A stretch of 64,000 bases of DNA from NCBI GenBank assembly GCA_963813235.1, contig CAWEYF010000017.1, forward strand, positions 30,090 through 94,089. The letters are read 5' to 3'. The stretch is from Candidatus Aminicenantes bacterium (GTDB lineage Bacteria; Acidobacteriota; Aminicenantia; Aminicenantales; Saccharicenantaceae). Shown one piece after another: positions 1 through 64,000 of the stretch. Within the stretch, counting starts at the first letter, position 1. Each line of letters begins with the position of its first letter. The notes below the pieces were generated by a model that was not told the DNA's origin, ran no database searches, and saw only the letters and a program-made list of their open reading frames with translations. Made by a program: the position numbers and the translations under genes.

Positions 1-136
1 ACTGCGGATTCAATCGCGGCCGGAAGCCCGCGGGGACTATCCCCGTCGCTTGGCGGCCTTGAAGATCCCGTGATCTATGAGGCCTAGACCGGAACAGGCC
101 GGGAAAGAGTCCTCGTAATTGCCGCGCACTTGCCGA

Positions 137-604
137 TCACTTATCCGGCTTCGCCTGGCCTGCCGGTTGCTCCCCCGTCTCTTCGCCTTTCCTCTTCGTT
201 GTTGCCTTGCCGGCTTGGGGGGATTCCGTCGTTTTCTCGTTTATGCCGCCTTCCGGTGCTTTCGGAGGGACGGCTTTCTTTTCCGGCTTTATCTTTTTGC
301 CCTTGCCCTCTTCGGGGCCTTTCTTAGGCTTCTCGCCTTTTCCGACTTCTAGTTCTTTCTGGGGGGCTGCGGCCCTATCCGCCTTGATCTTCGCCATTTC
401 TTCCGTTCTCTTTTCGTTGTCGGCGATCAGCCTCAGCCTACTATTCGCGGACCTGATATCGGCCTGCAATTTTCTAACGAGAGTATCTTTGTCGGCCTTG
501 GGAGATTCGATCCCCTTCCCGGACAGGAAAAGCAGCCGATCTTGCAGTTCATTTTCAAAAGACGCCTTTTGCCGCATTATCATCCGCTTCCGCTCTGATC
601 CCAT
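137..604 (-). CDS. Lys/Glu-rich hypothetical protein (low complexity, coiled-coil-like)
   Basis: ORF 137..649 trimmed to the ATG at 604, which follows AGGAGG with a 5-nt spacer. The C-terminus is K/E/P-rich and no domain was recognised. Confidence 0.5.
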   Translation of the reverse strand: MGSERKRMIMRQKASFENELQDRLLFLSGKGIESPKADKDTLVRKLQADIRSANSRLRLIADNEKRTEEMAKIKADRAAAPQKELEVGKGEKPKKGPEEGKGKKIKPEKKAVPPKAPEGGINEKTTESPQAGKATTKRKGEETGEQPAGQAKPDK

Positions 605-766
605 CTCATCCTCCTGTCCGATTTTGCTGCTTTTTCTCCAGCAGATCATAGATCATTTAGAGCTTTCTTTTGCCTGCCGATAGATAGCTGCCGAAGGTAT
701 ATATATCAGGATCTTCGCCAAAAAGCCATTGTATCTTAGGAGGTCCACCGGGGCGGCATCCCTCTC

Positions 767-795
767 TTGACGCTGCCCCGTGGGTGGAATATTCT
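767..795 (+). promoter_or_regulatory. candidate sigma70 promoter (TTGACG-N17-TATTCT)
   Basis: Hexamers at 767-772 and 790-795, about 30 nt upstream of the redoxin gene's RBS. Confidence 0.4.
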
Positions 796-825
796 CCCGG
801 TTAGGATCCCAGGAAGGAGGAAACC

Positions 826-1542
826 ATGAAGAAAGCCGCTTTTTTTGCCGTAATCGTACTGGTCTATGCTTGCGGGCTCGCGGCCGCACAGGAAGTTGAG
901 ACCAAGCCCGTGACCGTCGGTCAGCCCATGCCCGACTTCACCCTGCCCGCCTATCAGGGGGGGACCGTCACCCTTTCGGCCCTCAAGGGGAAGAACGTCA
1001 TGATCATATTCCCCCGGGGCTACGCGGCCGAGAACTATTGGTGTACGATCTGCAACTACAAGTATGCCGAGCTCGTCGAGCTCGAGAGAACGCAGCAGAT
1101 CCAAAAGAAATATAACGTCGAGATCCTCATCGTCCTCCCCTACGGTCCGGAGGTTGTCAAGGCTTGGGTCGATGTCCTGCCCGAACAACTGGACAAGGTC
1201 AAGGAGCGAAAGTACCCCGCCGACCCCGCCAAGCTCGACGAGAAGGGCAAAAAATCGATGGAGCGATATCGCCAGCTTTTCCCTCTCGACCTGAACGTCA
1301 AGAAAGGCGAGGTCCCGACTCCCTTCCCCATTCTCATCGACGCGGACAGGAAACTGTCAAAAGGCCTCGGGCTTTTCATGACGGAATGGGGCGGCGGCAA
1401 GGCCGAACAGAACATTCCGAGCGTCTATATCGTGGACGCCGGAGGGACGCTCCAGTTCAAGTACCTCGGCCAGAGCACGGTGGACCGGCCGGAATACGAT
1501 TATTTGTTCAAGGTCCTGGATGTCCTGAACGGGATGAGGTGA
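826..1542 (+). CDS. secreted thioredoxin-fold redoxin (AhpC/TSA-like, CxxC)
   Basis: AGGAGG RBS and an N-terminal signal peptide. Motifs PMPDFTLP...LKGKNVMIIFPRG and WCTIC are typical of the redoxin fold. Confidence 0.75.
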   Translation: MKKAAFFAVIVLVYACGLAAAQEVETKPVTVGQPMPDFTLPAYQGGTVTLSALKGKNVMIIFPRGYAAENYWCTICNYKYAELVELERTQQIQKKYNVEILIVLPYGPEVVKAWVDVLPEQLDKVKERKYPADPAKLDEKGKKSMERYRQLFPLDLNVKKGEVPTPFPILIDADRKLSKGLGLFMTEWGGGKAEQNIPSVYIVDAGGTLQFKYLGQSTVDRPEYDYLFKVLDVLNGMR

Positions 1543-1593
1543 TAAGCACCGCTATCTCCGTTTTCGAGGATTCTTTTCTTTCTAGATTCGCGA

Positions 1594-1643
1594 TGGCGTG
1601 CCTGAGAGGATTCGAACCTCCGACCTTTTGATCCGGAGTTCCA
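1594..1643 (-). repeat. direct repeat of the 3' half of tRNA-Arg(CCG) (att-like core, distal island border)
   Basis: tggcgtgcctgagaggattcgaacctccgaccttt is identical to 21203-21237. Similarity continues with one mismatch through gatccggagt, then the sequences diverge. Confidence 0.85.
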
Positions 1644-1742
1644 GAAGGTCCTTCTTTTTACTGAATGAAACTAATCGGGAAGCAGCTTCGATTTGCCAGA
1701 AAACTCACATTATGTCTGGACCATTTTTCAGGAATGAGGTCC
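1644..1742 (+). repeat. island arm repeat (P-arm copy 1) ending in the 45-bp element
   Basis: About 100 nt that aligns with scattered substitutions to 5876-5977. It ends in aaaactcacattatgtctggaccatttttcaggaatgaggtcc (1699-1742). Confidence 0.8.
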
Positions 1743-1887
1743 GGTTTTCGTCTGGGAATGCGTTGAATAGCTCTATGCGAGCTGGGCAGATTCCGTTGCC
1801 TGGCAGGAAGATAGACCTCTACACCGTGTCACAAATTGTGTCTAATCTTATGTATCTGGGCTAACGGCGCGTAAGTGGAAAGCCTGC

Positions 1888-3849
1888 TCAGGGCTCCAGG
1901 TTCATCTTCCTCAGTAGGGCCGGAAAGGCCGGGAGAGATCGTAGGCGATCATAGGTCGGTGCAGACTTGAGTGCTGTCACAATGAGCGGATCCCGCTCTT
2001 CGATACCCGTTGCGATCCATTCCAGGCTCTCGTCCAGTTCTCCCACGCCAATGTGGGCCCATGCAAGGGCGGACGCAGGCACATAGGCCAACAGCCGTCG
2101 CGCCGTCAACTCCTCCAAAAGTTGCCGCGCCTCGGCGGTCCGGCCGGCCCGACCGTAAAAGATGCCCAGCGCTCCCAACGTCAGCGCATTGCCCCCGGAG
2201 AGTTCGTTCGCCTTCTCTGCCGCGGGAATGGCCTCGTCGAACCGTCCATAATGTACATAGGCGACCGACAGAAACCAATGGGAGAAGAAGAAGGTCGGGT
2301 CCAGATCGACCGCGTGCTGCAGTTGCGCGACTGCCGGCTCGAATTGCCGCGTGGCCTGAAGGAGATACCCCACGAGCGTGTTGTAGAATGGATCGAGCGG
2401 ATCCAGCTCCAGCGCCCGCCGCATCTCGGTCAAGGCCTGTTCCACCCGCCCCAGTGGGTATAGGAACCACATGGCGTAACACCAGGCGTAGTCGTATCGG
2501 ACAACCGAGGAGGACGGACTCAACTCCAGGGCCCGGCGGAATTCGCGCTCGGCCCCGGGCCAATCGAACTCGCCGCTGCCCAGGACTGTTCCCAAGGCGT
2601 TGTGGGCGTCGGCGATCGTGTCATCGAGTCTGAGGGCCTCGAGCGCCGCCGACTTGGCCCTGGGGAAGGCCTCCCGCGGATTCGTGGATCCCCAATAGAG
2701 ACTCCACAAGTAGGACTCGGCCAGCACGACATACGCCAGGGCGTAGTTTGGGTCGAACGCGATGGCCTGCTCACAATACCGCCGGCCCGCCTCGCGTCCT
2801 TCCTGCGTCATTTTCAAGAGGTGATACCGAGCCTTCAGACAGAGGTCGTAGGCAGCGGGATTCTCCGTGTAGCGCTTGACGAGCGGACGGTCCCCTGTCA
2901 GCCGCACCCGCAGCTTCTCCACGATGGCCTGCGAGATCTCGTCCTGAATGGCGAAGACGTCCGTCATCTCCCGATCGAAGCGCTGGCTCCACAGGTGGTA
3001 CCCGTCGCTCGCTTTTACCAGCTGCGCCGTCACCCGGATGCGATTGCCCGCCCTGCGCACACTTCCTTCCAGGATATGCTCGACGTTGAGCCGCGTGCCG
3101 ATCTCGCGCACGTCCGCCTCCTTGCCGCGGAAAGCGAACGACGAGGTCCGCGCCATCACGCGCAGCCCAGGCACCTGCGTCAGGGCGTCGATAATATCCT
3201 CGGCCATCCCGTCGCAGAAATACTCCTGGTCCTTCTGCGGGCTGAGATCGGCGAAAGGAAGCACGACGATGGATTTTTCGGGGGGCGCTTGGGGTGAACT
3301 CGCAGATCTTGCGGCTTTTTGTTCGAGTCCCGGCGCCGGAATAGGCCCGGCGGCCGCCCATTGGAGAGACTTGAGGATGATCCAGCCGATCCCCAGGCAG
3401 ACGGCGACTGCGACGATCAGAAACGTCCTGCTAGAGACACCGATAATCCTTAGAAGAATCGTAAGGTCGATGGAAAATGTGGCCAAGATAATCAAGGGAA
3501 CGAGAAGCACTTCGATCTTGATGTTTCCCGGCCGCTTTTCCGCGCCGCCAAACCAGCGCCAGACGAGGGTCGAGAGCAGGGCTCCGATGACCGAAACAAC
3601 CGTCAGGTCGATCGATTCTTTAGGGAATCTATAATGACCGACGAGAAGCCGCTCGACGACCTCGACGAGCAGCCATCCGCCGCCGAAGAAGGCGGCCAAC
3701 GTTTCAATAATGCGCCGCTTTCGAAGCTTCTGTAGGAAAGCCCCGAGGGAAGTCTTCTCCTTATCACTGGAAGGAACTATCCCCCCGTTCGAAGGGCTCA
3801 TCGTCTCTCCAGCATTTGAATCCCCGTCTGACTGACCTAAGGTTATCAA
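1888..3849 (-). CDS. membrane-anchored TPR-repeat protein
   Basis: 653-aa ORF with an N-terminal hydrophobic segment, the module SIVVLPFADLS..DQEYFCDGMAEDIIDAL, then multiple TPR-like repeats. The start is uncertain: TTG at 3849, or ATG at 3801 preceded by GGAGA. Confidence 0.8.
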   Translation of the reverse strand: MITLGQSDGDSNAGETMSPSNGGIVPSSDKEKTSLGAFLQKLRKRRIIETLAAFFGGGWLLVEVVERLLVGHYRFPKESIDLTVVSVIGALLSTLVWRWFGGAEKRPGNIKIEVLLVPLIILATFSIDLTILLRIIGVSSRTFLIVAVAVCLGIGWIILKSLQWAAAGPIPAPGLEQKAARSASSPQAPPEKSIVVLPFADLSPQKDQEYFCDGMAEDIIDALTQVPGLRVMARTSSFAFRGKEADVREIGTRLNVEHILEGSVRRAGNRIRVTAQLVKASDGYHLWSQRFDREMTDVFAIQDEISQAIVEKLRVRLTGDRPLVKRYTENPAAYDLCLKARYHLLKMTQEGREAGRRYCEQAIAFDPNYALAYVVLAESYLWSLYWGSTNPREAFPRAKSAALEALRLDDTIADAHNALGTVLGSGEFDWPGAEREFRRALELSPSSSVVRYDYAWCYAMWFLYPLGRVEQALTEMRRALELDPLDPFYNTLVGYLLQATRQFEPAVAQLQHAVDLDPTFFFSHWFLSVAYVHYGRFDEAIPAAEKANELSGGNALTLGALGIFYGRAGRTAEARQLLEELTARRLLAYVPASALAWAHIGVGELDESLEWIATGIEERDPLIVTALKSAPTYDRLRSLPAFPALLRKMNLEP

Positions 3850-3927
3850 TAAGCAAGGGGCCAGTCAATGGGAGGCCGATATGCCTCGCCAGTTATCAGA
3901 CAATTTCGGGGACCCAATCTCACGCTA

Positions 3928-4117
3928 ATTCGCCCTCCGGCGTTCCGCAGCATCGGGCAGCTCCGGCCCAGGCGTCTCCCCCGGCCGCAACTTTGGGCCC
4001 TTTCCTTTATGTGTAGATTGGCCATATTGTTCTTTGGGCTATAAGCCGCCAGAGCCGGAGACCAGAGTGCTTGAAAAACTCACGTCATGTCTGGACCATT
4101 TTTCAGGAATGAGGTCC
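3928..4117 (+). repeat. island repeat unit (IRU) copy 1, ending in the 45-bp element
   Basis: Head cgccctccggcg...gggcag...ctcccc...ggccgca, middle agattggcc..ctttgggctataagcc, tail 4073-4117 gaaaaactcacgtcatgtctggaccatttttcaggaatgaggtcc. Aligns to the other IRU copies. Confidence 0.75.
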
Positions 4118-4145
4118 ACCGTGCCGCCCGGCCGGAGGGACGGTT

Positions 4146-4221
4146 CCGCTATGGTGAGGAGGGTGAATTCAGCGCCGAGGCCGGGAATTCGTCGCGGCGC
4201 GGAAATAGGGAACTCTTATCC
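4146..4221 (+). promoter_or_regulatory. promoter-leader (PL) module, leader-only copy
   Basis: ggtgaggagggtgaattcagcgccgaggccgggaattcgtcgcggcgcggaaatagggaactcttatcc aligns to the leaders at 7683-7757, 6733-6809(-), 9385-9429(-) and 12967-13043(-). Confidence 0.6.
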
Positions 4222-4246
4222 TTTAAAGAGCATCCTTTTGTTATTG

Positions 4247-4276
4247 TTGACACTTAGTTTCGCCGACCTTTATACT
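4247..4276 (+). promoter_or_regulatory. candidate sigma70 promoter (TTGACA-N18-TATACT)
   Basis: Hexamers at 4247-4252 and 4271-4276, upstream of the amidohydrolase gene. Confidence 0.5.
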
Positions 4277-4476
4277 CTAGAAAGGAAATCTAAAAATTAG
4301 GGACAGCCGCATCCCATTCTTTCATTCAAGCAATAAAGGAGGCTCCGCTTGGCGAAAAAACTCTTTTGGCCGGTTCTCCCGTGCTTGCCCATCGTCGGCA
4401 ATTCTTCCGCCGATGCAAGAACGCTTTGGAATTCCTCGAGAATTTCCCCAAAAATAAATAAAAAGGAGAAAAGACC

Positions 4477-5832
4477 GTGAGGAAAACCTGCCTGTTAAGG
4501 AATCTGACCGGATGTTTGGCCATCATTCTCTTGCTCTCGGGTGCGTCCGGGCAGGTGACGGCCATCAAGGCCGGCCGATTGGCTGATCCCGTCACGGGCA
4601 CGGTCCAGTCCGGGGTCATCATCCTGATCGAAGGCTCAAAAATAAAAGCCGTCGGCCAGGATCTTAAGATCCCTAAGGAAGCATCGATCATCGACCTCTC
4701 GGACAAAACTGTCTTGCCCGGTCTCATAGACAGTCATACTCATTTGTGCAACAGGTTCGACGCTAAAGGAGATGTGGGCGCCGCTTTGTTATTGTATAGC
4801 CTGTCCGTATCGACAGCCGACCGCGCCATGCATGGAGCCGCGAACGCCAAGGCCATGCTTGAATCCGGCTTTACCTGCGCGCGGGACATGGGAAACGCCG
4901 GTAATTACGCCGACGTGGCGCTTCGCCGGGCTATCAATGAAGGCGCCGTTCCCGGGCCGAAACTGTTCGTTTCAGGCAAGATCATCGCCCCTTTCGGCGG
5001 CCAGTTCTTTCTGGGTCCGGAATTCCCCGAGGTCGGCAAACAGGATTATATATATGCCGATACCCGCGATGAACTCCTGAAAGGCATCCGTCAGAACATC
5101 CATTTTGGATCGGACTGGATCAAGATCGTTGTCGATGACTACCGCTATATTTATTCGGCCGACGAAATCCGGTTCGTGGTCGAAGAGGCCGCCATGGCGG
5201 GATTGAAGGTGGCCGCCCACTGCGTCACGGAAAAAGGGGCGCGTCATGCCGCCGAAGCCGGCGTGGCCTCGATCGAACACGGGTTCGACATGAGCGATGA
5301 AGCCCTCGAGCTCGCGAAGAAAAATGGCGTCGTGCTCGTCGCCACGGAACTGACCCCGCTGATCATGGACGAATACCGTTTTTTCACCCAGACGCACGCC
5401 GGGATTATCGACCGGCTGAAGCGGGCTCACCGTATCGGTGTTCCGCTGGCCTTCGGCTCGGATATCATCGCCAATATCCCCGGACACAACTGGGGCAGCG
5501 CGTCGCTTTCCTCTCTGGAGACTTGGGCAGAGGCGGGCATTCCTGCCCTTGATATATTGCGGGCGATCACCATCAACGGCGCACGCCTGCTCGGGATCGA
5601 GAAGGAGCGGGGTCTTATCAAAGAAGGGATGGCCGCCGATATCATCGCGACGTCCGATAATCCTTTTGACAACATCCGCTCGCTTCAACACGTCCAATTC
5701 GTGATGAAAGACGGCAGCGTCTTTAGCCTGCCAAATAAAGGAGAACGATCGGTAGAAAAACGGTGTCAAGAGGGGCTCGGGGGTTCCGGGTTTTCAACGG
5801 CTAAAGCTGAGCTCGGTTGGCGAGTCAATTGA
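4477..5832 (+). CDS. secreted metal-dependent amidohydrolase family protein
   Basis: GTG start after AAAGGAGAA, followed by a signal peptide. Motifs LIDSHTHL, AAHC, IEHG and FGSD are typical of the amidohydrolase superfamily. The 3' tail runs into the island-arm repeat, so the true stop region is uncertain. Confidence 0.85.
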   Translation: MRKTCLLRNLTGCLAIILLLSGASGQVTAIKAGRLADPVTGTVQSGVIILIEGSKIKAVGQDLKIPKEASIIDLSDKTVLPGLIDSHTHLCNRFDAKGDVGAALLLYSLSVSTADRAMHGAANAKAMLESGFTCARDMGNAGNYADVALRRAINEGAVPGPKLFVSGKIIAPFGGQFFLGPEFPEVGKQDYIYADTRDELLKGIRQNIHFGSDWIKIVVDDYRYIYSADEIRFVVEEAAMAGLKVAAHCVTEKGARHAAEAGVASIEHGFDMSDEALELAKKNGVVLVATELTPLIMDEYRFFTQTHAGIIDRLKRAHRIGVPLAFGSDIIANIPGHNWGSASLSSLETWAEAGIPALDILRAITINGARLLGIEKERGLIKEGMAADIIATSDNPFDNIRSLQHVQFVMKDGSVFSLPNKGERSVEKRCQEGLGGSGFSTAKAELGWRVN

Positions 5833-5850
5833 ATGGACAGACTTATCCCG
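5772..5850 (+). repeat. island arm repeat (P'-arm copy), homologous to 21066-21146
   Basis: ggggctcgggggttccgggttttcaacggctaaagctgagctcggttggcgag... aligns to ggggtctcgggtgttccgggttttcaaaggccaaagctgaaatcagttggcgag... located next to the intact tRNA. Confidence 0.75.
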
Positions 5851-5851
5851 C

Positions 5852-5977
5852 CCTCCGGCCTTTTGATCCGAAGTTCCAGAATGTCCTTCTTTTTATTGGA
5901 TGAGACTAATCGGGAAGCCGCTTCGATTCGCCAGAAAACTCACATGATGTCCGGACCATTTTTAAGGGATGAGGTCC
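5852..5977 (+). repeat. degenerate tRNA-Arg core fragment plus P-arm copy 2 (internal island junction)
   Basis: cctccggccttttgatccgaagt resembles tRNA 3'-half positions. It is followed by about 100 nt homologous to 1644-1742, including the 45-bp element at 5934-5977. Confidence 0.75.
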
Positions 5978-6083
5978 GCCAAATCTTTGCTTCCCCGCTG
6001 TACCCCTTAGGGCGAATACTATCCTGCCCTTAGCTGGACGAGCCATTCGATTGTCTTGGCCGAGGCCTGGACGCAGGCGCAGG

Positions 6084-6719
6084 CTACTTAAGCTCTGGGA
6101 TCCGACGGGTCAGTTCCGCCCAGTCGTTTCCAATAGCCGCCTGGATAAGCTTGATTGCTCCCGCGAAGGCAGGCTCGGGCAAAGCCTGCCGCCAAATCCT
6201 AGTCATGTTCTCCCGATCGTTATGCCCTATGAGCGGATAAAGCCAGTTGACGACGTCGGGGAAGCGATTCTGGGGAATTTTCTGGGCCATCTTCCCCATG
6301 ATAGCCCCCTGGTTCGGAAGCGACACCCTTTCATTAAATATTCGATAAAGATGTGCTTCTTCCTTATTCAGGTGAATGCCCAAGTGGAAGTTAAAGGCCG
6401 CCGTCGATCGCGTTGTTGCTATGGGATCAGACTCCGCGACGGCCTTGTGGAGCGACTCGAACAATGAATCGAGACCACGATGGTCCCGCTCATACGCTTC
6501 GGCCATGAGCGGGGCAACGCTTTCAAGTGTCGGGAATACAAACTCCTCCTCTCCATTTGCGTGCCAGACAAGGATCTCGTTAAAGAAGAAATGACGATCC
6601 AAGACCAAGCCTAAGCCGGCGCGTCCGCGAGCCGCTTCATAGGCGGACGCATCCATCGCGGCCATGTCTTTGCGGAACGCGTTATGAATCGCCCGAATGG
6701 CATCAAGCGGAACGGTCAT
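6084..6719 (-). CDS. hemerythrin-like (HHE cation-binding) domain protein
   Basis: GAGGAG RBS. His/Glu spacing (IHNAFRKD, WHANGEEEF, HLNKEEAHLY) is characteristic of hemerythrin-like domains. Confidence 0.7.
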   Translation of the reverse strand: MTVPLDAIRAIHNAFRKDMAAMDASAYEAARGRAGLGLVLDRHFFFNEILVWHANGEEEFVFPTLESVAPLMAEAYERDHRGLDSLFESLHKAVAESDPIATTRSTAAFNFHLGIHLNKEEAHLYRIFNERVSLPNQGAIMGKMAQKIPQNRFPDVVNWLYPLIGHNDRENMTRIWRQALPEPAFAGAIKLIQAAIGNDWAELTRRIPELK

Positions 6720-6732
6720 GTTTTTCTCCTCA

Positions 6733-6841
6733 AAGATAAGAATCTACTTTCCCGCGGGATGGCGAATGCCCGCTCCTGCCGATGAATCTCCCCTCCTAAC
6801 CACGCCGGGACTATATCGCCGGCGGAGCGACGATGTCAATT
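6733..6841 (-). promoter_or_regulatory. PL module: sigma70 promoter (TTGACA-N18-TATAGT) plus conserved leader
   Basis: On the minus strand, -35 lies at 6834-6839 and -10 at 6810-6815. The leader gtggttaggaggggagattcatcggcaggagcgggcattcgccatcccgcgggaaagtagattcttatc runs into the RBS of the hemerythrin-like gene. Confidence 0.65.
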
Positions 6842-6947
6842 GCCGCGAAGAACGACTAAGCCTCCGTCCCCCAGAGACAGCACCATCTAGGACTGGAAAT
6901 TGCCCTATAAGCAAGGCGTTAGCGCTGAGATTAGCCCCTCCGCCTCG

Positions 6948-7439
6948 TTACTGTGCCCCATGCTGCTTGAGAAGCTCGACTACGTCCTTCTTGCCCTTCT
7001 CAACGGCCAAGTCCAACGGTGTCTTTCCTGTAGAGTTCCGGGCATTCACATCTGCACCTTTGACAATCAACAGCTCGGTCACGTCCTTATGGCCCAAAAT
7101 AGCGGCAACGTGCAGTGGCGTCGTCGTTCCGAGCTTGGCGTTCACATCCGCTCCTTTGACGATCAGGAGTTCGGCCATAACCTTGTTACCAGTAACGGCG
7201 GCATTGAATAGTGGCGTCGCACCCTTGCCAGTCTTGCCGTTCACGTCCGCTCCTTTGGCGATCAGCAGCTCGGCCACGTCCTGTGGCCCCAAAGGGCGGC
7301 CGAACTCAGCGGCGTCAAGCCTTCTTTATCCTTAGTGTTCACGTTCGCGCCTTTCTGTAAGTACCTAATCACGTCGGCAAGCTTGCCCGCTCTTACTGCC
7401 TCGAATAGATTGCCTTCCTTGCTCATAAATATTCCCATT
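6948..7439 (-). pseudogene. ankyrin-repeat protein, one frameshift (about 7290-7296)
   Basis: ORFs 7262..7465 and 6948..7292 both encode ANK repeats (GADVN.., TPLH.AA..GH). Reading ...LTPLSSAALWGH then QDVAELLIAKGADVN requires a 1-nt correction at cacag. The start ATG at 7439 follows GGAG. Confidence 0.75.
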
Positions 7440-7491
7440 CCTGCTCCTCTCAACATATATGCCAAAGATATTTATTGGAGTCAAATGAGAA

Positions 7492-7649
7492 TTTCCCCGC
7501 CCCACCTCTGTCCCCATAACTGAGGCCTGCTTCGCCCTCGGGCGTCCCGCAGCATCGGGGAGCTCCGGCCCAGGCCATTTCCCCTTGCCTCAACTCTCGG
7601 CCCTAGGAAGTGCGATCTTAGAGGAGCTGAGACCAAGCTGCTTATAGCG
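7492..7649 (+). repeat. IRU copy 2
   Basis: Contains the outer helix TGAGGC (7521-7526) / GCCTCA (7587-7592), the hairpin cgcc-ctcg-ggcg (7533-7544) and GGGGAG (7557-7562) / TTCCCC (7579-7584). Confidence 0.75.
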
Positions 7650-7757
7650 CCGATTGACATGGCCGCGTATCGGCCATATACTTCCAGCGGAGTTAGAGGA
7701 GGGAATTATTGTCCGGAGCGGGAATTCGTATTGTCGCCGAAAAGGAAACTCTTATCC
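7650..7757 (+). promoter_or_regulatory. PL module: sigma70 promoter (TTGACA-N17-TATACT) plus conserved leader
   Basis: -35 at 7654-7659 and -10 at 7677-7682, followed by the leader ggagttagaggagggaattattgtccggagcgggaattcgtattgtcgccgaaaaggaaactcttatcc. Lies upstream of the 7890 lipoprotein gene. Confidence 0.65.
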
Positions 7758-7889
7758 ATTAGAAGTATGGGATAGCATAATCTAAGGAACTGAAAGCGAA
7801 ACAACGAGAAGAAAGCTATCAAAATGTAGAGGCCTTCAAGAAAAGGGCGAGCCAATAACAAGTATTAGTCAATGATAAGAGGCAGATAA

Positions 7890-8387
7890 ATGAAAAAGCT
7901 AATTTATCTATTCGTTATAGCAATATTAATAAGCGGGTGTGCGACAATACGAAATTATAATAAGTTAGAACAACCCGAAGGTAGAATTTTGACAGCAAGT
8001 ATTGGAAGCACACTTTTTAGGATGAATAAATCAAGCAACCTGCCAAATGCCTTTGGTAAAGCTGACCTTTTTGGCGGAAAGGTTGACAAAGGTTATACAG
8101 AGCTAAAATTCAAAAGAATTAACGAGAATGGAAACTTAATCTTACAGATTACCGATATTAATAAATCGTCAACGGAAAGTACTATGACTAGATATAAGGC
8201 AAATAAAGTAGATGTTTCATCTAGTAGCACAATAAATATAGGAGAAAATTCAGCCCCCGATCAAACCGATTTTGAATTTGACCCCAAAAAAGAGAAATCT
8301 CTCACTATTGGTGGGGTAGAGATTACTTTTATTGAAGTGACTACTTACAGCGTTAGATATAGGCTGGCTTTTCGTGCAAGCGAGTAG
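7890..8387 (+). CDS. lipoprotein, function unknown (AT-rich cassette)
   Basis: Signal peptide with lipobox LISGC. Composition is markedly AT-richer than the flanks and no domain was recognised. Confidence 0.7.
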   Translation: MKKLIYLFVIAILISGCATIRNYNKLEQPEGRILTASIGSTLFRMNKSSNLPNAFGKADLFGGKVDKGYTELKFKRINENGNLILQITDINKSSTESTMTRYKANKVDVSSSSTINIGENSAPDQTDFEFDPKKEKSLTIGGVEITFIEVTTYSVRYRLAFRASE

Positions 8388-8579
8388 GTAGAACCGGAGT
8401 AAAAAAGTGATCGCGATCGCGCGGGATAACCTTAGCTAGTCCCCAAGAACTGGACAGGGCGATAAGTAGATATTGCACGTGCTATATCTCAAAAGGAGTA
8501 TGGTTTGTCGGAGGTCGAACGAGGAGGGAAGTACATGAACTGGCGCTCCTAGCCCTAGAGGGGCTGTCATTCTTTTGCC

Positions 8580-9380
8580 TTATTTGGATTTTTGTTGCTC
8601 GTCGAGATGCCTTAGATACTTTATAGCCATGTCCCGAGCAATCGTCCGAGCCTCATCAAGCTCTTCAGCAGTAGCATCACGGAGTCTAGCGGCAAACAGT
8701 CCACGATGGCGTCCTTGGTTCAGTGGCAAGTTACATGCCAGATGCCGGAGCCTCCTCCATTGATCGATATGGAGAGCAGCCTTAGCCTTGCCCTGGGATC
8801 CAAATTTTTGCCCCAATGCTTCCCAAACCTCATATAAATATACGAGTTCATTTCCAGGATCTCTTACTGCATCATCAAAACTGTCCAGTATCTTGCGCGC
8901 TGTTGGATCGGTCTCGCAATAACACGCTGAAAGCTCTGCCAGGTTCTTCGCGGCCTCGATCCGATCTCGGCGCGTATCATGGACTACGCCCTTATCATTG
9001 GTGGAAATAATATCCGCATGATCTGTTATCATCATTTGGTACGCGGCGTGCACCACGAGAGTCGTGTCTCTTCTACCATCGGGCCACACACGATTGATGG
9101 CTCCGCCGTGAATATCAAACGCTTGTCGTCGGATCAGTTGCGCCCCAAGAAAATAGTAGTTCAATTCCTTCGTTAGCGAGTCACGAAGGCCTGGTTCCGA
9201 GTCAAATAAATCAGCACTCATGCGGGCAGTGATATGTCCCGCCTCGATTTCGATAAGACAATTCTTGCGCTCCCAGATAATTTTTTCTTCAAAATAGCCT
9301 GGAGGCGCGTATTGCCACTCGATCTCAATCTTTACCTCAGGCGTGTTGGCGGCGATTCGGGTCCTCCTTTTTCCGCGCAA
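8580..9380 (-). CDS. hypothetical protein (start codon unresolved)
   Basis: 266-aa ORF with protein-like composition. Its 5' end overlaps the PL leader. The first in-frame ATG is only at 9221, while an SD-like AAAGGAGGA at 9363-9371 is followed by an in-frame ATC. Confidence 0.55.
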   Translation of the reverse strand: MRGKRRTRIAANTPEVKIEIEWQYAPPGYFEEKIIWERKNCLIEIEAGHITARMSADLFDSEPGLRDSLTKELNYYFLGAQLIRRQAFDIHGGAINRVWPDGRRDTTLVVHAAYQMMITDHADIISTNDKGVVHDTRRDRIEAAKNLAELSACYCETDPTARKILDSFDDAVRDPGNELVYLYEVWEALGQKFGSQGKAKAALHIDQWRRLRHLACNLPLNQGRHRGLFAARLRDATAEELDEARTIARDMAIKYLRHLDEQQKSK

Positions 9381-9384
9381 GCTA

Positions 9385-9461
9385 AATTCCTGCTCCGGCT
9401 AATTAATCTCCCCCCATGAGCATAACGGAAGTATATCGTCGGCCTGTTGTCCCTGTCAATT
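9385..9461 (-). promoter_or_regulatory. PL module: sigma70 promoter (TTGACA-N18-TATACT) plus conserved leader
   Basis: On the minus strand, -35 lies at 9454-9459 and -10 at 9430-9435. The leader is ggggggagattaattagccggagcaggaatttagcttgcgcggaaaaaggagga. Confidence 0.6.
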
Positions 9462-9654
9462 CGCCCTCGGGCGTCGCGTAGATCCGGGGAGCTTCGGCTC
9501 AGCCGTCTCCCCTGGCCTCATGTCTCAGCCCGGCACTCTATGGGTAGAGTAGATTGGCCTCTCGGCTCTCTGGAATACAGGCCTCTTGTGCCAGGGGCTT
9601 TATGGCTTGTACCTCTCACTTCAGAGGTGGTATATTGAGCGCGGGTAGGTCACG
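9462..9654 (+). repeat. IRU copy 3 (with internal candidate promoter TTGTAC-N18-TATATT at 9607-9636)
   Basis: Hairpin cgcc-ctcg-ggcg at 9462-9473, helix GGGGAG (9486-9491) / CTCCCC (9507-9512), GGCCTCA at 9514-9520. The tail is homologous to the other IRU tails. Confidence 0.7.
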
Positions 9655-9707
9655 TCGGGGGCATGCATGCAGCGCAACAAAGAAGACTTCTGTACAAAGG
9701 AGGAAGC

Positions 9708-10325
9708 ATGAAACCAATTCGCATGGTCAGTGTTATGCTCGTTGTCGCTGCGTTGGCTGCCTGTGTGTCTAGGACTAGGTGGGAGTTGGGGTTTAGAGAT
9801 AGTCTGCTTGTGCGGCTCAAATGGATTCCGAATGAGACGGACAATCAACCTTCCGTACTCGACATCACGGGTGGCCTGTTTACAGTCCGTTTCGATCCCG
9901 TGGCGGACAAGCGCAACAAGGGACGACAAATTGGCGAGAATACCGAGGGCAAGAGGCCGAGGCCGATCATTACCAACGACAATGTCGGCACGTTTCTGGA
10001 CAAGTGGATTACGGATAAGATGCATGGCCTCGGGCTGACGATAACACAAGATAACCCCGAGCGCGTCATCACGCTGGAACTAATCGAACTGTGGGCCATC
10101 GAATCGACCAGCTACCATTGTGTGATTCGGGTCAAAGTGCAGGTCCTGACGCCGGAGGGTAAGGAGATTTGGGGCGGAGTTATCGCCGGCATTGGCGAGA
10201 ACTGGGGAAGTTCGCTGGATGAAGTGAACTACCAGGAGACGATCAGCAACGCGATTCTCGACTTGATCTATACACTGGCGAAAGAGCCGAAGTTCAATCT
10301 CGCGCTGAAGAAGCAGCCGTCATGA
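9708..10325 (+). CDS. lipoprotein, function unknown
   Basis: ATG at 9708 after AAAGGAGGAA. Signal peptide with lipobox LAAC. The longer ORF from 9663 lacks an RBS. Confidence 0.7.
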   Translation: MKPIRMVSVMLVVAALAACVSRTRWELGFRDSLLVRLKWIPNETDNQPSVLDITGGLFTVRFDPVADKRNKGRQIGENTEGKRPRPIITNDNVGTFLDKWITDKMHGLGLTITQDNPERVITLELIELWAIESTSYHCVIRVKVQVLTPEGKEIWGGVIAGIGENWGSSLDEVNYQETISNAILDLIYTLAKEPKFNLALKKQPS

Positions 10326-10344
10326 GGCAAGCGCCTGGCTGATC

Positions 10345-10381
10345 TCCCCGCCGTCTCCCCCGGCCTCATATTACTGAGGCC
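10345..10381 (+). repeat. IRU fragment forming hairpin GGCCTCA-tattac-TGAGGCC
   Basis: ccgtctcccccggcctca (IRU tail-like) is juxtaposed with ctgaggcc (IRU head-like). The 7-bp stem is 10362-10368 / 10375-10381, directly after the stop of the 9708 gene. Confidence 0.5.
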
Positions 10382-10505
10382 GCTAACCGCACGGCCGTCC
10401 TTTATGATCCGGGCAACCCAACCGCTGGAATTGGTAGGTCCAAATTCAGGAACTTTACTATCGGCTGTTGCTGCGATATCCTTATTTTAAGGACTTAAGA
10501 TTATT

Positions 10506-11276
10506 ATGATCATTAATCTTATAGCAGGGATATTAACAGGGTTTATTGTTTCCATACCTCCGATGGGACCCACCGCCTTTGCGATTATTTCTAAAGGATT
10601 TAAAAATGAGATAAAGGAGGGTAGAGCCATTGCCTTTGGCGCTGCCTTCATGGATTTCTTTTATTGTCTTATTGCTTTCGTCGGAATGACTTTGATCATT
10701 TCCATCTTTCCTTCAAGGGCGGCTGATTTTTATGCTGAAAATGCTCATTGGATAGAAATAGTACTGACTTTTGCCGGATGCGTCATTGTTATTATTTCCG
10801 GTTTGAAAATTATGAAACTAAAGATTACATACAACAGGCTGGAAACAGAAAATTCTGCCAAGCTTGATTCGGCTCTTGCCAAGGCGGACAAACTGAGAGA
10901 AAAAGCGGAAAGCGTGGCAAGGCATCTCAAGATTCCTGAAATTAAGAAGCCAAGCTTAATTGGATTATTTTTTATGGGCGTGTTGTTATGCATATCTTCG
11001 CTGACTCTGCCGGCTTCTTGGATTGCCATTGTTGGATATTTAAAAGGATACAATATTCTAAATTCCTCTTTTCTTGGCGGACTTTTATTCTCAATAGGAG
11101 CGTTTGCAGGGACCTTAGCGTGGTATTACACCCTATTGAAGCTCATCACAGGTAATAAGAAGCGAATTAATGAGACAACGATAAACAAGCTTAATATATT
11201 TGCGGGGGGAATATTATTATTGCTCGGCGTATTCCTATTTGTAAAAGCCACGATAGCTGTCTTTTCTATCATGTGA
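10506..11276 (+). CDS. integral membrane protein (LysE/RhtB-like topology, tentative; AT-rich cassette)
   Basis: 256 aa with multiple hydrophobic helices and a central hydrophilic loop. The N-terminal pattern loosely resembles LysE-type translocators. Confidence 0.6.
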   Translation: MIINLIAGILTGFIVSIPPMGPTAFAIISKGFKNEIKEGRAIAFGAAFMDFFYCLIAFVGMTLIISIFPSRAADFYAENAHWIEIVLTFAGCVIVIISGLKIMKLKITYNRLETENSAKLDSALAKADKLREKAESVARHLKIPEIKKPSLIGLFFMGVLLCISSLTLPASWIAIVGYLKGYNILNSSFLGGLLFSIGAFAGTLAWYYTLLKLITGNKKRINETTINKLNIFAGGILLLLGVFLFVKATIAVFSIM

Positions 11277-11361
11277 AAAAAATTCTTAGCCTTCAAATAT
11301 GCTTAGTAGAGTTGACCGGCCCCCATTCACGATACCACCTCTAAGAGGAGTACGAGCTCAA

Positions 11362-11769
11362 ATGCACAGGAAAAGATCAGGAAATATCCGCTATGAAGTC
11401 GCGCCCGACCTCCAAGCCCGTTTTGCTGATATCGTCCAGACCCTTGATCTCAGGCACGTCGACTTGGAACGGGTCGTATGCCTGAGGAGTCATGGGTCGT
11501 CGGCGCGAAGAGTCGTGGCCAGATGCCACGGGATGAGCAAGGTGCTACAAGTTGCGTTGAAGACGAAAGCTCTCTATGTTCTGGAATTCATCTCTGAGCG
11601 TTTCGACAAGCTCGGCGAAGAGGGGAAGGAAGAAGTCATCATCCATGAGCTGCTGCACATCCCGAAGAATTTCGGCGGGGGATTCCGGCACCATGACGTC
11701 GTCACCGATAAGAAAATCAAGCTGACGCGCGAGCAGTATCGCCGGGCGAAAGGCCGGGATTCTACTTGA
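11362..11769 (+). CDS. small putative Zn metallopeptidase (HExxH), paralog 1
   Basis: Motif IIHELLHIPKNFGGGFRHH. Clearly homologous along its length to the product of 17840..18229. The start was chosen at the ATG at 11362. Confidence 0.7.
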   Translation: MHRKRSGNIRYEVAPDLQARFADIVQTLDLRHVDLERVVCLRSHGSSARRVVARCHGMSKVLQVALKTKALYVLEFISERFDKLGEEGKEEVIIHELLHIPKNFGGGFRHHDVVTDKKIKLTREQYRRAKGRDST

Positions 11770-11994
11770 GAGCGATAAGCTTCCGGACCTGCCGGACAAC
11801 CTTGCTGACTATGGCCTCGACGATGATCCGCCCCTGCCTGTTGGTGGCCAGCGCAGGGTCAGGACCTGGCGTCATGTGATGGCAAGAGGTCCTGTCTTCG
11901 GTGGACAAAACGCATCTAAAGTATCGGCCGAGGCTGCTCCCATAGGCCTCGAGAAGTCGCCGATTCTTCAGTTACATTTCTGATTGAGGCAACG

Positions 11995-12036
11995 GAGGCC
12001 GGGAATTATAATTGTCGCTGATCAGCTTCGATTTCC
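11995..12036 (+). repeat. orphan fragment of PL leader plus P-arm-like sequence
   Basis: ggaggccgggaattataattgtcgc resembles the leader hairpin. gatcagcttcgatttcc resembles gaagcagcttcgatttgcc of the P arm. No downstream gene lies in this orientation. Confidence 0.45.
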
Positions 12037-12126
12037 TTCGTTTAATGGACTATCTAGCTGGTAGGCACAAAAACGTGGTTCGCCATGAAGGAACCTCGGC
12101 ATGTGCATCCATCTGGGTCGCCTTAT

Positions 12127-12789
12127 TCACTTGTTCTCAAGAGCTTCCCCGATGGTATGGCACGAAACATCGTTTCTTTCGAGTAGAACTCTTTGGAAAT
12201 TTAGAACACGCCCGATCACGTCTTCAGCAGTACTGTCTTGTTGTGTCGCAAGTATTTGTCGTGCCCGTTTTGGTTGCCCTGATCTGCGAAGCAAATCAAC
12301 AAGAATCGCCGTGTCCGCTCGGTCTTGTCCCACCACTTTCTGGTCATGCTGTCGCGCAAGTTCAAGCATGTCCGCTGCCGTTTTTCGGCATGTCGCGGCT
12401 TGCTCAGATTGATCCGTGTCATCGCAAACCCACGCAGCTCGGATTAGGTTCCAAGTGGCATGTGCATAACTCCCTGCCACCCGATCAAGAATTGCCTTAC
12501 ACAAAAACGAATTAGCTAGGGTCGGATACGTAAGATCACTTAACTGAGTCCTGTAATCCGCACTATTAACTAGCTCTTGCTCACCAAGGCGAGACTTGCT
12601 CACATCAGAATTGCAGTAGCCGCAGACGGGACACCGCTGCACCCAGGCGAAGATCGTGGATCGATACATTTCTGGGGGGCGTGTATCCAAGTCTGCTGAT
12701 CCAAAGGTGTTTGTGCTTCCGATCCCCGTATATTTATTCTCTGATCCACAAATACCGCAGCATTTCTTTTCTTCATAATGCGTTGTCAT
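12127..12789 (-). CDS. Zn-ribbon plus helical-repeat protein (DUF2225-like, tentative)
   Basis: The pairs CGICGS...CPVCGYC are followed by a helical C-terminal domain. GAGGAGAGG RBS. Confidence 0.6.
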   Translation of the reverse strand: MTTHYEEKKCCGICGSENKYTGIGSTNTFGSADLDTRPPEMYRSTIFAWVQRCPVCGYCNSDVSKSRLGEQELVNSADYRTQLSDLTYPTLANSFLCKAILDRVAGSYAHATWNLIRAAWVCDDTDQSEQAATCRKTAADMLELARQHDQKVVGQDRADTAILVDLLRRSGQPKRARQILATQQDSTAEDVIGRVLNFQRVLLERNDVSCHTIGEALENK

Positions 12790-12966
12790 GACCTCTCCTC
12801 AGTTGCAAATGATGCGACGGGTTCGGTGTCCGACTGTGACAATATCGCCACTTAGGGCTACCACTGCGTAAGCAGAAAAATGCGCTTCGATGCGCTTGTA
12901 GAGATATCTTTACCGTAGAAACGGCCCAAGTTCTCGCGGGTGCGTCGATCATACCGTGCCACTGAA

Positions 12967-13077
12967 GGATAAGTATTTCCCTTTTCCGCGACGGGACGAA
13001 TTCTCGCTCCGACCGATGAATCTCCCCCCTTAACCACGCTGGTAATATACGTTCGGCCGCTTGGCGATGTCAATTAG
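12967..13077 (-). promoter_or_regulatory. PL module: sigma70 promoter (TTGACA-N18-TATATT) plus conserved leader
   Basis: On the minus strand, -35 lies at 13068-13073 and -10 at 13044-13049. The leader is gtggttaaggggggagattcatcggtcggagcgagaattcgtcccgtcgcggaaaagggaaatacttatcc, about 175 nt upstream of the 12789 start. Confidence 0.65.
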
Positions 13078-13130
13078 CCTAAACTGGGTCAGAATATGAG
13101 GGGAAGCGCTCAGCCCTCCGGAATCCGGGC

Positions 13131-13346
13131 CTTCCCCGCCCCTCTCCCGTCTATCTAAGTGAGGCCTGGTCCGCCCCATAAAGGGCCCTGCAGAACCGTG
13201 GAGCTCCGACCCGGCCGACTCCACCGGCCTCACCTCTCAACCCCGGCAGATGGGCAAATAGCTCTCTAAGGTATAGGCCTCCAGCCCAGGGACCATAAGG
13301 CTTGAAAATCTCAGCTCAGAGGTAATACATTGAACGGGGGTTGGTC
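13131..13346 (+). repeat. IRU copy 4 (with internal candidate promoter TTGAAA-N18-TACATT at 13302-13331)
   Basis: Outer helix GTGAGGCC (13159-13166) / GGCCTCAC (13226-13233). Hairpin GCCC-N6-GGGC at 13173-13186. Helix GTGGAG (13198-13203) / CTCCAC (13219-13224). Confidence 0.75.
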
Positions 13347-13448
13347 ATTACCGCTGACTTTCGACAATTTCTTAACAACTTTTTCACAACTTCCCCCCGG
13401 GACGTATCTAGATTATTGGCAGAGAATAAATGGTAAAGGGGATTTATT

Positions 13449-14018
13449 ATGAGAAAAGCAGGACTTAGCGGGAGAATGGGAAGGGCCGTGTCTGTGTTGC
13501 TGGTTATTTCACTCTTGGGGTTTTCACAAAACCTTATCGCCGGCGAAAGACACGGGGCTATGCTTTCGTTACAGAAGAAGGATGGCCATCAAGAAGACGG
13601 CGAATTGATCGCAGTGAAACCGAGCTCTCTTTTGCTCTTGAATTCGCTCTCAGGAGCAGACGTCTCCATTGAAGTCTCGGACATCAGCGCTATTAGAGTT
13701 GTCAAGAAATCAAGAGCTTGGGCTGGCCTCGGATTCGGCGCGCTGGGAGGGGCAGCGATGGGCGCCATCATAGGTCTTGCCTCCGGGGACGATCCGCAGA
13801 GGGAAGATTTTTGGGGTAATATGTTTAGGTTTTCAGCGGGAGAAAAAGCCCTTTGGACCGGATTTGCTCTCGGGGTTGTCGGAGGGGTGGTCGGATTGAC
13901 AGTAGGCGCATTAGCGGGAACTGATAAAACAATCCAGTTCGAGGGGAAGAATGATATAGAGATTCAACTCGCTTTGGGGAAGCTGAAACAAAAGGCACGC
14001 ATCCCCGACTTCAAATGA
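13449..14018 (+). CDS. secreted/membrane glycine-zipper protein, function unknown
   Basis: Signal peptide, plus two Gly/Ala-rich hydrophobic stretches (GLGFGALGGAAMGAIIGLASG and GFALGVVGGVVGLTVGALAG). Confidence 0.6.
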   Translation: MRKAGLSGRMGRAVSVLLVISLLGFSQNLIAGERHGAMLSLQKKDGHQEDGELIAVKPSSLLLLNSLSGADVSIEVSDISAIRVVKKSRAWAGLGFGALGGAAMGAIIGLASGDDPQREDFWGNMFRFSAGEKALWTGFALGVVGGVVGLTVGALAGTDKTIQFEGKNDIEIQLALGKLKQKARIPDFK

Positions 14019-14023
14019 TCCTT

Positions 14024-14202
14024 TCCTTTAGTGAGGCCTAATCCGCCCTCGGGCGTCCCGCAAATCTGGGTAATTCCGGCCCCGCTGCCTTTCCTGGCTT
14101 CAACTCTCGGCGCTGTCCCGTATGAGCAGATCGGCCAAATGGCTCTTTGGGCTATCGCCCGAGAATCTTCTGCCAGTCCTTTTTTCAGGCAGAAACGTCT
14201 CC
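14024..14202 (+). repeat. IRU copy 5 (tail is a degenerate 45-bp element)
   Basis: GTGAGGCC (14032-14039) / GGCTTCA (14097-14103), hairpin cgcc-ctcg-ggcg at 14045-14056, and the tail gccagtccttttttcaggcagaaacgtctcc. Confidence 0.7.
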
Positions 14203-14203
14203 C

Positions 14204-14659
14204 TTACGCATCTGAATCCTCCTCCCCCGAGTCCCCCTTAGAAGAAGTTCGACGGCTTTTCCAGGAGGTGATCGCCACCACCCAGCAAAGTATCCCGGCC
14301 ATGATAAAGGGAACAAAGGGCTCTGAAGAGGATCTATCAAGGAACGAAGCAATGATAAGCCCCGTCCCGATGACGGGCAGGATTATCGCTTTCGCTTTAT
14401 TCTTAGCCCTCTTACGGCTCTTCTGGTAGGACGCGAAATGCTCGTCACAGAAATAGAACGGATAGACCGGCGAAAGGCCCTTGGTGAAGAAATGAGTCGC
14501 CGCCTTGGCGCACTCCCGGCACTTCACGTTCTGTTCCAGGCAAACGGTCTTTTTGCATTTATAACAATCAGCCAGCAGGTTCCCATCCTTCAGATATCCA
14601 AGGTCGAAATTGAGTCCCTTTCTGCATTTTGGGCAGTAATAAGAGGTCACGGTGGTCAT
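14204..14659 (-). CDS. Zn-ribbon membrane protein, function unknown
   Basis: CPKC...CYKC...CREC cysteine pairs plus two C-terminal TM segments. ATG at 14659 follows GAGGAG, 20 nt after the stop of the upstream ankyrin gene. Confidence 0.6.
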   Translation of the reverse strand: MTTVTSYYCPKCRKGLNFDLGYLKDGNLLADCYKCKKTVCLEQNVKCRECAKAATHFFTKGLSPVYPFYFCDEHFASYQKSRKRAKNKAKAIILPVIGTGLIIASFLDRSSSEPFVPFIMAGILCWVVAITSWKSRRTSSKGDSGEEDSDA

Positions 14660-14679
14660 GTTAAACGCTCCTCGATCGC

Positions 14680-15762
14680 TCAACGCTTAAAATTAGCGTA
14701 GAATCTTCGAGCCGCCTCCAGGGTGCCCTTGCCGAAATGATTCTGGTCTGCATTCAGCCGGACGAGAGCGTCGGGTCCGAGCCCGCAACAGTCCTCGCAT
14801 TTCAACCACGATCCGATCAGATACCCCTCGCCGAAATTGATTCTCTTATTGCAAACGTCGCAACAGGCTTCCGCCCTCTGCCCTTTGGACCACCATTCCC
14901 GGGCCAGCGCCTGCATATAGGTCCTCAAGGCTTCCATATCAGCCAGGGTGACCTCGTCGGAGATCGCGCCCGCCGCCTCCAGGATTTCGACGATATTTGT
15001 GTGACCTGTCCGTCTGGCGACCATGACGGCGGTATCGTGATGCTCGCCCTTTTGGTTAACGGCGGCTCCGCTTCCGATCAGATCTCGCACAATATCGGCA
15101 TGACCATTCGCCGCCGCTTCCATCAAGGCGGTTCTGCCCCGGTATCCTCCGGCATTGATGTCGGCCCCCAGCCCTATGAGAACTTCTACGGCCTTCCTGT
15201 GTCCGTTTTCCGCCGCCCGTGTCAACGCGGACCCATAGGGACCCTGGCCTTCCAGACCAACGCCTGCCGAGGCCAATATCTTTACAGTTGAGGGCCGTCC
15301 GTCCGAGGCGGCCATCCATAGAGCAATCCCACCGTATTTCTTGAGAATCTCCTGCCCGCCGGGGGCTCCGATCAACAGCCTGAGAATCGCCTCATCGCCT
15401 CTTCTTGCTGCTATTTCCAGGGCCGTCCATTCTACAGTGCCGCGGACCTTTTTTGCCCGGAGATCAGCCCCCGACCCGATCAGCAATTTGACAGCCTCGG
15501 CGCTTCCGGACTCGGCGGCCAGAAGGAGTGCGTGTTGGACGTCCCCCCCTTTTTCAATGAACTCCGAAAGCTTATTGATCTGATCCCTGATGATATATTC
15601 GGCATACTTCGCCTTCGAAAGGTCCTCCTCGCTGATTCTCGGGATATCCTTGGCCTTTTCCCGGGCCTCCTGATCTGGAGAAAGGACGGGCTCACCGCAC
15701 TTAAAACAGCTTGAAACGTTGCCGAACAAACCCGCTCCACACTTAGGACATGACGAGGCCAT
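14680..15762 (-). CDS. ankyrin-repeat protein with N-terminal Zn ribbon and C-terminal Cys-rich domain
   Basis: CPKCG..CFKCG at the N-terminus, at least 5 ANK repeats (GADLRAK, GADINAG, GAAVNQK), and a C-terminal CCDVCNK...CEDCCG. Confidence 0.8.
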   Translation of the reverse strand: MASSCPKCGAGLFGNVSSCFKCGEPVLSPDQEAREKAKDIPRISEEDLSKAKYAEYIIRDQINKLSEFIEKGGDVQHALLLAAESGSAEAVKLLIGSGADLRAKKVRGTVEWTALEIAARRGDEAILRLLIGAPGGQEILKKYGGIALWMAASDGRPSTVKILASAGVGLEGQGPYGSALTRAAENGHRKAVEVLIGLGADINAGGYRGRTALMEAAANGHADIVRDLIGSGAAVNQKGEHHDTAVMVARRTGHTNIVEILEAAGAISDEVTLADMEALRTYMQALAREWWSKGQRAEACCDVCNKRINFGEGYLIGSWLKCEDCCGLGPDALVRLNADQNHFGKGTLEAARRFYANFKR

Positions 15763-16003
15763 CTTCCCCTCCCTCGCCGTGACAATAATCCCATTTGTAA
15801 TGGACCCAGCTCATCCGGATTCTCTGGGGCGAATCCTTCACGGGCGGAATAATACCATGTCGTGAATAATTGAGACAATCCTCGTATTGAATCGCGTAGG
15901 AAGGGCGATCTTCGGGATGTTACATATGGGGGAAAAATGGAGTGGCTACCCCCTACGGGCGAAATACTCATAATGGGGAAGCCGAAAGACACGAAATCGC
16001 TCT

Positions 16004-16063
16004 ACGGGCGTCCTGGCTCGAGATAGAGGCATATCGACGCTTTGCCCCGCAAGATTTCGGACC
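16004..16063 (+). repeat. 60-bp repeat (R60) copy 1
   Basis: A 28-nt identical core atagaggcatatcgacgctttgccccgc (16023-16050) is shared with 17011-17038, and the flanks are similar. Confidence 0.7.
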
Positions 16064-16150
16064 TCGCGGTTTAGAGAGGAATGCGTCGCGTATTTTCGAG
16101 GCCTATCGTGGCTGAAAACTATATTGGCAGAGAAGGCATCGAGTTACTAG

Positions 16151-16262
16151 GGCCCCTCTCCCGTCCTTAAAGGTGGAGTTTGGTCCGCCCTCGAGCGTCC
16201 CGCAAGACTGGGGAGCGCAAGTCACGCCAGCCCCTCCCCCCACTGACGTGGGGAAAGATTGT
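16151..16262 (+). repeat. IRU copy 6 (truncated tail)
   Basis: ggcccctctcccgtc head, cgccctcgagcg, helix GGGGAG (16210-16215) / CTCCCC (16234-16239), and a possible outer pairing GTGG (16173-16176) / CCAC (16240-16243). Confidence 0.65.
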
Positions 16263-16275
16263 CTAGCTCGACTTT

Positions 16276-16809
16276 TTACGGGCTCTTTCTAGTCTTAATC
16301 GACTTGCTTTGGAAGTTTGGCATCCATGTCTGGCCGTCAACAGAGAGTTCGCGCTTGTCGATGAAGCTCATGAAATCAGCGGCAAAGACAGCGTTCCCCC
16401 GGATCTTATACTGTTTCTCTCCCAAACGAACGGTACCGGAATATTCCACGGTCGTGCCGTCAATGGTATAGGTAACGGCGTTGACACTCCCGTCGCTGCT
16501 AAAGCCGGTCCAGAAGAACTTTTTGTTCAAGGCGTCATAGCCATCAATCTCATACCAACTGGAGATTCCGTCTTCCCCGCGCCATTCCACAAAGAACCCC
16601 CCCAGGATTGGCCGGACCGTCTGTTTCCCAATATACTTTCCTGCGGGTCCGAGCGGAGTAGCTTGGTTCTCGCCTTCATAGTTCCAGTCCCCAATCCAGA
16701 TATTCAGCTTCATTTGCTCCGGCCCAGGCTTCGGAGCAGCTGTCTGTGCCTGGAGTGCGCCCGCAAAAACCAAGATGACGAGGCCGACCGCAAACCCAAA
16801 GCGTTTCAT
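16276..16809 (-). CDS. secreted protein, function unknown (DUF1579-like, tentative)
   Basis: AAGGAGGGG RBS and a signal peptide ending ALQAQ. The beta-rich sequence has conserved W/G pattern. Confidence 0.65.
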   Translation of the reverse strand: MKRFGFAVGLVILVFAGALQAQTAAPKPGPEQMKLNIWIGDWNYEGENQATPLGPAGKYIGKQTVRPILGGFFVEWRGEDGISSWYEIDGYDALNKKFFWTGFSSDGSVNAVTYTIDGTTVEYSGTVRLGEKQYKIRGNAVFAADFMSFIDKRELSVDGQTWMPNFQSKSIKTRKSP

Positions 16810-16859
16810 AGAACCCCTCCTTTTAAAGCGATGCAGAGACGCGGGGACGGCAAAGAGAG

Positions 16860-16940
16860 ATGTTCGCTAAAGGTTGCCTTCGAATTCCCCCAATCTCTTG
16901 CTGGTCTAATCATAACGCCGCAAAGATATGATGTCAATTC
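16860..16940 (-). promoter_or_regulatory. partial PL module: sigma70 promoter (TTGACA-N17-TATGAT) plus shortened leader
   Basis: On the minus strand, -35 lies at 16932-16937 and -10 at 16909-16914. The leader retains gagattgggggaattcgaagg. Confidence 0.55.
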
Positions 16941-16991
16941 GAAGGGTAGAATAACGCCCCGGGTGAATAAGTAGACTTTTCCCCATGTCAC

Positions 16992-17051
16992 GCGGGCGTC
17001 TTTGAGCGAAATAGAGGCATATCGACGCTTTGCCCCGCGAGGTCTCGGACC
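16992..17051 (+). repeat. 60-bp repeat (R60) copy 2
   Basis: See 16004-16063. The identical core is at 17011-17038. Confidence 0.7.
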
Positions 17052-17390
17052 AAGGGTGTACGGTTTCGGTATTGTGCATCTCCGGGCGCCCTGTTCCACG
17101 CAATCTGTGCGCCGGGGGAGACGGGTAGGGGCCAGGCAAGCGCCAAACGGCGACAGAACTAACGTCTTCCCCATCCGGCGAGGTCTCCATACTTCCCAAT
17201 TGGATTTGTACTGAATCCGATGGCTTTAAAGGAATAGCGTGATGGACCGTGTTCTTCGCCAAGTGCTTGCTAACGCTATCTGATGGCGAACGTTGTATTA
17301 TGCATAAAATAGGAATATAGTCTTAGTGACGGCGCAGGAAAGGAAACGAAGCAGGTCCCCATCAACACTTTTTCCCATCTCTACAAGAAG

Positions 17391-17804
17391 ATGTGCGGTA
17401 CCGCGGACGAGATTCAGCAACTGTGGCCCACCGCATGGAGAGATGGGAATGATTGTTGTGAAAAGGGAAAATACGAAGACGGCTTTTCCAAAGAACTGCA
17501 TCTAGAAGGCTTGAAAATCAAGGAGAGGGAAAAGCTTCTGAACGGGATTTACTGGATCCCGAACGACCTGCAGCTTCGGGCCCGGCCTTTGTTCAGTAAT
17601 ACTTTGAATCGCAATATGACGTTGATTTTAAAAGACCTCCAAGCCTACCTATTGGACAAGAGGATGGCCGGGAAGGTCAAGGAATACTTTACGGGAGATG
17701 AAATCAATTCTGCCCTGACTCTCATGTTCGTCATGAAGGAAAGGTTCAAAAAAAGATGGGATTTTAAACACGAGGGTTGGGTCAAAATCGAATCCCCGGA
17801 TTGA
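17391..17804 (+). CDS. hypothetical protein
   Basis: 137-aa ORF with no clear RBS. A candidate promoter TTGTAT-N17-TATAGT lies about 70-100 nt upstream. No domain was recognised. Confidence 0.35.
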   Translation: MCGTADEIQQLWPTAWRDGNDCCEKGKYEDGFSKELHLEGLKIKEREKLLNGIYWIPNDLQLRARPLFSNTLNRNMTLILKDLQAYLLDKRMAGKVKEYFTGDEINSALTLMFVMKERFKKRWDFKHEGWVKIESPD

Positions 17805-17839
17805 TATAGTTAAGAGCCCGCCCCCCCGACGTGCGCTCG

Positions 17840-18229
17840 TTAGGCGGCGTGGTATTTTTCGAGCATTCCGACGACGTTCTTCGTCGTGACATGGTTATGA
17901 AACCGGAAGCCGCCGCCGAAGTTTTTCGGGATATGCATCATCTCGTGGATGATCGTATTCTCTTGATCATCGTCCGAGAGCCTGTCAAACCGCTCGGAGA
18001 TGAATTCGAGGGCATAGAACGCTTTAACTCGCATCGCGACCTGCAGGATTTTGCTCATCCCGTGACACCGAGCGATGACTCTCCTAGCCGAGGATCCGAA
18101 GCTTCTGATGCAGACGACTTTTCCCGGATCGATGTACCGGAGGTTCAGCGTTCGAACGATATCCTCGAACCGTGCCTGGATATCTCCCGCGAGTTCGTAG
18201 CTAATCCTCTGAGATCGTTTCTTTGTCAT
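17840..18229 (-). CDS. small putative Zn metallopeptidase (HExxH), paralog 2
   Basis: Motif IIHEMMHIPKNFGGGFRFH. Collinear similarity to the product of 11362..11769 (ARFxDIVxTLxLRxxD..VVCxRSxGSSARRVxARCHGMSK). Confidence 0.75.
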   Translation of the reverse strand: MTKKRSQRISYELAGDIQARFEDIVRTLNLRYIDPGKVVCIRSFGSSARRVIARCHGMSKILQVAMRVKAFYALEFISERFDRLSDDDQENTIIHEMMHIPKNFGGGFRFHNHVTTKNVVGMLEKYHAA

Positions 18230-18469
18230 CAGATTCCTTTTAAATCACGGCGGTACGATATTTCAGGCCCAACGAGGTTGTCAATACGTCTCCGAGGTCG
18301 GTTTTTCCGTCCGCGCCGTTTCAATCGAAGCGCAGGGCATCCACGGGGTTGGTACGGGCGGATCTCAGCGACGCTTTTCCAGACCCTCCCGATGTGCGTG
18401 ACCGCCTCCTTGAAGGGCTTCCCGGCCGGGCCGTCTTATCCGGCCTCAGTCCTTGTAACAGGAAGCGGA

Positions 18470-18727
18470 TTATAGTTCATAGATAATGAGGATGTCTGGC
18501 GCATCAGAAGGCGGTTCTCTGCGAATCTTCTTCACTCCATACCGTGTTTTTATAATTTCACTACAAAGAGCTCCGATGATATTAGGGTAGTCGTGTTTTA
18601 TAAAACCCATTCCTTGATGAATATCCGTCGCCCTAAATGAAACGCGGGATAACCCATTTTCTTTTGCTGGCTTGATATAGTGATCGTAAACATACTCCCT
18701 AATTCTATCCGCATCCCTTGTTCTCAT
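18470..18727 (-). CDS. hypothetical small protein
   Basis: 85-aa ORF, AT-rich, upstream of and co-oriented with paralog 2. No domain was recognised. Confidence 0.45.
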   Translation of the reverse strand: MRTRDADRIREYVYDHYIKPAKENGLSRVSFRATDIHQGMGFIKHDYPNIIGALCSEIIKTRYGVKKIRREPPSDAPDILIIYEL

Positions 18728-18766
18728 CTTTCTTATAGTCTATCACCGCGAGGCTTAAGATAGCTA

Positions 18767-18856
18767 CCCCGCGAGGGGCGTCCCGCAAGGCCGGGGAGCA
18801 GACACAAGATCAAGAAGACTCACATTATGTCTGGACTTTTTTTAAGGGATAAGGTC
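18767..18856 (+). repeat. IRU copy 7 (internally deleted: head fused to the 45-bp element)
   Basis: Hairpin CCCC-GCGA-GGGG at 18767-18778, tcccgcaaggccggggagc, then agaagactcacattatgtctggactttttttaagggataaggtc (18813-18856). Confidence 0.7.
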
Positions 18857-18880
18857 AGAAGGTTGTCGTTTTCCTCGATG

Positions 18881-19648
18881 CTATTTTTTCTCCTGGGGTT
18901 TTTCGTACGCGAACGCTTTGAGTAGCTCCATCGGCAGCGGGAAAATGATCGTGGAGTTCTTCTCGGCGGCGATCTCCGTCAGCGTCCCCAGGAACCTGAG
19001 CTGGAGGGCCTGGGGATTCTGGGAAATGATGTCGGCGGCCTTGGTGAGCTTGTCCGCTGCCTGGAATTCGCCTTCGGCGTGGATGACCTTGGCCCGGCGT
19101 TCGCGCTCGGCCTCGGCCTGCTTGGCGATGGCCCGTTGCATGTTCTCCGGAAGGTCCACCTGTTTCATCTCCACGAGTTGGACCTTGATGCCCCAGGAGT
19201 CGGTGTGCTGTTCGATGATCTCCTGAAGGCGGGCGTTGAGCTTGTCCCGTTCCGAGAGAAGGTCGTCGAGCGGCACTTGGCCGAGGAGACTCCGCAGGGT
19301 CGTCTGGGCCAGTTGGGAGGTGGCGTAGATATAATCCTGGACATCGATCACGCACTTGAGCGGGTCGATGACCCTGAAGTACAGGACGGCGTTGACCTTG
19401 ACCGTGACGTTGTCCTTGGTGATGACGTCCTGCGGCGGGATGTCCATCGTAATGAGCCGCAGGCTGATCTTGACCATGCGGTCGATGGGGGAGAAAACGA
19501 GAATGATGCCCGGCCCCTTGGGCTTGGGAAGCAACCGGCCCAGCCGGAAGATCACGCCCCTCTCGTATTCCCTGAGGATCTTGATGGAGTTCAGAAGGTA
19601 GAGAACTACGAGTCCGATGATGATGATGGGCGCCGTAAAGAAGTTCAT
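18881..19648 (-). CDS. SPFH/band-7 (stomatin-like) protein
   Basis: ATG at 19648 after AAGGAGG and an N-terminal TM segment. [15 protein letters not shown]...[16 protein letters not shown] is typical of the SPFH domain. Confidence 0.85.
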
Positions 19649-19936
19649 GTTCGCCTCCTTGTTCGGATCTTGGCTATGCCGAGGAAGATAAAAATCAGAG
19701 AGAGGCCGATCAGCCCACCCATGATGGCCTCCTGCTCCGAGCAGGAAGAGCGCTTCCACCTGATGACTTCATTATGGGGAGTAGACGCGGACAAGTCAAC
19801 AAGCTATAACGATTTGTACTTTTTTAGCGGAGCACTTGAGCTTATTATTAAGGACCGATCTTTTCAGAAGAGTATCTCCAGACCCTATTAGACACGTGGT
19901 AAGACAACCAACGTCTAGGTATTAAAGAAGGTAGCA

Positions 19937-20173
19937 GTGAAAGAACTCGTCGAGTTGATTGCCAAATCATTAGTAGACAACCCGGACAAGGTTCAGGTTT
20001 CCCAACTGGACGGGGAACAAAGCTCGGTCATAGAATTAAAGGTTGCTCCGGAAGAGGTGGGCAAGGTCATTGGGAAACAAGGAAGAACAGCTCAAGCTAT
20101 CAGAGTCATTCTTGGTGCAGCTGGAATGAAGCTGATAAAGAGAGTAACTTTGGAGATATTAGAAGATCGATAA
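19937..20173 (+). CDS. khpA: KH-domain RNA-binding protein (KhpA/UPF0109-like)
   Basis: 78 aa with a GTG start. Contains [13 protein letters not shown] (a GXXG KH motif) in the family-typical context. Confidence 0.75.
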
Positions 20174-20226
20174 TTTAGTCATGACCTGCCCCTGCTCAAT
20201 TTACTGCTTCTGAAGAAATATTTTGT

Positions 20227-20270
20227 CAGAAATCTAACATTATGTCTGGGCCAATTTAAGGGATGAGGTC
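20227..20270 (+). repeat. 45-bp element copy
   Basis: cagaaatctaacattatgtctgggccaatttaagggatgaggtc, downstream of the KhpA-like gene. Confidence 0.65.
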
Positions 20271-20452
20271 TCCCACGTCGCTCTAGGAGGACAGACTCCG
20301 TATGAACGATTTCGAGAGAAAGTCGGATTCTCGGTGTAACCGGTCATGCTCGTATCCACACTCCTTTGACAAACAACCGCCTTCCCAGTATGCTCACAGT
20401 ATCAAGAAGTGAGTTTCACTCAAAAAATATGTTCTAAAAGGAGGGTGCCAAG

Positions 20453-20794
20453 ATGTTGGAATCTCGAATTAAGGTTGCGCCCAATACGGTAGCGTATGCT
20501 GACCGTGAGAATCTCAAGCTAGTAGTGGAGTTCGCCATCCCAGGAGCGCCAACGGATACCATCGATGTGAAGATCCTGGAAGACAGCGTCCACCTGACAG
20601 CGCCAGCAAGGGACATCGAGTATGTTTCAGCTCTGGCTTTAAGTTGGCCGGTGAAGCCGGACAAAGCCGAAGCAACCTACGAGAACGGCCTGCTCCGAAT
20701 CGAGGTGCCCTTCAAAGATCCGATGGAAGATGCTGTGAAGGTCGCCATCAAAGCAGGCGGAGCGGAAACCAAGGCCAAAATAATCGAAGCCTGA
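20453..20794 (+). CDS. small heat-shock protein (Hsp20/alpha-crystallin domain)
   Basis: AAAGGAGGG RBS. The ACD pattern ends in ATYENGLLRIEVPF. Confidence 0.8.
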   Translation: MLESRIKVAPNTVAYADRENLKLVVEFAIPGAPTDTIDVKILEDSVHLTAPARDIEYVSALALSWPVKPDKAEATYENGLLRIEVPFKDPMEDAVKVAIKAGGAETKAKIIEA

Positions 20795-20888
20795 TGACCC
20801 GTTAAGTTGTTAGGCTTAAGAAGGCCTACGGCTATTTTTGTTCGATCGTCCAAGAGGTCGTCGAGCGTTATCTCTGAACCTGCCCCTT

Positions 20889-20918
20889 GGTTTGGTCCAT
20901 TTTTAAGGGATGAGGTCC
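20889..20918 (+). repeat. 45-bp element, 3' partial copy
   Basis: ggtttggtccatttttaagggatgaggtcc. Confidence 0.6.
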
Positions 20919-21065
20919 CCCTTTCCATCTCATTCTTTAGCCTAGCCCTAATTCTAAATCAAGGCCGATGAGTTCTTAGGGTCCAACTACTAGGCCAAAA
21001 AACCTATAGGGGCAATTTTGTAGGTATGTCGACCATCCCCTCTTCCCCCCGGATGACCCGGCAAC

Positions 21066-21146
21066 GGGGTCTCGGGTGTTCCGGGTTTTCAAAGGCCAAA
21101 GCTGAAATCAGTTGGCGAGCTAAGTGAAGAGACAGACATTTCCCCG
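21066..21146 (+). repeat. island arm repeat (P'-arm) adjacent to the intact tRNA
   Basis: Homologous to 5772-5850. Confidence 0.75.
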
Positions 21147-21202
21147 TGTGCCACCGGTGTGCCAAATTCGATTGAAAGCCACTGAAAAACAAGGGAATAA
21201 GA

Positions 21203-21279
21203 TGGCGTGCCTGAGAGGATTCGAACCTCCGACCTTTGGATCCGGAGTCCAACGCTCTATCCAGCTGAGCTACAGGCAC
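21203..21279 (-). tRNA. tRNA-Arg (anticodon CCG), CCA encoded
   Basis: The minus-strand sequence GTGCCTGTAGCTCAGCTGGATAGAGCGTTGGACTCCGGATCCAAAGGTCGGAGGTTCGAATCCTCTCAGGCACGCCA folds into a 77-nt cloverleaf. It has a 7-bp acceptor stem, a TTCGAAT T-loop and the anticodon loop CTCCGGA. Confidence 0.93.
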
Positions 21280-21504
21280 ACAGAGAAGGCATTTTACAGC
21301 ATCTCGGGCCCTAAGTAAAACGACCGGGGGTTCTCGTCCCAAGTCGTTCGCCAAGCCTTACGAAGACGGGGGAGTAAGGATTCGAGCGCACACCAAACTA
21401 AACAGGGCACTAGGAAGCCGCTTCTTCCCTGCCTCGGTCATGGGAAAGAGGGCACGAATGCCGATGTTCATCCGCGCAAGTCCTTCCCGCCTTATGGAAT
21501 TGTG

Positions 21505-21534
21505 TTGACAGGCCTTTTTCGGGGGCGATATACT
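21505..21534 (+). promoter_or_regulatory. candidate sigma70 promoter (TTGACA-N18-TATACT)
   Basis: Hexamers at 21505-21510 and 21529-21534, 30 nt upstream of the symporter start. Confidence 0.55.
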
Positions 21535-21564
21535 CTGCGGGAATCGACCTGAAAGGAAGCCGGC

Positions 21565-23394
21565 ATGCACCTTCATCTCCTCGATTGGATCATCGTCGCG
21601 ATCTCGCTCTCCATCTGCTTCATCCCCGCCCTGTTCTACGGGAAACGGGCGGGCAAGAGCACCACGGAATTCTTCGTCTCCGGCCGGGCCATCCCCTGGT
21701 GGCTGGCCGGGCTGTCCATGGTCGCCACGACCTTCTCAAGCGACACGCCCAACCTGGTCACCGACATCGTCCGGCGCAACGGCGTCGCGGGGAACTGGGT
21801 CTGGTGGGCCTTCACTCTGACGGGGGTCGCGACGGTTTTCTTCTACGCCCGGATGTGGCGGCGCTCCGAGGTCATGACGGACCTCGAATTCTACGAGGTC
21901 CGCTACTCGGGGAAGCCGGCCGCGTTCGTCCGCGGCTTCCGCTCGGTCTACCTGGGCTTCTTCTTCAACTGCATGATCATGGCCTCGGTCAACCTGGCCG
22001 CCTGCAAGATCGCCGGCGTCCTGTTCGGCCTGCCCCGATGGCAGACACTCCTCTTCGTCGGCGTTCTCAATGTCGTCTTCGCTACGGTCTCCGGCCTCTG
22101 GGGGGTCTTGGTCATCGACATGGTCCAGTTCTTCATCAAGATGACGGCCGTCATCGCCGCCGCATACTTCGCCGTCAAGCACATCGGCGGGATGCACGTC
22201 CTCATGACCACCCTCGCAGCCAAGACCGGCCCCAACGGCGTCAACTTCCTCAGCATGCTCCCCGACTTCAAGAACAACTGGGACATCGCCGTGGCCATCT
22301 TCATCATGCCCATCGCCGTCCAGTGGTGGGCCGTCTGGTATCCCGGCGCCGAGCCGGGCGGCGGCAGTTACATCGCCCAGCGGATGCTGGCCTCGAAGTC
22401 CGAGAAGGATTCGCTCGGCTCGGTCCTCTTCTTCAACATCGCCCATTATGTCCTCCGCCCCTGGCCCTGGATCCTCGTCGGCCTCTGCTCCCTCATCGTC
22501 TATCCCCAGCTTTCGGACATCCAGGCCGCTTACCCCCACCTCGACCCGAGCCTGATCGGGCACGACATCGCTTTCCCGGCCATGCTCAAGTTCATGCCCG
22601 TCGGCTTCATCGGACTCATGGTCGGGGGTCTCATCGCCGCCAACTCCTCGACCATCCTGACCCACCTCAACTGGGGCGCTTCCTACCTCGTCCACGACTT
22701 CTACCGCAGGTTCCTGAAGAAGGACAAGAGCGAGAAACACTACGTCCGGGCGGCCCGCTTCGTCACGGTCGGGCTGTTCCTCTGCTCCTCGAGCATGGTC
22801 TTCCTCCTGGACACGGCCAAGGACACGTTCGATATCATCCTCCAGGTCGGGGCGGGCACGGGCCTTCTCTACCTGGTCCGGTGGTTCTGGTGGCGGGTCA
22901 ACGCCTGGGCCGAGGTCAACGCGATGATCAGCTCCTTCGGCTTCTCCATCCTCATTCTGGTCCTCCGGAAGTTCGGCGTGATCATCCCCACCCATTACGC
23001 CCTCATCCTGACCATCGTCGTGACCACGGCCTGCTGGGTGCTGACGACGTACCTCGGGCCCCAGACGGACCGCAAGGCCCTCATCGGGTTCTACAAGAAG
23101 GTCAGGCCCTTCGGCCCGGGCTGGGAACCCATCCGGAAGGAAGCCGGGATCTCCAAGGCCGAGGCCCGCGGCTCCGGCGACAACTTCCCGATGGCCCTGG
23201 TCGGCTGGGCGGCAGGCACGGCGACCATCTGGTCGGCTCTCTTCACCGTGGGGAATATCCTCTACGGGCGATGGACCTATGCGTTCGTCCTTCTCGGGGC
23301 CTTCCTCGTAAGCGGCGGGGTCCTGATCTGGGTCGTCAACAGGCTGTGGGCGCCCACCTCCAAGCCTGCGGTCGAAGCCCCCGGCCGTAGCTGA
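21565..23394 (+). CDS. sodium:solute symporter family (SSF) transporter
   Basis: 609 aa with about 13-14 TM segments. The N-terminal pattern GKSTTEFFVSGRAIPWWLAGLSMVATTFSSDTP is typical of SSF. Confidence 0.85.
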   Translation: MHLHLLDWIIVAISLSICFIPALFYGKRAGKSTTEFFVSGRAIPWWLAGLSMVATTFSSDTPNLVTDIVRRNGVAGNWVWWAFTLTGVATVFFYARMWRRSEVMTDLEFYEVRYSGKPAAFVRGFRSVYLGFFFNCMIMASVNLAACKIAGVLFGLPRWQTLLFVGVLNVVFATVSGLWGVLVIDMVQFFIKMTAVIAAAYFAVKHIGGMHVLMTTLAAKTGPNGVNFLSMLPDFKNNWDIAVAIFIMPIAVQWWAVWYPGAEPGGGSYIAQRMLASKSEKDSLGSVLFFNIAHYVLRPWPWILVGLCSLIVYPQLSDIQAAYPHLDPSLIGHDIAFPAMLKFMPVGFIGLMVGGLIAANSSTILTHLNWGASYLVHDFYRRFLKKDKSEKHYVRAARFVTVGLFLCSSSMVFLLDTAKDTFDIILQVGAGTGLLYLVRWFWWRVNAWAEVNAMISSFGFSILILVLRKFGVIIPTHYALILTIVVTTACWVLTTYLGPQTDRKALIGFYKKVRPFGPGWEPIRKEAGISKAEARGSGDNFPMALVGWAAGTATIWSALFTVGNILYGRWTYAFVLLGAFLVSGGVLIWVVNRLWAPTSKPAVEAPGRS

Positions 23395-23500
23395 CGGCAG
23401 GAGGCCCCGGGCACGGGGAGAACGGCAAAGGGAAGAAACCCAGCCGGTCGCCGTCCAGACACTTTTAGGATATAATGGCTCCCGATAGGAGTCTGAATCC

Positions 23501-25303
23501 ATGAAAAAAGTGCTCTCGTCCTTCCTCCTCGTCCTGTTTATGGTCCTGGCCCTCGGGGCCCAACAGGCCCAGCCGCCGAAACCCGAGGACGTCCTGAAGA
23601 ACATGGTCCTCGTCGACAAAACCGAGCCCGTGCCCGATAAGATGAAGCCCGGGTTCGAGTCCATAACGGCCCGGGATTCGCTGGCCCTTCTCACTTATAT
23701 TTCGTCGGACCTGATGGAGGGCCGCGAGACGGCGACGCGCGGCATCCAGCTTGCCGCGGAATACGCCGCGTCCTTGTTCAAGCTGTGGAAGATTACGCCC
23801 GCCGGCGATCTTCCGGTCGTGCCCCGGTCGATGTCCGCGATGTTCGGCGGGACGCCGCCCGCCCCGCCCGTGAAGGGTTACCTCCAGGAATTCGCCATGA
23901 AGGACCTCACGGACGTTCAAGGCCGGCTCACCCTGGAGCTCCGCCAAGGCGCGACCGTTAAGACCCGCGCCTTCGAATCGGGCATCGAGTATCAGAGCAT
24001 GAGCTCGACCCCGGAGTCGCTCTCCGCCCCGGTGGTTTTCGCCGGATACGGGATCGCCGAAAAGACGGCCGGATGGGACGAGCTCAAGGGCCTTGATATC
24101 AAGGGGAAGATCGTCCTCGTCCTCTCGGAGGCCCCGGGGAAGAACGATCCCAAGTCCCCCTTCCAAGCCAAAGAGCTCAAAGAGAAGTACTTCCCGCCGG
24201 ACGGGCCCTTCGCCTTCCGGATGAGGGGTGGCTTCAACAAGGCCCGCGAGATCGCGAAGCTCGGTGCCCTCGCGGTCCTCCAGGTCCGAGCCGCGGGCAA
24301 GGACGCGGACCTTTACAAGTCCATGGCCGGCTCCGAGCGCGTCGACGACGCCAAGCCGATCATCAACGAGCCGCGTCGGCGCTTGCTCATCCCCGGCGCC
24401 GGGGACAGGATGCCGTGGGAGAGCTCCCCGGTCATCACCATCACGCGGGAGATGGCCGACGCCATCCTCGAGAATTCGGGAACGAACGTCGACGACCTGC
24501 AAAAGAAGATCGAAGCGACTTACAAGCCCGCCTCCATGGCGCTGCCCGGGACGACCGTAACACTCTCGACGACCGCCAAGACCGCCTTGGTCCGCTGCCG
24601 GAACGTCGTTGGGTATGTCGAAGGCTCGGACCCCGTCCTGAAGAACGAGGTCGTCGTCATCGGGGCCCATTACGACCACCTTGGCAAACGCGGCGATTAC
24701 GTCTTCAACGGGGCCGACGATAACGGCTCCGGCTCCGTCGGGGTCATGGACCTCGCTCGGGCGTTCGCCGTGAACCCTGAGAAACCCAAGCGGACGGTCG
24801 TATTCTGCCTCTGGACCGGCGAGGAGGAAGGCCTCCTCGGCTCGCGATATTATGTCCGGAACCCGGCCTTCCCCATCGACAAGACCGTGGCCTACATTAA
24901 CCTGGACATGATCAGCCGGCCTTACGACGAAAAGACCATCGTCCGCATGGGCCGGATGTTCAACTTCCCGGCAGGCCTGGAGCTGATGAAGAATGTCAAA
25001 CCGGCCGATTTCCTCCCGATCTCGTTCGCAGCGGGCGCCGGCCTGGACGACGTCTTCCGGGATGCCGATCGTTATGTCGGACTTAGCCTGTTCCTCCGTG
25101 AATCGACGTCCAACGAGCGTGGGGGCGGCGGGTCCGACCATTCGTCCTTCTCCGCGGCCAAGGTCCCTTGGGCCTTCTGCATCGCAGCCATGACCGAAGA
25201 CTACCATCAGACCAGCGACAGCGTGGAGAAGGCGAGCGGCGACCTCATGGAGAAGATCTCCCGGTTGGTCTATGTCGCGGCCTATACCATAGCGGACAAG
25301 TAA
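23501..25303 (+). CDS. secreted M28-family aminopeptidase with PA domain
   Basis: Signal peptide, plus the Zn-ligand motifs GADDNGSGSVGVMDLARAF and GEEEGLLGSRYY. Confidence 0.85.
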   Translation: MKKVLSSFLLVLFMVLALGAQQAQPPKPEDVLKNMVLVDKTEPVPDKMKPGFESITARDSLALLTYISSDLMEGRETATRGIQLAAEYAASLFKLWKITPAGDLPVVPRSMSAMFGGTPPAPPVKGYLQEFAMKDLTDVQGRLTLELRQGATVKTRAFESGIEYQSMSSTPESLSAPVVFAGYGIAEKTAGWDELKGLDIKGKIVLVLSEAPGKNDPKSPFQAKELKEKYFPPDGPFAFRMRGGFNKAREIAKLGALAVLQVRAAGKDADLYKSMAGSERVDDAKPIINEPRRRLLIPGAGDRMPWESSPVITITREMADAILENSGTNVDDLQKKIEATYKPASMALPGTTVTLSTTAKTALVRCRNVVGYVEGSDPVLKNEVVVIGAHYDHLGKRGDYVFNGADDNGSGSVGVMDLARAFAVNPEKPKRTVVFCLWTGEEEGLLGSRYYVRNPAFPIDKTVAYINLDMISRPYDEKTIVRMGRMFNFPAGLELMKNVKPADFLPISFAAGAGLDDVFRDADRYVGLSLFLRESTSNERGGGGSDHSSFSAAKVPWAFCIAAMTEDYHQTSDSVEKASGDLMEKISRLVYVAAYTIADK

Positions 25304-25305
25304 TA

Positions 25306-25334
25306 AGGGGACGCAATACCCTGTCCCCTTTTTT
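25306..25334 (+). terminator. rho-independent terminator
   Basis: AGGGGAC-loop-GTCCCCT followed by TTTTTT, immediately after the TAA stop at 25301-25303. Confidence 0.6.
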
Positions 25335-25412
25335 ACCTGGAATAGGCACGAATCCGGGACAGGATATCCTGCCCCGGAGCCGAGCCGGAGACCGAGCGCT
25401 TCGGCCGGCGCC

Positions 25413-27116
25413 CTATTCCCCCGTCCTTCCGGTCCGGCTGAGTTTCGCCCACTCGTCCCGGAGGGTCACCGTCCTGTTGAAAACGGGGGCGCCCGGCTTC
25501 GAATCCCGGAAATCCGCCGTGAAATAGCCCAACCGCTCGAATTGCCACCGGCTCCCCGGTTCCGCGGCCCCGAGCGCCGGCTCCGCTTTACAACCTTTGA
25601 GGACCTCGAGCGACTTCGGGTTCAGGTTCGTCTTGTAATCGACACCCTCGGGGACGTCGTTGGGATCCCGGACCGTGAAAAGCGTGTCGTAAAGGCGGAC
25701 CTCTGCGTCGACAGCCTGGGCCGCCGAAACCCAGTGGAGGGTCGCTTTGACCTTGCGGCCGTCCCGGGCATCCCCCCCGCGGGTCGCAGGATCGTAGGTA
25801 CAGCGGAGCTCCGAGATCTCCCCGGTCGCGGGGTCGCGGACGATCTCCTCGCACCTGATGAAATATGCGTATCGCAGTCGGACCTCGCGCCCCGGCGCCA
25901 GCCGGAAGAATTTCTTCGGCGGTTCCTCCATGAAGTCCTCCCGCTCTATATAGAGCTCGCGGGAGAACGGGACCTTCCGGGTCCCGCCGGCGGGGTCTTC
26001 GGGATTGTTCACAGCCTCGAACTCCTCGACCTTTCCCTCCGGATAGTTCGTCAGGACGACCTTCACCGGCCGGATGACGGCCATGGCCCGAGGCGCCGTC
26101 CTGTTCAATTCCTCCCGCAGGCAGTTCTCAAGGAGGCCGGCGTCGACGATGCTGTTGGCCTTAGCCACGCCGATGAGGTCGCAGAACGCCCGGATGGAGG
26201 CGGGCGTGTAGCCGCGCCTCCGGTAGCCGGAGATCGTCGGCATGCGCGGGTCGTCCCATCCGGAGACGAAGCCCTGTTCGACGAGCTCGAGGAGCCGCCT
26301 CTTGCTCAAGGCCGTATGGCTGATGTTGAGCCGGGCGAATTCGATCTGTTGCGGATGGTGGATGCCGAGTTGGTCCAGGAACCAGTCGTAGAGCGGCCTG
26401 TGGACCTCGAATTCGAGGGTGCAGATGGAATGGGTGATGCCCTCCAGGGAATCGCATTGGCCGTGGGCCCAGTCGTAGGTCGGATAGATGCACCAGGCTT
26501 CCCCCGTCCGATAATGGCTCGCCCTTCGGATGCGGTACATGAGGGGGTCCCGGAGGAGCAGATTCGGGTCGGCCATATCGATCTTCGCCCTGAGCGACCG
26601 CGAGCCGTCCGGGAACTCGCCCCGGCGCATGCGGTCGAACAGGTCCAGGTTCTCCTCGATCGTCCGGTTCCGCCAAGGGCTCTCCTTCCCATGCCGGTTG
26701 ATCGTCCCGCGGAATTCCCGGAGCCTTTCTACGTCGAGGTCGCAGACGTAGGCCTTGCCCTTCTTGATAAGGTCCACGGCAAGCCCATAGAGCTCCTCGT
26801 AGTAGCCAGAGGCGTAGAATTCCCGGTCCTGCCAGTCGAACCCCAGCCACCGGACGTCCTCCTTGATGCTCCCGACGTACTCGGCCTCCTCGGTCTCCGG
26901 GTTCGTGTCGTCGAACCGGAGGTTGCAGAGCCCGCCGTACTCGGCTGCCAGGCCGAAGTTGAGGCAGATGGACTTCGCGTGGCCGATGTGGAGGTAACCG
27001 TTGGGCTCGGGGGGAAACCGGGTCCGGACCTTGCGCGAACCGAACCGGCCGGTCCTCAGGTGCTCATCGATGATCTCCTTGACGAAGTTCGTCCTGGGCC
27101 TCGTGGTCTCATCCAT
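25413..27116 (-). CDS. glnS: glutaminyl-tRNA synthetase
   Basis: [17 protein letters not shown] (HIGH motif), ..LSKRR.. (KMSKS-like), with full-length class I GlnRS architecture. Confidence 0.9.
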
Positions 27117-28392
27117 GGGACGCGCTCCTCATGCGTTTGATCACGGTCTCCCTCCCGAGGATTTCCATCATCTCGAAGAGGCCCGCGCCCTTGGTCTTTC
27201 CGCTGACGGCCGCCCGGGTCGGGTGGATGACGGCCGCGGGCTTCAGCCCCCTCTCCGCGGCGAGCTCCCGGCAGGCGCTCTCGAGGCCGTCGTGCCGGAA
27301 CTCGGCCAAGGCTTCGAGCCGCGCGGCGAAAAACCCGACGTTCTCCCGGGCCCCCGGCTTGTCCAGCTGGCCGCGGCCCTCCTCCTCCAGCGCGAAATCG
27401 TCGCGGAAGAAGAAATCCGTCATCGCCGGAAGCTCTGCTAAGGTCTTGATGCGCACCCTGTAAAGGCCGAGGACTTTCGCGACGTAGGCGTCGTCCCGGC
27501 CGGAGACATCGAGGCCGGCATACCGCAGGTGGTCTTTAACGAGGGGAAGGAGTCGCTTGTCGGGCGCGGCCATGAGGTATTCGCCGTTGATCCAGCGCAA
27601 CTTGTCAAGATCGAACTTGGCCTGGACGTCGTTCATCGAGGTTATCTCGAACTCCCGGACGGCCGTCTCCAGTGACATGACCTCGTTTCCGTCCTTCGGC
27701 ATCCAGCCGAGGAGGATGAGATAATTGGCCAGGGCCTCGGGAAGGAATCCTTCCTTCCGATACTCCTGCACGGAGACGCCGCCGTGCCTCTTCGAAAGCT
27801 TGGCCCCGTCGCGCCCCAGGATGAGGGGCATGTGGCCGAACTCGGGGATCGGGAGCCCCAGAGCCTCGTAGAACAGGATCTGCTTGGGCGTGTTCGAGAT
27901 ATGGTCGTCACCCCGGAGGATATGGGTGATCCCGAGATGGGCGTCGTCGACGACGCAGGAAAAATTGTAGGCCGGGGAACCGTCGGACTTGATGAGGACC
28001 TGGTCCTTGTAGGACTCGGTCTGGAACGAGATGAGGCCGTGGACCATGTCCCGGAGCTCGATCGTCCGTCCCGGCTCGACTCGGAAGAGGATCGCCTCGC
28101 CTTCCCTTGAGGCCTTGCCCGCGGCCACGAGGCCTTCGGCCTTTTCCTTGTAGACGTCGAACCTCCGGCTCTGGAAGATGGGCTCCTCGTCCCAGTCGAG
28201 GCCCAGCCAGCGGAGATCGTCGAGGATCTCGTCCAGGAACCGGACGTCGGACCTCTTGAGGTCCGTGTCCTCGACCCTGAGAAGGAATTTCCCGCCGGTG
28301 TGCCGGGCAAAAAGCCAATTGAAGATGGCCGTCCGTGCGCTTCCGATATGGAGGAAGCCCGTCGGGCTCGGGGCAAAGCGAACTCTTGTCAT
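27109..28392 (-). CDS. gltX: glutamyl-tRNA synthetase
   Basis: [19 protein letters not shown] and KLSKRHG motifs. The start was chosen at the ATG at 28392 (GGAGA RBS); the ORF extends to 28413. The stop overlaps the glnS start by 8 nt. Confidence 0.88.
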
Positions 28393-28460
28393 AAATTTCT
28401 CCGGGTCCATCATACAGCAATCAGGGAGCTTCCGACAACGGGCGACCGGGAGCCCCGCCT

Positions 28461-29699
28461 TCAGGAGAGCTTTTTGATCCGGGGCGTCAGCTCTTCCCCC
28501 AGACTGGGATAGAGGCGGACGGCCATCCGATAATGGCTGACCGCCTCGGCCGGGCGGTTTCGGCTTTCCAGGAGCTTCCCCAGCAACAGGTGAGCCTCGT
28601 AGCTCTCCGGCTGGACCTTAAGGATCCGGCGATAGCAATCCTCGGCCCGGACGTCCTCGCCCGCCTTGAGGCGGCAGAGAGCCAGGTTGAGGTAAGCCTC
28701 GGGGAACGCAGGGCGGAGACGGACGGCCTCCTCGAACTCCTGCGTCGCCCGGGCGTCCTCGCCGAAGCTCGAGCAGGCGATCCCGAGGAAATTATGGATC
28801 TCGGGAAGTTCCGGATTCCGGGACAGGATCTCGGTGGCGACTTCCTTCAGGGCGGCGTAATCCTTTTGGGCATGATAAAAGTGGGCCACCCGGCTCAGGA
28901 CGGGGATCTCGTCCGGTTTCGCCGCGTGCCGCTCGAGGCAAAGGGCGAGGGCCGCGTCCATTTCAGGCCCGAGTCGAAGGCCGCCGCCGAGCACGAACTC
29001 CCGGCCCTTATAGAGGAGCACCATCCGCTCCGTGAACGGGTCGAAACCGTCCCCGCGCACCGAGTCCACAACGTCCATGACCGATCCCGGCTCCCGGATG
29101 TCGATGGCGCCGAAGATATGGCACAGCTCGTGTTTCAGGATGTTCCTCATCACGGATTCCGGCCACGTCATCCTCACGAGGACGACGCGATGGTCGAAGG
29201 ACGTGCCCCCGGCGAACCGGTCGCTGACCGTCCCCTGGGCCGTGAACCCGATGAGAATATCGGCCCGGCTCTTCCGAGCGTCCGGATAAAGGTCGCCGAG
29301 CAGGTCCTGCACCGAGCGTCTTCCGTCACGGGATATCCACACGCCGACGCCGACGATCGCGAACCGGATGCCGAATCGTTCATCAAACTCTTTGGAGACG
29401 GACGAGGCCAGCCGGCGGACATGATGGGTCCATTCCCCGGGCCTTTCCCCGTCGGCTGCCCGGAATTCCTCGTCGGCGACGAGCTTGACGGTAACCGTCC
29501 TGACTTCGGCGATCAATTGAGCGGCGAACGCCCCGAGGAATAAAACACTCCCTCCCGTCATGAGAAGGAGCCTTCTTATGCGCCGTCTCTTCACTAAAGA
29601 ATCCCCTGTGACTCCCTCTTTCCTTCTCGAATAAGAGCGGCTTGCCATAAAGATAATCTTCTGAGTGCGCGCCGTCAAGGGGAAGAAAGCCATTGTCAA
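28461..29699 (-). CDS. metzincin-like Zn protease domain fused to TPR repeats
   Basis: HELCHIFGAID (HExxHxxGxxD) followed by SVM (Met-turn-like), with C-terminal TPR repeats and an N-terminal TM/signal segment. Confidence 0.65.
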   Translation of the reverse strand: MTMAFFPLTARTQKIIFMASRSYSRRKEGVTGDSLVKRRRIRRLLLMTGGSVLFLGAFAAQLIAEVRTVTVKLVADEEFRAADGERPGEWTHHVRRLASSVSKEFDERFGIRFAIVGVGVWISRDGRRSVQDLLGDLYPDARKSRADILIGFTAQGTVSDRFAGGTSFDHRVVLVRMTWPESVMRNILKHELCHIFGAIDIREPGSVMDVVDSVRGDGFDPFTERMVLLYKGREFVLGGGLRLGPEMDAALALCLERHAAKPDEIPVLSRVAHFYHAQKDYAALKEVATEILSRNPELPEIHNFLGIACSSFGEDARATQEFEEAVRLRPAFPEAYLNLALCRLKAGEDVRAEDCYRRILKVQPESYEAHLLLGKLLESRNRPAEAVSHYRMAVRLYPSLGEELTPRIKKLS

Positions 29700-29833
29700 C
29701 GTAAAGTGAAAATGTCCGGTTCGTTCTTGAATACCGGTCTCTGAAACTCCGGTGCCGCCAGGGCGGTCTTAAGACCGGGGGGCGTCCAGAGGGGCGCGCG
29801 GGCCGACGTCCGATGATCTCGGAAGATCCCCGT

Positions 29834-31954
29834 TCAATACTTTGGGACGATATCCATGTTATGGAACATGAAGCTCCACTGGTCGGTCAGGAGATCGATG
29901 GCCTTGGTGATGTTACTCGCCCCGTGGCCCGAACGCGTCTCGATCCTGATGAGGGCCGGTTTCGCGCAAGCCTGGGCCGCCTGAAGGGTCGCCGCGAACT
30001 TGAACGAGTGGGCCGGGACGACGCGGTCGTCGTGGTCGGCCGTCGTCACCAGCGTTGCGGGATAACAGACTCCAAGCTTGATGTTGTGGAGCGGCGAATA
30101 TCCGAAGAGGTTCCGGAAATTCTTCTCGTCGTCGCTTGACCCGTATTCCACCACCCACCCCCAGCCGACCGTGAACTTGTGGTAGCGGAGCATGTCCATG
30201 ACCCCGACCCCGGGCAAGGCGACCCGGAAGAGATCGGGCCGGCGCGTCATCGCCGCCCCGACGAGCAGGCCGCCGTTCGAGCCGCCCTCGATGGCCAGGA
30301 AGTCCTTTGAAGTATACTTCTCGCGGATCAGGTATTCGGCCGCCGCGACGAAATCGTCGAAGACGTTGGTCTTGTTGAGGAGCATCCCGGCCTTGTGCCA
30401 AGTTTCGCCGTATTCCCCGCCGCCCCGGAGAGCCGGCTCGGCATAGACGCCGCCGTTCTCGAGCAGGACGATGTTGGACGGGTTGAAGGCGGGGCGCATG
30501 CTGATATTGAAGCCGCCGTAGGCCGTCAGGAAGGTCGGGTTCTTCCCGTCGAGCTCGAGCCCCTTCCTGTGCACGATGAACATCGGGACCCGGGTCCCGT
30601 CCGCGCTCGCATAGAAGACTTCCTTGGTCTCGTACTCGGCCGGATCGAACTTCACCTCCGCTTTCCGGAACACTTCGGAGGCTCCCGAGGCGATGTCGTA
30701 CTTGAAGATCGTAGGCGGATAGGTGTAGGAAGTGAAAACGTAGAAAGCGACCTTGTCGTCCCTCCAGCCCCCGAAGCCGTCGGCCGAGCCGAGCCCGGGG
30801 AGTTCGATCTCGCGGACGAGGGTCCCGTCAAGCCCGTGCTGGGAGAACCGCGTCAGGACGTCCTTGAGGTGGGCGCAGAAAAGCTGCCCCCCCGCCGTGC
30901 TCGCCGAGAGCAGGACCTCGGGCCTTTCGGGGATGACATCGACCCATTTATCGGGGCCCGGGTCCGCCGGGTCGATCCGGACGACGCGGGAATTCGGGGC
31001 GCCAAAGTTCGTCTGGACGAGGAACCTGTCCCCGACGTTGTCGACGACGGCGTTGTCGGCGTCGAACCCCTTGACGAGGACCTTGAACGCCGCGTCCTTG
31101 GCGGCCAACGGTTTCCAGAGGATCTCGTTCCCGGACGTGCCCTCGGAGACCGTCAGGAAGGCATAGGCCTGGTCCTCGCTGACGGAAAGGCCCAGATACC
31201 GGAGCGGATGTTCCCTATCCTCGAAGACGAGAGCGTCCTTTTCCTGGGGATCGCCCAGGCGGTGGAAGCGGACCTTCTGATATTCGTTCTTCGCCGTCAG
31301 CTCCCGGCCCGGGGCGGGCGCGTCATAGCCGCTGTAAAAGAACCCGTCCTTGAGCCAGGAGGCTCCCGAGAACTTGACCCAGCGAACGACGTCCGGAAGC
31401 TCCGTCTTGGTCGCGATCTCCATGACCCGGATCTCGGACCAGTCGGAGCCCGCCTCGCCGCGGGCGATCGCGGTGTACCTAAAGTCCGGCGAGAAGCCCA
31501 CGAGGTTGATGCGGACCGTCCCGTCGGCCGATAGGGCGTTGGGATCGACAAAGACCTCCGGGGTCGCCTCGAGCCCCTTCTGGACGTAGATGACGGACTG
31601 GTTCTGCAGCCCGTCGTTCTTGGAGAAGAAATAGTATTCGCCGGCCCGGATCGGCGAGGAGAACCGGGGATAATTGTAGATGTCGGTCATCCGGGCCCTG
31701 ATCTTTTCCCGGAACGGGATCTTCCCGAGATAGTCGAACGTCACCGCGTTCTGGGCCTTGACCCAGGCCTTGACCTCCTCGGCGTTGTCGTCCTCGAGCC
31801 AGCGGTAAGGGTCGGGGACCTTGACGCCGAAATAGTCGTCGACCTGATCGACGGTCTTCGTGACCGGATAATTCACCCGTCGAGTCTCCTTCGCGCAGGT
31901 GGCGAGACCGATGATCATTCCCAGACCGGCGAGCGCCGCGAGCCCTTTCTTCAT
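29834..31954 (-). CDS. prolyl oligopeptidase (S9A family)
   Basis: Lipoprotein-like signal, DPYRWLED N-terminal motif, beta-propeller region, and the catalytic GGSNGGLL. Confidence 0.9.
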   Translation of the reverse strand: MKKGLAALAGLGMIIGLATCAKETRRVNYPVTKTVDQVDDYFGVKVPDPYRWLEDDNAEEVKAWVKAQNAVTFDYLGKIPFREKIRARMTDIYNYPRFSSPIRAGEYYFFSKNDGLQNQSVIYVQKGLEATPEVFVDPNALSADGTVRINLVGFSPDFRYTAIARGEAGSDWSEIRVMEIATKTELPDVVRWVKFSGASWLKDGFFYSGYDAPAPGRELTAKNEYQKVRFHRLGDPQEKDALVFEDREHPLRYLGLSVSEDQAYAFLTVSEGTSGNEILWKPLAAKDAAFKVLVKGFDADNAVVDNVGDRFLVQTNFGAPNSRVVRIDPADPGPDKWVDVIPERPEVLLSASTAGGQLFCAHLKDVLTRFSQHGLDGTLVREIELPGLGSADGFGGWRDDKVAFYVFTSYTYPPTIFKYDIASGASEVFRKAEVKFDPAEYETKEVFYASADGTRVPMFIVHRKGLELDGKNPTFLTAYGGFNISMRPAFNPSNIVLLENGGVYAEPALRGGGEYGETWHKAGMLLNKTNVFDDFVAAAEYLIREKYTSKDFLAIEGGSNGGLLVGAAMTRRPDLFRVALPGVGVMDMLRYHKFTVGWGWVVEYGSSDDEKNFRNLFGYSPLHNIKLGVCYPATLVTTADHDDRVVPAHSFKFAATLQAAQACAKPALIRIETRSGHGASNITKAIDLLTDQWSFMFHNMDIVPKY

Positions 31955-32116
31955 TCCGCCCTCCTAAAGAGAATCCATGAACCATTTTTCTATCACAACC
32001 CGGACGGCACGGTCAAACGAGGCGCGCCGGGGGCCCGGGCATCCTTGAACTCCGGGGCCGTCTCCGCTAAAGTAAGGGGCGTCCATTCCGGTCACTTCTT
32101 TCCCGAAGGAGCGATC

Positions 32117-34703
32117 ATGCGAAACGCGAGCGTTCCGGTATCCGGCCTCCTGGCGGCGTTCGCCGCGATCGTCCTCATCCCCCACGCTTGGGCCGAAGGG
32201 CCCGCGGAATGGCCCTTCCTGAAGCATTACGACCAGGCGCACCTGGCCCGGATCGCCCTCCCGGTGGGGGGTATCGGGACCGGTACGGTATCCCTCGGCG
32301 GCCGGGGCGACCTCCGGGACTGGGAGATCGCCAACCGCCCTGCCAAGGGATTCAATCCGGCCGGGGCATTCTTCGCCATCCGGCTCAAGGCCGAGGGCGC
32401 CCCTCCGTCCTCCGGGCCCTGCAGGGCCCGGTCGAAGTCTTCGAATACGAAGGGCCCGAGGGCGTCGAGGACGCCACCAACCCGGGCCTCCCCTGCTTTC
32501 GGGAATGCTCGTTCGACGCCTCCTACCCCTTCGGTCAGGTCAACCTGGCCGACCCCGGCCTTCCGGTGAAGGTCCGCCTCCGGGCGTTCAACCCCCTGGC
32601 CCCGGCCGATCTCGAGTCGAGCGGTATCCCCGTCGCGATCCTGACCTACGAGGTCGCGAACGTCTCGAACGCCGCTCTCGACGTCACGGTCTGCGGCTCG
32701 CTCCCCAACTTCATCGGCAACGACGGTACGAAGAGCCTGGCGAAAGGGAACCGGAACGCCTATCGCGAAGGCCGGTTCGTCCGCGGCCTGCTGATGTCCT
32801 CGGAGGGCGTGGACCCGACCGCCGAATCCTGGGGGACCATCGCCCTGACGACCCCCGTGTCCGAGGTCTGTTCCTACAGGACGTCCTGGCTGAAGGACGC
32901 CTGGGGAACGCCCCTGCTCGATTTCTGGGACGACCTGGCCGATGACGGCACCCTCATCGAACGTACTGCGGCGGGTGACATGCCCCGGGCTTCCCTGGCC
33001 GTCCGGGCCCCGATCCCCGCCGGCGGGAAGAGGGAGTTCCGGTTCTTCCTGACCTGGCACTTCCCCAACCGCTTCGCATGGTCCGAGACGCGTCTCGGCA
33101 ACTATTACACGACGCTGTACAAGGACGCCTGGGACGCGGCCGAGAGGACCGCCGCCGAGGTCGTCCAGCTCGAGGAGGAGACGGTCGCGTTCGTGTCGAC
33201 GTTCTGCCGCAGCGACCTTCCGGAGGCCGTCAAGGAGGCCGCCCTCTTCAACCTGAGCACGCTCAGGAGCCAGACCTGTTTCCGGACGGAGGACGGGCAC
33301 TTCTACGCCTGGGAGGGCTGTAACGACAAGCGGGGTGCTGTTTCGGCAGCTGCACCCACGTCTGGAATTACGAGCAGGCCATCGCCTTCCTCTTCGGGGA
33401 CATCGCTCGCTCTCTGCGCGAGGTCGAGTTCGGGCACGAGACCGGCCCTGACGGCCAGATGAGCTTCCGGGCGAAATTGCCCCTCGGCGCGGAGCGCTGG
33501 GGCAAGGCGGCGGCCGACGGGCAGATGGGTTGCGTCATGAAGCTCTACCGCGACTGGCAGCTCTCGGGGGACGAAGCGATGCTCAAGGCCCTCTGGCCTC
33601 ACGCCCGGAAGGCCATGGAATTTTGCTGGATCCCCGGAGGCTGGGACGCGAACAAGGACGGCGTCATGGAGGGCTGCCAGCACAACACCATGGACGTCGA
33701 ATATTACGGCCCGAACCCCGAGATGGAATTCTGGTACCTCGGAGCGCTCCAGGCCGCGGCGAAGATGGCCGCACGCGTCGGGGACAGGCCGTTCGCCAAG
33801 ACCTGCGCCTCCCTGTTCGCCCAAGGCAGTCTCTGGACGGACGCGAACCTCTTCAACGGCCGGTATTATGTCCACAAGATCGTCCCCCCGATGGACCAGG
33901 CGAACATCGCGCCCGGCCTGCTTGTCGGGATGGGCTCGACCGACTTCAAGAACCCCGATTACCAGCTTGGGAACGGCTGTCTCGTCGACCAGCTCGTTGG
34001 CCAGCTCATGGCCCACGTCTGTGGGCTCGGGTACCTGGCCCGGCCGGAGAACGTCCAAACCGCCCTCGGAAGCGTCATGACGTACAACCACCGCGATTCG
34101 CTCGCCGATCATTTCAATGGCATGAGGAGCTTCGCCCTCGGCGACGAACCGGGCCTGCTGATAGCGAGCTACCCGGACGGGCGGCCGGCCAATCCCTTCC
34201 CTTATTTCGCGGAGGTCTGGACCGGTCTCGAGTACACGGCGGCCAGCGGTATGCTCTACGAGGGGCAGATCGAAGACGGGCTGAAATGCATCTCCGACAC
34301 GCGGTCCCGATACGACGGGCTCAAGCGCAACCCCTTCGACGAAGCCGAATGCGGGCACCACTACGGCCGGGCCATGGCCGGCTGGGCGGCGGTCCTTGCC
34401 CTGACGGGGTTCCGTTACTCGGCCGTGGACGGGGCGCTCGAATTCGCGGCTGCGGAAGGGATGCGCTTCTGGTCGAACGGCTACGCCTACGGCACGGTCG
34501 CGGTGAAGCCGGTCCGGGATAAGATGCTTGTGACGGTCTCGGTCGCGAGGGGCCGGCTCCCGTTCAAGACATTCACCCTGGCCGGGTTCGGAAAGGCCTC
34601 CTTCCCGGCTTCCCACGCCGTGAACGCCGGGGAACCTCTGGTGTTCGAGGTGCTCAAAACGAGGGATCGGGTCCGCGAACGGGAAGGACGGGAGCTGCCA
34701 TGA
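32117..34703 (+). pseudogene. GH116-family beta-glucosidase (GBA2-type), two frameshifts (about 32405 and 33330)
   Basis: Three consecutive ORFs in three frames (32045.., 32188.., 33459..) together give a collinear GH116 protein. The junctions are ...RLKAEGAPP|VLRALQGPV and ...WEGCNDK|GCCFGSCTHVWNYEQ. Confidence 0.8.
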
Positions 34704-35659
34704 ACTTGAAGAGGATCGGGATCATCACCAGGGATTGCGGCGGCGTCAACGCCGCCATTCGGGCCGTCGTCCGGACGGCCTCCGCCCGGGGGCTCGAGGT
34801 CCTGGGGGTCTTGAGGGGCTACGAAGGCCTCATCCACGGGGACTTCGTCCCCCTCGACCGCCGATCCGTCTCCGGGATCATCAACCTCGGCGGGACCATC
34901 CTCAAATCGGCACGGTCCGAGGCGTTCTTCACGGAAGAGGGCCAGAAGAGGGCGGTGGAGTCGGCGCGGGGGAAGGCCATAGACGGCCTCATCGTCATCG
35001 GGGGCAACGGCTCCCTGACGGGCGCCCACATCCTGGCGGGCCGGTACGGCATCCCGACCGTCGGCGTCCCGGCGACCATCGACAACGATATCAACGGCGT
35101 CGATCTTGCCATCGGCGCCGATACGGCCGTCAATGTGGCCCTGGACGCGGTGGACAAGATCCGGGACACGGCGACCAGCCTCGAGCGCATTTTCGTTGTC
35201 GAGGTCATGGGCCGGGCCAGCGGGTACATCGCCATGCAGGTCGCCCTGGCCGGAGGGTGCGAAGAGGTCCTCCTTCCCGAAAAAGCGTTCGACATGACGG
35301 CCATCTCGAATGAGATCCGGGCGGGCAACGCCCAGGGCAAGGTCAGCTGGATCCTCATCGTAGCCGAGGGCACGGCCAAGGCCGAAGACGTTGCCGCGGC
35401 CATCTCCCTGAACACGGGCCTGGAGACCCGGATCGCCGTCCTCGGCCATATCCAGAGGGGCGGACGGCCGACGGCCATCGACCGGCTGCTGGCCGCCAAG
35501 CTCGGCCATCGGGCCGTCCTGACGCTCGTCGAAGGGGGTTCGGACGTATGCGTCAGCCTGAAGGACGACAGGCCGGTCCTCGTGCCCCTGGCGACGGCCA
35601 TCCGGCCCAAGACGATGGAGATCGCGGGCGACTACGAGCTGTTGAAGGTCCTCTCCTGA
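34700..35659 (+). CDS. pfkA: ATP-dependent 6-phosphofructokinase
   Basis: GGVNAAIRAVV, IGGNGSL, PATIDNDI and EVMGRASGYIA motifs. The start overlaps the GH116 stop (ATGA). Confidence 0.9.
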   Translation: MNLKRIGIITRDCGGVNAAIRAVVRTASARGLEVLGVLRGYEGLIHGDFVPLDRRSVSGIINLGGTILKSARSEAFFTEEGQKRAVESARGKAIDGLIVIGGNGSLTGAHILAGRYGIPTVGVPATIDNDINGVDLAIGADTAVNVALDAVDKIRDTATSLERIFVVEVMGRASGYIAMQVALAGGCEEVLLPEKAFDMTAISNEIRAGNAQGKVSWILIVAEGTAKAEDVAAAISLNTGLETRIAVLGHIQRGGRPTAIDRLLAAKLGHRAVLTLVEGGSDVCVSLKDDRPVLVPLATAIRPKTMEIAGDYELLKVLS

Positions 35660-35695
35660 GTCCCGCGCCAGTCGCTATCGAACCGCCGCGCGACG

Positions 35696-36811
35696 CTATT
35701 TCGCGGGCTTGAGCCCGTACTTCCTCAACTCCTTGGCGATCGTCTTGAACTGCTTCGACTTGTAGATCGAGCCGGCTTTGATGCCGCCCCAGGTCGTGCA
35801 CATGTGGCCGAGCATCTTATCGGAGGGGAACTTCATGGAATAATCGATGGACATCTTGACGGCCTTGGTGTCCCTGAAGGTGGCGGGCAGGACCCGAAAG
35901 CCCTTCCCGATGAACATGTCGACCGACGGGTAGCCCGGCGTCTTCATCCGTTCGTACTTCCTCTCGTAGTGCCAGTCGCACATGATGATGTCCTTGGGGA
36001 CCATGTCGACGGCGGGGTAGGTCTTGTTCATCGAGGCTTCCCATTCGCCGTAGGTGTCCGTCCCGTCGATGAACCGGTCGGCCCACATGAACATCTCGAC
36101 CCCCTTTTCCTTGACGAGGTGATCGTAGGCGCGGTTGACGGCGTAGGCGAAACACTCGGCCGTGGTCTTGTCCTTGCAGCGCGGGCAGTCGGGGTCGGCG
36201 ATCAGGAACACTTCGTCCATCCCGACGTGCAGGGCATCCGCCTCGAAGGCGTCGATAAGCTCGTCATAGAGGGCATTGACGATGGGGTAAAGGTCGGGGT
36301 GAAACGGGCACCAGCTCCGGCAGTAGATCTCCTTGTCCCCGTCCTTGTTCCCCGGGTACTTGCCCGGCGTCTCGTCGAACTGGGGGTTCTTCACGAGGAG
36401 GGGAAAGGTCGTCTCCGCCCAGGACTGGTGGCCGAGGGACTGGAACTCGGGAACGAGCCGGATCTTGTACTGCCGGCAAAGCCCGACGATCTCCTTGACC
36501 TGGGCCCTGGTCAGGGGATCCTCGCCCCGGAGCTCGGGATGGGAGACGAATTCATAGTTGTAATCGACCTCCATGACGATGAGGTTGACGCCCGCTTTCG
36601 CCATGGCCGGGATCTCCTTCCTGAGCCCGGCCATGCCTCCCGCGGCGGTCCGGTCCATAAGGACGTGGGCGGCGAAGATGAGCGGCTTCCGCGGGGTCAT
36701 CACGACGGCCGGTCTCGGCGCGCACCCGACCTGGAAGAGGGCGAGGGCCGCGAGCGCGAGCCCGAGTCCCCTTTTGAAGGCGCGTACGATTCTTTTGGAG
36801 GGCATCATCAT
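35696..36811 (-). CDS. glycoside hydrolase, GH20-like catalytic domain (tentative)
   Basis: Signal peptide and a TIM-barrel-like pattern with PEFQSLGHQ and HVGMDE. Confidence 0.6.
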   Translation of the reverse strand: MMMPSKRIVRAFKRGLGLALAALALFQVGCAPRPAVVMTPRKPLIFAAHVLMDRTAAGGMAGLRKEIPAMAKAGVNLIVMEVDYNYEFVSHPELRGEDPLTRAQVKEIVGLCRQYKIRLVPEFQSLGHQSWAETTFPLLVKNPQFDETPGKYPGNKDGDKEIYCRSWCPFHPDLYPIVNALYDELIDAFEADALHVGMDEVFLIADPDCPRCKDKTTAECFAYAVNRAYDHLVKEKGVEMFMWADRFIDGTDTYGEWEASMNKTYPAVDMVPKDIIMCDWHYERKYERMKTPGYPSVDMFIGKGFRVLPATFRDTKAVKMSIDYSMKFPSDKMLGHMCTTWGGIKAGSIYKSKQFKTIAKELRKYGLKPAK

Positions 36812-36839
36812 CTCCTTATGGATGGATGATTCGTCCGGA

Positions 36840-37865
36840 TCAGCCCTTTTTCTTATAGTCCGAGGGGACCTGGAAATCGGCCTCGCCCAGGTCGGCCGGG
36901 GCCAGCTCCAGGATCTCGACCCGGTAGGCCAGGGACGGCTCGGCGGGCCCTCCTTCGGCGGGCTTCTTCTTCAGGACCTTCTTGGCCAGGCCGCCGAGGA
37001 GACCCTTGGAGCCCCCCTCTTCCTCGGCCTCGCCCTTGGGCTTGTCGGAGGTCACCGTGTACTTTCCGTCGATGAGCACGGGATAGCCCTTGATCTTCTT
37101 CATCTCGGCGGCGGTCTTGGACGCATCGAACGAAGCGCCCGGGCGCCCCTTGGCCGCGTTCATGCTGTCGAGGAGAGACATCCAGTTCGTGCCGAGGACG
37201 TCCTGCTGGAGCTTTTCCTGGTCGAGCCCCACGGCCTTCATGTAGCCGCGGAAATATTTCGCTTCCTCTTTCTGCGCCCGGACGATATCGTCGGTGAGAG
37301 GCGTCGTGCGGACGTCGGTCTCGAGCTTGTTCGTCCCCTTCTCGCCGGTCCGGACGTTCTCCCAGTCCACGGTCCAGGTGACGACATACTTCTTCGTGGG
37401 GAAGCCGTTGACGTCCAGGGCCTCTCCGGTATCGTCCACGCGGAATTCGCTCTTGATGATGCGGATGTCGCTTTCGGCGGGCTTTTCGGCCTTCTCCCCG
37501 GCCGCTCCCTCTTCCGCTTTCTCCTCCGCCTTCTCCTCAGCGAACTTCTTGATCGGCGCGACGGTGTACTCCTTTTTCTTGGGGTCGAGCCGCGTGACGG
37601 TCAGCGCGGGAAGGTCGGTGATCTCGCCGAAACTGCCCGACCGGAGGACGGTCTTCCCGGCCAGGCCTCCCAGCAGGCCCTTGCCCTTGAAATCGTTCTG
37701 GGAATCGACCCATTGCCGCTCGGGCACGAGCCTCGAGGACTGGGTCATGGTCAGCTTGCCGAACCCTTTGAACGTGACCTCGGACCGGCTCTTCTTGACG
37801 ACGCCCGAAAAGGCCGGCGACGCGAGGAGGGCCAGGACGGTCAGGAATACGACGGACTTTTTCAT
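36840..37865 (-). CDS. secreted hypothetical protein
   Basis: Only the C-terminal 341 codons of ORF 36840..39227 look coding. ATG at 37865 follows GGAAGGAGA, with signal peptide MKKSVVFLTVLALLASPAFS. Confidence 0.65.
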   Translation of the reverse strand: MKKSVVFLTVLALLASPAFSGVVKKSRSEVTFKGFGKLTMTQSSRLVPERQWVDSQNDFKGKGLLGGLAGKTVLRSGSFGEITDLPALTVTRLDPKKKEYTVAPIKKFAEEKAEEKAEEGAAGEKAEKPAESDIRIIKSEFRVDDTGEALDVNGFPTKKYVVTWTVDWENVRTGEKGTNKLETDVRTTPLTDDIVRAQKEEAKYFRGYMKAVGLDQEKLQQDVLGTNWMSLLDSMNAAKGRPGASFDASKTAAEMKKIKGYPVLIDGKYTVTSDKPKGEAEEEGGSKGLLGGLAKKVLKKKPAEGGPAEPSLAYRVEILELAPADLGEADFQVPSDYKKKG

Positions 37866-38018
37866 CGAGGATCTCCTTCCGGAAAGGTAGCTGCGGTCAT
37901 CCCACTCCTTATAGAGGGAAAGGGCCCGGATGTCAACTCTCGCCCGAGGTCCGGCGGCTATGACGCGCGGCCCGTTTTGACGTATACTGGGGCCGAATCC
38001 GCCGAAAGGACGACGCCC

Positions 38019-39298
38019 GTGGCCAATATCGTGACGATCATCATGGCCGGCGGTCAGGGGAGCCGCCTCTACCCGCTGACCCGGGTCCGGAGCAAGCCGG
38101 CCGTTCCCATCGCCGGCCGATTCCGCCTCATCGACATCCCGATCAGCAACTGCATCCATTCGGGCTTCCGGAAGATCTTCGTCCTCACCCAGTTCGCCAG
38201 CGAGTCCCTCCACCGCCACATCTTCCTGACCTACCGGTTCGACAACTTCACCAAGGATTTCGTGACGATCCTGTCGGCCCAGCAGACGCTCGAGAACCGG
38301 AACTGGTACCAGGGGACGGCCGACGCCGTCCGGCAGAATCTGAAGTTCATCGAGAAGACGGGCGACCTGGTCCTCGTCCTGTCCGGGGACCATCTCTACC
38401 GGATGGACTACCGGAAGTTCGTGGAGTCGCACCTCAGGAAACGCGCCGAGATCAGCATCTCCGTGATCCCCGTCGGCCCGGACCGGGCCCCGGAACTGGG
38501 CGTCATGAAGGTCGACCGGCGCGGCCGGATCGTCGATTTCCTCGAAAAGCCGAAGACGCCCGAGGACCTCGAACGGATGAGGGTTCCCGAGGAGGTGTTC
38601 GCGCGGCTCGGCGACACCGCGGGCGGATCGACGCACCTGGCCTCGATGGGGATCTACGTCTTCGATTCGGACGTCCTCGCCGACCTCCTCGCCTCGACGA
38701 CCTACGAGGATTTCGGCCGGGAGGTCATCCCCTTCGCCATCAGGGAGCGGAAGGTCTTCGCCCACACCTTCGACGGCTACTGGGCGGACATCGGGACCAT
38801 CCCGAGCTTCTTCGATGCCCACATGGACCTCACGCGGCCCCTCCCCCGATTCAACTTTTACGACGAAGAACGGCCTATCTTCACCCACGCCCGGTTCCTC
38901 CCGGGCTCGAAGATCCTGAGCTCGGAGGTCGAGGAGTCCATCCTCTGCGAGGGGAGCATTGTCAGCCGTTCGACGATCCGGCAGTCCATCATCGGCGTCC
39001 GGTCGCGGATCGGCGAGAACTGCCGCATCGAACGGACCGTCATGATGGGGGCGGACTATTTCGAATCCGCGGAGGGCCTGAAGGCGAACCGGGCGAAGGG
39101 GATCCCCGACATCGGCCTCGGGAGGGACTGCGGAGGTCCGCAACGCCATCATCGACAAGAACGCCCGGATCGGCGCCGGGGTGAGGCTCGTCAACGCCCG
39201 GAAAAAAGTCGCCGACAGCTCCGACAACTACGCTCATCGTCGACGGCATCCTCGTCGTCCCGAAGAGCGCCGTCATCCCCGACGGTACGGTCATATAG
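38019..39298 (+). pseudogene. glgC: glucose-1-phosphate adenylyltransferase, two +1 frameshifts near the 3' end (about 39131 and 39232)
   Basis: MAGGQGSRLYPLT..SKPAVP..GRFRLIDIPISNC and the rest are collinear with GlgC. The tail reads GRDC|EVRNAIIDKNARIGAGV...DNY|LIVDGILVVPKSAVIPDGTVI* only after removing one g at each site. Confidence 0.85.
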
Positions 39299-39308
39299 TT
39301 CAAGCGGG

Positions 39309-40772
39309 TTAGCGGTTGGAGATCAAGGGTTGGGGCAGGGCCGGCCCGTCCTGTCCGATCGCTTTCAGAAAGAGGGCTTCGAGGTCGGCGCCGGGGCCCA
39401 GGTCCTCCCGCCGTTCCCGGAGGACGACCTCCCCCCGATGCACGACGATGATGTCGTCGTAGACCTTCCCGACCTCGGCGATGATATGGGAGCTCAGCAG
39501 GACGGCGCATCCCCCGGAAGCGAGTTCCCGGAAGATGCCGCGCGCGTTCCGGATGGAGACCGGGTCGAGGGCCGAAAACGGTTCGTCCGCGACGAAGAGC
39601 GCCGGAGAGAGGATGAGGCTCTGCAGGTAGGCGAATTTTTTCCGGTTCCCATGGGAATAGGTCGAGACCCTGCGCCGAAGGAGCTCCGGAGGGAACGGCA
39701 GGCGTTCGCACCATTCGAGGACGCTCCGGCGCGCCCGGTCCCGCGGGATCCCGTTGAGGAGCGCGGCGCAGTCCAGGAGCTCGTCGCCACGGACCCAGGG
39801 AAAGAACGACGGTTGTTCCGGGACATAACCGATGGTCCCGGCATTGATGTGGATCTTCCCTCCGTCCTTGCACAGGAAGCCCAGAGCGAGCCTGATGGCC
39901 GTGGACTTGCCCGCGCCATTCTCGCCGAGGAGCGCCGCGACCCGTCCGCCGTCAAGAGAGAAGCTGATATCGCGGACGGCCCGGACGGAGCCGAACCGCC
40001 GGGACAGACGCAGGACGGCCAGGACGGTCCGGCTCATCGTCCTCTCAGCTCCGACCTCCTGACGATCAGGACCTGAATAGAGGAACAGGGCCCCGGCGGC
40101 CAGGACGATCCAAGGCACGTGGCGGCGTAGGGGAACGGCGACGAGGATATTGGGAAGGATGCCGGCGAGAGCGACGAATCTCAGCTGCTCCCCCGTGCCG
40201 GAGAACGTGCCCGTCGCCAGGGCTTCAACGAATCGGTGCCCGCCCGAGGCGTCGACGATCAAGCCGACGAACGCCGCCGCCTGGGCGACGATGAGGACCA
40301 GGACGTTCGAACCTCCCTCGAGGAAGTGCCCCAGCAAGCCGCCGAGACCGATATAATAAACACCGACGCAAAGGGAGGCCGCAAACCCCCGCACGTCCGC
40401 GGGGCCGGCCCGTTGCGCTCCGAGACTGCCGGCTTGAATGGCCGCAAACACGACAAGGGCGTAGGCGACGCCTGCCAGAACGAGGGCCGCGTTCTTCCAG
40501 AGAATATGCCGTCTGAATCCGCCGCGGACGAAGAGGACGTTCTCGAGCGCGCCCCCGGCGGCTTCGCCCTTGAACATGTTCTGCGTCATGACCAGGAAAA
40601 CGTGGGGGAGAAGATAGAGGAAGATCTTCAACGCGGTCCCTCGGGACTCCCGGGCCCAGACAAAGGCGACGAGCGCCGGCAGGGACAGCGCCGACACGAG
40701 GGTCGCCGGCGACCTCCGCAGTTTCAGGACGGTGAGCCGGACCGCGAGCCGGCCGCGAGCTCGATCAGGCAT
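39309..40772 (-). CDS. ABC transporter, membrane domain fused in-frame to ATP-binding domain (ABC-2 type)
   Basis: N-terminal about 245 aa with about 6 TM segments. C-terminal NBD with Walker A GENGAGKST, signature YSHGNRKK and Walker B LFVADEP. No stop lies between the two parts. Confidence 0.7.
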   Translation of the reverse strand: MPDRARGRLAVRLTVLKLRRSPATLVSALSLPALVAFVWARESRGTALKIFLYLLPHVFLVMTQNMFKGEAAGGALENVLFVRGGFRRHILWKNAALVLAGVAYALVVFAAIQAGSLGAQRAGPADVRGFAASLCVGVYYIGLGGLLGHFLEGGSNVLVLIVAQAAAFVGLIVDASGGHRFVEALATGTFSGTGEQLRFVALAGILPNILVAVPLRRHVPWIVLAAGALFLYSGPDRQEVGAERTMSRTVLAVLRLSRRFGSVRAVRDISFSLDGGRVAALLGENGAGKSTAIRLALGFLCKDGGKIHINAGTIGYVPEQPSFFPWVRGDELLDCAALLNGIPRDRARRSVLEWCERLPFPPELLRRRVSTYSHGNRKKFAYLQSLILSPALFVADEPFSALDPVSIRNARGIFRELASGGCAVLLSSHIIAEVGKVYDDIIVVHRGEVVLRERREDLGPGADLEALFLKAIGQDGPALPQPLISNR

Positions 40773-41212
40773 CGTTGGGCCCTCCTCAGCCGCTCATCCA
40801 GGGCCAGATAATAATCGTCCCTATAGGCCTCGGTCCCCCCGGCCAGGATGATCTTGAAGGGAAGGAGGTCCACCCTGAACCGGCGGCGGATCCGCCCGCG
40901 TTCGTCCCGGACGACCGGGCAGGTCAAGGAATGTTTTTCGACGAATTTATCAATTTCGGCCTCGGTATCGCCGCTGATCCCCACAACCGCGGCGCCGAGC
41001 CCGTGTCGGCGGACGAACAGGTTCATCTCCAGCAGGTCGTCGAAACACGGGGTGCAGCCCGTCGAAAAGAACACGAGCAGGGCCGGCCTCCCATCGGCCG
41101 GGAGGGCTTCATCCAGGGAATGCGGGACGAATCGCCGGGTGCCACCCCATGTCCCGAGACAGGAAAAAACAAAGAGCACGGTCCAGCCCACAAGGGCCCC
41201 GGCCCGCCTCAT
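40724..41212 (-). CDS. TlpA/ResA-like thiol-disulfide oxidoreductase (thioredoxin fold, CxxC)
   Basis: Signal/anchor segment. ALLVFFSTGCTPC motif and overall redoxin layout. Confidence 0.7.
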   Translation of the reverse strand: MRRAGALVGWTVLFVFSCLGTWGGTRRFVPHSLDEALPADGRPALLVFFSTGCTPCFDDLLEMNLFVRRHGLGAAVVGISGDTEAEIDKFVEKHSLTCPVVRDERGRIRRRFRVDLLPFKIILAGGTEAYRDDYYLALDERLRRAQRCLIELAAGSRSGSPS

Positions 41213-42195
41213 CGGGATTCCGTCCTGAAGATCCTCAGGTTATTGTCATCGTCGACGGCATTGATCAGGTCGCCGTCCAGATCTATCCTCCTGACGATGG
41301 AAGGGAGCTCGACGAGCCCGTCGAGGCTCCCGTCGTGGCCGACGAGATAGACGCGCCGCCCGGGGCCGATATCCCCCTCGTCCGTGTAATCGGGAGCTAT
41401 AAGGCCGATCCGGCCCCCGTCGAAGGCCGCGTCCCAGCAGAAGGCCCGGAGGACCTTGTTGGGGCCCGGCAGCGGAAGGGTGATCGTTTTAAAGGGGTAA
41501 GCATCCGGAACCCCGATCGGGGCGAGCGGCATTCCCGATCCGTCGAAATGGCGGATCGCGTTCTCGTCGCTCTTCAGGACGACGTAGAGATCGTCGCTCC
41601 CTCCCCGGACCATGACGAGGAGGTTGCGGAACGCGTCATAGGTCCTATCCCCCGATACATGGCCCGGCATCCCTTCCCAAAGCAGCTTCCCCTCTCCCGT
41701 GTAGCAGTGGAGCATCGGCTCGGCTCCCCTGAGTCCCAAGGGAAGATGGGACACGACGATCTTTCCCCCATCCAGGGCGCAGATCTGGTCCGGGCTGTAC
41801 GGGACCTTGAAGCCGCCGAGATATTTCCCGGCTCCGTCCAGGACCTGGATCCTGTCGTTGAACTTGTCGGCAACGTAAAGACGGCCGTCCCGCGCGTCCA
41901 GATCGGCGGGGGCGGCGAACTCTCCGGGCCCCTGCCCTTTCCTCCCCAAAACCCTGAGAAAGACGCCGGCCCTGGAAAAAACCCGGACCTCGTGGGCCTC
42001 CGCATCGACGACGTAGACGGCATCGGCATCGTGAGATATGGAGACGGGCCGGCCGAAGGCGGCCTCGGCGTCGGTGCCATGATCGGTCTTGACGTCACGG
42101 GCCGTCAATCGCCGGAGGTCCGCCTTCCCCGCGGCGGGCGGACCCGCTGCGGCGATGACGGCGGCAAGGGCGGTCATGACGAAAGTGTACTTCAT
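41209..42195 (-). CDS. secreted NHL-repeat six-bladed beta-propeller protein
   Basis: Signal peptide. Repeated units such as GEFAAPADLDARDGRLYVADKFNDRIQVLD. GGAGG RBS. Its stop overlaps the next gene (ATGA). Confidence 0.75.
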   Translation of the reverse strand: MKYTFVMTALAAVIAAAGPPAAGKADLRRLTARDVKTDHGTDAEAAFGRPVSISHDADAVYVVDAEAHEVRVFSRAGVFLRVLGRKGQGPGEFAAPADLDARDGRLYVADKFNDRIQVLDGAGKYLGGFKVPYSPDQICALDGGKIVVSHLPLGLRGAEPMLHCYTGEGKLLWEGMPGHVSGDRTYDAFRNLLVMVRGGSDDLYVVLKSDENAIRHFDGSGMPLAPIGVPDAYPFKTITLPLPGPNKVLRAFCWDAAFDGGRIGLIAPDYTDEGDIGPGRRVYLVGHDGSLDGLVELPSIVRRIDLDGDLINAVDDDNNLRIFRTESR

Positions 42196-42228
42196 CGGGT
42201 ACCTCCATCGGACATCGGGAAGGACGTG

Positions 42229-42260
42229 AAAGGGGCCCCTTTATTCTCAGGGGCCCCTTC
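42229..42260 (-). promoter_or_regulatory. strong intercistronic hairpin (two copies of the 10-bp palindrome AGGGGCCCCT)
   Basis: AGGGGCCCCT at 42231-42240 and 42249-42258, separated by 8 nt. Lies between the small peptide gene and the NHL gene. Confidence 0.55.
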
Positions 42261-42266
42261 CCTTTT

Positions 42267-42485
42267 TCAGGCCAGCAAGAGGCACCTTCCCAGGCCGACG
42301 TCGCATACGGTCAAAAAGAGCGTCATCCTGACCCAGCCCACGTCCATGCCGAAAGCGTTGTTGCGGCACGTCCCGTAGTTCCTGAAGCACTCGGCGGAGT
42401 CGCGGGCTTCGGCCGCCCGGGGAAAGAACCAGACCGCGGAGAACACGACCAGCCCCGCAAGCGCGAGGGCAACGGCTTTTTTCAT
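42267..42485 (-). CDS. small secreted Cys-rich peptide (72 aa; predicted 45-aa mature form with CX6C...CX6C)
   Basis: ATG at 42485 follows a perfect AAGGAGG. The signal peptide is MKKAVALALAGLVVFSAVWFFPRAAEA. The mature part is RDSAECFRNYGTCRNNAFGMDVGWVRMTLFLTVCDVGLGRCLLLA. Confidence 0.6.
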   Translation of the reverse strand: MKKAVALALAGLVVFSAVWFFPRAAEARDSAECFRNYGTCRNNAFGMDVGWVRMTLFLTVCDVGLGRCLLLA

Positions 42486-42566
42486 CGGAACCTCCTTTCG
42501 GCAGATTCCTATGCAGGTTCCGTGCCCGGTCGCCTCCGGGAACGGTCGCGGATCATTCCCTTGATA

Positions 42567-42595
42567 ATAATAGGGTTCTTGGTGCACCGGTGGAA
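42567..42595 (-). promoter_or_regulatory. candidate sigma70 promoter (TTCCAC-N17-TATTAT)
   Basis: On the minus strand, -35 lies at 42590-42595 and -10 at 42567-42572, about 80 nt upstream of the peptide gene. Confidence 0.35.
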
Positions 42596-42726
42596 GCGGC
42601 GCCCGGTCTCGGGGCGGGCCATGGGCGCTCGAAATGAGACGCGGTCTCTAACCTGTTCGAAGACCACGGGTTAGGCGGGCGGTAGAAGGCACAAGATGTG
42701 AACCGGCGACCGGAGACGGAGGCCTG

Positions 42727-44394
42727 TCATATCATCGGAATCTTGATCTTTTTCTCGCGGGCGAACCGGATTGCTTCGTCGTAGCCCGCATCGGCGTGCC
42801 GGACGACCCCCATCCCGGGATCACCGGTGAGGACCCGCTCCAAGCGCTTCCCCATGGCCGGGGTGCCGTCGGCGACGACCACCATCCCGGCGTGCAGGGA
42901 CAGCCCGATACCCACGCCCCCGCCATGGTGGACGGAGACCCAGGAAGCCCCGTTCACCGCGTTGAGAAGGGCGTTCAGGACCGGCCAGTCGGCGATGGCG
43001 TCGGATCCGTCCTTCATGCCCTCGGTCTCGCGGTTCGGGGAGGCCACCGAGCCCGTGTCCAGGTGGTCGCGCCCGATGACGACCGGAGCGCTGATCACGC
43101 CCTTCCGGACCATGCGGTTGATGACCGCGCCGAACTCCGCCCTTTCGCCGTAGCCGAGCCAGCAGATCCGCGCGGGCAATCCCTGGAACCGGACCTGTTT
43201 CCGGGCCTTCCTGATCCACCGCGCGAGGGCCTCGTCCTCCGGGAACAGCTTGAGGACGGCCTCGTCCGTGGCATGGATGTCCCGCGCCCTCCCGGAGAGC
43301 GCCGCCCAGCGGAACGGGCCCTTGCCCGCGCAAAAGAGGGGCCGAATGTATTCGGGGACGAAGCCCGGAATGTCGAACGCGTCGGCGACGCCAGCCTTCA
43401 AGGCCTGGCCCCGGATGTTGTTCCCGTAATCGAACGTCCGGGCCCCCAGCTTCCGGAGATCGAGCATCGCCCGGACGTGGACGGCCATGGCTTCGAAGGA
43501 GCGCCGGATGTAGTCCTTCGGATCGTCCCGACGGAGCCTCAGGGCTTCAGCGTACGGGATGCCGTTCGGGACGTACCCGTTGAGCTCGTCGTGGGCGGAG
43601 GTCTGGTCGGTCAGTACGTCGGGGACGATCCCCCTCCGGACGAACTCGGGGACAACGTCGGCGGCATTGCCCAGGAGGGCAACAGAGAGGGGCTCCCTTT
43701 TTTTCACGGCCGCGCCGGCGAGCCTTAGCGCCTCGTCGAGGCTCTTGGTCATGACGTCGACATACCGCGTGTCGAGGCGGCGTCGGATACGCTCCGGGTC
43801 TGCCTCGACGACAACGGCCACACCCTCGTTCATGGTGACGGCCAGCGGCTGGGCCCCGCCCATCCCCCCGAGCCCGGCCGTGATGACGAGTCTGCCCCTG
43901 AGGGTCCCCCCGAAATGTCGGCGGGCCGCAGCGGCCAGGGTCTCGTAGGTCCCCTGGAGGATGCCTTGGGTCCCGATATAGATCCAGCTCCCGGCTGTCA
44001 TCTGCCCGTACATCGTCAGTCCCAAGGCTTCGAGCCTCCGGAATTCGTCCCAGGTCGCCCACTTGGGGACGATCAGCGCGTTGGCGATGAGGACCCGAGG
44101 TGCCTGGTCATGGGTCGGGAACACGGCTACGGGCTTGCCCGACTGGACGATGAGCGTCTCGTCGTTTCCGAGGCCCTTCAGGCTTTCGACGATCGCCCGG
44201 TAGCATTCCCAGTTCCGCGCGGCCCTGCCCGTGCCCCCGTAAACGATGAGGTCCCGGGGCTTCTCGGCCACCTCGGGGTCAAGATTGTTCATCAGCATCC
44301 GCAGCGCGCCTTCCTGCGACCATCCCTTCGTATGCAGGACGTTCCCGCGGTAGGCCCGGATGGGCTTCGATGGAGCTCCCGTTCTCTCGCTCAT
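42727..44394 (-). CDS. hutU: urocanate hydratase
   Basis: 555 aa. [36 protein letters not shown] and full-length collinearity with HutU. Confidence 0.92.
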
Positions 44395-44595
44395 GAGCGT
44401 CTCCTCGACGTTTCGATGATATCATACCCCCCGGGGGGACTTCCACACGCCCTAAAAAAGCTGTTGACGCGGCCGGAATTCCTGGTGTAAGGTATTGACA
44501 GGTTTTCAAGGAAAGGGACCCGGCCGGATCCCGTGGGCCCGACTCGGGCGACGGGGCCGGATACGGGCCATGGGTTTTATCGGGCCGGGGCCGCC

Positions 44596-46614
44596 ATGAA
44601 CCAGAGACCGATCCTCGTTCTGAATCCGAATCCTATAGAGGCCGATATCCTGTCGAAGCTTTGCCAGCTTTACGGGACGGTCATTGCCGCGTCCTCCTTG
44701 GAGGCGGCCGCAGTCCTGCCGGGAGTGTCGGATGCCCTGATGGCCGTCCTCGACGCGTCGGCCGCGATGCAGCCTGCCGCCCGAAGCCTATTCGGCAAGG
44801 CGACGGCCGTCATCATCACCGGCCGGGACGACGCAAGGCTCCGTTCCCTGGCCCGGGACTGGCCTTCCGACTGGTACGTCGACACGTTCGCCCTGTCCGT
44901 GCCCGTCCAGGACCCCGCCCAGTTCACCAAGTCGGTCGAACGGGCGCTCAACCACGTTGCGATGAGCGCGGAGGTCGGCACCCTGCGGAGCGCCCTCGAC
45001 ATCCAGGGGGCCAAGGTCCGTGACGTCTATGCCGAGATCCGGGAGATCAAGAGCCTCATCAACGAGAACTTCTTCAAGGAGCTCGAAAAGCGGGTGGCGA
45101 TCGAGGCCAAGTACGTCTGGTTCCGGAAGGAACGGCAGAGGATCGAGAAGGTCCTCCGCAAGATCTACGCGGCCAACGACGTCTCGAGCCTTCTCGACAT
45201 CTCCGCGGACTTCAAGGATATCGTCCAGGCCTCAGGGGCCTCGATCTACATCCTGGAGGAGAACGAGACGCTCGGCCGGTACCTCAAGCCGCTGGTCTGG
45301 GACGATACTTTTCTGACCCATCCCGAGTCCCTGAGGTACGTCGCCCGCCTCGACGCCCAGGACTTCGCCGCAACCGTCGCCCTCCACGGCCGGGAGGTCA
45401 ACATCACCGAGCTCTCCTTCGACCGGCGCCTCTCGCGGAGGTACGTCGAGCACCTTCGGACGCCGCTGAAGAGCCTGTTGGCCGTCCCCATCCGCTACGA
45501 CACGGAGGTCATCGGCGTCGTCGAGATCTACAACAAGACCTCCGGGGGAAAGCCCGTCCGGGCCGGGTTCTCGAGGGAGGACCAGGAGATCCTCCGGGGG
45601 CTGTCCGAACACATCGCCATCGCGATGACGAAATTGAACCTCATCCAGTACGACGCCCTGACCGGCCTGCTTCGGCCCGACCCCTTCTTCGAAAAGGTCG
45701 TCCGGAAGATCAATTCCCGGGGCAAGCGCCGGCGCGAGGAAGGCTCCTCGGCCCTGGTCATGGGGGACGTGGACTGGTTCAAGAACTACAACGACCGGAA
45801 CGGCCACGAGGCGGGGAACAAGCTCCTGCGCGAGCTGGCCGGCGTCATGAAGGACTCGATCCGCGAGGAGGACCTCGTCTGCCGCTACGGCGGGGAGGAA
45901 TTCCTCTTCTTTTTGACGGGAGTCAAGAACCTCGAGGACGCCTGCCTGTTCACCGACCGCATCCGGAAGAACGTCGAAGAGCACTATTTCGAGTTCCAGG
46001 AGTTCCAGCCCGGGAACAACCTGACCATGTCCTTCGGCGTGACGATGTTCCCGCCGCACGCGACCGGACAGGCCGCGGACGTCGCCAAGGCCGACCTGAG
46101 GCTCCTGGCCGGGGAGGCGGACATGGCCATGGCCGAGGCCAAGGGGAAGAGATCGTTCGAGCCGGGGACCGGCACCGACGAACGGGTCCTCACGAAGAAC
46201 AAGGTCTGTGGTTTCTCCCGGGAACAGGCTGAGGAACGGCGGGGCGGGATCATCCGGACGTACCGGGAGACGTCTTACCGGGAAAAGAGGAAGTACGAGA
46301 GATACCGCACGTCCACCCTCATGATGGTCCAGGAGAACGGCGGGTTCAAGGTGGCGAAAACGGTCAACATGAGCCTCGGAGGGGCGAGGATCCTTTCCGA
46401 TGCCCGGCTTCCCGTCGCCAAGACGATCGGCCTGATCCTCGTCCTTGGCAACAAGGCGAACCGCATCGCGAGCGACGTCGTCTATTCGAACAGGGCCGGG
46501 GGGGAATCCCCTTATTTTTATTCGGGGCTGAAATTCAAGGACCTGTCGCCCGCCGACCAGAAGGCGCTCGAGGAATACTTCGAGTCGTTACGGAAGGCCG
46601 GGTCGCTCAACTGA
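44596..46614 (+). CDS. diguanylate cyclase with receiver-like, GAF and C-terminal PilZ domains
   Basis: RYGGEEFLFF (GGEEF), a GAF-like region (VPIRYDTEVIGVVEIYN), and a PilZ-like C-terminus (RKYERYR...NMSLGGARI). The ORF opens at 44533 and the ATG at 44596 was chosen. Confidence 0.85.
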   Translation: MNQRPILVLNPNPIEADILSKLCQLYGTVIAASSLEAAAVLPGVSDALMAVLDASAAMQPAARSLFGKATAVIITGRDDARLRSLARDWPSDWYVDTFALSVPVQDPAQFTKSVERALNHVAMSAEVGTLRSALDIQGAKVRDVYAEIREIKSLINENFFKELEKRVAIEAKYVWFRKERQRIEKVLRKIYAANDVSSLLDISADFKDIVQASGASIYILEENETLGRYLKPLVWDDTFLTHPESLRYVARLDAQDFAATVALHGREVNITELSFDRRLSRRYVEHLRTPLKSLLAVPIRYDTEVIGVVEIYNKTSGGKPVRAGFSREDQEILRGLSEHIAIAMTKLNLIQYDALTGLLRPDPFFEKVVRKINSRGKRRREEGSSALVMGDVDWFKNYNDRNGHEAGNKLLRELAGVMKDSIREEDLVCRYGGEEFLFFLTGVKNLEDACLFTDRIRKNVEEHYFEFQEFQPGNNLTMSFGVTMFPPHATGQAADVAKADLRLLAGEADMAMAEAKGKRSFEPGTGTDERVLTKNKVCGFSREQAEERRGGIIRTYRETSYREKRKYERYRTSTLMMVQENGGFKVAKTVNMSLGGARILSDARLPVAKTIGLILVLGNKANRIASDVVYSNRAGGESPYFYSGLKFKDLSPADQKALEEYFESLRKAGSLN

Positions 46615-47799
46615 CGGCGCGCCGCCGAGCGCTTCTAGAATCGACAAGGAATACCGCTCGGGCGGGACGGCCCGTTCCTCGAAAGCCGCCCGCAGCGCTC
46701 TCGCTTCCGCCGCGAAGGCGTCGAGGTCCGCCGGGTTCGCCCAGTTCCCGACGCTCAGCCGGTCGGACAGGCCCTTCAGCCCGGCGGAGTCGAAGACGTT
46801 CAGGGTCTCCGAGGGAAGCGCCATCGGCCCGTTCCCGCACAGCGTCGCAGCCCTATGGACGAGGTTGCGGAGGCCCTCCTGGCCGTTGATGAGCTCCTGT
46901 TTGATGAAGAAGCGGTCCCGGGGCGATTCCGTTTCCTCAAGCTTTCCGGCCAGCTTACGGGCCACGTCCACAGCCCGCTCTAAGGCGTCGATGAGCCTCC
47001 CGGCGTCCAGGACGACTTTGTCCCCCTGCTGGTAATAGCTGATCTCCCCGCTCCCCGCGACGGGTTCGATCCTTCGCAGCCGTTCCAAGGCCGACGCCGC
47101 ATCGGCGCGGCCGGAACCCGGCGGAGTCTCTGCAGGAAGGGCGTCATCGACGAGGTTCGTCGTCTCGATGAGATCGGGAATCTCGGGGATCCCGGCCCGC
47201 CAGGCATCCTCCGGCTCCGGTCCGGGGGAGCTCTCCGGCCCGAGACGACCTTCCGCCTCGCCGGCGAGCAGCACCCGGATCCTCTTGAGCTTTTCCAGCT
47301 CGGCGTCGAGGTCGGGCGCGGGTTCCGGCCCGCGCTCCTCTTCCCCGCGGGCATCGGTCACGATCCCGAACCTCTCCTTCAGGTCCTTCTTCAGGAAGGC
47401 CGCGCGATCCAGGGTCTGCCGCCTCAGGGCCTCCAGTTTCCGCTGCAGGTCTCCGACCTTCCCGATCTCCTCGACGGTCCGTTTGACGAGACCCTCGATC
47501 TGGGACTGGAGGTCGAGGGCCCGGGAAAATCCCGCCCGGATCTCCTCCATGACCGCCTGCCTCTCCCCTTCCGTTTCGGAGACCATGGTCTGGAATTCCC
47601 GGAGGGATTCCCGTTCCCGGTCTATCTCCTTCTCCACGCCGTCCATCCGGGCCTTTGCGGCTTCCTGCTCCTCCCTGATCCTCGCGGCCAACTCGGCGTC
47701 AATCTCGTCTTTTTTCCTGGCGAGCAGCTTGTCCAGCTGGGTTTCGATCTCCTGAACGGCGAGGGTGGAATCTTTTTCGGTTTCCCCGGATTCGAACAT
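46588..47799 (-). CDS. coiled-coil hypothetical protein
   Basis: ATG at 47799 follows AAGGAGA. The N-terminal half has an E/R/K-rich heptad-like sequence. The 3' end overlaps the GGDEF gene by 27 nt. Confidence 0.55.
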   Translation of the reverse strand: MFESGETEKDSTLAVQEIETQLDKLLARKKDEIDAELAARIREEQEAAKARMDGVEKEIDRERESLREFQTMVSETEGERQAVMEEIRAGFSRALDLQSQIEGLVKRTVEEIGKVGDLQRKLEALRRQTLDRAAFLKKDLKERFGIVTDARGEEERGPEPAPDLDAELEKLKRIRVLLAGEAEGRLGPESSPGPEPEDAWRAGIPEIPDLIETTNLVDDALPAETPPGSGRADAASALERLRRIEPVAGSGEISYYQQGDKVVLDAGRLIDALERAVDVARKLAGKLEETESPRDRFFIKQELINGQEGLRNLVHRAATLCGNGPMALPSETLNVFDSAGLKGLSDRLSVGNWANPADLDAFAAEARALRAAFEERAVPPERYSLSILEALGGAPSVERPGLP

Positions 47800-47909
47800 T
47801 CGAAGTCTCCTTGGCCTTGCCGGTATGATAAACCCCGCCGTTCGGACTGTCAAGGCCCGAGTGAATCTCCTTGAATCCCCAGGACGATCTAATGTATAAG
47901 TGAGCACAT

Positions 47910-49019
47910 ATGGAAGCGCCCGTGATCAAGCCCCGGATCCTCCTCGTCAGCGAGAACGAAGGGAATTCGCGGAGACTGGCCTCTTTCCTGGCCGGACTGG
48001 AGCTGGATGTCGAAAGGACATCCGTCCTTCCCGATCCCTCCGGTCTGGCCCGGGCACCGGTCCGGGCCTCACTGATCGTCGTCGACGCGACGGAACCGGC
48101 AAAGGGGCTGGCGGAACGGCTCCGGACGATCGGGGCCGCCGATCCGCGTCCCGCCGTCATCGTCCTTTCGGCCGCCTCCAGGTCTCGGGGCCTGCTCTCG
48201 CTCGTCCGGGAGGGCGTCATCGACCAGGTCGCAAGCCCCCGCGACGACGTAGCGGTCTATTCGGCCGTCCATTGCAGCCTGACCGTGGTCCGGCTGGCCG
48301 CCGAGAACGAAGCCTGCCGGAAGAATCTGGCGAAATCGAGGATCGAAAGGACCCGGAACTTCCGCCGGGCGCTCGAACTCGAGGAGATCTATGACACGAC
48401 CCTCGAGAACCTGATGACCGCCCTCGACCTCAGGGACGTGGAGACGTTCGGTCACTCCCAGACGGTCGCCAAGTACAGCCAGGTCCTTGCCGGGCTCCTG
48501 GGAATCCGGGACGAAAAGGTCCTGGACAACATCCGGAAGGGAGCCCTCCTCCACGACGTGGGGAAGATCGCCATCCCGGACTCCATCCTGAAGAAGCCGG
48601 GCCTGCTCTCGGACCAGGAATGGGCGAAGGTCCGGCTCCATCCCGCGCTCGGCTACGGCCTCGTCAAGGAGATCAAGCTTGTCAAGGAGGCCGGGAACAT
48701 CATCCTCTACCATCACGAGAGATACGACGGGACGGGCTACCCCGAAGGGCTGCGCAAGGAGGAGATCCCGCTCGAAGCCCGGATCTTCGCCCTGGCCGAC
48801 GCCCTGGACGCCATCACGTCCCACCGCCCCTACCGGCGGGAGCGCGACTTCGTCGCGGCCCGGGAGGAGATCCGGAGCCACGAGGGGACGCAGTTCGATC
48901 CCCGGATCGTCGAGGCCTTCGAAAGACTGCCCCTCGCGCGGTGGGAGAGGATCCGTTTCGAGACGACGCGTCTCCTCCCCTCCGTCATCGACTACCACAA
49001 GCTGGCCTCCCGGACGTAG
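47910..49019 (+). CDS. HD-GYP domain c-di-GMP phosphodiesterase with receiver-like N-terminus
   Basis: HDVGKIAIPD...HHERYDGTGYPEGL motifs. Confidence 0.85.
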   Translation: MEAPVIKPRILLVSENEGNSRRLASFLAGLELDVERTSVLPDPSGLARAPVRASLIVVDATEPAKGLAERLRTIGAADPRPAVIVLSAASRSRGLLSLVREGVIDQVASPRDDVAVYSAVHCSLTVVRLAAENEACRKNLAKSRIERTRNFRRALELEEIYDTTLENLMTALDLRDVETFGHSQTVAKYSQVLAGLLGIRDEKVLDNIRKGALLHDVGKIAIPDSILKKPGLLSDQEWAKVRLHPALGYGLVKEIKLVKEAGNIILYHHERYDGTGYPEGLRKEEIPLEARIFALADALDAITSHRPYRRERDFVAAREEIRSHEGTQFDPRIVEAFERLPLARWERIRFETTRLLPSVIDYHKLASRT

Positions 49020-49881
49020 CCGTGTCCGGCGCCCTCGCGGCCTTGCGGGCGGCGATGACCCGCGGGATCCCCGCGAGGTCGGGCGCGACCTCCGCCGCAT
49101 CCCATCCCGCCCCGAACATCGCCCGGACCGTCTCTTCCTGACCGGCGCCGATCTCCAGGACGAGACGGCCGCCCGGCTTCAGGAAACGCCGCGCCGCGCG
49201 AACGAGCTTCTCCGTGAACTCCGTGCCCCGGACGCCTCCGACGAGGGCCCGACGGGGTTCGTGGTCCCGGACGTCGGCGGTCAGCCGGGCCCATTCCTCG
49301 CGGCCGACGTAGGGCGGGTTGGAGACGATGAGGTCGAATAGGGGCCGGGGCCGCCCGAACGCCGAAAAGAGGTCGCTGCGGACGAAGCGGATGCCGGGAC
49401 ACCCGTTAAGGGCCGCATTCGCCGCGGCGATCCTGAGCGCCCGGACGGAGATGTCCGCGGCCGTAACGCGAGCCCTCGGGAGTTCCCGGGCCAGGGCGAC
49501 GGCGACGTTCCCGCTCCCCGTCCCCAGGTCCAGGATAGAGATCCCTTGCCCCGCCGCGAGGCCGACCGCTTTTTCGACGAGGATCTCGGTCTCAGGCCGC
49601 GGGATGAGGACGCCGGGGCCCACCCGGAACTCGAGCGACCAAAATTCCTTCCGGCCCGTGAGATAGGCGAGGGGAACGCCCGCCGAGCGGCGGCGGACGA
49701 GCCGGAGGAAGCTCTCCGCATCCCTGGCGGAAGGCCGGGTTTCGGGGTGGGCGTAGAAAGTCTCTGCGGTGGCGCGGACGGCGTGAAGGAGAAGGACCCG
49801 GGCATCGAATTCCGGAAGCGGGACGCTTTTGAGCCCGCGGATTCCCCGAAGGTAGAGGGCGCGCAGGGACTCAGGCTTCAA
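48985..49881 (-). CDS. prmC: release-factor glutamine methyltransferase
   Basis: DLGTGSG SAM motif and IVSNPPY, immediately downstream of prfA (11-nt overlap). Confidence 0.85.
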   Translation of the reverse strand: MKPESLRALYLRGIRGLKSVPLPEFDARVLLLHAVRATAETFYAHPETRPSARDAESFLRLVRRRSAGVPLAYLTGRKEFWSLEFRVGPGVLIPRPETEILVEKAVGLAAGQGISILDLGTGSGNVAVALARELPRARVTAADISVRALRIAAANAALNGCPGIRFVRSDLFSAFGRPRPLFDLIVSNPPYVGREEWARLTADVRDHEPRRALVGGVRGTEFTEKLVRAARRFLKPGGRLVLEIGAGQEETVRAMFGAGWDAAEVAPDLAGIPRVIAARKAARAPDTATSGRPACGSR

Positions 49882-50974
49882 GGTCGTCGGATGGCTCCCT
49901 GCCCGGGCCCTCCTCCCCGCGGCCCGGGGTCTGAGAACGGAGGGTCAGGGCTTCGATGAGGGCGTCCAGGTCCCCGTCGAGGATCGCTTCCATCCGATGG
50001 AAGCTCTCGTTGAGGCGGTGGTCGGTGATGCGGGACTGCGGAAAATTATAGGTCCGGATCTTCTCGCTCCGGTCCCCGGTGCCGACCTTGGACCGCCGGT
50101 CTTTGGCGATCCTCTTCTGCTGCTCGCTCTGGGCGGCGTCCATCAGCCGGGAACGGAGGATCTTCATGGCCTTTTCCTTGTTCCGGTGCTGGGATTTCTC
50201 GTCCTGACAGGAGACGACCAGCCCCGACGGCTTGTGGGTGACGCGGATGGCCGTGTAGTTCCGGTTGACGTTCTGTCCCCCCGGCCCGGAGGCCCCGAAC
50301 GCCTCGATCTTCAGGTCCTTGGGGTCGATCCGGACGTCGATCTCGTCGGCCTCGGGGAGGACGGCGACCGTGGCCGTAGACGTGTGGATCCGGCCGCCGG
50401 CCTCGGTCTTCGGAACGCGCTGGACGCGGTGGACGCCGCTTTCATGCTTCAGGGACGCATAGACGCGGCGCCCGCGGACGTTGGCGACGGCCTCCTTGAT
50501 CCCGCCGACGGGCGACGGGCTGACATCCAGGACCTCGAACTTCCAGCCCTTGCTCTCGGCGTGGCGGGAATACATCCGGAACAGGTCCTGGGCGAAGAGC
50601 GAGGCTTCGTCCCCGCCGGCCCCCGCCCGGACCTCGAGGATGACATCCTTCGCGTCGAAGGGGTCTTTGGGAAGGATCAGGATCCTGAGCTCGGCTTCGA
50701 GGGCCTTCTCCCGCTTCTCGAGGGCGGCGACTTCCCCTTCGGCCAACGCCTTCAATTCGGGGTCGGCGGCCGGGTCGGCCAGGATCTTCCGGGATTCTTC
50801 CTTGTCCCGCCCGACCCGCCTGTATTCCTCGTACCTGCGGACGGCCGGCTCGAGCTCGGCCCGCTCCTTGGAGATCTCCCTGATCTTCTGGGGGTTGGTA
50901 AGGCAGGCCGGGTCGGAGAGGGAGAGCGTGAGTTGGCGGTATCTATCCTCGAGTCTCTTCAGTTCCCGGAACAT
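49871..50974 (-). CDS. prfA: peptide chain release factor 1
   Basis: RVPKTE (PxT) and SGPGGQNVN (GGQ) motifs. ATG at 50974; the longer ORF to 51154 overlaps rpmE. Confidence 0.92.
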   Translation of the reverse strand: MFRELKRLEDRYRQLTLSLSDPACLTNPQKIREISKERAELEPAVRRYEEYRRVGRDKEESRKILADPAADPELKALAEGEVAALEKREKALEAELRILILPKDPFDAKDVILEVRAGAGGDEASLFAQDLFRMYSRHAESKGWKFEVLDVSPSPVGGIKEAVANVRGRRVYASLKHESGVHRVQRVPKTEAGGRIHTSTATVAVLPEADEIDVRIDPKDLKIEAFGASGPGGQNVNRNYTAIRVTHKPSGLVVSCQDEKSQHRNKEKAMKILRSRLMDAAQSEQQKRIAKDRRSKVGTGDRSEKIRTYNFPQSRITDHRLNESFHRMEAILDGDLDALIEALTLRSQTPGRGEEGPGREPSDDLEA

Positions 50975-50979
50975 AGGTG

Positions 50980-51186
50980 TTATTTCTTTGCATCGCCGTA
51001 TTTCTTCCGGAACTTCTCGATCCGCCCGGCGCTGTCCAGGAACTTCTGCTTGCCCGTAAAGAACGGGTGGCACTGGGAGCAGATCTCCACGCGGATCTCG
51101 GACTTGGTGGACCGTGTCTTGAAATGGGTCCCGCAGGCGCAGGTCACGAGACACTCCTGGTATTCCGGATGGACATCTTTCTTCAT
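50980..51186 (-). CDS. rpmE: 50S ribosomal protein L31
   Basis: MKKDVHPEY...CACG...[13 protein letters not shown]. Confidence 0.92.
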
Positions 51187-51213
51187 GGATTCATCTCCTC
51201 GTCGAATCCGGCA

Positions 51214-52098
51214 TTATAGCAGATTCCCGCCGGGACCGCAAAGCGCCGGGATCTCTTCGGCCTTCTTCAGAAAGCCTTCCCGGTCCACGACGAACTCCAG
51301 GCCCTTCTGGGCGGCCTTGATCCGGTCACGGTAGTCCCGTGACTCGAAATATTCCTTAAGGGCCCTGTTCAGGGGGTAGACCTGCTCCTCGGACCGCCAC
51401 TCGTAAACGGTACCGTCCTTTCGCCTGAGGCAGTTGAGGTGGACGATCCAGGCCAGTTGCTTGAACGGCATGTGGCTGAAGGCCTTGCGGATGGCGGCGA
51501 CCTCGCCCTCCTTCTCGGGGTTCAGGAACCGGAAATACCTCGAGAACAGGAGGGCGTTGTGAAAGAAGGCCGGGAAGGCCAGGAGGCAGTCCTTACGGGT
51601 CAGTCGGGCGAGGTAAACGAAAGTATCCATGATCTTCTTGGACACGCTGAGCCCCGGGTGGATTTGGCCCGGCAGCGGGGAATGCTTTTCCGTGAACATC
51701 TCGAGGGGGTTCTGGAGCGTCAGCCACTCCAGGACGAGGCTCTTGGGCGACAGGACGGCGTTGAGCCCGCCGAGCCGGACCTTGAGGGGGTACTCCGCCT
51801 CCCGGATCTTGAGGTCGACGATCAGGTTCTCCGGGCTCTTGTCCTTGTAGAAGATCTGCAGCCTCTGGAGGGGATATTCCCTGGAATCCAGCTCGTAATC
51901 CAAGGGCCAGAGCTTCCTCTTGTGGGCCTCCCTGAGGAAGTTCCTCTTCTTCATGACCGCCAGGACCTCATTCAGGGAGTAGCGACCGAGGAACAGGAAA
52001 CTGCCCTTGCGATCGGCCAGCGTTGCGAAGATCTCCCCTTCCTCGACTAGGGGGACGTCCTTGCCGAATGGCCTCACCTTGGGGCCGAAGAGCTTCAT
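51214..52098 (-). CDS. conserved-looking hypothetical protein
   Basis: 294-aa ORF with coding-like composition. No domain was recognised. Confidence 0.55.
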   Translation of the reverse strand: MKLFGPKVRPFGKDVPLVEEGEIFATLADRKGSFLFLGRYSLNEVLAVMKKRNFLREAHKRKLWPLDYELDSREYPLQRLQIFYKDKSPENLIVDLKIREAEYPLKVRLGGLNAVLSPKSLVLEWLTLQNPLEMFTEKHSPLPGQIHPGLSVSKKIMDTFVYLARLTRKDCLLAFPAFFHNALLFSRYFRFLNPEKEGEVAAIRKAFSHMPFKQLAWIVHLNCLRRKDGTVYEWRSEEQVYPLNRALKEYFESRDYRDRIKAAQKGLEFVVDREGFLKKAEEIPALCGPGGNLL

Positions 52099-52146
52099 AG
52101 AGGGATTCTATTCGATTTGCCGGGAACTGGCAAGACGGACCGGCCG

Positions 52147-52734
52147 TCAGGGCCGGAGGGGCGGGGGGCCGGGCTCGGCGGAGAGAGGGGCCTGGACGAA
52201 GAAGGAGAGGATGTCGTCCCCGAGGGCGACCGTTCGTCGGAGGAGGAAGCCCTCCGAGTTGGGGCGGACCTTGAAATAATGGCGCAGGATGAGCATCCCC
52301 CCCTCACGAAGGATGCCCCGCTTCCGGACGACCTTGAGGGGATTGCGGGTTTCCATAAGCTTGTAGGGCGGGTCGAGGCAGATGATGTCGAACAGGACCT
52401 CGGACTTGGAAAGCTCGATGACGGCCCTGTTGAACTCCTTCTCGACGATGAGGGCCCGGTCGTCGGCCCCGCACCTGGCGACGTTGGCCGCGACGACCTT
52501 CGCGGCGGCCCGGAGCTCTTCGACGAAAACAACGCGCTCGGCGCCCCGGCTCAAGGCCTCGATCCCCACGGAACCCGTCCCGGCGAACCCGTCCAGGAAC
52601 CAGCTCCCCGGGACGTCGTCCCGAATGATGTTGAACAATGCGCCCTTGACCTTGTCCTGCATGGGCCGGACGAGCGGGCTCCGGATGAACTTCAGCCGCC
52701 TCCCCTTGAACTCTCCGCCGATGACTCGGATCAT
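52147..52734 (-). CDS. rsmD: 16S rRNA (guanine966-N2)-methyltransferase
   Basis: MIRVIGGEFKGRRL...DGFAGTGSVGIEALSRGA...LDPPY. ATG at 52734. Confidence 0.8.
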   Translation of the reverse strand: MIRVIGGEFKGRRLKFIRSPLVRPMQDKVKGALFNIIRDDVPGSWFLDGFAGTGSVGIEALSRGAERVVFVEELRAAAKVVAANVARCGADDRALIVEKEFNRAVIELSKSEVLFDIICLDPPYKLMETRNPLKVVRKRGILREGGMLILRHYFKVRPNSEGFLLRRTVALGDDILSFFVQAPLSAEPGPPPLRP

Positions 52735-52747
52735 TTGAGGCTCCCTC

Positions 52748-53362
52748 CTAGTAGACCACGACGAGCCTGCCCGACCCCGTCTCCAGGCCGGAGATGCCGT
52801 ACGGGAGCTCGTACCAATCGTCGAGCCGGACGGGCTCCGTCCCCTCGAGCTCTGAAACCGTGGAAATGACCAGATCCAGGAGGGCCGTCTCGATCCGCTG
52901 CTGTTCGAGGTAGAGGCTCTCGAAGCGCACACGGGCCATCCCGGGCCGCGTCTCGACGACGCCGGCAAAGGTGATGTTCATCATCGGCTTGATGAAGGCG
53001 GGGAGCTTGCGGTCCCGCAGGTCGATGACGGCCAGCCCTTCGATCCTGTTCCCCGGGAAGAGCTTCAGCCGGAGGTCCTTCAGGATGTCCTCTTTCTCCG
53101 TCTCGATGCGGTAGGCGATGTAGGCGTTCAGCTCGCGTTCCCTTACCGCGATCGAGCGAGGTCGGCCGGAGGGCGCCGCGCCGCTCTCCGTTCGGATCCT
53201 TTCTATGGCCTGGAGGACTTTCATGGCGTCGGCGCGCGCCTCGGGCGTGAGCTCGGAGCGGAAACCGGACCCGCCGGCCTGAAGGGCCGCCAGGACGCCT
53301 GCGACGAGGGCCGCGATCCGCAGGATACGCATCTTATTATTTTTCGAAGCTCCCGCCCCCAT
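52748..53362 (-). CDS. secreted hypothetical protein
   Basis: Signal-like MRILRIAALVAGVLAALQA. The start is either 53362 (GAGGGG upstream) or 53332. Confidence 0.5.
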   Translation of the reverse strand: MGAGASKNNKMRILRIAALVAGVLAALQAGGSGFRSELTPEARADAMKVLQAIERIRTESGAAPSGRPRSIAVRERELNAYIAYRIETEKEDILKDLRLKLFPGNRIEGLAVIDLRDRKLPAFIKPMMNITFAGVVETRPGMARVRFESLYLEQQRIETALLDLVISTVSELEGTEPVRLDDWYELPYGISGLETGSGRLVVVY

Positions 53363-53462
53363 GCTAGCAAATTACCCCTCTCAAGTAAAACCGCGGACGG
53401 CTTCCGGGGACGAAGCTCCGCCATCGAGGTTTTTTCGGGATCGGCGGGCGATTCGGGACGGT

Positions 53463-54310
53463 TCAGTAGTGCGTCAGCGTCCCGTCCCTCTTCGCCTTGC
53501 GGAGGGCGAGCCGGAAGGTCCAGAAACCGAGCGGAAGGAGGACCGCCGCGAACACGGCAAGGGCGGCGATGCTCGGCAGGACCCGGGCGAACGTCGCGGA
53601 GGAGAGAAGGCTCAGGCGAAGGCCTTCGAGCGCGTGGGTGACCGGGAGAAAAAGGACACCCCTCGAAGCCAGAGGGGGAGGACGGCCACGGGGAACAGCA
53701 TCCCCCCCAAGAGCCCCGAGATGCTTCCGAAGAGCCAGGAGATGGGATTCCCGAGCTTATAGATGAGAAGGAAAGCGGCCGATAGCATGCCCAGGCTCAA
53801 AAAGCAGGCGGCGGTCAGAAAAAGGACGATCAGGAAGGCGGGGATATTGACGTGTCCCAACCTCATGCCGAAGACCGCCATGGCCAGGGCCAGCTGGACG
53901 GCTGTCCTGAGCAGAGCGAACACGAGCGGGTAAAGGGAGGACCCGAAGAGGACGACGGACATCGGGGTCAGGGTCACGATCAAGGCTTCCAGCGTCCCGG
54001 AGACCTGGGCGCTCCGGACGACCTGGGGCAATCCTTCCTGGAAAACCCCCAGGGGGCCGGAGAAGGCGATGCCGATCAGGGCGAACGAAAAATAGTTCCC
54101 GCCGTAGGCCGCGAGGGAGGCGGTGCCCGGGGCGATCAGCCGGGAGATGAAATAGAACGTCGCCGAGGAAAGCAGGACCCCGACGACCGAGAAGATGAAG
54201 GAGAGCTTGTAGCTGGCGGCGTCGAGGATGTCGCGCCGTAGGAACGCCCCCAGCTTTTGGAATAAACCCGGGCGCTTCGCGGCGGGACGGATCCCCCAGG
54301 GAAGGTTCAT
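53463..54310 (-). pseudogene. ABC-2 type transporter permease, one frameshift at a T/A homopolymer (about 53650)
   Basis: ORF 53612..54310 ends ...VLPLWLRGVSFF. In the adjacent frame the sequence continues FLPVTHALEGLRLSLL...RKAKRDGTLTHY*, the family-typical C-terminus. Confidence 0.75.
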
Positions 54311-55134
54311 AGGCTCCCCCGTTCGTCCGGGACGGGCTCTCCGGTCTCGACCGCGCCGTCATAGACCTCCTGAAGAGAGATCCTGCCGTCCTTCGTCAGA
54401 TCGGCCGTCCGGCCGGAGGCCCGGATGCGCCCCTTGTCGATGATGGCCAGGTCGTCGGCCACCTCGGCGGCCTCCGCGAGGTTGTGCGTGGCCCAGAAGA
54501 CCGTGCGTCCCTGCCGCCCGACGAGTTCGCCCCGGATGAACGCGCGGATCTTCCGGGCGAATCCCGGATCGAGGCTCCGGGTGGGCTCGTCTACGAGGAG
54601 GATCCTGGCGTCGGTCAGGAGGGCTCGGGCGAAGGCCAGCATCTGCCGCTTGCCCGTGGAATAGGTGTTGTAACGCATGTCCGCGACGTCGTCGAGGCCG
54701 GCTAGGCCTAGGATCTCGTCGACGCGCCGACGGGATTCGGCGGCCGGGATGTCGCTCAGGACGGCGAAGAACCTGAGGTTCTGCCGGCCGGTCAGCCGCC
54801 AATAGAAGCTCCGCTCGTCGCCGACGGCCAGGTCGATCGCCCCCTTGACCCTGCCGGGGTCGCGTTCCACGTCGAACCCGCCGACGCGGGCCTGCCCCCC
54901 GTCGGGAAGCACGAGGGTCGCGAGGATCTTGATCAGGGTCGTCTTGCCCGCCCCGTTCGGGCCGAGGAGACATTGGCACCGGCCGGCACCCACCTCGAGG
55001 TCGACCCCGTCGAGGGCCGTGACGAATCTCCTCCGGAACGGGTGCGCGACAAGTTCCCGGTATCCCCGGACCAGCGGGTACTTCTTAATGAGCCCCCGGA
55101 CGGAGACGGCCGGGACGCCGGCGGTTCCGGTCAT
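54307..55134 (-). CDS. ABC transporter ATP-binding protein
   Basis: Walker A GPNGAGKTT, signature YSTGKRQ, Walker B ILLVDEPT. Its stop overlaps the permease start. Confidence 0.88.
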   Translation of the reverse strand: MTGTAGVPAVSVRGLIKKYPLVRGYRELVAHPFRRRFVTALDGVDLEVGAGRCQCLLGPNGAGKTTLIKILATLVLPDGGQARVGGFDVERDPGRVKGAIDLAVGDERSFYWRLTGRQNLRFFAVLSDIPAAESRRRVDEILGLAGLDDVADMRYNTYSTGKRQMLAFARALLTDARILLVDEPTRSLDPGFARKIRAFIRGELVGRQGRTVFWATHNLAEAAEVADDLAIIDKGRIRASGRTADLTKDGRISLQEVYDGAVETGEPVPDERGSL

Positions 55135-55600
55135 GCGGCGCCCTCCCTTCTTTTGAGAAGCCGAATAAACGGCGTGCCGAGCCGTCGGGCATATTGGAGC
55201 CAGGCTTTCGCGGACCAGGGGACGACATTATAGGAATCGGCGATCCAGTCCATGGGGGGGGGGGGAAAAGGACCCTCAGCAGGGTCCCGGCGGCCAGAAG
55301 AGGCTTTTTCCGGGAGAGAAGAGAGAAGAAGGTCGGTGCATAATAGGGCATAGAAACCCGACCGGCCCGGCGGATGACCCTGCCGGGCGCCCAGAACGCG
55401 GACAGGAGCATGGATTCGAACGGCCCCATGGGGAACTCCGTAACGACCCGCTTCGGGATCGTTCCGGGCCAGAGAGCGTTCACGAGCTCGAAGCTGTGAC
55501 GGGGGACAGCGCCGATCCCCTCCCGCCGCGCGATCCATACGACCTTATCCCGATCGATCTCCGCCCGCGAGCCGAGCCCGGCAATGTCCGTGAGCCACAT
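55131..55600 (-). pseudogene. remnant of an uncharacterised nucleotidyltransferase-like gene (tentative), interrupted at a C12 tract
   Basis: The frame opens only after the stop of the upstream gene, so no full-length N-terminus exists. The reading switches frame at the homopolymer 55254-55265. The tail MDWIADSYNVVPW...LLKRREGAA* overlaps the ABC ATPase start. Confidence 0.4.
55254..55265. repeat. G12/C12 homopolymer tract
   Basis: 12 consecutive G on the + strand, located inside or at the start of coding sequence on the minus strand. Confidence 0.95.
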
Positions 55601-55690
55601 CAGGCGGGCGTAAGAGTGCTGTTGGGCATGCAGGCACAGATAGCACAGCTCGTCGCGGAAAGGGCCAGGGAAGCCTAGAGAATCGCGCGG

Positions 55691-56473
55691 TCAGTTCTTG
55701 ATCTGGCTGGCGGGTTGCTCTTTCTCGCTAGGCGTCAGGGCGGCACTGCCGGCGATCACGGCGGCGATGCCGAGCGGCGCAAGGAAGAATGGGGGGATGC
55801 CCCGTTTGCAGACTATGTAAACGATATCGCCGGGAACGCAGGTCTTTTTGAGCGGGATATCGACCGTCTCTCCGACCATGGCTTTCCTGACCGAAGCGCC
55901 CTGGACCGTCAGGCCCTTGGCATCCTGGTAAAAATCTGTGGACGCACCCTTGACATGGATCCTGTCGCCGGCCTGCAGGAGGCCCCTCTCGATGAAGACC
56001 GCCGCCCGGCCGCTGCCCGACTTGAACTCAGAGACGATCCCGATCCGCGCTTCGCCCTTTTCCTGCTGATCCTTATTGACCGGTTTGACGGCTTCCTGGA
56101 CGTCCTTCTCGTAGGGGTTCAGCGCGATGGCGATCTTCGCCGTTTCGTTGGCGGCGACCCCGACCAGGTCGGTAGAGTTGTAGCTGCCGTCCGGAGACAT
56201 GACTCCGAGGGCATAGAGGCCGGTTTCGAGCCCCTGGAATTTGAATACTCCCAAACCGTCCGAGGCGGCGCTTTCGTAGACTTTACCCGACGAGATGTTC
56301 TTGACCATGACAACGGCGCCCGGGAGGGGCGTCGTCCCGTCCTGGCCGTAGACGAACCCAAGAAGGTTGCCCTTAACGGGGACTTGCCCCTTCAGGACAT
56401 GCGGCGAAAGAAAGATAAGCACCGCCGCGACAAGCCCCAAAGAGACTACTTTACCCTTCGTACTTCTGCCCAT
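55691..56473 (-). CDS. secreted protein with carboxypeptidase-regulatory-like N-terminal domain (tentative)
   Basis: Signal peptide, then GFVYGQDGTPLPGAVVMVKN...GLGVFKFQGLETGLY, which is typical of CarboxypepD_reg-like beta-sandwiches. C-terminal TM segment. Confidence 0.55.
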   Translation of the reverse strand: MGRSTKGKVVSLGLVAAVLIFLSPHVLKGQVPVKGNLLGFVYGQDGTTPLPGAVVMVKNISSGKVYESAASDGLGVFKFQGLETGLYALGVMSPDGSYNSTDLVGVAANETAKIAIALNPYEKDVQEAVKPVNKDQQEKGEARIGIVSEFKSGSGRAAVFIERGLLQAGDRIHVKGASTDFYQDAKGLTVQGASVRKAMVGETVDIPLKKTCVPGDIVYIVCKRGIPPFFLAPLGIAAVIAGSAALTPSEKEQPASQIKN

Positions 56474-56521
56474 AAAATCCTCCTAAAGAAAGCCCTATGA
56501 AATCATAAGTTATTCAAAGAT

Positions 56522-59194
56522 CTATGTCAAGCGGGGCACCGGGAGCGGCCGCCAGGCCAGCCGGAGAGGGAAAACCGGGCCGCTGACGGCCCTGAGGACG
56601 AGGCTGTTGGTTCCGGTGGCGGCTTCCGCCTCCAACGTGCACCCGGCGGGCCCGATCAGGCCCTCCCAGACGATCCGCCCGTTGAACTCCAGGCCCGCGA
56701 GGGGGCCGGGCCCTTGCCCGGACGCCGCGAACGCAAGTTCCAAGGCGAGCCTGCCGGATTCGAGAACCAGCGGGAAGGCCCGTTCCGTCCCTTTTGGGAC
56801 GGGAACGCCCCCGAGAGCCTGTTCCCCTGGGGTCAGGGCCGCCCTGATGGCTTCGTCGGCCTTCCGGAGCCCGGCGTCGTCGTTCAAGCGCTCGTAGCCC
56901 TTCCGTATCTTGAGCACGAGGGCGAGGCTCCCCGGCCGGCCGTCCAGCGCCTTGTCGTAGAACCGCTCGGCTTCATAGATGTAATCGAGCTTCTGGAACG
57001 CGTCGCCGATGATCTCGTACGCCTCGAGGAGGTCGGCCTTCATGGCTTCGGGGACGAAGACGAGGCCTTGTTCGAGAGAAACGCCGAAGCGCGTGATTTC
57101 CCGGTACCGGTTCTGCCGGAAGCTCAGCCGAAGCTGGAAGACGAGCGCCTTGAGGTCCTTGGCGTTCAGGGCCGGCTCGGCGGGGAGGACGTTCCTTTCC
57201 TTGAGGAACGTCTCGAGGTCGCCGACGGCCGAAGGGCGGTCCTCCAGGGCCAGATAAGCTTCGAGGTCGGACTCGGCGCTCTCGAGGCTGCGCGTCTCCT
57301 CGATCCGGCACTTGGCGAGGTTGAGATATGCCGACCGGCGCGCGGCGGCATAATCCTTCGGGTCGATCAGGATCTCGCCCGCGAGCGCCTGATAGAACTT
57401 GATATTCCCAAGGATCCCCAGGCAGGCGGAAAAGTGCGCGGCGGCCTCGACGGTCCGGAGCGAATCCAAGGCCCTCTGTCCGGCCTCCGACTCCCCCGCG
57501 GCCGTCAAATATTCGAGGCCTTCGGCCCGGGAGAGGGCCTTCTGCCTGGCTTCGATGGAAAGGGCCTTCTCCCCGAGGAACCGGGCATAGAAGCGCAGCG
57601 AGGCCGGATCCTCGGGCAGGATCGCGGCCATCAGCGCATAATCCCGCGCGTTCAGGTCCCAAACCTGAAGGACGGCGGTAACTTTCTCCTCATCCGTCCG
57701 GGCCACATCTTCTTCAGGATGTCCCGGGTGAACTCCCGTTCCCGGGGCGAAAGGACCGCCCAGCGCGACAGCAGGACCTTTCCGACCTCAAAGAAGGTGT
57801 GGCTGTTGTGCCCGGTCAGGGAGCGAGGCTTTCTTGAATTCCTCGAAATAGCTGACGGGCGCGGGGAGGGAGAGATAGGTAGTATAGAGAAGGGCTTGGG
57901 CGAACTGGAAATGGGTCTGCAGAGCTCCGGGATCGAGACGGAGGGAACGTTCGAAGCTCGCGAAGCTCCTCCTGAGATCGACGTCGCGGCGGCCGACGTT
58001 CCCGAGGTCCTCGGCGCCCCGCTCAAACCAGGCCTTGGCGAACTCGAAATGGACGAGGCTGTTCCAAGGGAAAAAGCCGTCGGCCTTCTCGAGCAGGCGG
58101 TTCCGCGCCGCGGGATCGCCGGTCACGGCCATCGCCCTGTAATAGAGAGGTTATCCATGGCGAAACGCTGGATCGTGGCGCCGATCCCGATGTAGAGAGC
58201 GCCGACGGTGACCAGAGCGAAGAGGATCCAGACGAAGTTCCTGATCCATTGTCGTCGGGGTCCGAAACGGCCGAAATGCAAAACGATGAACTCGACGAAC
58301 AGCAGGAAGGTGAAGGCGAGGACGAAAAGGCCGGAACGGGAACGCGAGAGCAGGATCCCGATGGACATGACGATCACCGCGACGAAGAGGAGGGCGTTCG
58401 ATAAAAGCCCTTTGCCTGTCATGTGCAGGATTTTTTCCTTGAGCCCCTCCCCTCCCAGCGAAAACAGGCCCAGGCGGGCGATGAGAAGCCCGATCGCCAG
58501 GGGGATGATCATCTCCAGGTAACCCGACAGGTGGTTCTGGTTGACGAACGTGCCCGTTCAGGAACCCCTGGTTGAACACCTTTTTATAGAAAAGAATACG
58601 GGGATTCTTCGTGGTCAGCTCGAACATCCCGTAGAGGGCTTCGAAAGATCCCATGACGACAAGGACGGCCAGGATTCTCCGGATCTGTGTCCCCGGGTGA
58701 CGGTCTTGAGGACCAGGAACCCGAGGAGGACATAGGCCGCAAGCTCAAGTCCCGCCCGGAGCGTTTGGGCCGGCACGACGGAAAAGCTCAAGAATTCAAT
58801 TTTCGCGAAGTCCGGAGCGAACATCCTCGATGAAACGCGACCGTTCCCGGAGAAAAGATGCCGGTGATGAACCTGGGCAGGGGTACGATCTGGATCGCCA
58901 GAAAAACGAACAGCCCGAGGAAGGCGTATCGCGGCCACTTGAGCCGCTCCGCCAGAAACGGGTTGAGGGAAGGTTTCCGGTTCATCAGCACATAGGCGCC
59001 GATCATCGCCAGCACGGTCGAACTGGATGGCCAGGATCGACCATTCGGGGACGGAGGCCGCGGGGAGGGGGCTGAGGACGAGCAATGCCAGGAGCCCGTA
59101 ATCGACGATCTGGCCGCTTCAGGAGGCCGTTCCCGGGGGAAACCGTGCCGCTGCCGGTCTTTTGAGTTCCGGTGATCTTGAGTTTCATGGCCAT
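56522..59194 (-). pseudogene. O-antigen ligase/polymerase-like membrane protein with C-terminal TPR-like domain, about 8 frameshifts
   Basis: Coding signal hops between ORFs 59003..59194, 58615..59085, 58788..59015, 58151..58654, 58123..58512, 57788..58132, 57652..58026 and 56522..57706. There is a Wzy_C-like region (LLSRSRSGLFVLAF). Confidence 0.7.
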
Positions 59195-59210
59195 TCAGCT
59201 CTTTCGGAAT

Positions 59211-60025
59211 TCATTTCTTGGATTTGAACAGGCCCGGCAGTCCCATGACCAGTTTCCTGCGTTTTTTCTGGGGATTGACCGGATCCGGCCTGCAGGGAAT
59301 GTCCTCATCGCTCCAGGACGGCCTGAGGGTTGCGCTTCGACGAGCGCCTGGGCCGGCTCCTCTCCCAGGATTTCCGCGGCCTTGGCGGACGGCCTCGGCG
59401 AGGCGCGGGGCCATGGTGCGCGTGTTGTGCCCGTCGCTGGCGATAAAATGAACCAGCCCGGATTCGAGAAAAAGCCGCGCGGATTCTCCGGCCTGGGAAC
59501 CGTTTCTGCCCGAGGAGACTCCCTCCGTTGACCTGGGCGAGGGCGCCCATGCTCGACGAGTTCGAAGAGAAGCCCGGGGGATTGGGCGAAAAACCGTGAT
59601 TCCGCTCGGGATGGGCGATGATCGGAATCACACGCTCGCTCATGAGTTCGAACAGGAGATCCTTGACCCCGGAAAAAACGTGGTCCGAAGGGAATTCGAG
59701 AGAGCATAAGAGCTTCCGGCGACGGTCAGGATCTCCCTGTGCCGCCGGATTTCATCCGCCAGGTTGTGGGAGATGTGGACCTCGGCGCCGCCCCGGATTT
59801 CGACGGGGACGCCCGCCGTCTCCAGGCGCGGCCACCAGGTCCCGCCGTTTGGCCTCGATCACGCCCAGGTCGTCGTACTCAAAACCGCCCTTGAAGAGAT
59901 GCGGCGTGGCGACGATGAAAGTCACTCCCTCTTCGCAGGGAGATCCGGGCCATAGCGATCGCGTGATCCATGTCCCTGGCCCCGTCGTCGAGGCCCGGCA
60001 GGATGTGGCAATGGAGGTCGATCAT
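59211..60025 (-). pseudogene. CpsB/YwqE-type PHP-family protein-tyrosine phosphatase, at least 4 frameshifts
   Basis: MIDLHCHILPGLDDGA, GVTFIVATPHLFKGGF, IPIIAHPERN, LLFELVEHG and FIASDGHN-like pieces lie in different frames (ORFs 59879.., 59305.., 59195.., 59211..). Confidence 0.7.
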
Positions 60026-62362
60026 CTCATTTCCGCCGGCCGGTTTCGATCTGAAATTCTTCCTTTGCCCGGAAGCCTTCGGCTCATCGGTCGAGGAGGC
60101 GTATTCATACTGGTAGTAGTGATAATAGGGCCCCGCGTCGCCCTGGCGGCCGATCTTGACTTCGTTGAATATCACGCCGACGATGTCGGATTTGGCTTTC
60201 CGCAGTTCCGCCACCGCTCGGACCAGGGGCTTGCGGGTCGTTTTTCCCGCCCGGACGACGAGCACCGAGCAATCGGTCATCGAACTGATGATCACGGGGT
60301 CGATGACGGCGAGGACGGGAGGAGTATCCAGGAGGACGACGTCGAACCGCTCCCGGACTTCGGCCAGAAGCTCCTTCATCCTCCGGGAATTGAGGAGTTC
60401 GGCCGGATTCGGAGGATGGGGGCCGCTCGGGAGAATCCAGATATTCTCGATTCCGGTCTTCTGGACCGCGTCCTCGAAACTCACCTTGCCGGTCAGACAG
60501 CCGCTCAAACCGACCATGTTCCGGACCTTGAAGACTTTATGCAGACGGGGCTTTCTCATGTCGCAGTCGATGAGCAAAACCTTGCCCTCGAGCTGGGCGA
60601 ACGAAACGGCCATATTGGAGACCGTCGCCGTCTTCCCCTCCTGGGGATGGGAACTGGTGAAACAGATCGTCTTCGGCTGGCGGTCCGCATTGGAGAACAG
60701 GATGGACGTACGGACCGTCCGGTAGTCCTCGGAGATGGAGAATTTCGGGAAAAGATGATTGATCAGCTCGATCTCGTTGACCTCGGGCATCGTCTTATCG
60801 CCGGTGACGTTCTCCGCCCCGTAGGAAAAAGCCGTAGGTCCCGGCCTGGCCGTTGTGTTTTTTCGTGCTGTCGGCCGAGAGATGCGGGATGATGCCCAGG
60901 GAGGGCAGGCCGGTGAGCTTTTCGGCGTCCTCCGGCCCCTTGACGGTGTTGTCCATGTATTCGACCGCGAAGATCAGCCCCAGCCCGCCGATGAGCCCGA
61001 CCAGGAGCGCCATCAGGAGGTTCTTCCTCGTGTTCGGGGTGAACGGGCCGCCCGGGACGAGCGCCCGGTCGACGATCTTGATGTTGCTCGTCCTCAGTCC
61101 GCCGAGCCGGGCCGAGACCAGCGTCTCGTTCTGTTTGGCGGTCAGGGAGGCCAGGAGCTCGCGCATGTTGTCGACTTCGATCCTCAGGCTGTTGTAGAGG
61201 ATGGCGTTGCTGTCCGTCTTGGAAACCTCGGTCCGTTGGGACTCGAGGAGATTCTGGAGGGACGCCTCTTTTTCTGCGCCGCCCTGAAGTCCGCCTCGGA
61301 GGCATCGACGGCCTTGTTGATCTCGGCTTCGAGCTCCGACTTCATGCTGTCCATCCGGGCCCGCAGCTGGACCATTTCAGGATAGTCGGGCTTGAAGACC
61401 TTGATTTTCTGGTCGTATTCGTTCTTGACCTGGGTGTAGTTCGTTTTCATGGACTGGATCAGGGCGTTGTCGATGAACTGGGGAAGCGAGTCCAACCGGA
61501 GGGTCTTCAGCTCCCGGAACAGCGATTCCTTCTTGATCCGGTCGACCTGGGCCTCGGTCAGGGCCGAGCTCACGTCGGCGAACTTGTTGACGACGGAGCT
61601 CTCGTCCTTGCTCAGGTAGAGGAGCTTCTTTTCTTCCCCGTAGCGCTGCATGTCCCGTTCCTTGGCCCCGAGGTCATCCCTCAGCTTGGCGATTTCTTCG
61701 CTCAGGAACTCCGAAGCCTGCTGGGTGGCCTCGTAGCGGGATTCGATCGAGAAGCTTACGAATTCCTCGACCAGGGTGTTGACGACGTCCGCGGCCAGGA
61801 CCGGATAGGGAGAAGTATAGCTGACGTCCACGAGCCTCGTCTCTGGAACCGGAGAGACGCCCAGGCCGCCGAGCACGGTGAACGCGTAGGCCGAGTAGGG
61901 ACTGGGCCGGGACTCGGAAAGCTCCCGTTGGGCCGATGGCTTCGCGGAACCGCGGAGCCATCGGAAGGTCACCAGGTTCTTGACGCCGCCGAGGATGTTC
62001 ACCCCGGACTTCGCCGCGGACCGGAACTCGGGCCTGGCCGGAAAATTCATCTTCTTGGCGACCCGTTCCGCGAGCGATCGGCTGGACAGGAGGCGAAGCT
62101 GAGTATTGAAATTCGTCCCCAGGTAGTCCTGTTGGTAGTATCCTCCGGAAGCCAACATGTCCTGGATGTTGAGCATGCCGGAACTCTGTTCCTCGATCAT
62201 GATGGTCGCCGTCGCCTGGTACAGGCGCGTGGAGGTAAGCGAAAAGACGGCCGTGAACACGAGGAGGACGACGCTGAACGTCACCAGGATCCACTTCCTT
62301 TTCAGGATGACGTGTCCGTATTCCAACAGGTCGATCTCTTTTTTTTCGATGGTGTTGATCAT
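60026..62362 (-). pseudogene. Wzc/GumC-type chain-length determinant fused to BY-kinase, 2 frameshifts (about 61270 and 60825)
   Basis: N-terminal Wzz-like TM segment plus coiled coil (ORF 61184..62362), a second TM segment (60795..61166), and a kinase domain with Walker A SHPQEGKT and the Tyr cluster YYHYYQYEY (59879..60790). Confidence 0.8.
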
Positions 62363-62392
62363 GACTGTATTCCTTGATCCGGATCGGAAAAT

Positions 62393-63226
62393 TTACAGAA
62401 TCAGAAGAGACTCGGGAACGTAGACCGTGTCGTTCTCCAGGAGCTGAAGATCTTTCTGCTTGTTCCGGAGGATGCTCCTCGCGTTGATCTTGATCTCTTT
62501 TTCCTTGCCGTTTTCGTCCTTCCTCTTGACGACGACGCCCCCCGGGAGGCCCGGTCGGTGAATCCCCCGGCCTGGGCGATCGCCTGCAGGAGGGTCGGGA
62601 GACTGGATTTCTTCGACCTGCAGAGCGCCCCGGGTTCTTGACCTGGCCGAACACATAGACCACGACCAGACTTGTCGACGGGGATGTTGACGATGTCGTC
62701 GGGCTCGAGGGGAATGTTGAGCTGGGCCTCCCCCTTGAGGAACAGGTCGTCGATGGAAATGTGGAGCGAAGTGCTCGTCCCGTCCGGCATCTGGCGGATG
62801 ACGATGATCTCTTTCCCGGCGTCGCGGGTCAGCCCGCCGGCCTCGGAGATGATCTGCATGAGCGTCTGGCGCCCGAGAAGCTGGTAGGGGCCCGGCTTTT
62901 CCACCGCGCCAAGCACCGAAACCCGCTTGCTCTGGTATTCCCGGATGAAGACGGTCACCTGGGGGTTCTGCGACGTATTTTTCCCCGAGAAGCCGGGCGA
63001 TCTTTTGTTCGACCTCGGTTTTCGTCAATCCGTCCACGGGGATTTCGCCCAGGAGCGGCAGGGTGATTTTCCCGTCCTCGGAAACGCGGACGGTCTTGCT
63101 CAGGTCATCCGCCCCGAATACGCTGATCTCGAGAAGGTCCTTGGGCCCGACCTTGTATTCCTGGATGTACTTATCCTGGGAAACCAGGGGGATGGACAGA
63201 AGCATCGCTAAACAGGCCAATGCCAT
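62393..63226 (-). pseudogene. Wza-type polysaccharide export protein (Poly_export plus SLBB), about 4 frameshifts
   Basis: YKVGPKDLLEISVFG...SEDGKITLPLLGEIPV.GLT, VTVFIREYQSKRVSVLGAV, VYVFGQVKNPG and TLLQAIAQAGGFT lie in alternating frames. One switch falls at a C5/G5 run (62961-62965). Confidence 0.75.
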
Positions 63227-64000
63227 GAGGCTTGATTTCGTTTTACAGGATGAAGGGCGCAGGTAAGCCCGCGGAATGCATCCCTTGATCACCGGCGAAA
63301 TCGCGCCGGTATAATCCCCGATCCGGGTTTCACCCGTGCTCCGATAAAACACGTTGTTGTCATAGCCGCAGCATCCCTGATTTGAATCGACGGCAGGAAC
63401 CGAAGGGGACCGAATTCTCAGCTTGGGCGGTGTTGCGGATTTCGTCCAACTCGGACCGGAAGGTCTTGTAATCCTGTCGGCGCAAAGGCCATACAACGCA
63501 GAAGGGACACCGCGACCAGGAATGGTTTTTTCATATTTATTGCTTCCGAATTTCAACCGACGATCTGCTTGGCCAGATACCAGGCCAGAGCGGCGATGGA
63601 TCAGCCAGGGCCAGATTCTTTTTATCTTCAGGGTTTCCAATATTTTCATTGGCCTCCGGGACCGGAGGACTGGATCAGTTGGATCTCCCGATCCCCGGAT
63701 TCTCGGACATCCCCCGGAAGGTTTTCATGAACGAAAGCCTCTTGACCAGGGCCAGGATTAGATCGCTATGCCAGTCGAAGTCCGCCTTTTCGCTGACGAT
63801 GGGGAGGATTCCATCCGTCTGGGCGAGCCGAAAGATCCTTTCGATCTGGGAATCGCGTCAGCCGGGCGCACGATGCGCCGGGTCATGTGCCCAAGGATGA
63901 TCTCCTTCTGCAGGGCGGCTTTTCCAGTTCTTTTCGTAGGCGGGCGAGCGCGGAAGCCGAAAAATCGCCCCGTGGCGAAGCACTCCCGGACGGCGGCGGC

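Follow-up and report, generated by a model that had tools for sequence, protein, structure and literature searches.

A Co-oriented ~110-bp Repeat Unit between the Gene Cassettes of tRNA-Integrated Islands in Uncultured Aminicenantes: a Candidate Cassette-Boundary Recombination Site

The ~75-nt module that a first-pass annotation had noticed between genes of an Aminicenantes island is a real repeat, and it is the conserved core (M1) of a larger DNA unit of ~110 bp, which sits in one orientation between the small gene cassettes of tRNA-integrated islands. The host of the unit is the cargo side of a tRNA-integrating genomic island family in uncultured Aminicenantes. The copies of an array are co-oriented, they are linked to a tyrosine integrase gene and an HTH gene, synteny breaks, hybrid copies, and half copies occur within the unit, and its sequence is conserved in blocks. 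The earlier suggestion of a recombination or cassette-boundary site thereby gains comparative support. We give an even chance to the reading, drawn from sequence comparison, that the unit is a cassette-boundary recombination site; most likely it marks the point at which cassettes are swapped, in an integron-like layout with neither an integron integrase nor attC sites.

The island and its array

The window (the whole stretch of 64,000 nt analyzed here) contains an integrase-less array in a low-GC island, whose boundaries are a tRNA-Arg gene and, at the distal end, a 48-nt repeat of that gene's 3′ half (98% identical to 21201 to 21248). No recombinase was found in the window island. The degenerate tRNA fragment at 5827, together with copies of both island-end flanks (5767 to 5849 and 5852 to 5978), is the junction of two tandem islands.

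1592 to 1639, − strand: 48-nt copy of the tRNA-Arg(CCG) 3′ half, distal direct repeat bounding the island
5827 to 5874, − strand: degenerate tRNA-Arg fragment
21203 to 21279, − strand: intact tRNA-Arg(CCG) gene, proximal island boundary (ARAGORN; Rfam tRNA, 70.3 bits)
6747 to 6841, − strand: D4, near-consensus sigma-70 promoter and leader
9367 to 9460 (−), 12981 to 13075 (−), 7653 to 7744 (+), and 4118 to 4205 (+): further D4 copies

All seven copies of the module first reported, and the fragment at 10345, are where they had been placed; every copy lies on the + strand, and the neighboring genes point both ways. Copies do stand at cassette boundaries, but "nearly every boundary" was an overstatement, as there are seven copies and two or three half copies for ~19 genes. 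When up to 3 mismatches were allowed, a 19-nt core pattern matched five times in the window, always on the + strand (0.16 expected), with no match from 21 to 64 kb, and the remaining 42 kb of the window have no copies. The nhmmer M1 profile recovered the six longer copies, all on the + strand (3907, 7509, 9447, 13147, 14022, and 16161); the copy at 18767 was placed by a repeat finder and by eye.

3907 to 4003, + strand: M1 copy 1, M0 and outer-helix left arm absent (nhmmer, E = 2.5e−20; alignment)
3990 to 4066, + strand: M2 extension of copy 1 (nhmmer, E = 4e−20)
4074 to 4117, + strand: D3-type IS3 end closing copy 1 (nhmmer, E = 2e−13)
7483 to 7606, + strand: M0-M1 copy 2, complete, without M2 (nhmmer, E = 5e−23)
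9447 to 9534, + strand: M1 copy 3 (nhmmer, E = 6e−20)
9523 to 9652, + strand: M2 (9523 to 9603), then the IS3-like right repeat IRR2 (9605 to 9652) (nhmmer, E = 9e−17 and 2e−13)
10342 to 10381, + strand: M1 right-half fragment (ending in CCGTCTCCCCCGGCCTCA; repeat family D7)
13131 to 13245, + strand: M0-M1 copy 4, with the GTGGAG/CTCCAC variant (nhmmer, E = 2e−19)
13235 to 13347, + strand: M2 (13235 to 13298), then IRR2 (13300 to 13347) (nhmmer, E = 7e−11 and 1e−12)
14019 to 14155, + strand: M1 copy 5 and partial M2, between the convergent ends of two genes (nhmmer, E = 3e−22 and 2e−10)
16151 to 16262, + strand: M0-M1 copy 6, right half diverged (nhmmer, E = 1e−18)
18422 to 18448, + strand: M1 right-half fragment (repeat family D7)
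18767 to 18856, + strand: copy 7, left-half M1 interrupted after GGGGAGC, where a D3-type IS3 end follows (18807 to 18856)

The ~110-bp unit consists of M0, which begins with TGAGAATTTCCCC, and M1, which ends at GGCCTCA; a segment M2 and an IS3-type terminal repeat often follow as optional extras. In copy 3, the D4 promoter takes the place of the left arm (junction GTCAATT/CGCCC). D4 is part of the mosaic, and its orientation tracks gene direction. Five promoter-like sites match at 11 of 12 positions, four of them in D4 copies (6839, 7654, 9459, and 13073). The cassette genes have near-consensus promoters of their own, which accounts for their free orientation.

Co-orientation, breaks, and hybrid copies in related contigs

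Related sediment contigs contain about 55 to 60 distinct copies. M1 is co-oriented in every multicopy contig, that is, in the window (seven copies), in six contigs with three copies, and in seven with two; at least 12 independent arrays are left once overlapping contigs are removed, and by our own count the probability of co-orientation by chance is ~2^−24. Conservation comes in blocks: in 15 copies not picked by the search pattern, CGCCCTCGGGCGTCCCGCAG, GGGGAGCTCCGG, GCCGTCTCCCC, and GGCCTCA are kept and the loops vary. The cassettes are tiny (0.6 to 1.6 kb, one or two genes), and many have their own strong promoter.

Between contigs at least 88% identical, 27 of the 53 internal synteny breaks fall in M1 zones, which make up 4.6% of the bases. 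Three contigs (L184, L181, and L204) have one left context and left half followed by three different right halves, L195 and L184 have a common right half and different left sides, and the switch between halves is bracketed within GGGGAGCTCCGG. Half copies are joined to unrelated DNA with their ends clustered in a stretch of ~20 nt; the 10 right-truncated copies end at profile positions 50 to 69. One block of unit, gene, and unit (L189, 1688 to 3353) recurs with 96% identity in another context (L207, 9123 to 10781). The apparent break points, at profile positions −40 to −20, 60 to 69, 75 to 78, and 83 to 92, do not fall at one position, and homologous exchange in an invariant core would also break at its edges; both points speak against a site-specific reaction.

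Association with a tyrosine integrase and an HTH gene

A Phage_integrase gene of 362 to 364 amino acids lies beside a divergent HTH_17 gene in seven contigs (L183, L189, L217, L182, L180, L201, and L218). In all seven, the array lies beyond the HTH gene and runs in its direction, and in four M0 starts at the HTH stop codon (AAG/TGAGAATTT). Intact relatives have the order tRNA fragment, tyrosine integrase, divergent excisionase-like HTH_17 gene, and M0-M1 at the HTH stop, after which come more co-oriented M0-M1 copies with a cassette between each. The polarity of the window is that of these intact elements, with a tRNA fragment, M1 copies pointing right, and the tRNA gene on the − strand. L189 and L218 have the same backbone with different cargo: their integrase and HTH genes are 98% identical, and this identity ends exactly at the stop codon of the HTH gene. 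Between elements the HTH proteins are only 36 to 60% identical and the integrases 37 to 80%; M0-M1 DNA is ~80 to 85% identical between integrase-bearing elements, and among elements whose integrases are 37% identical, the unit is better conserved than the coding sequence beside it. The integrase family targets tRNA genes and is not that of integrons, its members scoring 67 to 81 bits on TIGR02249 (integron integrase; cutoff, 265) with a match split in two. The link is not obligatory, since close integrase relatives (L300 to L307, 72 to 89% identical) have no M1 at all and the window island has no recombinase.

These data bear on another explanation, which we regard as unlikely, namely, that M0-M1 is a passive backbone scar, a conserved noncoding segment 3′ of the HTH gene (for example, a 3′ UTR or operator). 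Many related islands would have accumulated as tandem insertions at tRNA genes, with later loss of the integrase modules, and the repeats would recombine by ordinary homology, with no dedicated function. Consistent with this, arrays contain HTH gene remnants (L183, 126 to 290; L180, 1033 to 1134), so that decayed tandem elements may account for some of the multiplication, many cassette-borne copies keep the last HTH codons (AAGTGA) at the left edge, and the window has its tandem-island junction (5767 to 5978). In addition, tRNA integration is directional, so that tandem elements would be co-oriented, and the break points lie at the edges of invariant blocks, as predicted for homology-driven exchange. 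Tandem accretion of integrative elements and cis-mobilizable elements (CIMEs) at tRNA and other att sites has been reviewed (PMC5704250). As in these cases, the island occupies a tRNA gene whose 3′ half is duplicated, the second, degenerate att junction indicates two elements in tandem, and the elements have no integrase of their own and could be mobilized in trans. However, the window has seven units and only two tRNA fragments, and hence repeated integration at the tRNA alone does not explain the array. Unlike in CIME accretion, the repeated unit is not a tRNA-derived att core, and each "element" between two units amounts to a single gene. The tiny size of these one-gene cassettes also speaks against a scar; tRNA fragments and integrase pseudogenes were looked for between array units, and none were found. 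The clustered ends of half copies joined to unrelated DNA and the conservation of the unit beyond that of flanking coding sequence also argue against a scar.

We hypothesize instead that the unit works as DNA, as a site of cassette gain, loss, and exchange. Crossover between two co-oriented units would free a circle of one cassette and one unit, and crossover of such a circle with a resident unit would insert it; with this mode of insertion, every unit would face the same direction regardless of how the genes are oriented. The exchange is presumably not general homologous recombination but a site-specific reaction of the tyrosine recombinase of the island, whether or not the HTH protein takes part, and we infer that it takes place close to GGGGAGCTCCGG, where the long hairpin has its tip. 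As a point against this model, inspection by eye revealed no inverted core-type binding sites flanking an overlap of 6 to 8 bp, the arrangement of classical tyrosine recombinase sites.

IS3-type ends and MITEs

The unit was first described as having no terminal inverted repeats, which does not hold for complete units in relatives, where IS3-like ends (TGACCTGCCCCC ... GGGGGTAGGTCA) are present. Four window copies retain the right-hand end (4074 to 4117, 9605 to 9652, 13300 to 13347, and 18807 to 18856), and further ends lie elsewhere in the island.

1689 to 1742, + strand: D3, IS3-family terminal-inverted-repeat sequence, solo end (nhmmer, E = 3e−19); D3 also flanks orfA/orfB in L147 (1641 to 2853)
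5924 to 5977, + strand: D3-type IS3 end (nhmmer, E = 2e−18)
11313 to 11350, + strand: IS3-like terminal repeat facing the opposite way (left-end orientation; nhmmer, E = 0.003), inverted repeat with 9623 to 9652
20182 to 20270, + strand: 89-bp IS3-derived MITE, left-type end and then D3 end
20876 to 20918: 43-bp mini version of the 89-bp MITE

That IS3-like terminal repeats frame some copies points to transposition, against a recombination site. The unit could then be the body of an IS3-derived MITE or mobile insertion cassette, a nonautonomous element of ~290 bp (left repeat, M0, M1, M2, and right repeat) moved in trans by an IS3-family transposase, with arrays growing by insertion beside existing ends in a fixed orientation; we consider this quite improbable. 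L184, L199, and L204 have complete units, framed by 12-bp terminal inverted repeats (TGACCTGCCCCC/GGGGGTAGGTCA), the left repeat abuts M0 at ~10 loci, and the right repeat follows M2 at ~12. The related end D3, found at 45 loci that are nearly all in Aminicenantes MAGs, borders a genuine IS3-family element of 1.2 kb that has orfA and orfB; short MITEs built of such ends are common, the island being strewn with solo ends and tiny MITEs as for IS3-family MITEs, and IS3-type transposase genes adjoin the array in L210. The array also resembles IS26 pseudo-compound arrays, in which directly oriented repeats are separated by passenger genes. Unlike in such systems, most units lack one or both ends (only ~3 of ~55 distinct copies have both, and none of the seven window copies has the left one), the unit encodes no transposase, and no target site duplication was seen in the one complete copy examined. 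Random transposition predicts neither strict co-orientation nor the fixed start at the stop codon of the island-backbone HTH gene in four diverged elements. The left repeat retains the last HTH codons, which suggests that the MITE derived from the island backbone and not the reverse.

Folding and covariation

The three helices described for the module are conserved inverted repeats, and several copies have the three-way junction as their fold of minimum energy. Only three window copies have the outer helix TGAGGCC/GGCCTCA, those at 7492, 13131, and 14024 (the last with a G-T pair); the copies at 3928 and 9462 have no left arm. The change to GTGGAG/CTCCAC at 13198/13219 is real but isolated, and the compensatory pattern read into it was not confirmed as covariation. 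In 40 distinct copies from related contigs, 88.4% of cells are paired (87.9% in shuffles), double-change cells number 4 (3.3 in shuffles), and the covariation score is 0.105 versus 0.099, which 123 of 500 shuffles reach. RNAalifold retains helix 3 alone, with a covariation term of −0.09.

This absence of supported covariation, which the first-pass annotation had itself named as grounds for rejection, leaves an RNA structure unsupported, and a structured RNA or transcriptional insulator, which had been offered as one possibility, is very unlikely. Such an RNA would be part of the transcript of the HTH gene or of the cassettes, would fold into the three-way junction, and could serve as an sRNA, a 3′-UTR stabilizer, or a factor-dependent terminator that insulates cassettes; the conserved stems with varying loops and the orientation of the unit, which is that of the upstream HTH gene, would fit. 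However, Rfam gave no match to the module even at E ≤ 5, none of the hairpins is followed by a T-tract, and the terminator scan gave one weak site inside a copy (3980 to 3997) and not the module hairpins. Folding z-scores are modest, mostly 0 to −2 (−2.3 to +0.8 as RNA on the + strand; −0.8 to −3.9 as DNA), several functional-looking copies have no outer helix, and many copies are head-on to adjacent genes.

Integrons and REP elements

REP elements are typically 20 to 40 nt long. The unit resembles REP/BIME sequences in being intergenic, GC rich, hairpin forming, and repeated, and differs in being confined to the island, never inverted, ~110 bp long, and associated with an integrase, with no RAYT-like gene seen; the earlier mention of a REP/BIME-like family does not fit these features. 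This host repeat, or a classical integron attC array without its integrase, is the least probable origin and can be largely dismissed: RYYYAAC...GTTRRRY pairs, on either strand of the island, number 0 versus 3.1 in shuffles, so that the initial statement that attC R/L boxes are absent stands, and the associated integrases are not of the integron type. The layout does resemble that of an integron. Clusters of attC sites without an integrase are known as CALINs (PMC4889954), and as in integrons and CALINs, a recombinase gene at one end is followed by co-oriented imperfect palindromes (~70 to 110 bp) between small cassettes of diverse accessory function, with hybrid sites and integrase-less clusters. 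Unlike in integrons, the recombinase is a phage-type, tRNA-targeting enzyme with an N-terminal Int_N domain rather than IntI, the platform includes an excisionase-like HTH gene, the sites are without R/L boxes and AAC/GTT triplets, and the cassettes have their own promoters and either direction. The sites are nearly identical to the platform-proximal one, and hence the attI/attC dichotomy is missing; the apparent breaks fall in the middle of the site and not at its edge.

The mosaic repeat contains a discrete unit of about 110 bp

The unit described here is a discrete, conserved and strictly co-oriented DNA element that is confined to islands and marks the borders of exchangeable cassettes. 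Self-comparison and profile searches split the mosaic repeat (about 90 to 215 bp) into four types of part. These include M1, which is the conserved head of the first-pass annotation and lies exclusively on the + strand; M2, an extension of about 78 nt on its right; and IS-type ends of two kinds, D3 (...GTCTGGACCATTTTTMAGGGATGAGGTCC) and IRR2 (...GGTGGTAYATTGA.CGGGGG.AGGTCA). In alignments, similarity has a sharp left limit at TGAGAATTTCCCC, where a C-rich segment (M0) begins, and a sharp right limit immediately past GGCCTCA. These limits give a unit, M0-M1, of about 110 bp with the ends TGAGAAT... and ...GGCCTCA. About 15 copies are extended by M2, a linker and IRR2, with similarity stopping exactly at ...GGTCA, and a left terminal repeat, TGACCTGCCCCC..ATAAATCGGTCCAGG.., stands in front of about 10 copies. 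Conservation is block-wise: in 15 copies that lie outside the selection by the search pattern, CGCCCTCGGGCGTCCCGCAG, GGGGAGCTCCGG, GCCGTCTCCCC and GGCCTCA are conserved at 80-99%, the loop segments at only 20-70%.

The seven copies reported before (starting at 3928, 7492, 9462, 13131, 14024, 16151 and 18767) and the fragment at 10345 were found in their places, every one on the + strand, and the genes beside them do run in either direction. A 19-nt core pattern (at most 3 mismatches) gave five matches against 0.16 expected and none outside the island, where the window comprises 42 kb of core genome, and an nhmmer profile found the six longer window copies (E=1e-18 to 1e-23). Among genome representatives the exact 19-mer matched 48 times, 47 of them by chance in GC-rich genomes; the sole relative was L027 (related contigs and loci are designated by L numbers). 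The metagenome scan with YCGCCCTCGGGCGTCCCGCAR yielded 46 contigs, nearly all of one sediment metagenome set (Ga03152xx). The M1 profile made 69 matches, which correspond to 60 distinct copies, and scans of viral contigs with M1 and D3 gave no matches.

All copies share one orientation in every multi-copy contig, namely the window with seven, six contigs with three and seven with two. Removal of overlapping contigs leaves at least 12 independent arrays, for which co-orientation has a chance probability of about 2^-24 by our count. In the relatives as well, genes between copies face either way. Their cassettes are functionally diverse (esterase, endonuclease/phosphatase-family protein, FMN reductase, CAAX protease, dehydrogenase), and many cassette genes have no family match.

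The window array lies in a composite tRNA-Arg island

The copies lie in a low-GC island at 1592-21200, with about 50% GC inside and 64% outside.

Features of the window island
21203-21279, - strand: intact tRNA-Arg(CCG), right island border
1592-1639: 48-nt copy of the tRNA-Arg 3' half, 98% identical to it, left island border
5827-5874: degenerate third tRNA-Arg copy
4118-4205, + strand: promoter and leader part D4
6747-6841, - strand: D4
7653-7744, + strand: D4
9367-9460, - strand: D4
12981-13075, - strand: D4

Like tRNA-integrated genomic islands, the window island has a tRNA gene and a distal direct repeat of it; neither Pfam nor tblastn searches detected in the window the integrase that adjoins the att site in such islands. 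Sequences from both island ends recur around the third tRNA copy (5767-5849 matches 21062-21144, and 5852-5978 matches 1617-1743). Hence, 5767-5978 is the junction of two islands in tandem, and the 19.6-kb island consists of one element of about 4.2 kb and another of about 15.3 kb. The order at the junction is proximal-flank copy, degenerate tRNA-Arg fragment and distal-flank copy, and both islands are integrase-less.

The window belongs to an Aminicenantes-like genome; its conserved symporter gene at 21565-23394 is about 80% identical to the counterparts in Candidatus Aminicenantes MAGs. In related MAGs, the neighbourhoods of the symporter gene have neither the island nor the repeat, and in L049 the tRNA-Arg still adjoins the symporter. 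The products of the island genes are about 19 small accessory proteins without relation to one another, including a TPR protein, an amidohydrolase, a hemerythrin, ankyrin proteins, lipoproteins, a LysE-type protein, two phage-type metallopeptidases, an SPFH protein and Hsp20.

Several cassettes carry the part D4, 95 nt with a near-consensus sigma-70 promoter (TTGACA-N17/18-TATAnT) and a conserved AGGAGG leader, which may encode a short peptide (MVRRGDSAPRAGI...). D4 occurs in both orientations and is always directed into the neighbouring gene, the downstream cassette genes being unrelated to one another. Of the five best promoter-like sites of 3.8-14.3 kb, four are D4 copies, and D4 is also present at L154 255-350 and in L183, L199, L204 and L304-L306. 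Promoters borne by the cassettes would account for the unconstrained gene direction, which differs from that in integrons.

The native place of the unit is an integrase module that targets tRNA genes

In relatives that are intact, an integrase module that targets tRNA genes includes an excisionase-like gene, and the unit has its native position immediately behind this gene. By Pfam, L183 and L189 encode a Phage_integrase protein of 362-364 aa with an Int_N domain and, divergent from it, a small HTH_17 protein of the excisionase family (TIGR01764), and tblastn found the same pair in L217, L182, L180, L201 and L218. In 7/7 contigs with the pair, the M1 array is on the side of the HTH gene and co-oriented with it. 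The HTH stop codon is the start of M0 in L189, L217, L182 and L183 (AAG directly followed by TGAGAATTT). The TGA at the left edge of the unit was also considered as the stop codon of any upstream gene, which was rejected; it is specifically the HTH-gene stop or a remnant of it. Between elements, the HTH proteins are 36-60% and the integrases 37-80% identical, and the M0-M1 DNA is about 80-85% identical.

Judged by its sequence, the integrase beside the arrays is not an integron integrase. An integron integrase (IntI) is marked by an IntI-specific additional domain; on TIGR02249 the array-side integrases reach 67 and 81 bits against a cut-off of 265, with the match split in two, and on PRK15417 39-51 bits against a cut-off of 435. 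They belong to a large family (3320 relatives at E<=1e-40) that targets tRNA genes. The distance between the integrase and a tRNA or tRNA fragment is 7-30 nt in relatives. In L304-L307, a complete tRNA-Arg(ACG) is 7 nt from the integrase stop; in L300, an element of about 6.9 kb has a complete tRNA-Arg(TCG) at one end and, at the other, a tRNA fragment of 33 nt that lies 26 nt past the integrase. By our reading of the sequences, tRNA 3' fragments follow the integrase directly in L301 (Arg-type), L189 (Leu-type), L217 (His-type) and L183 (Leu-type). In L135, a fragment 89% identical to the window tRNA-Arg lies downstream of the HTH gene.

The tRNA fragments abutting the integrases and the side on which the arrays lie define an intact layout: tRNA fragment, integrase, HTH gene(s), M0-M1, (cassette + M1)n, tRNA gene. 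The window has the same polarity on its + strand, with the fragment at 1592-1639, M1 pointing rightward and the tRNA gene on the - strand. It has no integrase/HTH module, and a solo IS3 end (1689-1742) is at the place expected for it. It follows from the layout and this polarity that M1 is not a tRNA-derived att site and is part of the cargo side. Moreover, the close integrase relatives in L300-L307 have no M1, so the unit is an optional cargo feature. The L300 element (4201-11147) is an intact tRNA-Arg(TCG) integrative element of the array-linked integrase family without M1 units; its cargo comprises a DarT-like toxin gene (with a faint Macro-domain match), a MerR-type regulator, phage-like genes and two HTH_17 genes.

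Traces of exchange are concentrated at the unit

Across the integrase and HTH genes, precisely up to the HTH stop, L189 and L218 share 98% identity; beyond it their DNA differs. A segment of unit, gene and unit (L189 1688-3353) recurs at 96% identity in L207, after another gene and a left terminal repeat. The L184-group contigs have in common a 260-nt left flank and the left half of the unit, followed by three different right halves, while L195 and L184 share the right half and differ on the left; together they bracket the switch inside GGGGAGCTCCGG. Among contigs at least 88% identical, 27 of the 53 internal synteny breaks are in M1 zones, which make up 4.6% of the sequence, and these breaks occupy profile positions -40 to -20 and 60-99 but no position in the interval. 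Ten right-truncated copies end at positions 50-69 and continue into unrelated DNA, and window copy 18767 is broken there too; right-half fragments are present in the window at 10342 and 18422. The break region, GGGGAG-CT-CCGGC-NNN-GCCG-T-CTCCCC, holds the tip of the long hairpin in the predicted fold.

Homologous recombination likewise gives breaks at the edges of invariant blocks, and the unit could be a passive scar at which exchange proceeds by homology. The HTH remnants within arrays suggest that the decay of tandem elements contributes. However, the window has seven units and two tRNA fragments; repeated tRNA integration alone is therefore insufficient to explain its array, and we consider the passive scar unlikely. 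On such a modest reading, a common boundary sequence would drive module exchange by homology, which would explain a constant tRNA-island backbone with turnover of its cargo.

We favour a dedicated recombination site over the rival readings, although at no more than even odds. Exchange at the unit may be site-specific and catalysed by the island integrase, alone or together with the HTH protein. If circles were inserted and excised by a single crossover, this would produce co-orientation and keep it.

Transposition has probably moved some of the units

A genuine IS3-family insertion sequence has D3 as its terminal inverted repeat. With 21 nt of D3 as the search pattern, 45 loci were matched, nearly all in Aminicenantes MAGs. 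At L147 1641-2853, an element of 1.2 kb that carries orfA (MKKSKFTEEQ...) as well as a DDE-type orfB is enclosed by two D3 copies. This element and those at L137 4710-6080 and L210 8437-10078 are full or nearly full length IS3-family elements with D3 ends, and have orfA and an orfB with a DDE-type rve domain. Short MITEs built from D3-type ends are common, two of them in the window (20182-20270 and 20876-20918); the D3-ended insertion sequence and its MITEs are abundant across Aminicenantes MAGs. The window island encodes no transposase genes, and among 20 cassette or flanking proteins of M1 contigs the sole recombinases were IS3-type rve transposases, with no serine recombinase and no HUH enzyme.

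The IS3-type ends on some copies imply that transposition moved at least some units, and the unit might accordingly be regarded as the body of a MITE. An IS3-derived MITE is expected to have ends matching an autonomous IS and a target-site duplication of 3-4 bp. The unit is only partly MITE-like: both terminal repeats are present in about 3 of about 55 copies (L184, L199 and L204, as an element of about 290 bp), with a single end in many others. No autonomous element bearing the two end types other than D3 was found, and no target-site duplication was seen in the two cases examined, the complete L184 copy (left flank ..ggaagaa, right flank agagaatg) and window 11313/13347 (AGT and TTA). We hence rate a MITE body as improbable.

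At several independent loci, D3 lies beside att fragments derived from tRNA-Arg, in constant relative orientation.

Loci with D3 beside an att fragment
1592-1742, window
5827-5977, window
L168
L165
L135, after the integrase

Either the IS targets these att regions, or D3 has a second role as an arm-type site.

The helices are conserved as sequence rather than as structure

The three helices described in the first-pass annotation are present as inverted repeats, but as a structure they are weakly supported, the outer helix occurring in just three window copies. Folding z-scores are modest, also when the reverse strand or DNA is folded. The compensatory change that had been emphasized is one variant only and does not add up to covariation. 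A structured RNA was to be doubted if covariation lacked support, and this was the outcome for 40 full-length copies (alignment A2). RNAalifold predicted helix 3 alone, with a covariation term of -0.09; 88.4% of cells in the three helices pair, compared with 87.9% in column shuffles; there were 4 double-change cells against 3.3 in shuffles; and the covariation score was 0.105 against 0.099, a value reached by 123/500 shuffles. The helices are thus kept as sequence rather than structure. Rfam at gathering thresholds matched tRNA alone in the whole window, and at E<=5 in 1-22 kb it matched nothing on the module or the D4 leader, only tRNA and sR23 (E=2.3, outside the module), the latter a weak chance match. 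With the covariation test negative and Rfam empty on the module, we regard an RNA or insulator as very improbable. A tRNA-like origin of M1, prompted by the 7-bp outer stem and the length of 72 nt, was rejected, ARAGORN and the tRNA model being negative. The M1 profile showed no meaningful similarity to the tRNA-Arg gene and its fragments (a single 20-nt match, E=0.09 in 420 nt).

Relation to integrons and REP elements

The outer ends of an attC site pair through its R'' (RYYYAAC) and R' (GTTRRRY) boxes, and REP/BIME elements are short palindromes of 20-40 nt, dispersed over the genome in both orientations and accompanied by a RAYT gene. Either identity is hardly credible for the unit. A regular-expression search of both island strands found 0 RYYYAAC/GTTRRRY pairs 40-130 nt apart against 3.1 in shuffles, which together with the sub-cut-off TIGR02249 and PRK15417 scores speaks against attC/IntI membership. 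Against REP/BIME, the unit measures about 110 bp, is in no contig found inverted and has no copies in the core genome of the window, and the scanned window and M1-contig proteins include no RAYT-like gene.

In layout, the unit is like integrons and CALINs (PMC4889954) and like integrative and cis-mobilizable elements that accrete at att sites (PMC5704250). The CALIN definition asks for at least two co-oriented sites between cassettes, and the window has seven. We found no description of the unit in the literature on Aminicenantes and integrons or on integron-like cassette systems. We regard the system as an array of cassettes on putative recombination sites, which may be an independent analogue of the integron.

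To our knowledge, integrons are so far the sole well-understood builder of single-gene cassette arrays through site-specific recombination, and they are detected via IntI and attC searches. It is conceivable, if on balance doubtful, that a second platform for gene capture, analogous to the integron and of independent evolutionary origin, exists in the tRNA islands of Aminicenantes. In it, a tyrosine integrase of phage type that targets tRNA genes and an excisionase-like HTH protein would move promoter-bearing cassettes in and out at a hairpin-forming site of about 110 bp unrelated to attC, and IS3-type ends would occasionally package the site as a MITE, seeding arrays elsewhere. If this is true, an uncultured phylum uses another recombinase and another site, gene capture by cassettes arose at least twice in evolution, arrays of a non-integron type are invisible to present integron finders, and the integrase and the unit are a new testable recombinase/site pair.

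Other repeats and genes in and beside the island

A 170-aa ORF rich in Lys and Glu (137-649, - strand) without a Pfam match lies just outside the island, beside an AhpC/TSA-family gene (826-1542). The 96-99-nt tandem periodicity at 7041-7318 and L049 6798-7787 stems from ankyrin-repeat coding sequence rather than from a non-coding repeat. Two paralogues of the PF18894 "putative phage metallopeptidase" (11390-11688, + strand, and 18201-17903, - strand) lie inverted in different cassettes with 69% DNA identity. An intergenic direct repeat of 59 nt (16005-16063 and 16993-17051, 86% identical) is also present in the related MAG contig L027 (5000-5055).

Follow-up and report, generated by a model that had tools for sequence, protein, structure and literature searches.

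Promoter modules in a Candidatus Aminicenantes genomic island are probably end fragments of an IS91-family, ISCR-like insertion sequence

The window analysed here, a 64,000-nucleotide stretch of a Candidatus Aminicenantes genome (GCA_963813235.1 CAWEYF010000017.1:30090-94089), carries five copies of a module of ~100-130 nt, typically a near-consensus sigma70 promoter joined to a conserved leader. Each module probably (we put this at roughly 0.8) represents the right-hand terminus, on the oriIS side, of an ISCR-like rolling-circle insertion sequence (IS) of the IS91 family that is abundant in Aminicenantes. Read this way, the 'promoter plus leader' amounts to a mobile promoter of a known kind and not a new regulatory RNA. 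This reading rests on homology, on a fixed geometry relative to a transposase gene, on 3' ends that coincide sharply while the 5' ends vary, and on promoter hexamers that are conserved. The oriIS label is assigned from the position of the module downstream of the transposase gene and, to judge from its sequence, the promoter would be expected to fire in Aminicenantes. ORF and profile scans of the window detected neither a transposase nor a remnant of one, so that the assignment of the window copies, which are all solo fragments of the last ~100-130 nt of the element, rests on homologues elsewhere.

The glnS product encoded in the window shares 77-81% identity with named Aminicenantes or Aminicenantales proteins. 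The five copies were located by profile search with nhmmer, and a core pattern derived from the leader gave four window matches against none expected. The relevant features are as follows.

1592-21279, no strand: low-GC island containing all module copies (GC 0.49-0.55, against 0.62-0.69 in the core)
21203-21279, minus strand: tRNA-Arg(CCG), one island edge
1592-1639: copy of the tRNA 3' end (48 nt, 98% identical), the other island edge
12964-13096, minus strand: module copy 1 (E 1.8e-34; promoter 11/12), probable solo IS91-family oriIS-end fragment
13073-13068 and 13049-13044, minus strand: copy 1 -35 (TTGACA) and -10 (TATATT), predicted start ~13037
~12965, minus strand: copy 1 terminus, ...CTTAT followed by CCTT
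12984-12999, minus strand: palindrome in copy 1, TTCGTC-CCGT-CGCGGA (alignment columns 40-45 with 50-55)
12773-12952 and 12127-12789: small ORF and DUF2225 zinc-ribbon gene downstream of copy 1
6732-6863, minus strand: module copy 2 (E 4.4e-31; profile positions 320-450; promoter 11/12)
6839-6834 and 6815-6810, minus strand: copy 2 -35 and -10 (TATAGT), predicted start ~6803
6732, minus strand: copy 2 terminus, ...CTTAT followed by CTTT
6751-6766: palindrome in copy 2, equivalent to that of copy 1
7635-7760, plus strand: module copy 3 (E 9e-21; promoter 11/12)
7654-7659 and 7677-7682, plus strand: copy 3 -35 and -10 (TATACT)
~7759, plus strand: copy 3 terminus, ...CTTAT followed by CCAT
9364-9462, minus strand: module copy 4 (E 1e-19; profile positions 339-436 only)
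9459-9454 and 9435-9430, minus strand: copy 4 -35 and -10 (TATACT), 11/12
4097-4225, plus strand: module copy 5 (E 6e-16; terminus intact, ...CTTAT followed by CCTT)
4247-4276, plus strand: sixth sigma70-like promoter (11/12), directly downstream of copy 5, without leader homology
16880-16940, minus strand: 16937(-) site, TTGACA-N17-TATGAT (11/12), preceding a DUF1579 gene (16276-16809)

An initial annotation of this DNA had placed near-consensus promoters at five sites, and a promoter scan scored all five at 11/12 against TTGACA-N17/18-TATAAT; four lie in module copies, so that four of the five copies carry an 11/12 promoter. Copy 1 corresponds to positions 320-449 of a 452-position IS-end profile, and its cassette recurs at 96% identity in the related locus L004. 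The Shine-Dalgarno (SD) sequence and ATG (6719) of a hemerythrin gene (6084-6719, by Pfam match) lie 12 nt past the copy 2 terminus, and a lipoprotein gene (7890-8387) begins 130 nt past copy 3, the leader of which shows a 1-nt deletion in the alignment. Copy 4 is 3'-truncated after GGAAAAAGGAG and has no CTTATCC, the ending formerly ascribed to every leader; its GGAAAAAGGAG stretch doubles as the SD region of an orphan ORF (8580-9380). A leader reported as promoter-less at 4146-4221 is real and corresponds to copy 5, in which GGTCCA...GGGACGGT replaces TTGACA...TATAGT, both -35 and -10 being decayed; it is followed by the independent 4247-4276 promoter and then by an amidohydrolase gene (4477-5832). 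The fifth of the scanned sites, 16937(-), was matched by neither module profile, even at E<=10, and a leader fragment proposed at 11995-12019 was not detected by the IS-end profile. The 16937(-) promoter and the ~30 nt that follow (GGGGGAATTCG) resemble module internal-deletion variants (L098:298-403, L140:420-527), so this site is possibly a degenerate copy, a resemblance without statistical support.

Beyond the window, scans recovered at least ~190 module copies, nearly all from Candidatus Aminicenantes metagenome-assembled genomes (MAGs) and sediment metagenomes; at least 120 loci came from the metagenome scan, and the 23 true matches in the genome collection were all in Aminicenantes MAGs or in MAGs carrying window DNA at 96%. 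Among these copies the 3' end is sharp and common (...CTTAT-CCTT) and the 5' ends are variable: the 3' terminus is common to 184 copies, with 5' starts scattered between >340 and 0 nt before the -35. The four positions past ...CTTAT are semi-conserved (C70%, C57%, T77%, T85%; most commonly CCTT, CCCT, ATTT or CTTT) and the sequence is random beyond them. Of 99 copies chosen for a TAnnnT -10, 93-98 share the invariant -35 and 95 have an 18-nt spacer, of varying letters; T (80%) and A (90%) prevail at -10 positions 3 and 4, which this choice leaves free.

The link to a transposase comes from longer copies. An upstream extension common to 59 of 109 copies runs into an ORF end, the peptide of which (...KVYEVDPMxCPKCGGxMKxIAFITE...DRIIDHLKL...) was found in 47 loci and is followed by a same-strand module terminus in 38. 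The distance from last codon to module terminus is 205-229 nt in 28 of 32 full-length C-terminal remnants (range 115-331 nt, mode 220-223, for all 32). The remnant upstream of the module matches Pfam Y2_Tnp (PF04986; E 2.3e-13, above cutoff), and three longer related proteins (P0021, P0014 and P0069) score 156-169 bits against a cutoff of 125 for NCBIfam NF033538, 'IS91 family transposase'. Precomputed Pfam matches for P0014 and P0069 pair Zn_Tnp_IS91 (PF14319) with Y2_Tnp, and P0021 contains an H-x-H stretch, NLHVHLHFLV. The P0021 gene, in locus L151, is followed by the same architecture, namely a stop, ~110 nt, TTGACA-N17-TATCCT and ...GGAAAAGGAAATTCTTAT; this distant IS relative has the promoter and ~25 nt of the terminus, not the leader core. 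In a related IS at locus L154 the end (...ATTATCCTT, then GGTTC) lies just ~95 nt after the stop and carries no internal promoter, and for this reason the promoter-bearing segment may be a lineage-specific addition. Among the loci scanned, every transposase copy beside a module is truncated, and the longest relatives lack ~55 N-terminal profile positions or are frameshifted; no intact element with both ends was recovered from these loci and no terIS was recognised.

It could be argued that the module is instead a host promoter region and a preferred target of IS91-family insertion, which the transposase remnants merely adjoin. IS91-family elements do insert beside specific tetranucleotides (PMC13181058), long copies contain a ...TTTCTTATCC-like motif as well, ~45 nt before the -35, and the L154 end is directly followed by a separate TTGACA-N17-TATACT promoter. 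However, the stop-to-terminus distance is fixed at ~220 nt across dozens of loci with different flanks, homology between copies stops at the module 3' terminus rather than at the putative inner end, and the inner region does not resemble the leader significantly (p=0.06). This scenario is very improbable.

Under the IS-end reading, a full copy would comprise a transposase gene, ~110 nt, a TTTTCGCG-type box and an outward TTGACA-N18-TAtAnT promoter, beyond which ~75 nt of terminal sequence with a subterminal palindrome would run to the element end, ...GGAAAAAGGAAATTCTTAT, and a semi-conserved CCTT-like tetranucleotide. As the promoter faces outward, it would drive any gene beyond the end, and the IS terminal sequence would form the 5' UTR of that gene. 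A further and rather doubtful possibility is that the promoter benefits the element too, transcription crossing the oriIS-terIS junction of a circular intermediate to enter the transposase gene. Solo fragments could arise through IS deletion, premature rolling-circle termination or mobilisation in trans, and those keeping the promoter would have persisted, or multiplied, ahead of genes.

Mobilisation in trans could have gone further: the ~130-nt units might form a non-autonomous miniature element, a 'MITE' of rolling-circle type that carries the promoter, descends from the IS91-family end, is moved by the transposase of the family and actively seeds promoters around the genome. The commonest 5' start does lie just upstream of the promoter, 0-25 nt from the -35 (70 of 184 copies), a zone in which all five window copies begin; several copies cluster inside single loci, as in the island of the window, and the last 82 bp of the IS91 right end suffice for transposition (PMC13181058). 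Against this, the 5' boundary is blurred (window copies begin at profile positions 320, 320, 327, 339 and 344), no conserved left-end (terIS-like) sequence was found, and an inverted-repeat test of the flanks revealed no copy-specific complementarity (5.49 within copies, 5.50 between). The continuum of longer truncations is equally compatible with decay or deletion, and active seeding by such a unit, while possible, is unlikely.

The initial annotation had interpreted the leader as a cis-regulatory RNA or regulator-binding site; that interpretation gives way to the IS91-family end, with transposase remnants contiguous in 38 loci. It had itself listed as a refuting outcome that the leader belongs to a decayed repeated gene, and in spirit this is what was found, the leader being part of a decayed repeated element. 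As a rival, a structured ~70-nt transcribed segment, or the site of a common regulator, co-ordinating unrelated genes can draw on a leader core (GGGGAGATTCATCG..CGGAGCGGGAATTC) that is nearly invariant, also when copies were retrieved with the profile instead of the pattern; on three RRATTC direct repeats ~20-25 nt apart, seen by eye in the alignment; and on start codons, each served by a separate SD, that often fall 10-25 nt past the module end. One palindrome in it, TTCGnn/nnCGGAA, also shows compensatory changes: it is 74.2% paired against 69.1+-0.8 in shuffles, with 41 compensatory cells against 22.5, a value reached by 0 of 500 shuffles, and it beats all slid controls. This palindrome adjoins the originally proposed hairpin (GCGGG/CCCGC and other listed stems), for which compensation had been claimed; in 117 family members that hairpin pairs at 60.9%, no more than shuffles do (61.2%), and no compensatory change occurs. 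The leader has no consensus RNA fold (RNAalifold -0.55 kcal/mol, 2 pairs) and no excess folding stability (mean MFE z-score +0.07), and the Rfam search that had been called for gave no match at the gathering threshold or at E<=5. The distance from module end to start codon ranges from about -17 to >700 nt, in 14 of the 46 copies that could be scored the gene ahead lies on the opposite strand, the functions downstream have no common theme, and the distant IS relative lacks the core but has promoter and terminus. A regulatory RNA or common regulator site is accordingly improbable.

For the IS end itself, modest covariation of a palindrome ~25-40 nt from the element end is what might be expected of an oriIS subterminal palindrome; single-strand DNA folds of the window copies are not unusually stable (z -0.7 to +0.6). 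The leader would be conserved because it is the end recognised and cleaved by the transposase, at the DNA level, and not as a regulatory RNA. Somewhat against the IS-end reading, the leader core is about as well conserved as the -35 hexamer, which a purely passive 5' UTR would not require, though a transposase recognition site would.

The genes beyond the modules bear out the description of a portable promoter placed before unrelated genes: ~98 unrelated gene clusters of diverse Pfam families lie downstream of the at least ~190 copies. In the window, the direction of the module follows the adjacent gene, as had been reported, and those genes are unrelated to one another. Across the family, the downstream coding strand is co-oriented with the promoter in 32 of the 46 scorable copies (p=0.011); the ~30% on the opposite strand are in keeping with random insertion followed by selection rather than with a dedicated leader.

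Several cassettes of the island are flanked by IRU repeats, and this, together with the occurrence of both module orientations between back-to-back genes and a weak family-level inverted similarity between upstream TTTTCGCGG and downstream CGCGGAAAA, might suggest a promoter linked to the IRUs, either invertible (an inverton) or of an integron-like cassette type. Modules had been said to abut IRUs directly; this is so at 9459/9460, where IRU copy 3, starting at 9460, cuts module copy 4 2 nt upstream of its -35, but not at the 13073 module, where ~60-100 nt of other conserved sequence intervenes. In integrons, attC carries RYYYAAC at its 5' side and GTTRRRY at its 3' side. The outer arms of the IRU read GTGAGGCC...GGCCTCAC, the reverse polarity, and no integrase or recombinase was found among the island ORFs scanned; the IRU was rejected as an integron cassette or attC on these two grounds. 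The inverton reading was likewise tested and disfavoured, with no copy-specific inverted-repeat complementarity and no recombinase in the scanned ORFs. Nor does a recombinase recur in the largest ORF clusters of ~1 Mb of related loci, by a crude clustering without domain scans, and IRU homologues are confined to the closest relatives (L004, L065 and L120), whereas the module is family-wide. Either form of this proposal is extremely unlikely.

Among known systems, the nearest is ISCR1 (PCR1-1/PCR1-2; Lallement et al. 2018, PMC6218425), like the module's source an IS91-related rolling-circle element. Both have a ~220-230-nt segment from stop to oriIS with outward promoters (predicted in the module), variable and mostly co-oriented genes past the end, and truncated copies beside unrelated genes. 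In ISCR1, the 232-bp oriIS region carries two outward promoters that raise downstream expression 13- to 15-fold, and the downstream gene is co-oriented in 84% of copies (PMC6218425). The module differs in having one near-consensus predicted promoter (TTGACA-N18-TAtAnT) rather than two weak ones, in its host, the uncultured phylum Aminicenantes, in flanks made up of ordinary metabolic, envelope and restriction-modification genes where ISCR1 has resistance genes, and in occurring mostly as solo ~130-nt end fragments. Its transposase passes the IS91 model, yet reaches just 69-88 bits against ISCR clade Ia, far under the cutoff of 925.

IS91, IS801 and IS1294 (PMC13181058) share with the relatives of the module a Y2_Tnp plus Zn_Tnp_IS91 transposase, and with the module family, as predicted, functionally distinct ends of which the conserved one lies 3' of the transposase gene, a feature recognised here from sequence. 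A subterminal palindrome, carried by IS91-family oriIS ends generally, and a semi-conserved tetranucleotide immediately beyond the end would also be common to both; the four positions past CTTAT recall the target tetranucleotide that adjoins oriIS in IS91 (PMC13181058). The tetranucleotide is, however, CCTT-like in the module and CTTG/GTTC in the three elements, and a complete internal outward promoter like that predicted in the module has not been described for IS91 itself. The module also resembles the putative mobile promoters of Matus-Garcia, Nijveen & van Passel 2012 (PMC3575422), highly similar promoter sequences before non-homologous genes within and between genomes, some traceable to insertion sequences; these form a descriptive class without mechanism, whereas for the module the vehicle would be the IS91-family end. 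Correia elements of Neisseria and other promoter-carrying MITEs, cited in the same source (PMC3575422), are short dispersed donors of strong promoters, as the module would be. Correia elements carry inverted repeats at their termini and TA duplications. The module, by contrast, has no supported inverted termini and would derive from a rolling-circle IS end.

A bolder and rather doubtful extension of the IS-end reading is that the ~130-nt units have become a self-propagating non-autonomous rolling-circle element, or have been domesticated under selection, as a standard 'expression plug' used across Aminicenantes for genes newly acquired or rearranged. If so, the conserved terminus and palindrome would still be bound by an IS91-family transposase or a derivative of it, and transposase activity could couple the expression of dozens of unrelated genes.

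When the window was scanned from 3500 to 21500 with the pattern TTGACA-N17/18-TATAAT, six sites were found that match at 11 of 12 positions. Five of these are the promoters named in the initial annotation, which proposed a portable promoter fused to a conserved leader, and the sixth was absent from its list.

Promoter sites matching 11 of 12 positions (promoter scan)
4247-4276 (+), promoter, the sixth site
6839-6810 (-), promoter
7654-7682 (+), promoter
9459-9430 (-), promoter
13073-13044 (-), promoter
16937-16909 (-), promoter

On alignment of these regions, approximately 110 nt, running from AATTGACA to CTTATCC, proved common to four of the promoter regions, and the segment at 4146-4221, described earlier as a promoter-less leader, was recognised as a further copy whose -35 and -10 elements have decayed. 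A degenerate pattern for the leader core gave four matches in the window against none expected. The copies of this promoter-plus-leader module were then scored with a profile built from its relatives.

Module copies in the window (profile E-values)
4097-4225 (+), module copy, E 6e-16
6863-6732 (-), module copy, E 4e-31
7635-7760 (+), module copy, E 9e-21
9462-9364 (-), module copy, E 1e-19
13096-12964 (-), module copy, E 1.8e-34

Against a 452-position profile of the element end, all five cover only positions ~320-450, and the rest of the window yielded no other match to the element and transposase profiles. The expectation of a leader behind every promoter held for four sites; the 16937 site matched neither profile in the window, even at E<=10, and what it has in common with naturally occurring deletion variants of the module is limited to the promoter and a GGGGGAATTCG stretch. 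The leader fragment proposed at 11995-12019 was likewise undetected by profile at E<=10.

Every module copy lies inside a low-GC island (GC 0.49-0.55 vs 0.62-0.69), whose boundaries are marked by a tRNA gene and a copy of its 3' end.

tRNA-derived features of the island
1592-1639, 98% copy of the 3' 48 nt of tRNA-Arg(CCG), one island boundary
5827-5874, third copy of the tRNA 3' end, 60%, inside the island
21203-21279 (-), tRNA-Arg(CCG), the other island boundary

The gene, its near-identical copy and the internal 60% copy together suggest that the island may have grown by tandem accretion of integrative elements. Near the tRNA-end sites lies a 43-nt repeat, AAAACTCACATTATGTCTGGACCATTTTTCAGGAATGAGGTCC, present six times (1700-1742, 4075-4117, 5935-5977, 18815-18857, 20230-20272 and 20876-20918) and found also in L049, L065, L109 and L114 among the related genome and metagenome loci listed (L numbers throughout). 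The window genes flanking the modules encode an amidohydrolase, a hemerythrin (for which a protein look-up returned no exact-sequence record), a lipoprotein, an orphan ORF, a DUF2225 protein and a DUF1579 protein; as had been claimed, they are mutually unrelated. Elsewhere in the window, an ankyrin-repeat gene at 6948-7465 (-) consists of two ORFs that overlap (6948-7292 and 7262-7465) and is probably a frameshifted pseudogene, and a 1167-aa ORF at 36573-40076 (+), with homology to glucose-1-phosphate adenylyltransferase (glgC) only at residues ~485-853, represents a fusion protein or else an ORF that was called too long in high-GC DNA.

The island also holds a separate family of ~110-150-nt repeats, termed IRU, with six direct copies.

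IRU copies
3895-4045 (+), IRU copy
7485-7635 (+), IRU copy
9445-9595 (+), IRU copy
10330-10400, partial IRU, right end and left start fused as GGCCTCAtattaCTGAGGCC
13125-13275 (+), IRU copy
14010-14160 (+), IRU copy
16140-16290 (+), IRU copy

Each combines an outer stem (GTGAGGCC...GGCCTCAC) with an inner CGCCCTCGGGCG hairpin, followed by a conserved ~60-nt tail. The single-strand fold is unexceptional (z -1.06). Among the loci listed, homologues came only from the closest relatives, L004, L065 and L120. An identity as integron attC sites was rejected: the polarity is not that of attC, and the island ORFs that were scanned yielded no integrase. Two mutually homologous, weaker promoter-like segments (TTGTAC/TTGAAA ... 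TATATT/TACATT) occur at 9590-9640 and 13290-13340 (+), 3' of IRU copies 3 and 4 and 5' of the (+) genes at 9663-10325 and 13449-14018. A 59-nt direct repeat of 86% identity (16005-16063 and 16993-17051) encloses IRU copy 6, the DUF1579 gene and the 16937 promoter.

The module itself belongs to a large family. Its core pattern matched 30 loci in the genome collection, 23 of them true copies with the promoter in place, the other seven being chance matches in coding DNA of other phyla. All 23 come from Candidatus Aminicenantes metagenome-assembled genomes (MAGs) or from 'binchicken' MAGs labelled Eubacteriales; one of the latter is 96% identical in DNA to window 12069-13167, and the Eubacteriales label is therefore probably wrong. 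These 'uncultured Eubacteriales bacterium' (binchicken co255) assemblies (records CAZLAM01, CAZPEP01 and CAZSMW01) carry many module copies (L003-L006, L015-L018, L025 and L028). The glutamine-tRNA ligase of the window is 77-81% identical to Candidatus Aminicenantes or Aminicenantales proteins, which places the window in this lineage. A metagenome scan added at least 120 loci, mainly from one series of sediment samples, giving at least 144 pattern-matching copies (127 unique) in genomes and metagenomes together, and a profile search of ~1 Mb of related loci found at least 197 copies. In three natural internal-deletion variants (L098:298-403, L140:420-527 and L145:41-156) ~20 nt of the leader is absent; the segment lost from L098 and L140 falls between two GGG(A/G)ATTC direct repeats, which fits slippage or recombination involving those repeats.

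The genes downstream are as diverse as those of the window. Among the matches listed, 126 downstream ORFs fell into 98 clusters, and no functional theme was apparent among 20 sampled, which include a TonB-type outer-membrane protein, a prolyl oligopeptidase, a radical SAM enzyme, an ornithine cyclodeaminase, an AI-2E transporter, a hybrid histidine kinase, a Ser/Thr kinase, type I and type ISP restriction enzymes, a C5 methylase and an M15 peptidase. Clustering of 1,450 ORFs of the related loci identified no recurrent neighbour, whether regulator or recombinase; the top clusters were artefactual translations of the module itself and unrelated paralogues.

The initial annotation read the leader as a regulatory RNA with a covarying hairpin, and both an Rfam search, one of the checks it proposed, and a covariation analysis were run. 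Rfam returned only the tRNA, whether for the whole window at the gathering threshold, for the island at E<=5 or for ten related loci. Minimum free energies of 117 unique leaders are no different from those of dinucleotide shuffles (mean z +0.07), folding the window copies as single-stranded DNA gave z -0.7 to +0.6 whichever strand was used, and RNAalifold on the 117 aligned leaders gave -0.55 kcal/mol with two pairs and no compensatory change. In the proposed stem (columns 33-37 with 48-52), 60.9% of cells are paired against 61.2% in shuffles, with no double changes; the search pattern fixed GGAGC, so that two of the five positions of the 5' arm were unable to vary, and the free positions varied without compensation. 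The apparent covariation vanished on comparing 117 copies, a warning that a handful of seemingly compensatory changes among five copies of a repeated leader can be mistaken for RNA structure. Three further candidates were rejected: an alternative hairpin register (columns 33-36 with 44-47), no better than its slid control; a long-range pairing of 5' GGATAGGAG with 3' CTCCTATCC, perfect in some subfamilies, absent in others and not recovered by RNAalifold; and a leaderless small peptide starting with ATG or GTG at the predicted transcription start, the alignment having variation at first and second codon positions, 1-nt indels and an early stop in the 9459 copy. A different short palindrome is probably maintained. 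In this helix (columns 40-45 with 50-55) the TTCG of a GAATTCG box plus two variable bases faces two variable bases plus CGGA, and both its pairing (74.2% vs 69.1+-0.8) and its compensatory cells (41 vs 22.5+-3.7) exceed the shuffles, none of 500 reaching the observed value, and lie clearly above every slid control.

Of 120 unique promoter regions, 99 retain a TAnnnT -10 (T1, A2 and T6 required) together with a -35 that departs from TTGACA at no more than two positions. In these 99, each TTGACA position is kept in 93-98 copies, the free -10 positions 3 and 4 are T in 80% and A in 90%, and the spacer is 18 nt long in 95. Such conservation of hexamers and spacer length, beside spacer letters that vary, points to selection for promoter function.

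The source of the module is indicated by what lies upstream. Among the matches listed, 59 of 109 distinct copies share a long extension upstream of the -35, which in L022 enters the end of an ORF, ...WAEMIRKVYEVDPMVCPKCGGTMKVIAFITEYAVVDRIIDHLKL...EESGEYF*. The 72-residue C-terminal peptide was matched by tblastn in 47 related loci among those listed, with variable N-terminal truncation, and the module terminus lies 3' of it on the same strand in 38. From last codon to terminus the distance is 205-229 nt in 28 of 32 complete peptides (mode 220-223, range 115-331); the end-profile consensus has its stop at 231, its -35 at 340 and its terminus near 448. The longest remnant scores above the curated cutoff for Pfam Y2_Tnp (E 2.3e-13) and also matches the C-terminal third of the NCBIfam model 'IS91 family transposase'. 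A database search returned 2,297 relatives, some of which bear the name 'transposase [Candidatus Aminicenantes bacterium]'. The longest of these, P0021, P0014 and P0069 (344-349 aa), score 156-169 bits against an IS91 equivalog cutoff of 125, and in P0014 and P0069 a Zn_Tnp_IS91 domain is paired with Y2_Tnp; no solved structure of the transposase was found. The same layout, diverged, follows the P0021 gene: stop, ~110 nt, TTGACA-N17-TATCCT, a leader-like stretch and ...GGAAAAGGAAATTCTTATTCT. Judged by its transposase sequence, the element is a member of the IS91 family. A related insertion sequence in L154 ends in ...ATTATCCTT|GGTTC ~95 nt after the stop without an internal promoter, so the promoter-bearing segment may be a lineage-specific addition. 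The idea that the leader duplicates the segment just after the transposase stop was rejected, the local alignment score of 22 not differing significantly from that of shuffles (15.8+-3.1, p=0.06). A different conserved ~80-nt upstream extension (...GCCAAGGCTGAACGCCTGAAGGGCAGACGTCAGGCAGCTTTTCACGAA), with no match to the transposase C-terminus used here, occurs in nine copies (L028, L051, L057, L058, L060, L079, L087, L103 and L139), possibly a second subfamily of the element.

The two edges of the module behave differently. On the 3' side conservation is high through ...AAATTCTTAT, partial over the next four bases (C70%, C57%, T77%, T85%) and then gone. The 5' extent, in 184 listed copies that reach the 3' terminus uncut by a contig end, forms a continuum: 18 run >340 nt upstream, into the transposase gene, ~80 are intermediate and in 70 the start lies 0-25 nt 5' of the -35. 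Copies that share one 3' end, differ in their 5' ends and keep a fixed spacing to a transposase stop codon bear the signature of a transposon end rather than of a gene-specific leader. Elements of the IS91 family have a conserved right end (oriIS) downstream of tnpA, with subterminal palindromes, of which the last 82 bp suffice for transposition; the target tetranucleotide lies just outside oriIS, and insertion makes no target duplication (PMC13181058). The module end likewise follows the transposase gene, and from this position it is assigned as a putative oriIS. The related loci yielded no intact element complete with both ends and no recognisable terIS, the opposite end. The very high conservation of the leader core would be explained as transposase recognition, and the transcribed leader sequence may have a role.

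The predicted promoter faces outward from the element, with predicted transcription starts ~7 nt past the -10 (window positions ~13037, ~6803, ~7689 and ~9423). In 32 copies the coding strand downstream is that of the promoter, and in 14 it is the opposite one (p=0.011, by a crude method that left 51 unscorable); co-orientation is a bias and not a rule, as expected from insertion followed by selection. ISCR1, an IS91 relative, has two outward promoters in a 232-bp oriIS region that raise expression of adjacent genes 13- to 15-fold, with a co-oriented downstream gene in 84% of copies (PMC6218425). The module would work like this oriIS/POUT region, with a single predicted outward promoter.

In the most likely mechanism, an Aminicenantes IS91-family element would carry a strong outward promoter in its oriIS end, from which genes beyond the element would be transcribed with its terminal ~75 nt as their 5' UTR; the window retains solo ends only. 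Promoter-bearing ends left by such an element would explain why the same promoter and 5' UTR recur before unrelated genes, and the 'portable promoter' half of the original interpretation stands, while the half invoking a covarying regulatory RNA fails. Solo ends could have arisen by loss of the remainder of the element while a useful promoter was kept, by premature termination of rolling-circle transposition, or from a miniature derivative mobilised in trans. The last would account for the excess of copies starting just upstream of the promoter, which selection would also fit, but is not preferred because these copies have no sharp left boundary and no copy-specific inverted repeats. An inverton, or terminal inverted repeats, was rejected, complementarity within copies being equal to that between copies. 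In L065, another genome, the hemerythrin gene and module occur together, homology stops at the module 5' edge and at the stop codon, and the leader is far more diverged than the gene, so module-gene units have also been reshuffled otherwise.

Phenomenologically, the module is one of the 'putative mobile promoters' catalogued as a class by Nijveen, Matus-Garcia and van Passel (PMC3575422); a literature search on Aminicenantes promoter repeats returned nothing relevant and no account of this family. For the Aminicenantes, an abundant and uncultured sediment lineage, it provides the first concrete candidate for a strong native promoter with a likely transcription start, and the ~190 sampled insertion footprints are usable markers of genome plasticity. 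As an environmental, non-clinical case of an ISCR1-type promoter-donating end, it suggests that promoter donation may be an old and general property of IS91-like elements, not one peculiar to resistance islands.

Follow-up and report, generated by a model that had tools for sequence, protein, structure and literature searches.

A putative sigma-54-controlled operon of Aminicenantes for making and handling a small exported peptide with twin CX6C motifs

We analyzed a stretch of 64,000 nucleotides (64 kb) from a Candidatus Aminicenantes bacterium, here called the window, in which a preliminary description had placed four minus-strand open reading frames (ORFs) in one operon. All four were confirmed at their coordinates (Table 1). 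The gene order, which runs from a small peptide gene through an NHL propeller gene and a gene for a CxxC thioredoxin-fold protein to an ABC-2 permease and an ABC ATPase, is strictly kept in about 25 species-level genomes and in metagenome contigs. Relatives also share the two previously described stop/start overlaps, an ATGA at 41209 to 41212 and a 49-nt overlap at 40724 to 40772. Aminicenantes is an uncultured sediment phylum.

Table 1. Features of the operon and of the region upstream of it, in window positions
Feature	Position	Strand	Remarks
Short palindrome TCACAtctTGTGcc	42688..42701	-	26 nt after hutU stop
A/T-rich box with TATCAA	42551..42572	-	about 40 to 60 nt upstream of the -24 element
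Sigma-54 type promoter, GGCAC-N5-CTGCA	42512..42526	-	GG at -24, GC at -12; motif match and positional conservation
Ribosome-binding site AAAGGAGG	42491..42498	-	5 nt before ATG
Peptide precursor gene, 72 aa	42267..42485	-	conservation, invariant Cys, predicted hairpin, dN/dS
Signal peptide, aa 1-27	42405-42485	-	n/h/c type, cleavage A-E-A/R (predicted)
Mature 45-aa twin-CX6C peptide, aa 28-72	42270-42404	-	
Cys codons C33, C40, C61, C68	42387-42389, 42366-42368, 42303-42305, 42282-42284	-	
GC-rich stem-loop, 13-bp stem	42228..42261	-	directly after peptide stop codon
Exported six-bladed NHL/DUF5128 beta-propeller, 328 aa	41209..42195	-	signal peptide about aa 1-24
TlpA/ResA-like thioredoxin-fold protein, 162 aa, extracytoplasmic	40724..41212	-	AhpC-TSA, CxxC
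CxxC motif C53-T-P-C56	41045-41056	-	in the thioredoxin-fold protein
ABC-2-like permease gene	40034..40772	-	245 aa in relatives; about 6 to 7 membrane segments
ABC ATPase, 242 aa	39309..40037	-	own ATG at 40035-40037

As had been proposed, the first gene follows a ribosome-binding site and encodes a precursor with a Sec/SPase-I type signal ahead of a mature peptide with a CX6C...CX6C cysteine pattern. Twelve clusters, at 72 to 97% identity, contain the small ORF as a called gene of 72 aa, and a profile search among 1.84 billion representative proteins retrieved about 30 clusters at 50% identity. Pairwise dN/dS values of about 0.2 to 0.4 indicate purifying selection. Across 37 peptide sequences, only the four cysteines and L58 are invariant. 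Conservation is 90% or more at R41, T59, and D62, and W51 varies. The AlphaFold2 model is a hairpin (helix 30 to 45, a loop, and helix 51 to 71, with pLDDT of >90 for residues 31 to 60) in which the cysteines are spaced i/i+7 on each helix and the conserved positions form a heptad-like stripe along both. Helix 2 is hydrophobic (Kyte-Doolittle 1.71 for residues 54 to 72). From the cysteine spacing and the predicted fold, we infer a nested pairing, C33-C68 and C40-C61. Searches of Pfam and NCBIfam returned no matches for the peptide. The preliminary description had allowed for an unconserved ORF or a piece of a membrane protein; the ORF is conserved, and the peptide gene is free-standing, not a fragment.

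Regulatory features upstream of the peptide gene are conserved too. The -24/-12 element lies 27 to 41 nt before the peptide ATG and is the sole match to GGCAYN5YTGCW in the window, against a chance expectation of 0.57; from its position, transcription is predicted to start near 42501. Of the 33 loci of this peptide family (family 1) with a match, nearly all have the motif starting 40 to 42 nt before the ATG, and a match is also found upstream of the peptide genes in three loci of a second family (family 2; L055, L069, and L089). The ribosome-binding core GAAAGGAGG is kept in nearly all loci inspected. Farther upstream, an alignment revealed a TGTG..CACA-type palindrome at the same place in most of 14 loci, tentatively a putative site for an enhancer-binding protein or a hutU terminator, and a conserved (t)atcaa/tatcag block within the A/T-rich box. 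The IHF consensus is WATCAA-N4-TTR, and the box is a tentative candidate for an IHF-like bending site.

The fragment carrying the stem-loop after the peptide gene folds at -34.5 kcal/mol (z = -3.3), and each of the 15 loci folded has a stem of 9 to 14 bp at this position. It is the structure that is conserved and not the sequence, which differs in divergent lineages. Because its U-tail is weak, the element probably terminates transcription only in part or stabilizes the mRNA. A metatranscriptome contig with a divergent intergenic stretch reaches from the 3' end of the peptide gene to the 5' end of the propeller gene. In these RNA data, which may include DNA, one contig runs upstream of the predicted start site, and contig depths show no excess of the peptide transcript.

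The second gene encodes the secreted six-bladed propeller that had been described, as evidenced by matches to Pfam DUF5128 (44.4 bits; cutoff, 22.9) and NHL and by a six-bladed AlphaFold2 model (pLDDT 90.9). Its family is sharply bounded, with scores running from 742 down to 199 bits and then dropping to 112. Structurally, the propeller matches generic NHL domains only (TM of about 0.6), with a weak match to the Bacteroides fragilis exported protein 4raa; the likeness is to ligand-binding NHL domains, with no enzyme-like match, and no cysteine in it is conserved.

The thioredoxin-fold protein likewise agrees with its earlier assignment, matching AhpC-TSA at 43.9 bits (cutoff, 26) and carrying a CxxC motif. 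Its N terminus is a signal peptide or a lipobox, the latter clear in several loci. The surrounding motif VFFS..CxxC[FWY][DE][DE]L is kept in 17 of 17 loci, while the dipeptide between the cysteines varies (TP, PV, PA, PS, HV, QV, or PT). Similarity to the NCBIfam families ResA, StoA, and MauD is weak. In at least three independent assemblies (P0043, P0047, and L015/L030), the propeller and thioredoxin-fold proteins are fused in frame, with loss of the thioredoxin signal peptide.

The two ABC genes require a correction. The preliminary description reported one protein with fused membrane and ATPase domains, and 39309 to 40772 is indeed a single 487-aa ORF in the window, with a hydrophobic N-terminal half of about 6 to 7 membrane segments and a C-terminal ABC_tran ATPase (63.6 bits). 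However, all relatives have two genes, of 245 and about 240 aa, that overlap by ATGA. The single frame arises because one extra base (+1) at about 40078 to 40080, present in no relative, joins the permease to the ATPase frame, and the conserved permease C terminus IQVLIVRRSELRGR and its stop codon are still readable in the other frame. The base is missing from three independent contigs: a metatranscriptome contig and two DNA contigs of a single run, the closer of which is about 97% identical. The insertion is unique to this assembly. The permease matches ABC2_membrane_4 weakly (best E of 0.0013, in six of seven members). The best NCBIfam matches of the ATPase are of lantibiotic-protection, DrrA, and GldA types, all far under their cutoffs (e.g., 107 bits against 310 for TIGR03740). 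Because the ABC pair is missing from the divergent lineage L021/L022 and from the three family-2 loci with a CxxC gene (L055, L069, and L089), we regard it as accessory.

The peptide gene comes first without exception in about 25 Aminicenantes species, usually with hutU upstream, and it is always accompanied by the exported propeller and the CxxC protein, which bears out the earlier proposal of a conserved peptide-centered operon. Co-occurrence of peptide and propeller is 100%, as every family locus with enough upstream DNA has a peptide gene; propeller loci without one, a possibility raised in the preliminary description, were not found among these. Inheritance is vertical, at one chromosomal site by hutU, across an order-level clade, and the locus codiverges with hutU (Spearman rho of 0.64). 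The cluster proteins all evolve far faster than hutU, with 37 to 45% identity for the propeller against 79 to 85% for hutU in the majority of the more distant loci.

Among the closest known systems are the glycocins (sublancin 168, glycocin F, pallidocin, and thurandacin), which too are helix-loop-helix peptides with two CX6C motifs and a core of about 37 to 45 aa. Sublancin has nested CX6C/CX6C disulfides, Cys7-36 and Cys14-29 (PMC5974097). Glycocin activity needs disulfides, and proteins of the thioredoxin family are encoded in glycocin clusters together with an ABC transporter (PMC6405829); both have counterparts here. Nevertheless, sequence similarity was not detected between glycocins and the Aminicenantes peptide, whose inter-Cys spacer is 20 residues instead of 8 to 14 and whose loop between the helices conserves no Ser, Thr, or Cys residue as a potential glycosylation site. 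Moreover, the operon has no SunS-like glycosyltransferase, a Sec/SPase-I signal replaces the double-glycine leader, and the transporter is an ABC-2 permease plus ATPase, with no C39 peptidase domain found at the window operon. A sigma-54-dependent promoter, an NHL propeller, and a probable diderm Acidobacteriota/Aminicenantes host rather than a Firmicute are further points of difference.

Other comparisons are looser. Some class II bacteriocins are Sec dependent and have ABC immunity, such as lactococcin 972 and enterocin P, and lantibiotic producers have dual immunity through LanI and LanFEG. General Sec export and an adjoining ABC pump of the lantibiotic-protection/DrrA type are thus paralleled here, and the propeller could act as a LanI-like peptide sequestrant; yet there is no homology to the peptides or immunity proteins of these systems, some lineages do without the ABC pair, and the locus is chromosomal and vertically inherited. 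Bacteroidota have uncharacterized neighborhoods in which DUF5128 or "six-bladed beta-propeller" genes lie with small NVEALA-type peptides. As there, a small exported peptide gene directly precedes a propeller above the DUF5128 threshold, but the Aminicenantes propeller is a sharply separated clade and the peptide has no match to Pfam NVEALA at an E value of ≤0.1. The literature searched contained no paper on DUF5128 or NVEALA, and therefore there is no functional knowledge to transfer.

Thioredoxin-like and NHL propeller domains also form a unit in eukaryotic NHLRC2, whose own function is, to our knowledge, unclear, and in bacterial Trx-NHL fusions. In Aminicenantes, the genes are adjacent and the fusions have the reverse order, propeller then thioredoxin. 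A relationship in sequence was not detected, as NHLRC2 was not among the 15 matches listed in a PDB sequence search with P0043. The methylamine dehydrogenase assembly genes encode the MauB propeller, the Cys-rich small subunit MauA, the TlpA-like MauD, and the membrane protein MauE. There, as here, the gene for a small exported polypeptide rich in Cys lies with those for a beta-propeller partner and a TlpA-like thiol-disulfide protein, although the MauD match of the thioredoxin-fold protein (E of 8e-4) scores only 18.9 against a cutoff of 188.6. Mau also differs in its seven blades, Tat signal, and MauG or heme gene, the last absent from this operon, and the Aminicenantes peptide lacks the conserved Trp pair needed for TTQ.

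The best explanation is a sigma-54-controlled, Aminicenantes-specific operon that makes and handles a small exported hairpin peptide, a system undescribed as a whole. As to its function, we lean, at somewhat short of even confidence, toward a membrane-active peptide that is exported by Sec and stapled by disulfides, served by a putative dedicated propeller/oxidoreductase maturation pair and a putative ABC pump for self-protection or export. The peptide would be made only when an enhancer-binding protein fires the promoter, and the stem-loop might let its transcript exceed that of the accessory genes. After export and cleavage, the hairpin would be stapled by the two disulfides, as in glycocins; the propeller would bind the peptide, perhaps also keeping this half-hydrophobic molecule soluble in the periplasm, and hand it to the TlpA-like domain, which would form or proofread the disulfides. 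In the sub-lineage of the window, the permease and ATPase may clear the peptide from the producer membrane, by export or by LanFEG-like self-protection, yielding a membrane-active extracellular peptide that is antagonistic or signaling. The bacteriocin-like reading of the preliminary description is plausible, but bacteriocin loci are not usually inherited vertically at a single site, here next to hutU, throughout an order-level clade, and this pattern is more in keeping with a housekeeping role in the envelope than with a typical bacteriocin.

A less probable but serious alternative is that the product is an envelope component rather than a secreted effector, that is, a small protein, periplasmic or membrane-associated, that is inducible and abundant and belongs to, for example, a stress response or a surface structure. 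Peptide and propeller would then form a stable complex, with the thioredoxin-like protein as an assembly factor only and the ABC-2 pump moving an unrelated lipid or glycan. Pilins, PspA, and ZraP are examples of small proteins of sigma-54 regulons that are exported or belong to the envelope. The fixed, codiverging locus in about 25 species favors this alternative, as do the enrichment of cell-exterior functions in sigma-54 regulons (PMC3162934), a hydrophobic C-terminal helix that could sit in the membrane, the lack of an outer-membrane export component, and the lack of mobile-element genes among the called neighbors. It is opposed by the fast evolution of the cluster proteins, by paralogous copies and tandem peptide pairs within genomes, and by the stem-loop, which argues for an excess of the first product over a 1:1 subunit. 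More doubtful is a thiol or metal system, in which a TlpA-like reductase would keep the cysteines reduced for metal binding or for shuttling periplasmic reducing equivalents, with two bis-Cys sites across the hairpin and the propeller and pump serving delivery or export. Outside the cytoplasm, proteins of the TlpA/ResA/CcmG family typically act as reductants and prepare Cys ligands, for example for ScoI/CoxB or apocytochrome c. This property and the lack of a DsbB/VKOR-like reoxidant in the cluster also count against a disulfide-forming role in the preferred, stapled-peptide reading. The thiol or metal system is further favored by the weak ResA, StoA, and MauD similarity, the conserved D62 and R41 adjoining cysteines, and anaerobic sediment hosts, where disulfide formation is less favored. 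Against it, i/i+7 cysteines on two packed helices are the classic disulfide-staple geometry of glycocins and of CHCH and alpha-hairpinin proteins; the CxxC dipeptide is variable; and neither His, Met, or additional Cys ligands nor metal-related neighbors are present.

A true glycocin-type RiPP with its glycosyltransferase encoded elsewhere in the genome is very unlikely. The twin CX6C scaffold would suit it, as would a GT2-family gene upstream of the family-2 peptide/propeller loci L046, L067, and L072. However, none of about 40 family-1 loci has a glycosyltransferase, the leader and transporter are of the wrong type, and the loop offers no conserved attachment residue. The family-2 enzyme resembles mannosylglycerate and glucosyl-3-phosphoglycerate synthases, had no SunS-type match in a PDB sequence search, and lies in loci with synteny on both sides, which suggests simple neighborhood conservation. 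An annotation artifact, with no gene at the small ORF and functionally unrelated neighbors, could draw on the missing Pfam and NCBIfam matches, but it is rejected as refuted by the conservation of the ORF: the dN/dS values, the invariant cysteines, the conserved ribosome-binding site, promoter, and length, and the constant company of the propeller leave it practically no probability.

The glycocin-scaffold match, the sigma-54 promoter, the stem-loop, and the propeller-thioredoxin fusions are new beyond the preliminary description, as is the second, larger twin-CX6C peptide family, which adjoins paralogous propellers. The "A" peptides of this family have a Gly-zipper-like hydrophobic hairpin clamped between two CX6C motifs.

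The open reading frames (ORFs) claimed in the preliminary description are present on the minus strand of 39309-42587, and the first of them encodes a small exported peptide. Its start is the ATG at 42485, with AAAGGAGG ahead of it. A 106-aa ORF with a GTG start (42267-42587) was considered as the peptide gene and rejected because 72 aa is the conserved length, the ribosome-binding site precedes the ATG, and the putative sigma-54 promoter lies inside the longer ORF. The 72-aa precursor has a Sec-type signal peptide composed of KK, an 18-residue hydrophobic core, and the AxA site P-R-A-A-E-A↓R, which leaves a mature peptide of 45 residues with cysteines at positions 33, 40, 61, and 68. Among 37 peptide sequences, only M1, the four cysteines (C-x6-C...C-x6-C), and L58 are invariant; R41, T59, and D62 show conservation of 90% or more. 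The conserved positions form i/i+3/i+4/i+7 stripes in both halves of the peptide (33, 37, 40, 44 and 51, 55, 58, 61/62, 65, 68/69). An AlphaFold2 model places a helix at 30-45, a loop at 46-50, and a second helix at 51-71, with a pLDDT of >90 across 31-60; helix 1 is polar, and helix 2 is hydrophobic (Kyte-Doolittle 1.71). The loop reads G/N, S/M/L, D, V/A, G and holds no conserved S, T, or C.

Database comparisons placed the peptide in no curated family. Pfam returned no match, NVEALA included, nor did the anti-phage defence search PADLOC, and the only NCBIfam match was to PhrA, sub-threshold and beginning within the signal peptide. A Foldseek search of the PDB with the peptide model, a very small fold, yielded nothing under E = 2.5, and disulfide-rich helical hairpins (Jug r 2 leader and neurotoxin B-IV) appeared only at E ~10.

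The 72-aa protein is a called gene in 12 clusters at 72 to 97% identity. When 1.84 billion representative proteins were searched with a profile of it, approximately 30 clusters at 50% identity emerged and nothing credible beyond them. The related loci come from named Candidatus Aminicenantes or from evidently mislabelled metagenome-assembled genomes of that clade, and everywhere in them the gene order is hutU, peptide, propeller, thioredoxin-like protein, 245-aa membrane protein, and ~240-aa ABC ATPase. When a peptide HMM was scanned against all ORFs of 108 related loci, the peptide was found in every propeller-family locus with upstream DNA; its apparent absence from three loci (L024, L035, and L041) is explained by propeller genes lying within 330 nt of a contig end. 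Pairwise dN/dS for the peptide gene is 0.2 to 0.4. Propeller identity to the window tracks hutU identity (Spearman 0.64, p = 5e-4, 25 loci), and in most of the more-distant loci the cluster has diverged much faster than hutU (37 to 45% versus 79 to 85%). The pattern is one of vertical inheritance, in which the site stays fixed and the sequences turn over rapidly. One divergent lineage (L021/L022) carries the peptide, propeller, and thioredoxin genes in another genomic setting and has no ABC genes there. Also, two metatranscriptomes contain contigs from relatives, 85 to 95% identical across the operon, at uniformly low depth.

The propeller matches Pfam DUF5128 (44.4 bits against a threshold of 22.9) and NHL (24.6 against 20) and is a bona fide DUF5128 member. 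It was modelled with a pLDDT of 90.9 as six four-stranded blades. Its family is sharply bounded, with scores running from 742 down to 199 bits and then dropping to 112 for generic NHL proteins. The best PDB matches are NHL domains, and the resemblance is only to ligand-binding ones (Thin, Brat, and TRIM71; TM ~0.6), with PAL, virginiamycin lyase, and similar proteins ranking below plain NHL binding domains. Invariant residues in it all belong to the NHL repeat, and there is no conserved cysteine. An enzymatic function was rejected, as the propeller lacks conserved cysteines or catalytic-type residues. The DUF5128 family carries no assigned function, and the literature library searched gave no match for DUF5128, NVEALA, or Aminicenantes combined with NHL.

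The thioredoxin-fold gene downstream matches AhpC-TSA (Pfam, 43.9 bits against 26) and has the motif CTPC. Its product keeps VFFS..CxxC(F/W/Y)(D/E)(D/E)L in 17 of 17 loci, the dipeptide between the cysteines being variable, and begins with a hydrophobic signal peptide or lipobox. It thus combines the thioredoxin fold, CxxC motif, and export signal or tether that characterize TlpA/ResA-like proteins, with scores below cut-off for the NCBIfam equivalogs ResA (33.9 against 170), StoA (32.5 against 210), and MauD (18.9 against 188.6). In natural fusions from independent assemblies (the proteins P0043 and P0047 and the loci L015/L030), the propeller runs in frame into the thioredoxin domain, and the thioredoxin signal peptide is deleted. 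These fusions argue for joint action of the propeller and thioredoxin domain on a single substrate in the periplasm; the obvious candidate is their obligate neighbour, with its four invariant cysteines.

The preliminary description also reported a fused ABC transporter, and this did not hold up. In the relatives compared at the junction, the permease and ATPase are two genes overlapping by ATGA, whereas in the window one extra base, a +1 insertion at 40078-40080 in ...TTCCTCTATTCAGG... (40078-40082), puts the last 15 permease codons into the ATPase frame; the conserved permease ending IQVLIVRRSELRGR* is still readable in the other frame. The base is missing from three independent contigs: two DNA contigs of a single run, one of which is ~97% identical, and one metatranscriptome contig. 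Frameshift-like disruptions occur in relatives too (in L010 at 8001-8276 and 9275-11203), including an L010 peptide ORF extended to 91 aa, a split hutU in L001/L009, and truncated peptide variants (P0140, P0156, and P0159). They suggest that the assemblies contain indel errors, which makes error the likelier explanation. The fusion thus stems either from faulty assembly or from a strain-specific change of very recent date, and it does not belong to the system as such.

In relatives, the protein encoded upstream of the ATPase has 245 aa and approximately 6 to 7 membrane segments. Six of seven members give weak, sub-threshold matches to ABC2_membrane_4; the permease has no conserved cysteine, no NCBIfam match, and nothing meaningful in a PDB search. 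The ATPase contains only ABC_tran/AAA, with the ABC-2-like permease separate, and scores best in NCBIfam against lantibiotic-protection, DrrA, and GldA types, in no case anywhere near the cut-off (e.g., 107.1 bits against 309.75 for TIGR03740). Its likeness to LanFEG-type proteins holds at the superfamily level only. An anti-phage defence system was rejected, as PADLOC gave only generic ATPase matches.

An alignment of the 245 nt before the ATG from 14 loci contains an invariant GGCA(C/T)-N5-(C/T)TGC block, which is, judged by its sequence, a probable sigma-54 -24/-12 promoter. The motif has a single match within the 64-kb window, where 0.57 is expected by chance, and starts 40 to 42 nt before the ATG in almost every one of the 33 matching family-1 loci (those with the window-type peptide). 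Farther upstream, the alignment shows an A/T-rich TATCAA box and a short palindrome, which would fit the usual layout of IHF and activator sites. No GAFTGA-type enhancer-binding protein (EBP) is encoded within the 64-kb window. Directly after the peptide stop lies a 13-bp GC stem-loop (folded fragment, -34.5 kcal/mol; z = -3.3), and a stem of 9 to 14 bp occupies the same place in 15 of 15 loci folded, distant lineages having unrelated stem sequences. Given the weak U-tail and the tight packing of the downstream genes, two of whose junctions overlap, we interpret it as a partial terminator or a stabiliser through which the peptide message would be enriched. Rfam detected no RNA family in the operon. 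Since the stem is self-complementary, GGGGCCCC at 42230-42259 also reads as a plus-strand terminator with a T5 tail, and no credible plus-strand gene ends there.

A second family of peptides accompanies paralogous NHL propellers in other Aminicenantes. Small ORFs upstream of these propellers, often in tandem pairs, encode a signal peptide and C-x6-C...C-x6-C, with the motif C..G[YWF].FC..[YF]. The 'B' peptides have 72 to 83 aa and the 'A' peptides 79 to 103 aa; the longer 'A' peptides of L045, L046, L067, and L072 have a hydrophobic hairpin, Gly-zipper-like in character, set between their CX6C motifs. When the two families were compared profile to profile, the probability was 93% (E = 3e-7), with the four cysteines aligned. 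Family 2 comprises at least 140 clusters, in which all named entries are 'hypothetical protein' except two generic JGI membrane-protein labels. Two of its loci (L069 and L089) also lie directly downstream of hutU, and the sigma-54 motif is found upstream of the peptide genes in such hutU-adjacent loci. These two and L055 also have a divergent CxxC thioredoxin-like gene downstream of the propeller. Because no ABC genes were found in these family-2 loci, the core consists of peptide(s), propeller, and thioredoxin-like protein, and the ABC pair is an addition in the window's lineage. In three loci, a glycosyltransferase gene similar to mannosylglycerate and glucosyl-3-phosphoglycerate synthases (MGS/GpgS-like) lies approximately 300 to 370 nt upstream of the peptide genes, which may be either a glycocin-like functional link or mere synteny.

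Locations of the operon, its predicted promoter, and features of related loci
Feature	Location	Strand	Remark
Peptide gene	42267-42485	(-)
Propeller gene	41209-42195	(-)
Thioredoxin-like gene	40724-41212	(-)
ABC permease and ATPase	39309-40772	(-)
Predicted sigma-54 promoter GGCACggaacCTGCA	42512-42526	(-)	GG at -24, GC at -12
tRNA-Arg(CCG)	21203-21279	(-)	lower G+C to its left
Propeller-thioredoxin fusion	L015 6196-7518 / L030; L025 791-2257 (P0043); P0047		natural, in-frame
Family-2 peptides	L045 133-711; L046 4167-4755; L067 4320-4919; L072 2361-3044		upstream of propellers
Family-2 peptides	L055 222-735; L069 4071-4565; L089 4215-4688		upstream of propellers
GT2-family glycosyltransferase, 407-409 aa	L067 2728-3951; L046 2617-3846; L072 802-2028		same strand as peptides

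Among known systems, the glycocins offer a comparable scaffold. Their hallmark is a helical hairpin that carries a CX6C motif on each of its two arms, and the modelled window peptide shares this pattern. Disulfides pair 5-28 and 12-21 in glycocin F. In sublancin, they pair Cys7-Cys36 and Cys14-Cys29 (PMC5974097). By analogy, we infer that C33-C68 and C40-C61 would pair in the window peptide, with the conserved R41 and D62 flanking the inner predicted pair. Three defining glycocin features are absent, however. Glycocins have a SunS-type glycosyltransferase, and there is none in the window operon or ~40 related loci, a SunS-like enzyme being absent from family-1 loci; they use a GG leader and a C39-peptidase ABC exporter of the SunT type, whereas the operon has a Sec leader and an ABC-2-like permease; and they have a conserved Ser/Thr/Cys glycosylation site, which the loop of the operon peptide lacks. 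Without a glycosyltransferase or a modifiable loop residue, a cryptic glycocin is highly improbable. Sec-dependent bacteriocin loci with ABC immunity resemble the operon only in general logic. NHLRC2 also has a recurrent thioredoxin-NHL domain pairing, which recalls that of the operon, albeit with no sequence link when P0043 was compared with the PDB.

This is, then, a real, conserved, and undescribed peptide-centred operon, for which we propose a role. In kind, it joins a ribosomal peptide, a thiol-disulfide enzyme, and an ABC pump; it is unusual in having an NHL propeller, predicted sigma-54 control, and a Sec leader and in being restricted to Aminicenantes. An activator would fire the sigma-54 promoter, and the precursor would be exported by Sec and then cleaved at AEA↓R, steps that rest on the sequence features described here. 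The propeller may then capture the half-hydrophobic hairpin, while the tethered or fused TlpA-like domain may install or proof-read the two disulfide staples. The ABC-2 pump could clear the producer's membrane of peptide or aid its release, and the product might target other cells' membranes or serve as a signal. This reading, of a sigma-54-fired, Sec-exported, stapled peptide that is membrane active or a signal and has propeller, TlpA-like, and ABC helpers, comes close to an even chance but stops short of it.

Two further explanations concern the same genes. The habit of the TlpA family is that of a reductase, which would suit cysteines kept reduced for thiol or metal chemistry; TlpA-like oxidases exist too, such as streptococcal SdbA, and we regard a role of this kind as distinctly unlikely. 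The main alternative, a non-secreted envelope role for the peptide, draws on strict vertical inheritance, on the lack of any exporter in the outer membrane, and on the established leaning of sigma-54 regulons towards functions at the cell exterior (PMC3162934). These points give the envelope role some weight, and we still think it rather unlikely.

More broadly, we posit, as a plausible if somewhat doubtful idea, an unrecognised Aminicenantes superfamily of Sec-exported, stapled twin-CX6C peptides in families of approximately 30 and at least 140 clusters, served by NHL-propeller/thioredoxin 'foldase' pairs, with hutU-adjacent copies switched by sigma-54. If this is true, ribosomal peptide systems would gain a new class. 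It would also supply the first assigned role for a DUF5128/NHL propeller, namely substrate recognition for a peptide-specific thiol-disulfide oxidoreductase. The role proposed for the operon, should it hold, would give a concrete function to bacterial NHL/DUF5128 propellers and to thioredoxin-NHL pairing, in which the propeller binds the peptide and the thioredoxin does the thiol chemistry, and would provide an example of a sigma-54/EBP-gated peptide operon. Moreover, the CX6C two-disulfide helical hairpin, known so far as a glycocin scaffold from Firmicutes, would then have a counterpart in a phylum of uncultured sediment bacteria, one that is exported by Sec and carries no sugar, and the range of stable, compact peptide scaffolds would widen.

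Other features of the window deserve mention. Two genes lie downstream of the operon, at 36840-37862 (minus strand) and 37990-39230 (plus strand). One is convergent, encodes a glgC-like NTP-transferase, and is hidden in a spurious 1167-aa plus-strand ORF; the other encodes a conserved, exported, Lys/Glu-rich protein of ~340 aa without a Pfam match, and the related loci L001 and L002 have a 338- to 339-aa gene without Pfam matches at the same position downstream. Divergent from hutU, a plus-strand gene at 44533-46614 encodes a 693-aa protein that is not a sigma-54 activator and has no evident link to the operon; the GAF, GGDEF, and PilZ domains of its L001 counterpart suggest c-di-GMP signalling.

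Finally, to the left of tRNA-Arg(CCG), over positions 1-21200, G+C content is down from ~64% to ~52%, and ORFs become short with low GC3. The genes sampled there (a TPR protein, an ankyrin-repeat protein, an amidohydrolase, SPFH/Band 7, LysE, and an AhpC/TSA-like protein) include no integrase; a genomic island, a mis-join, or nothing more than a different kind of region would be conceivable explanations.
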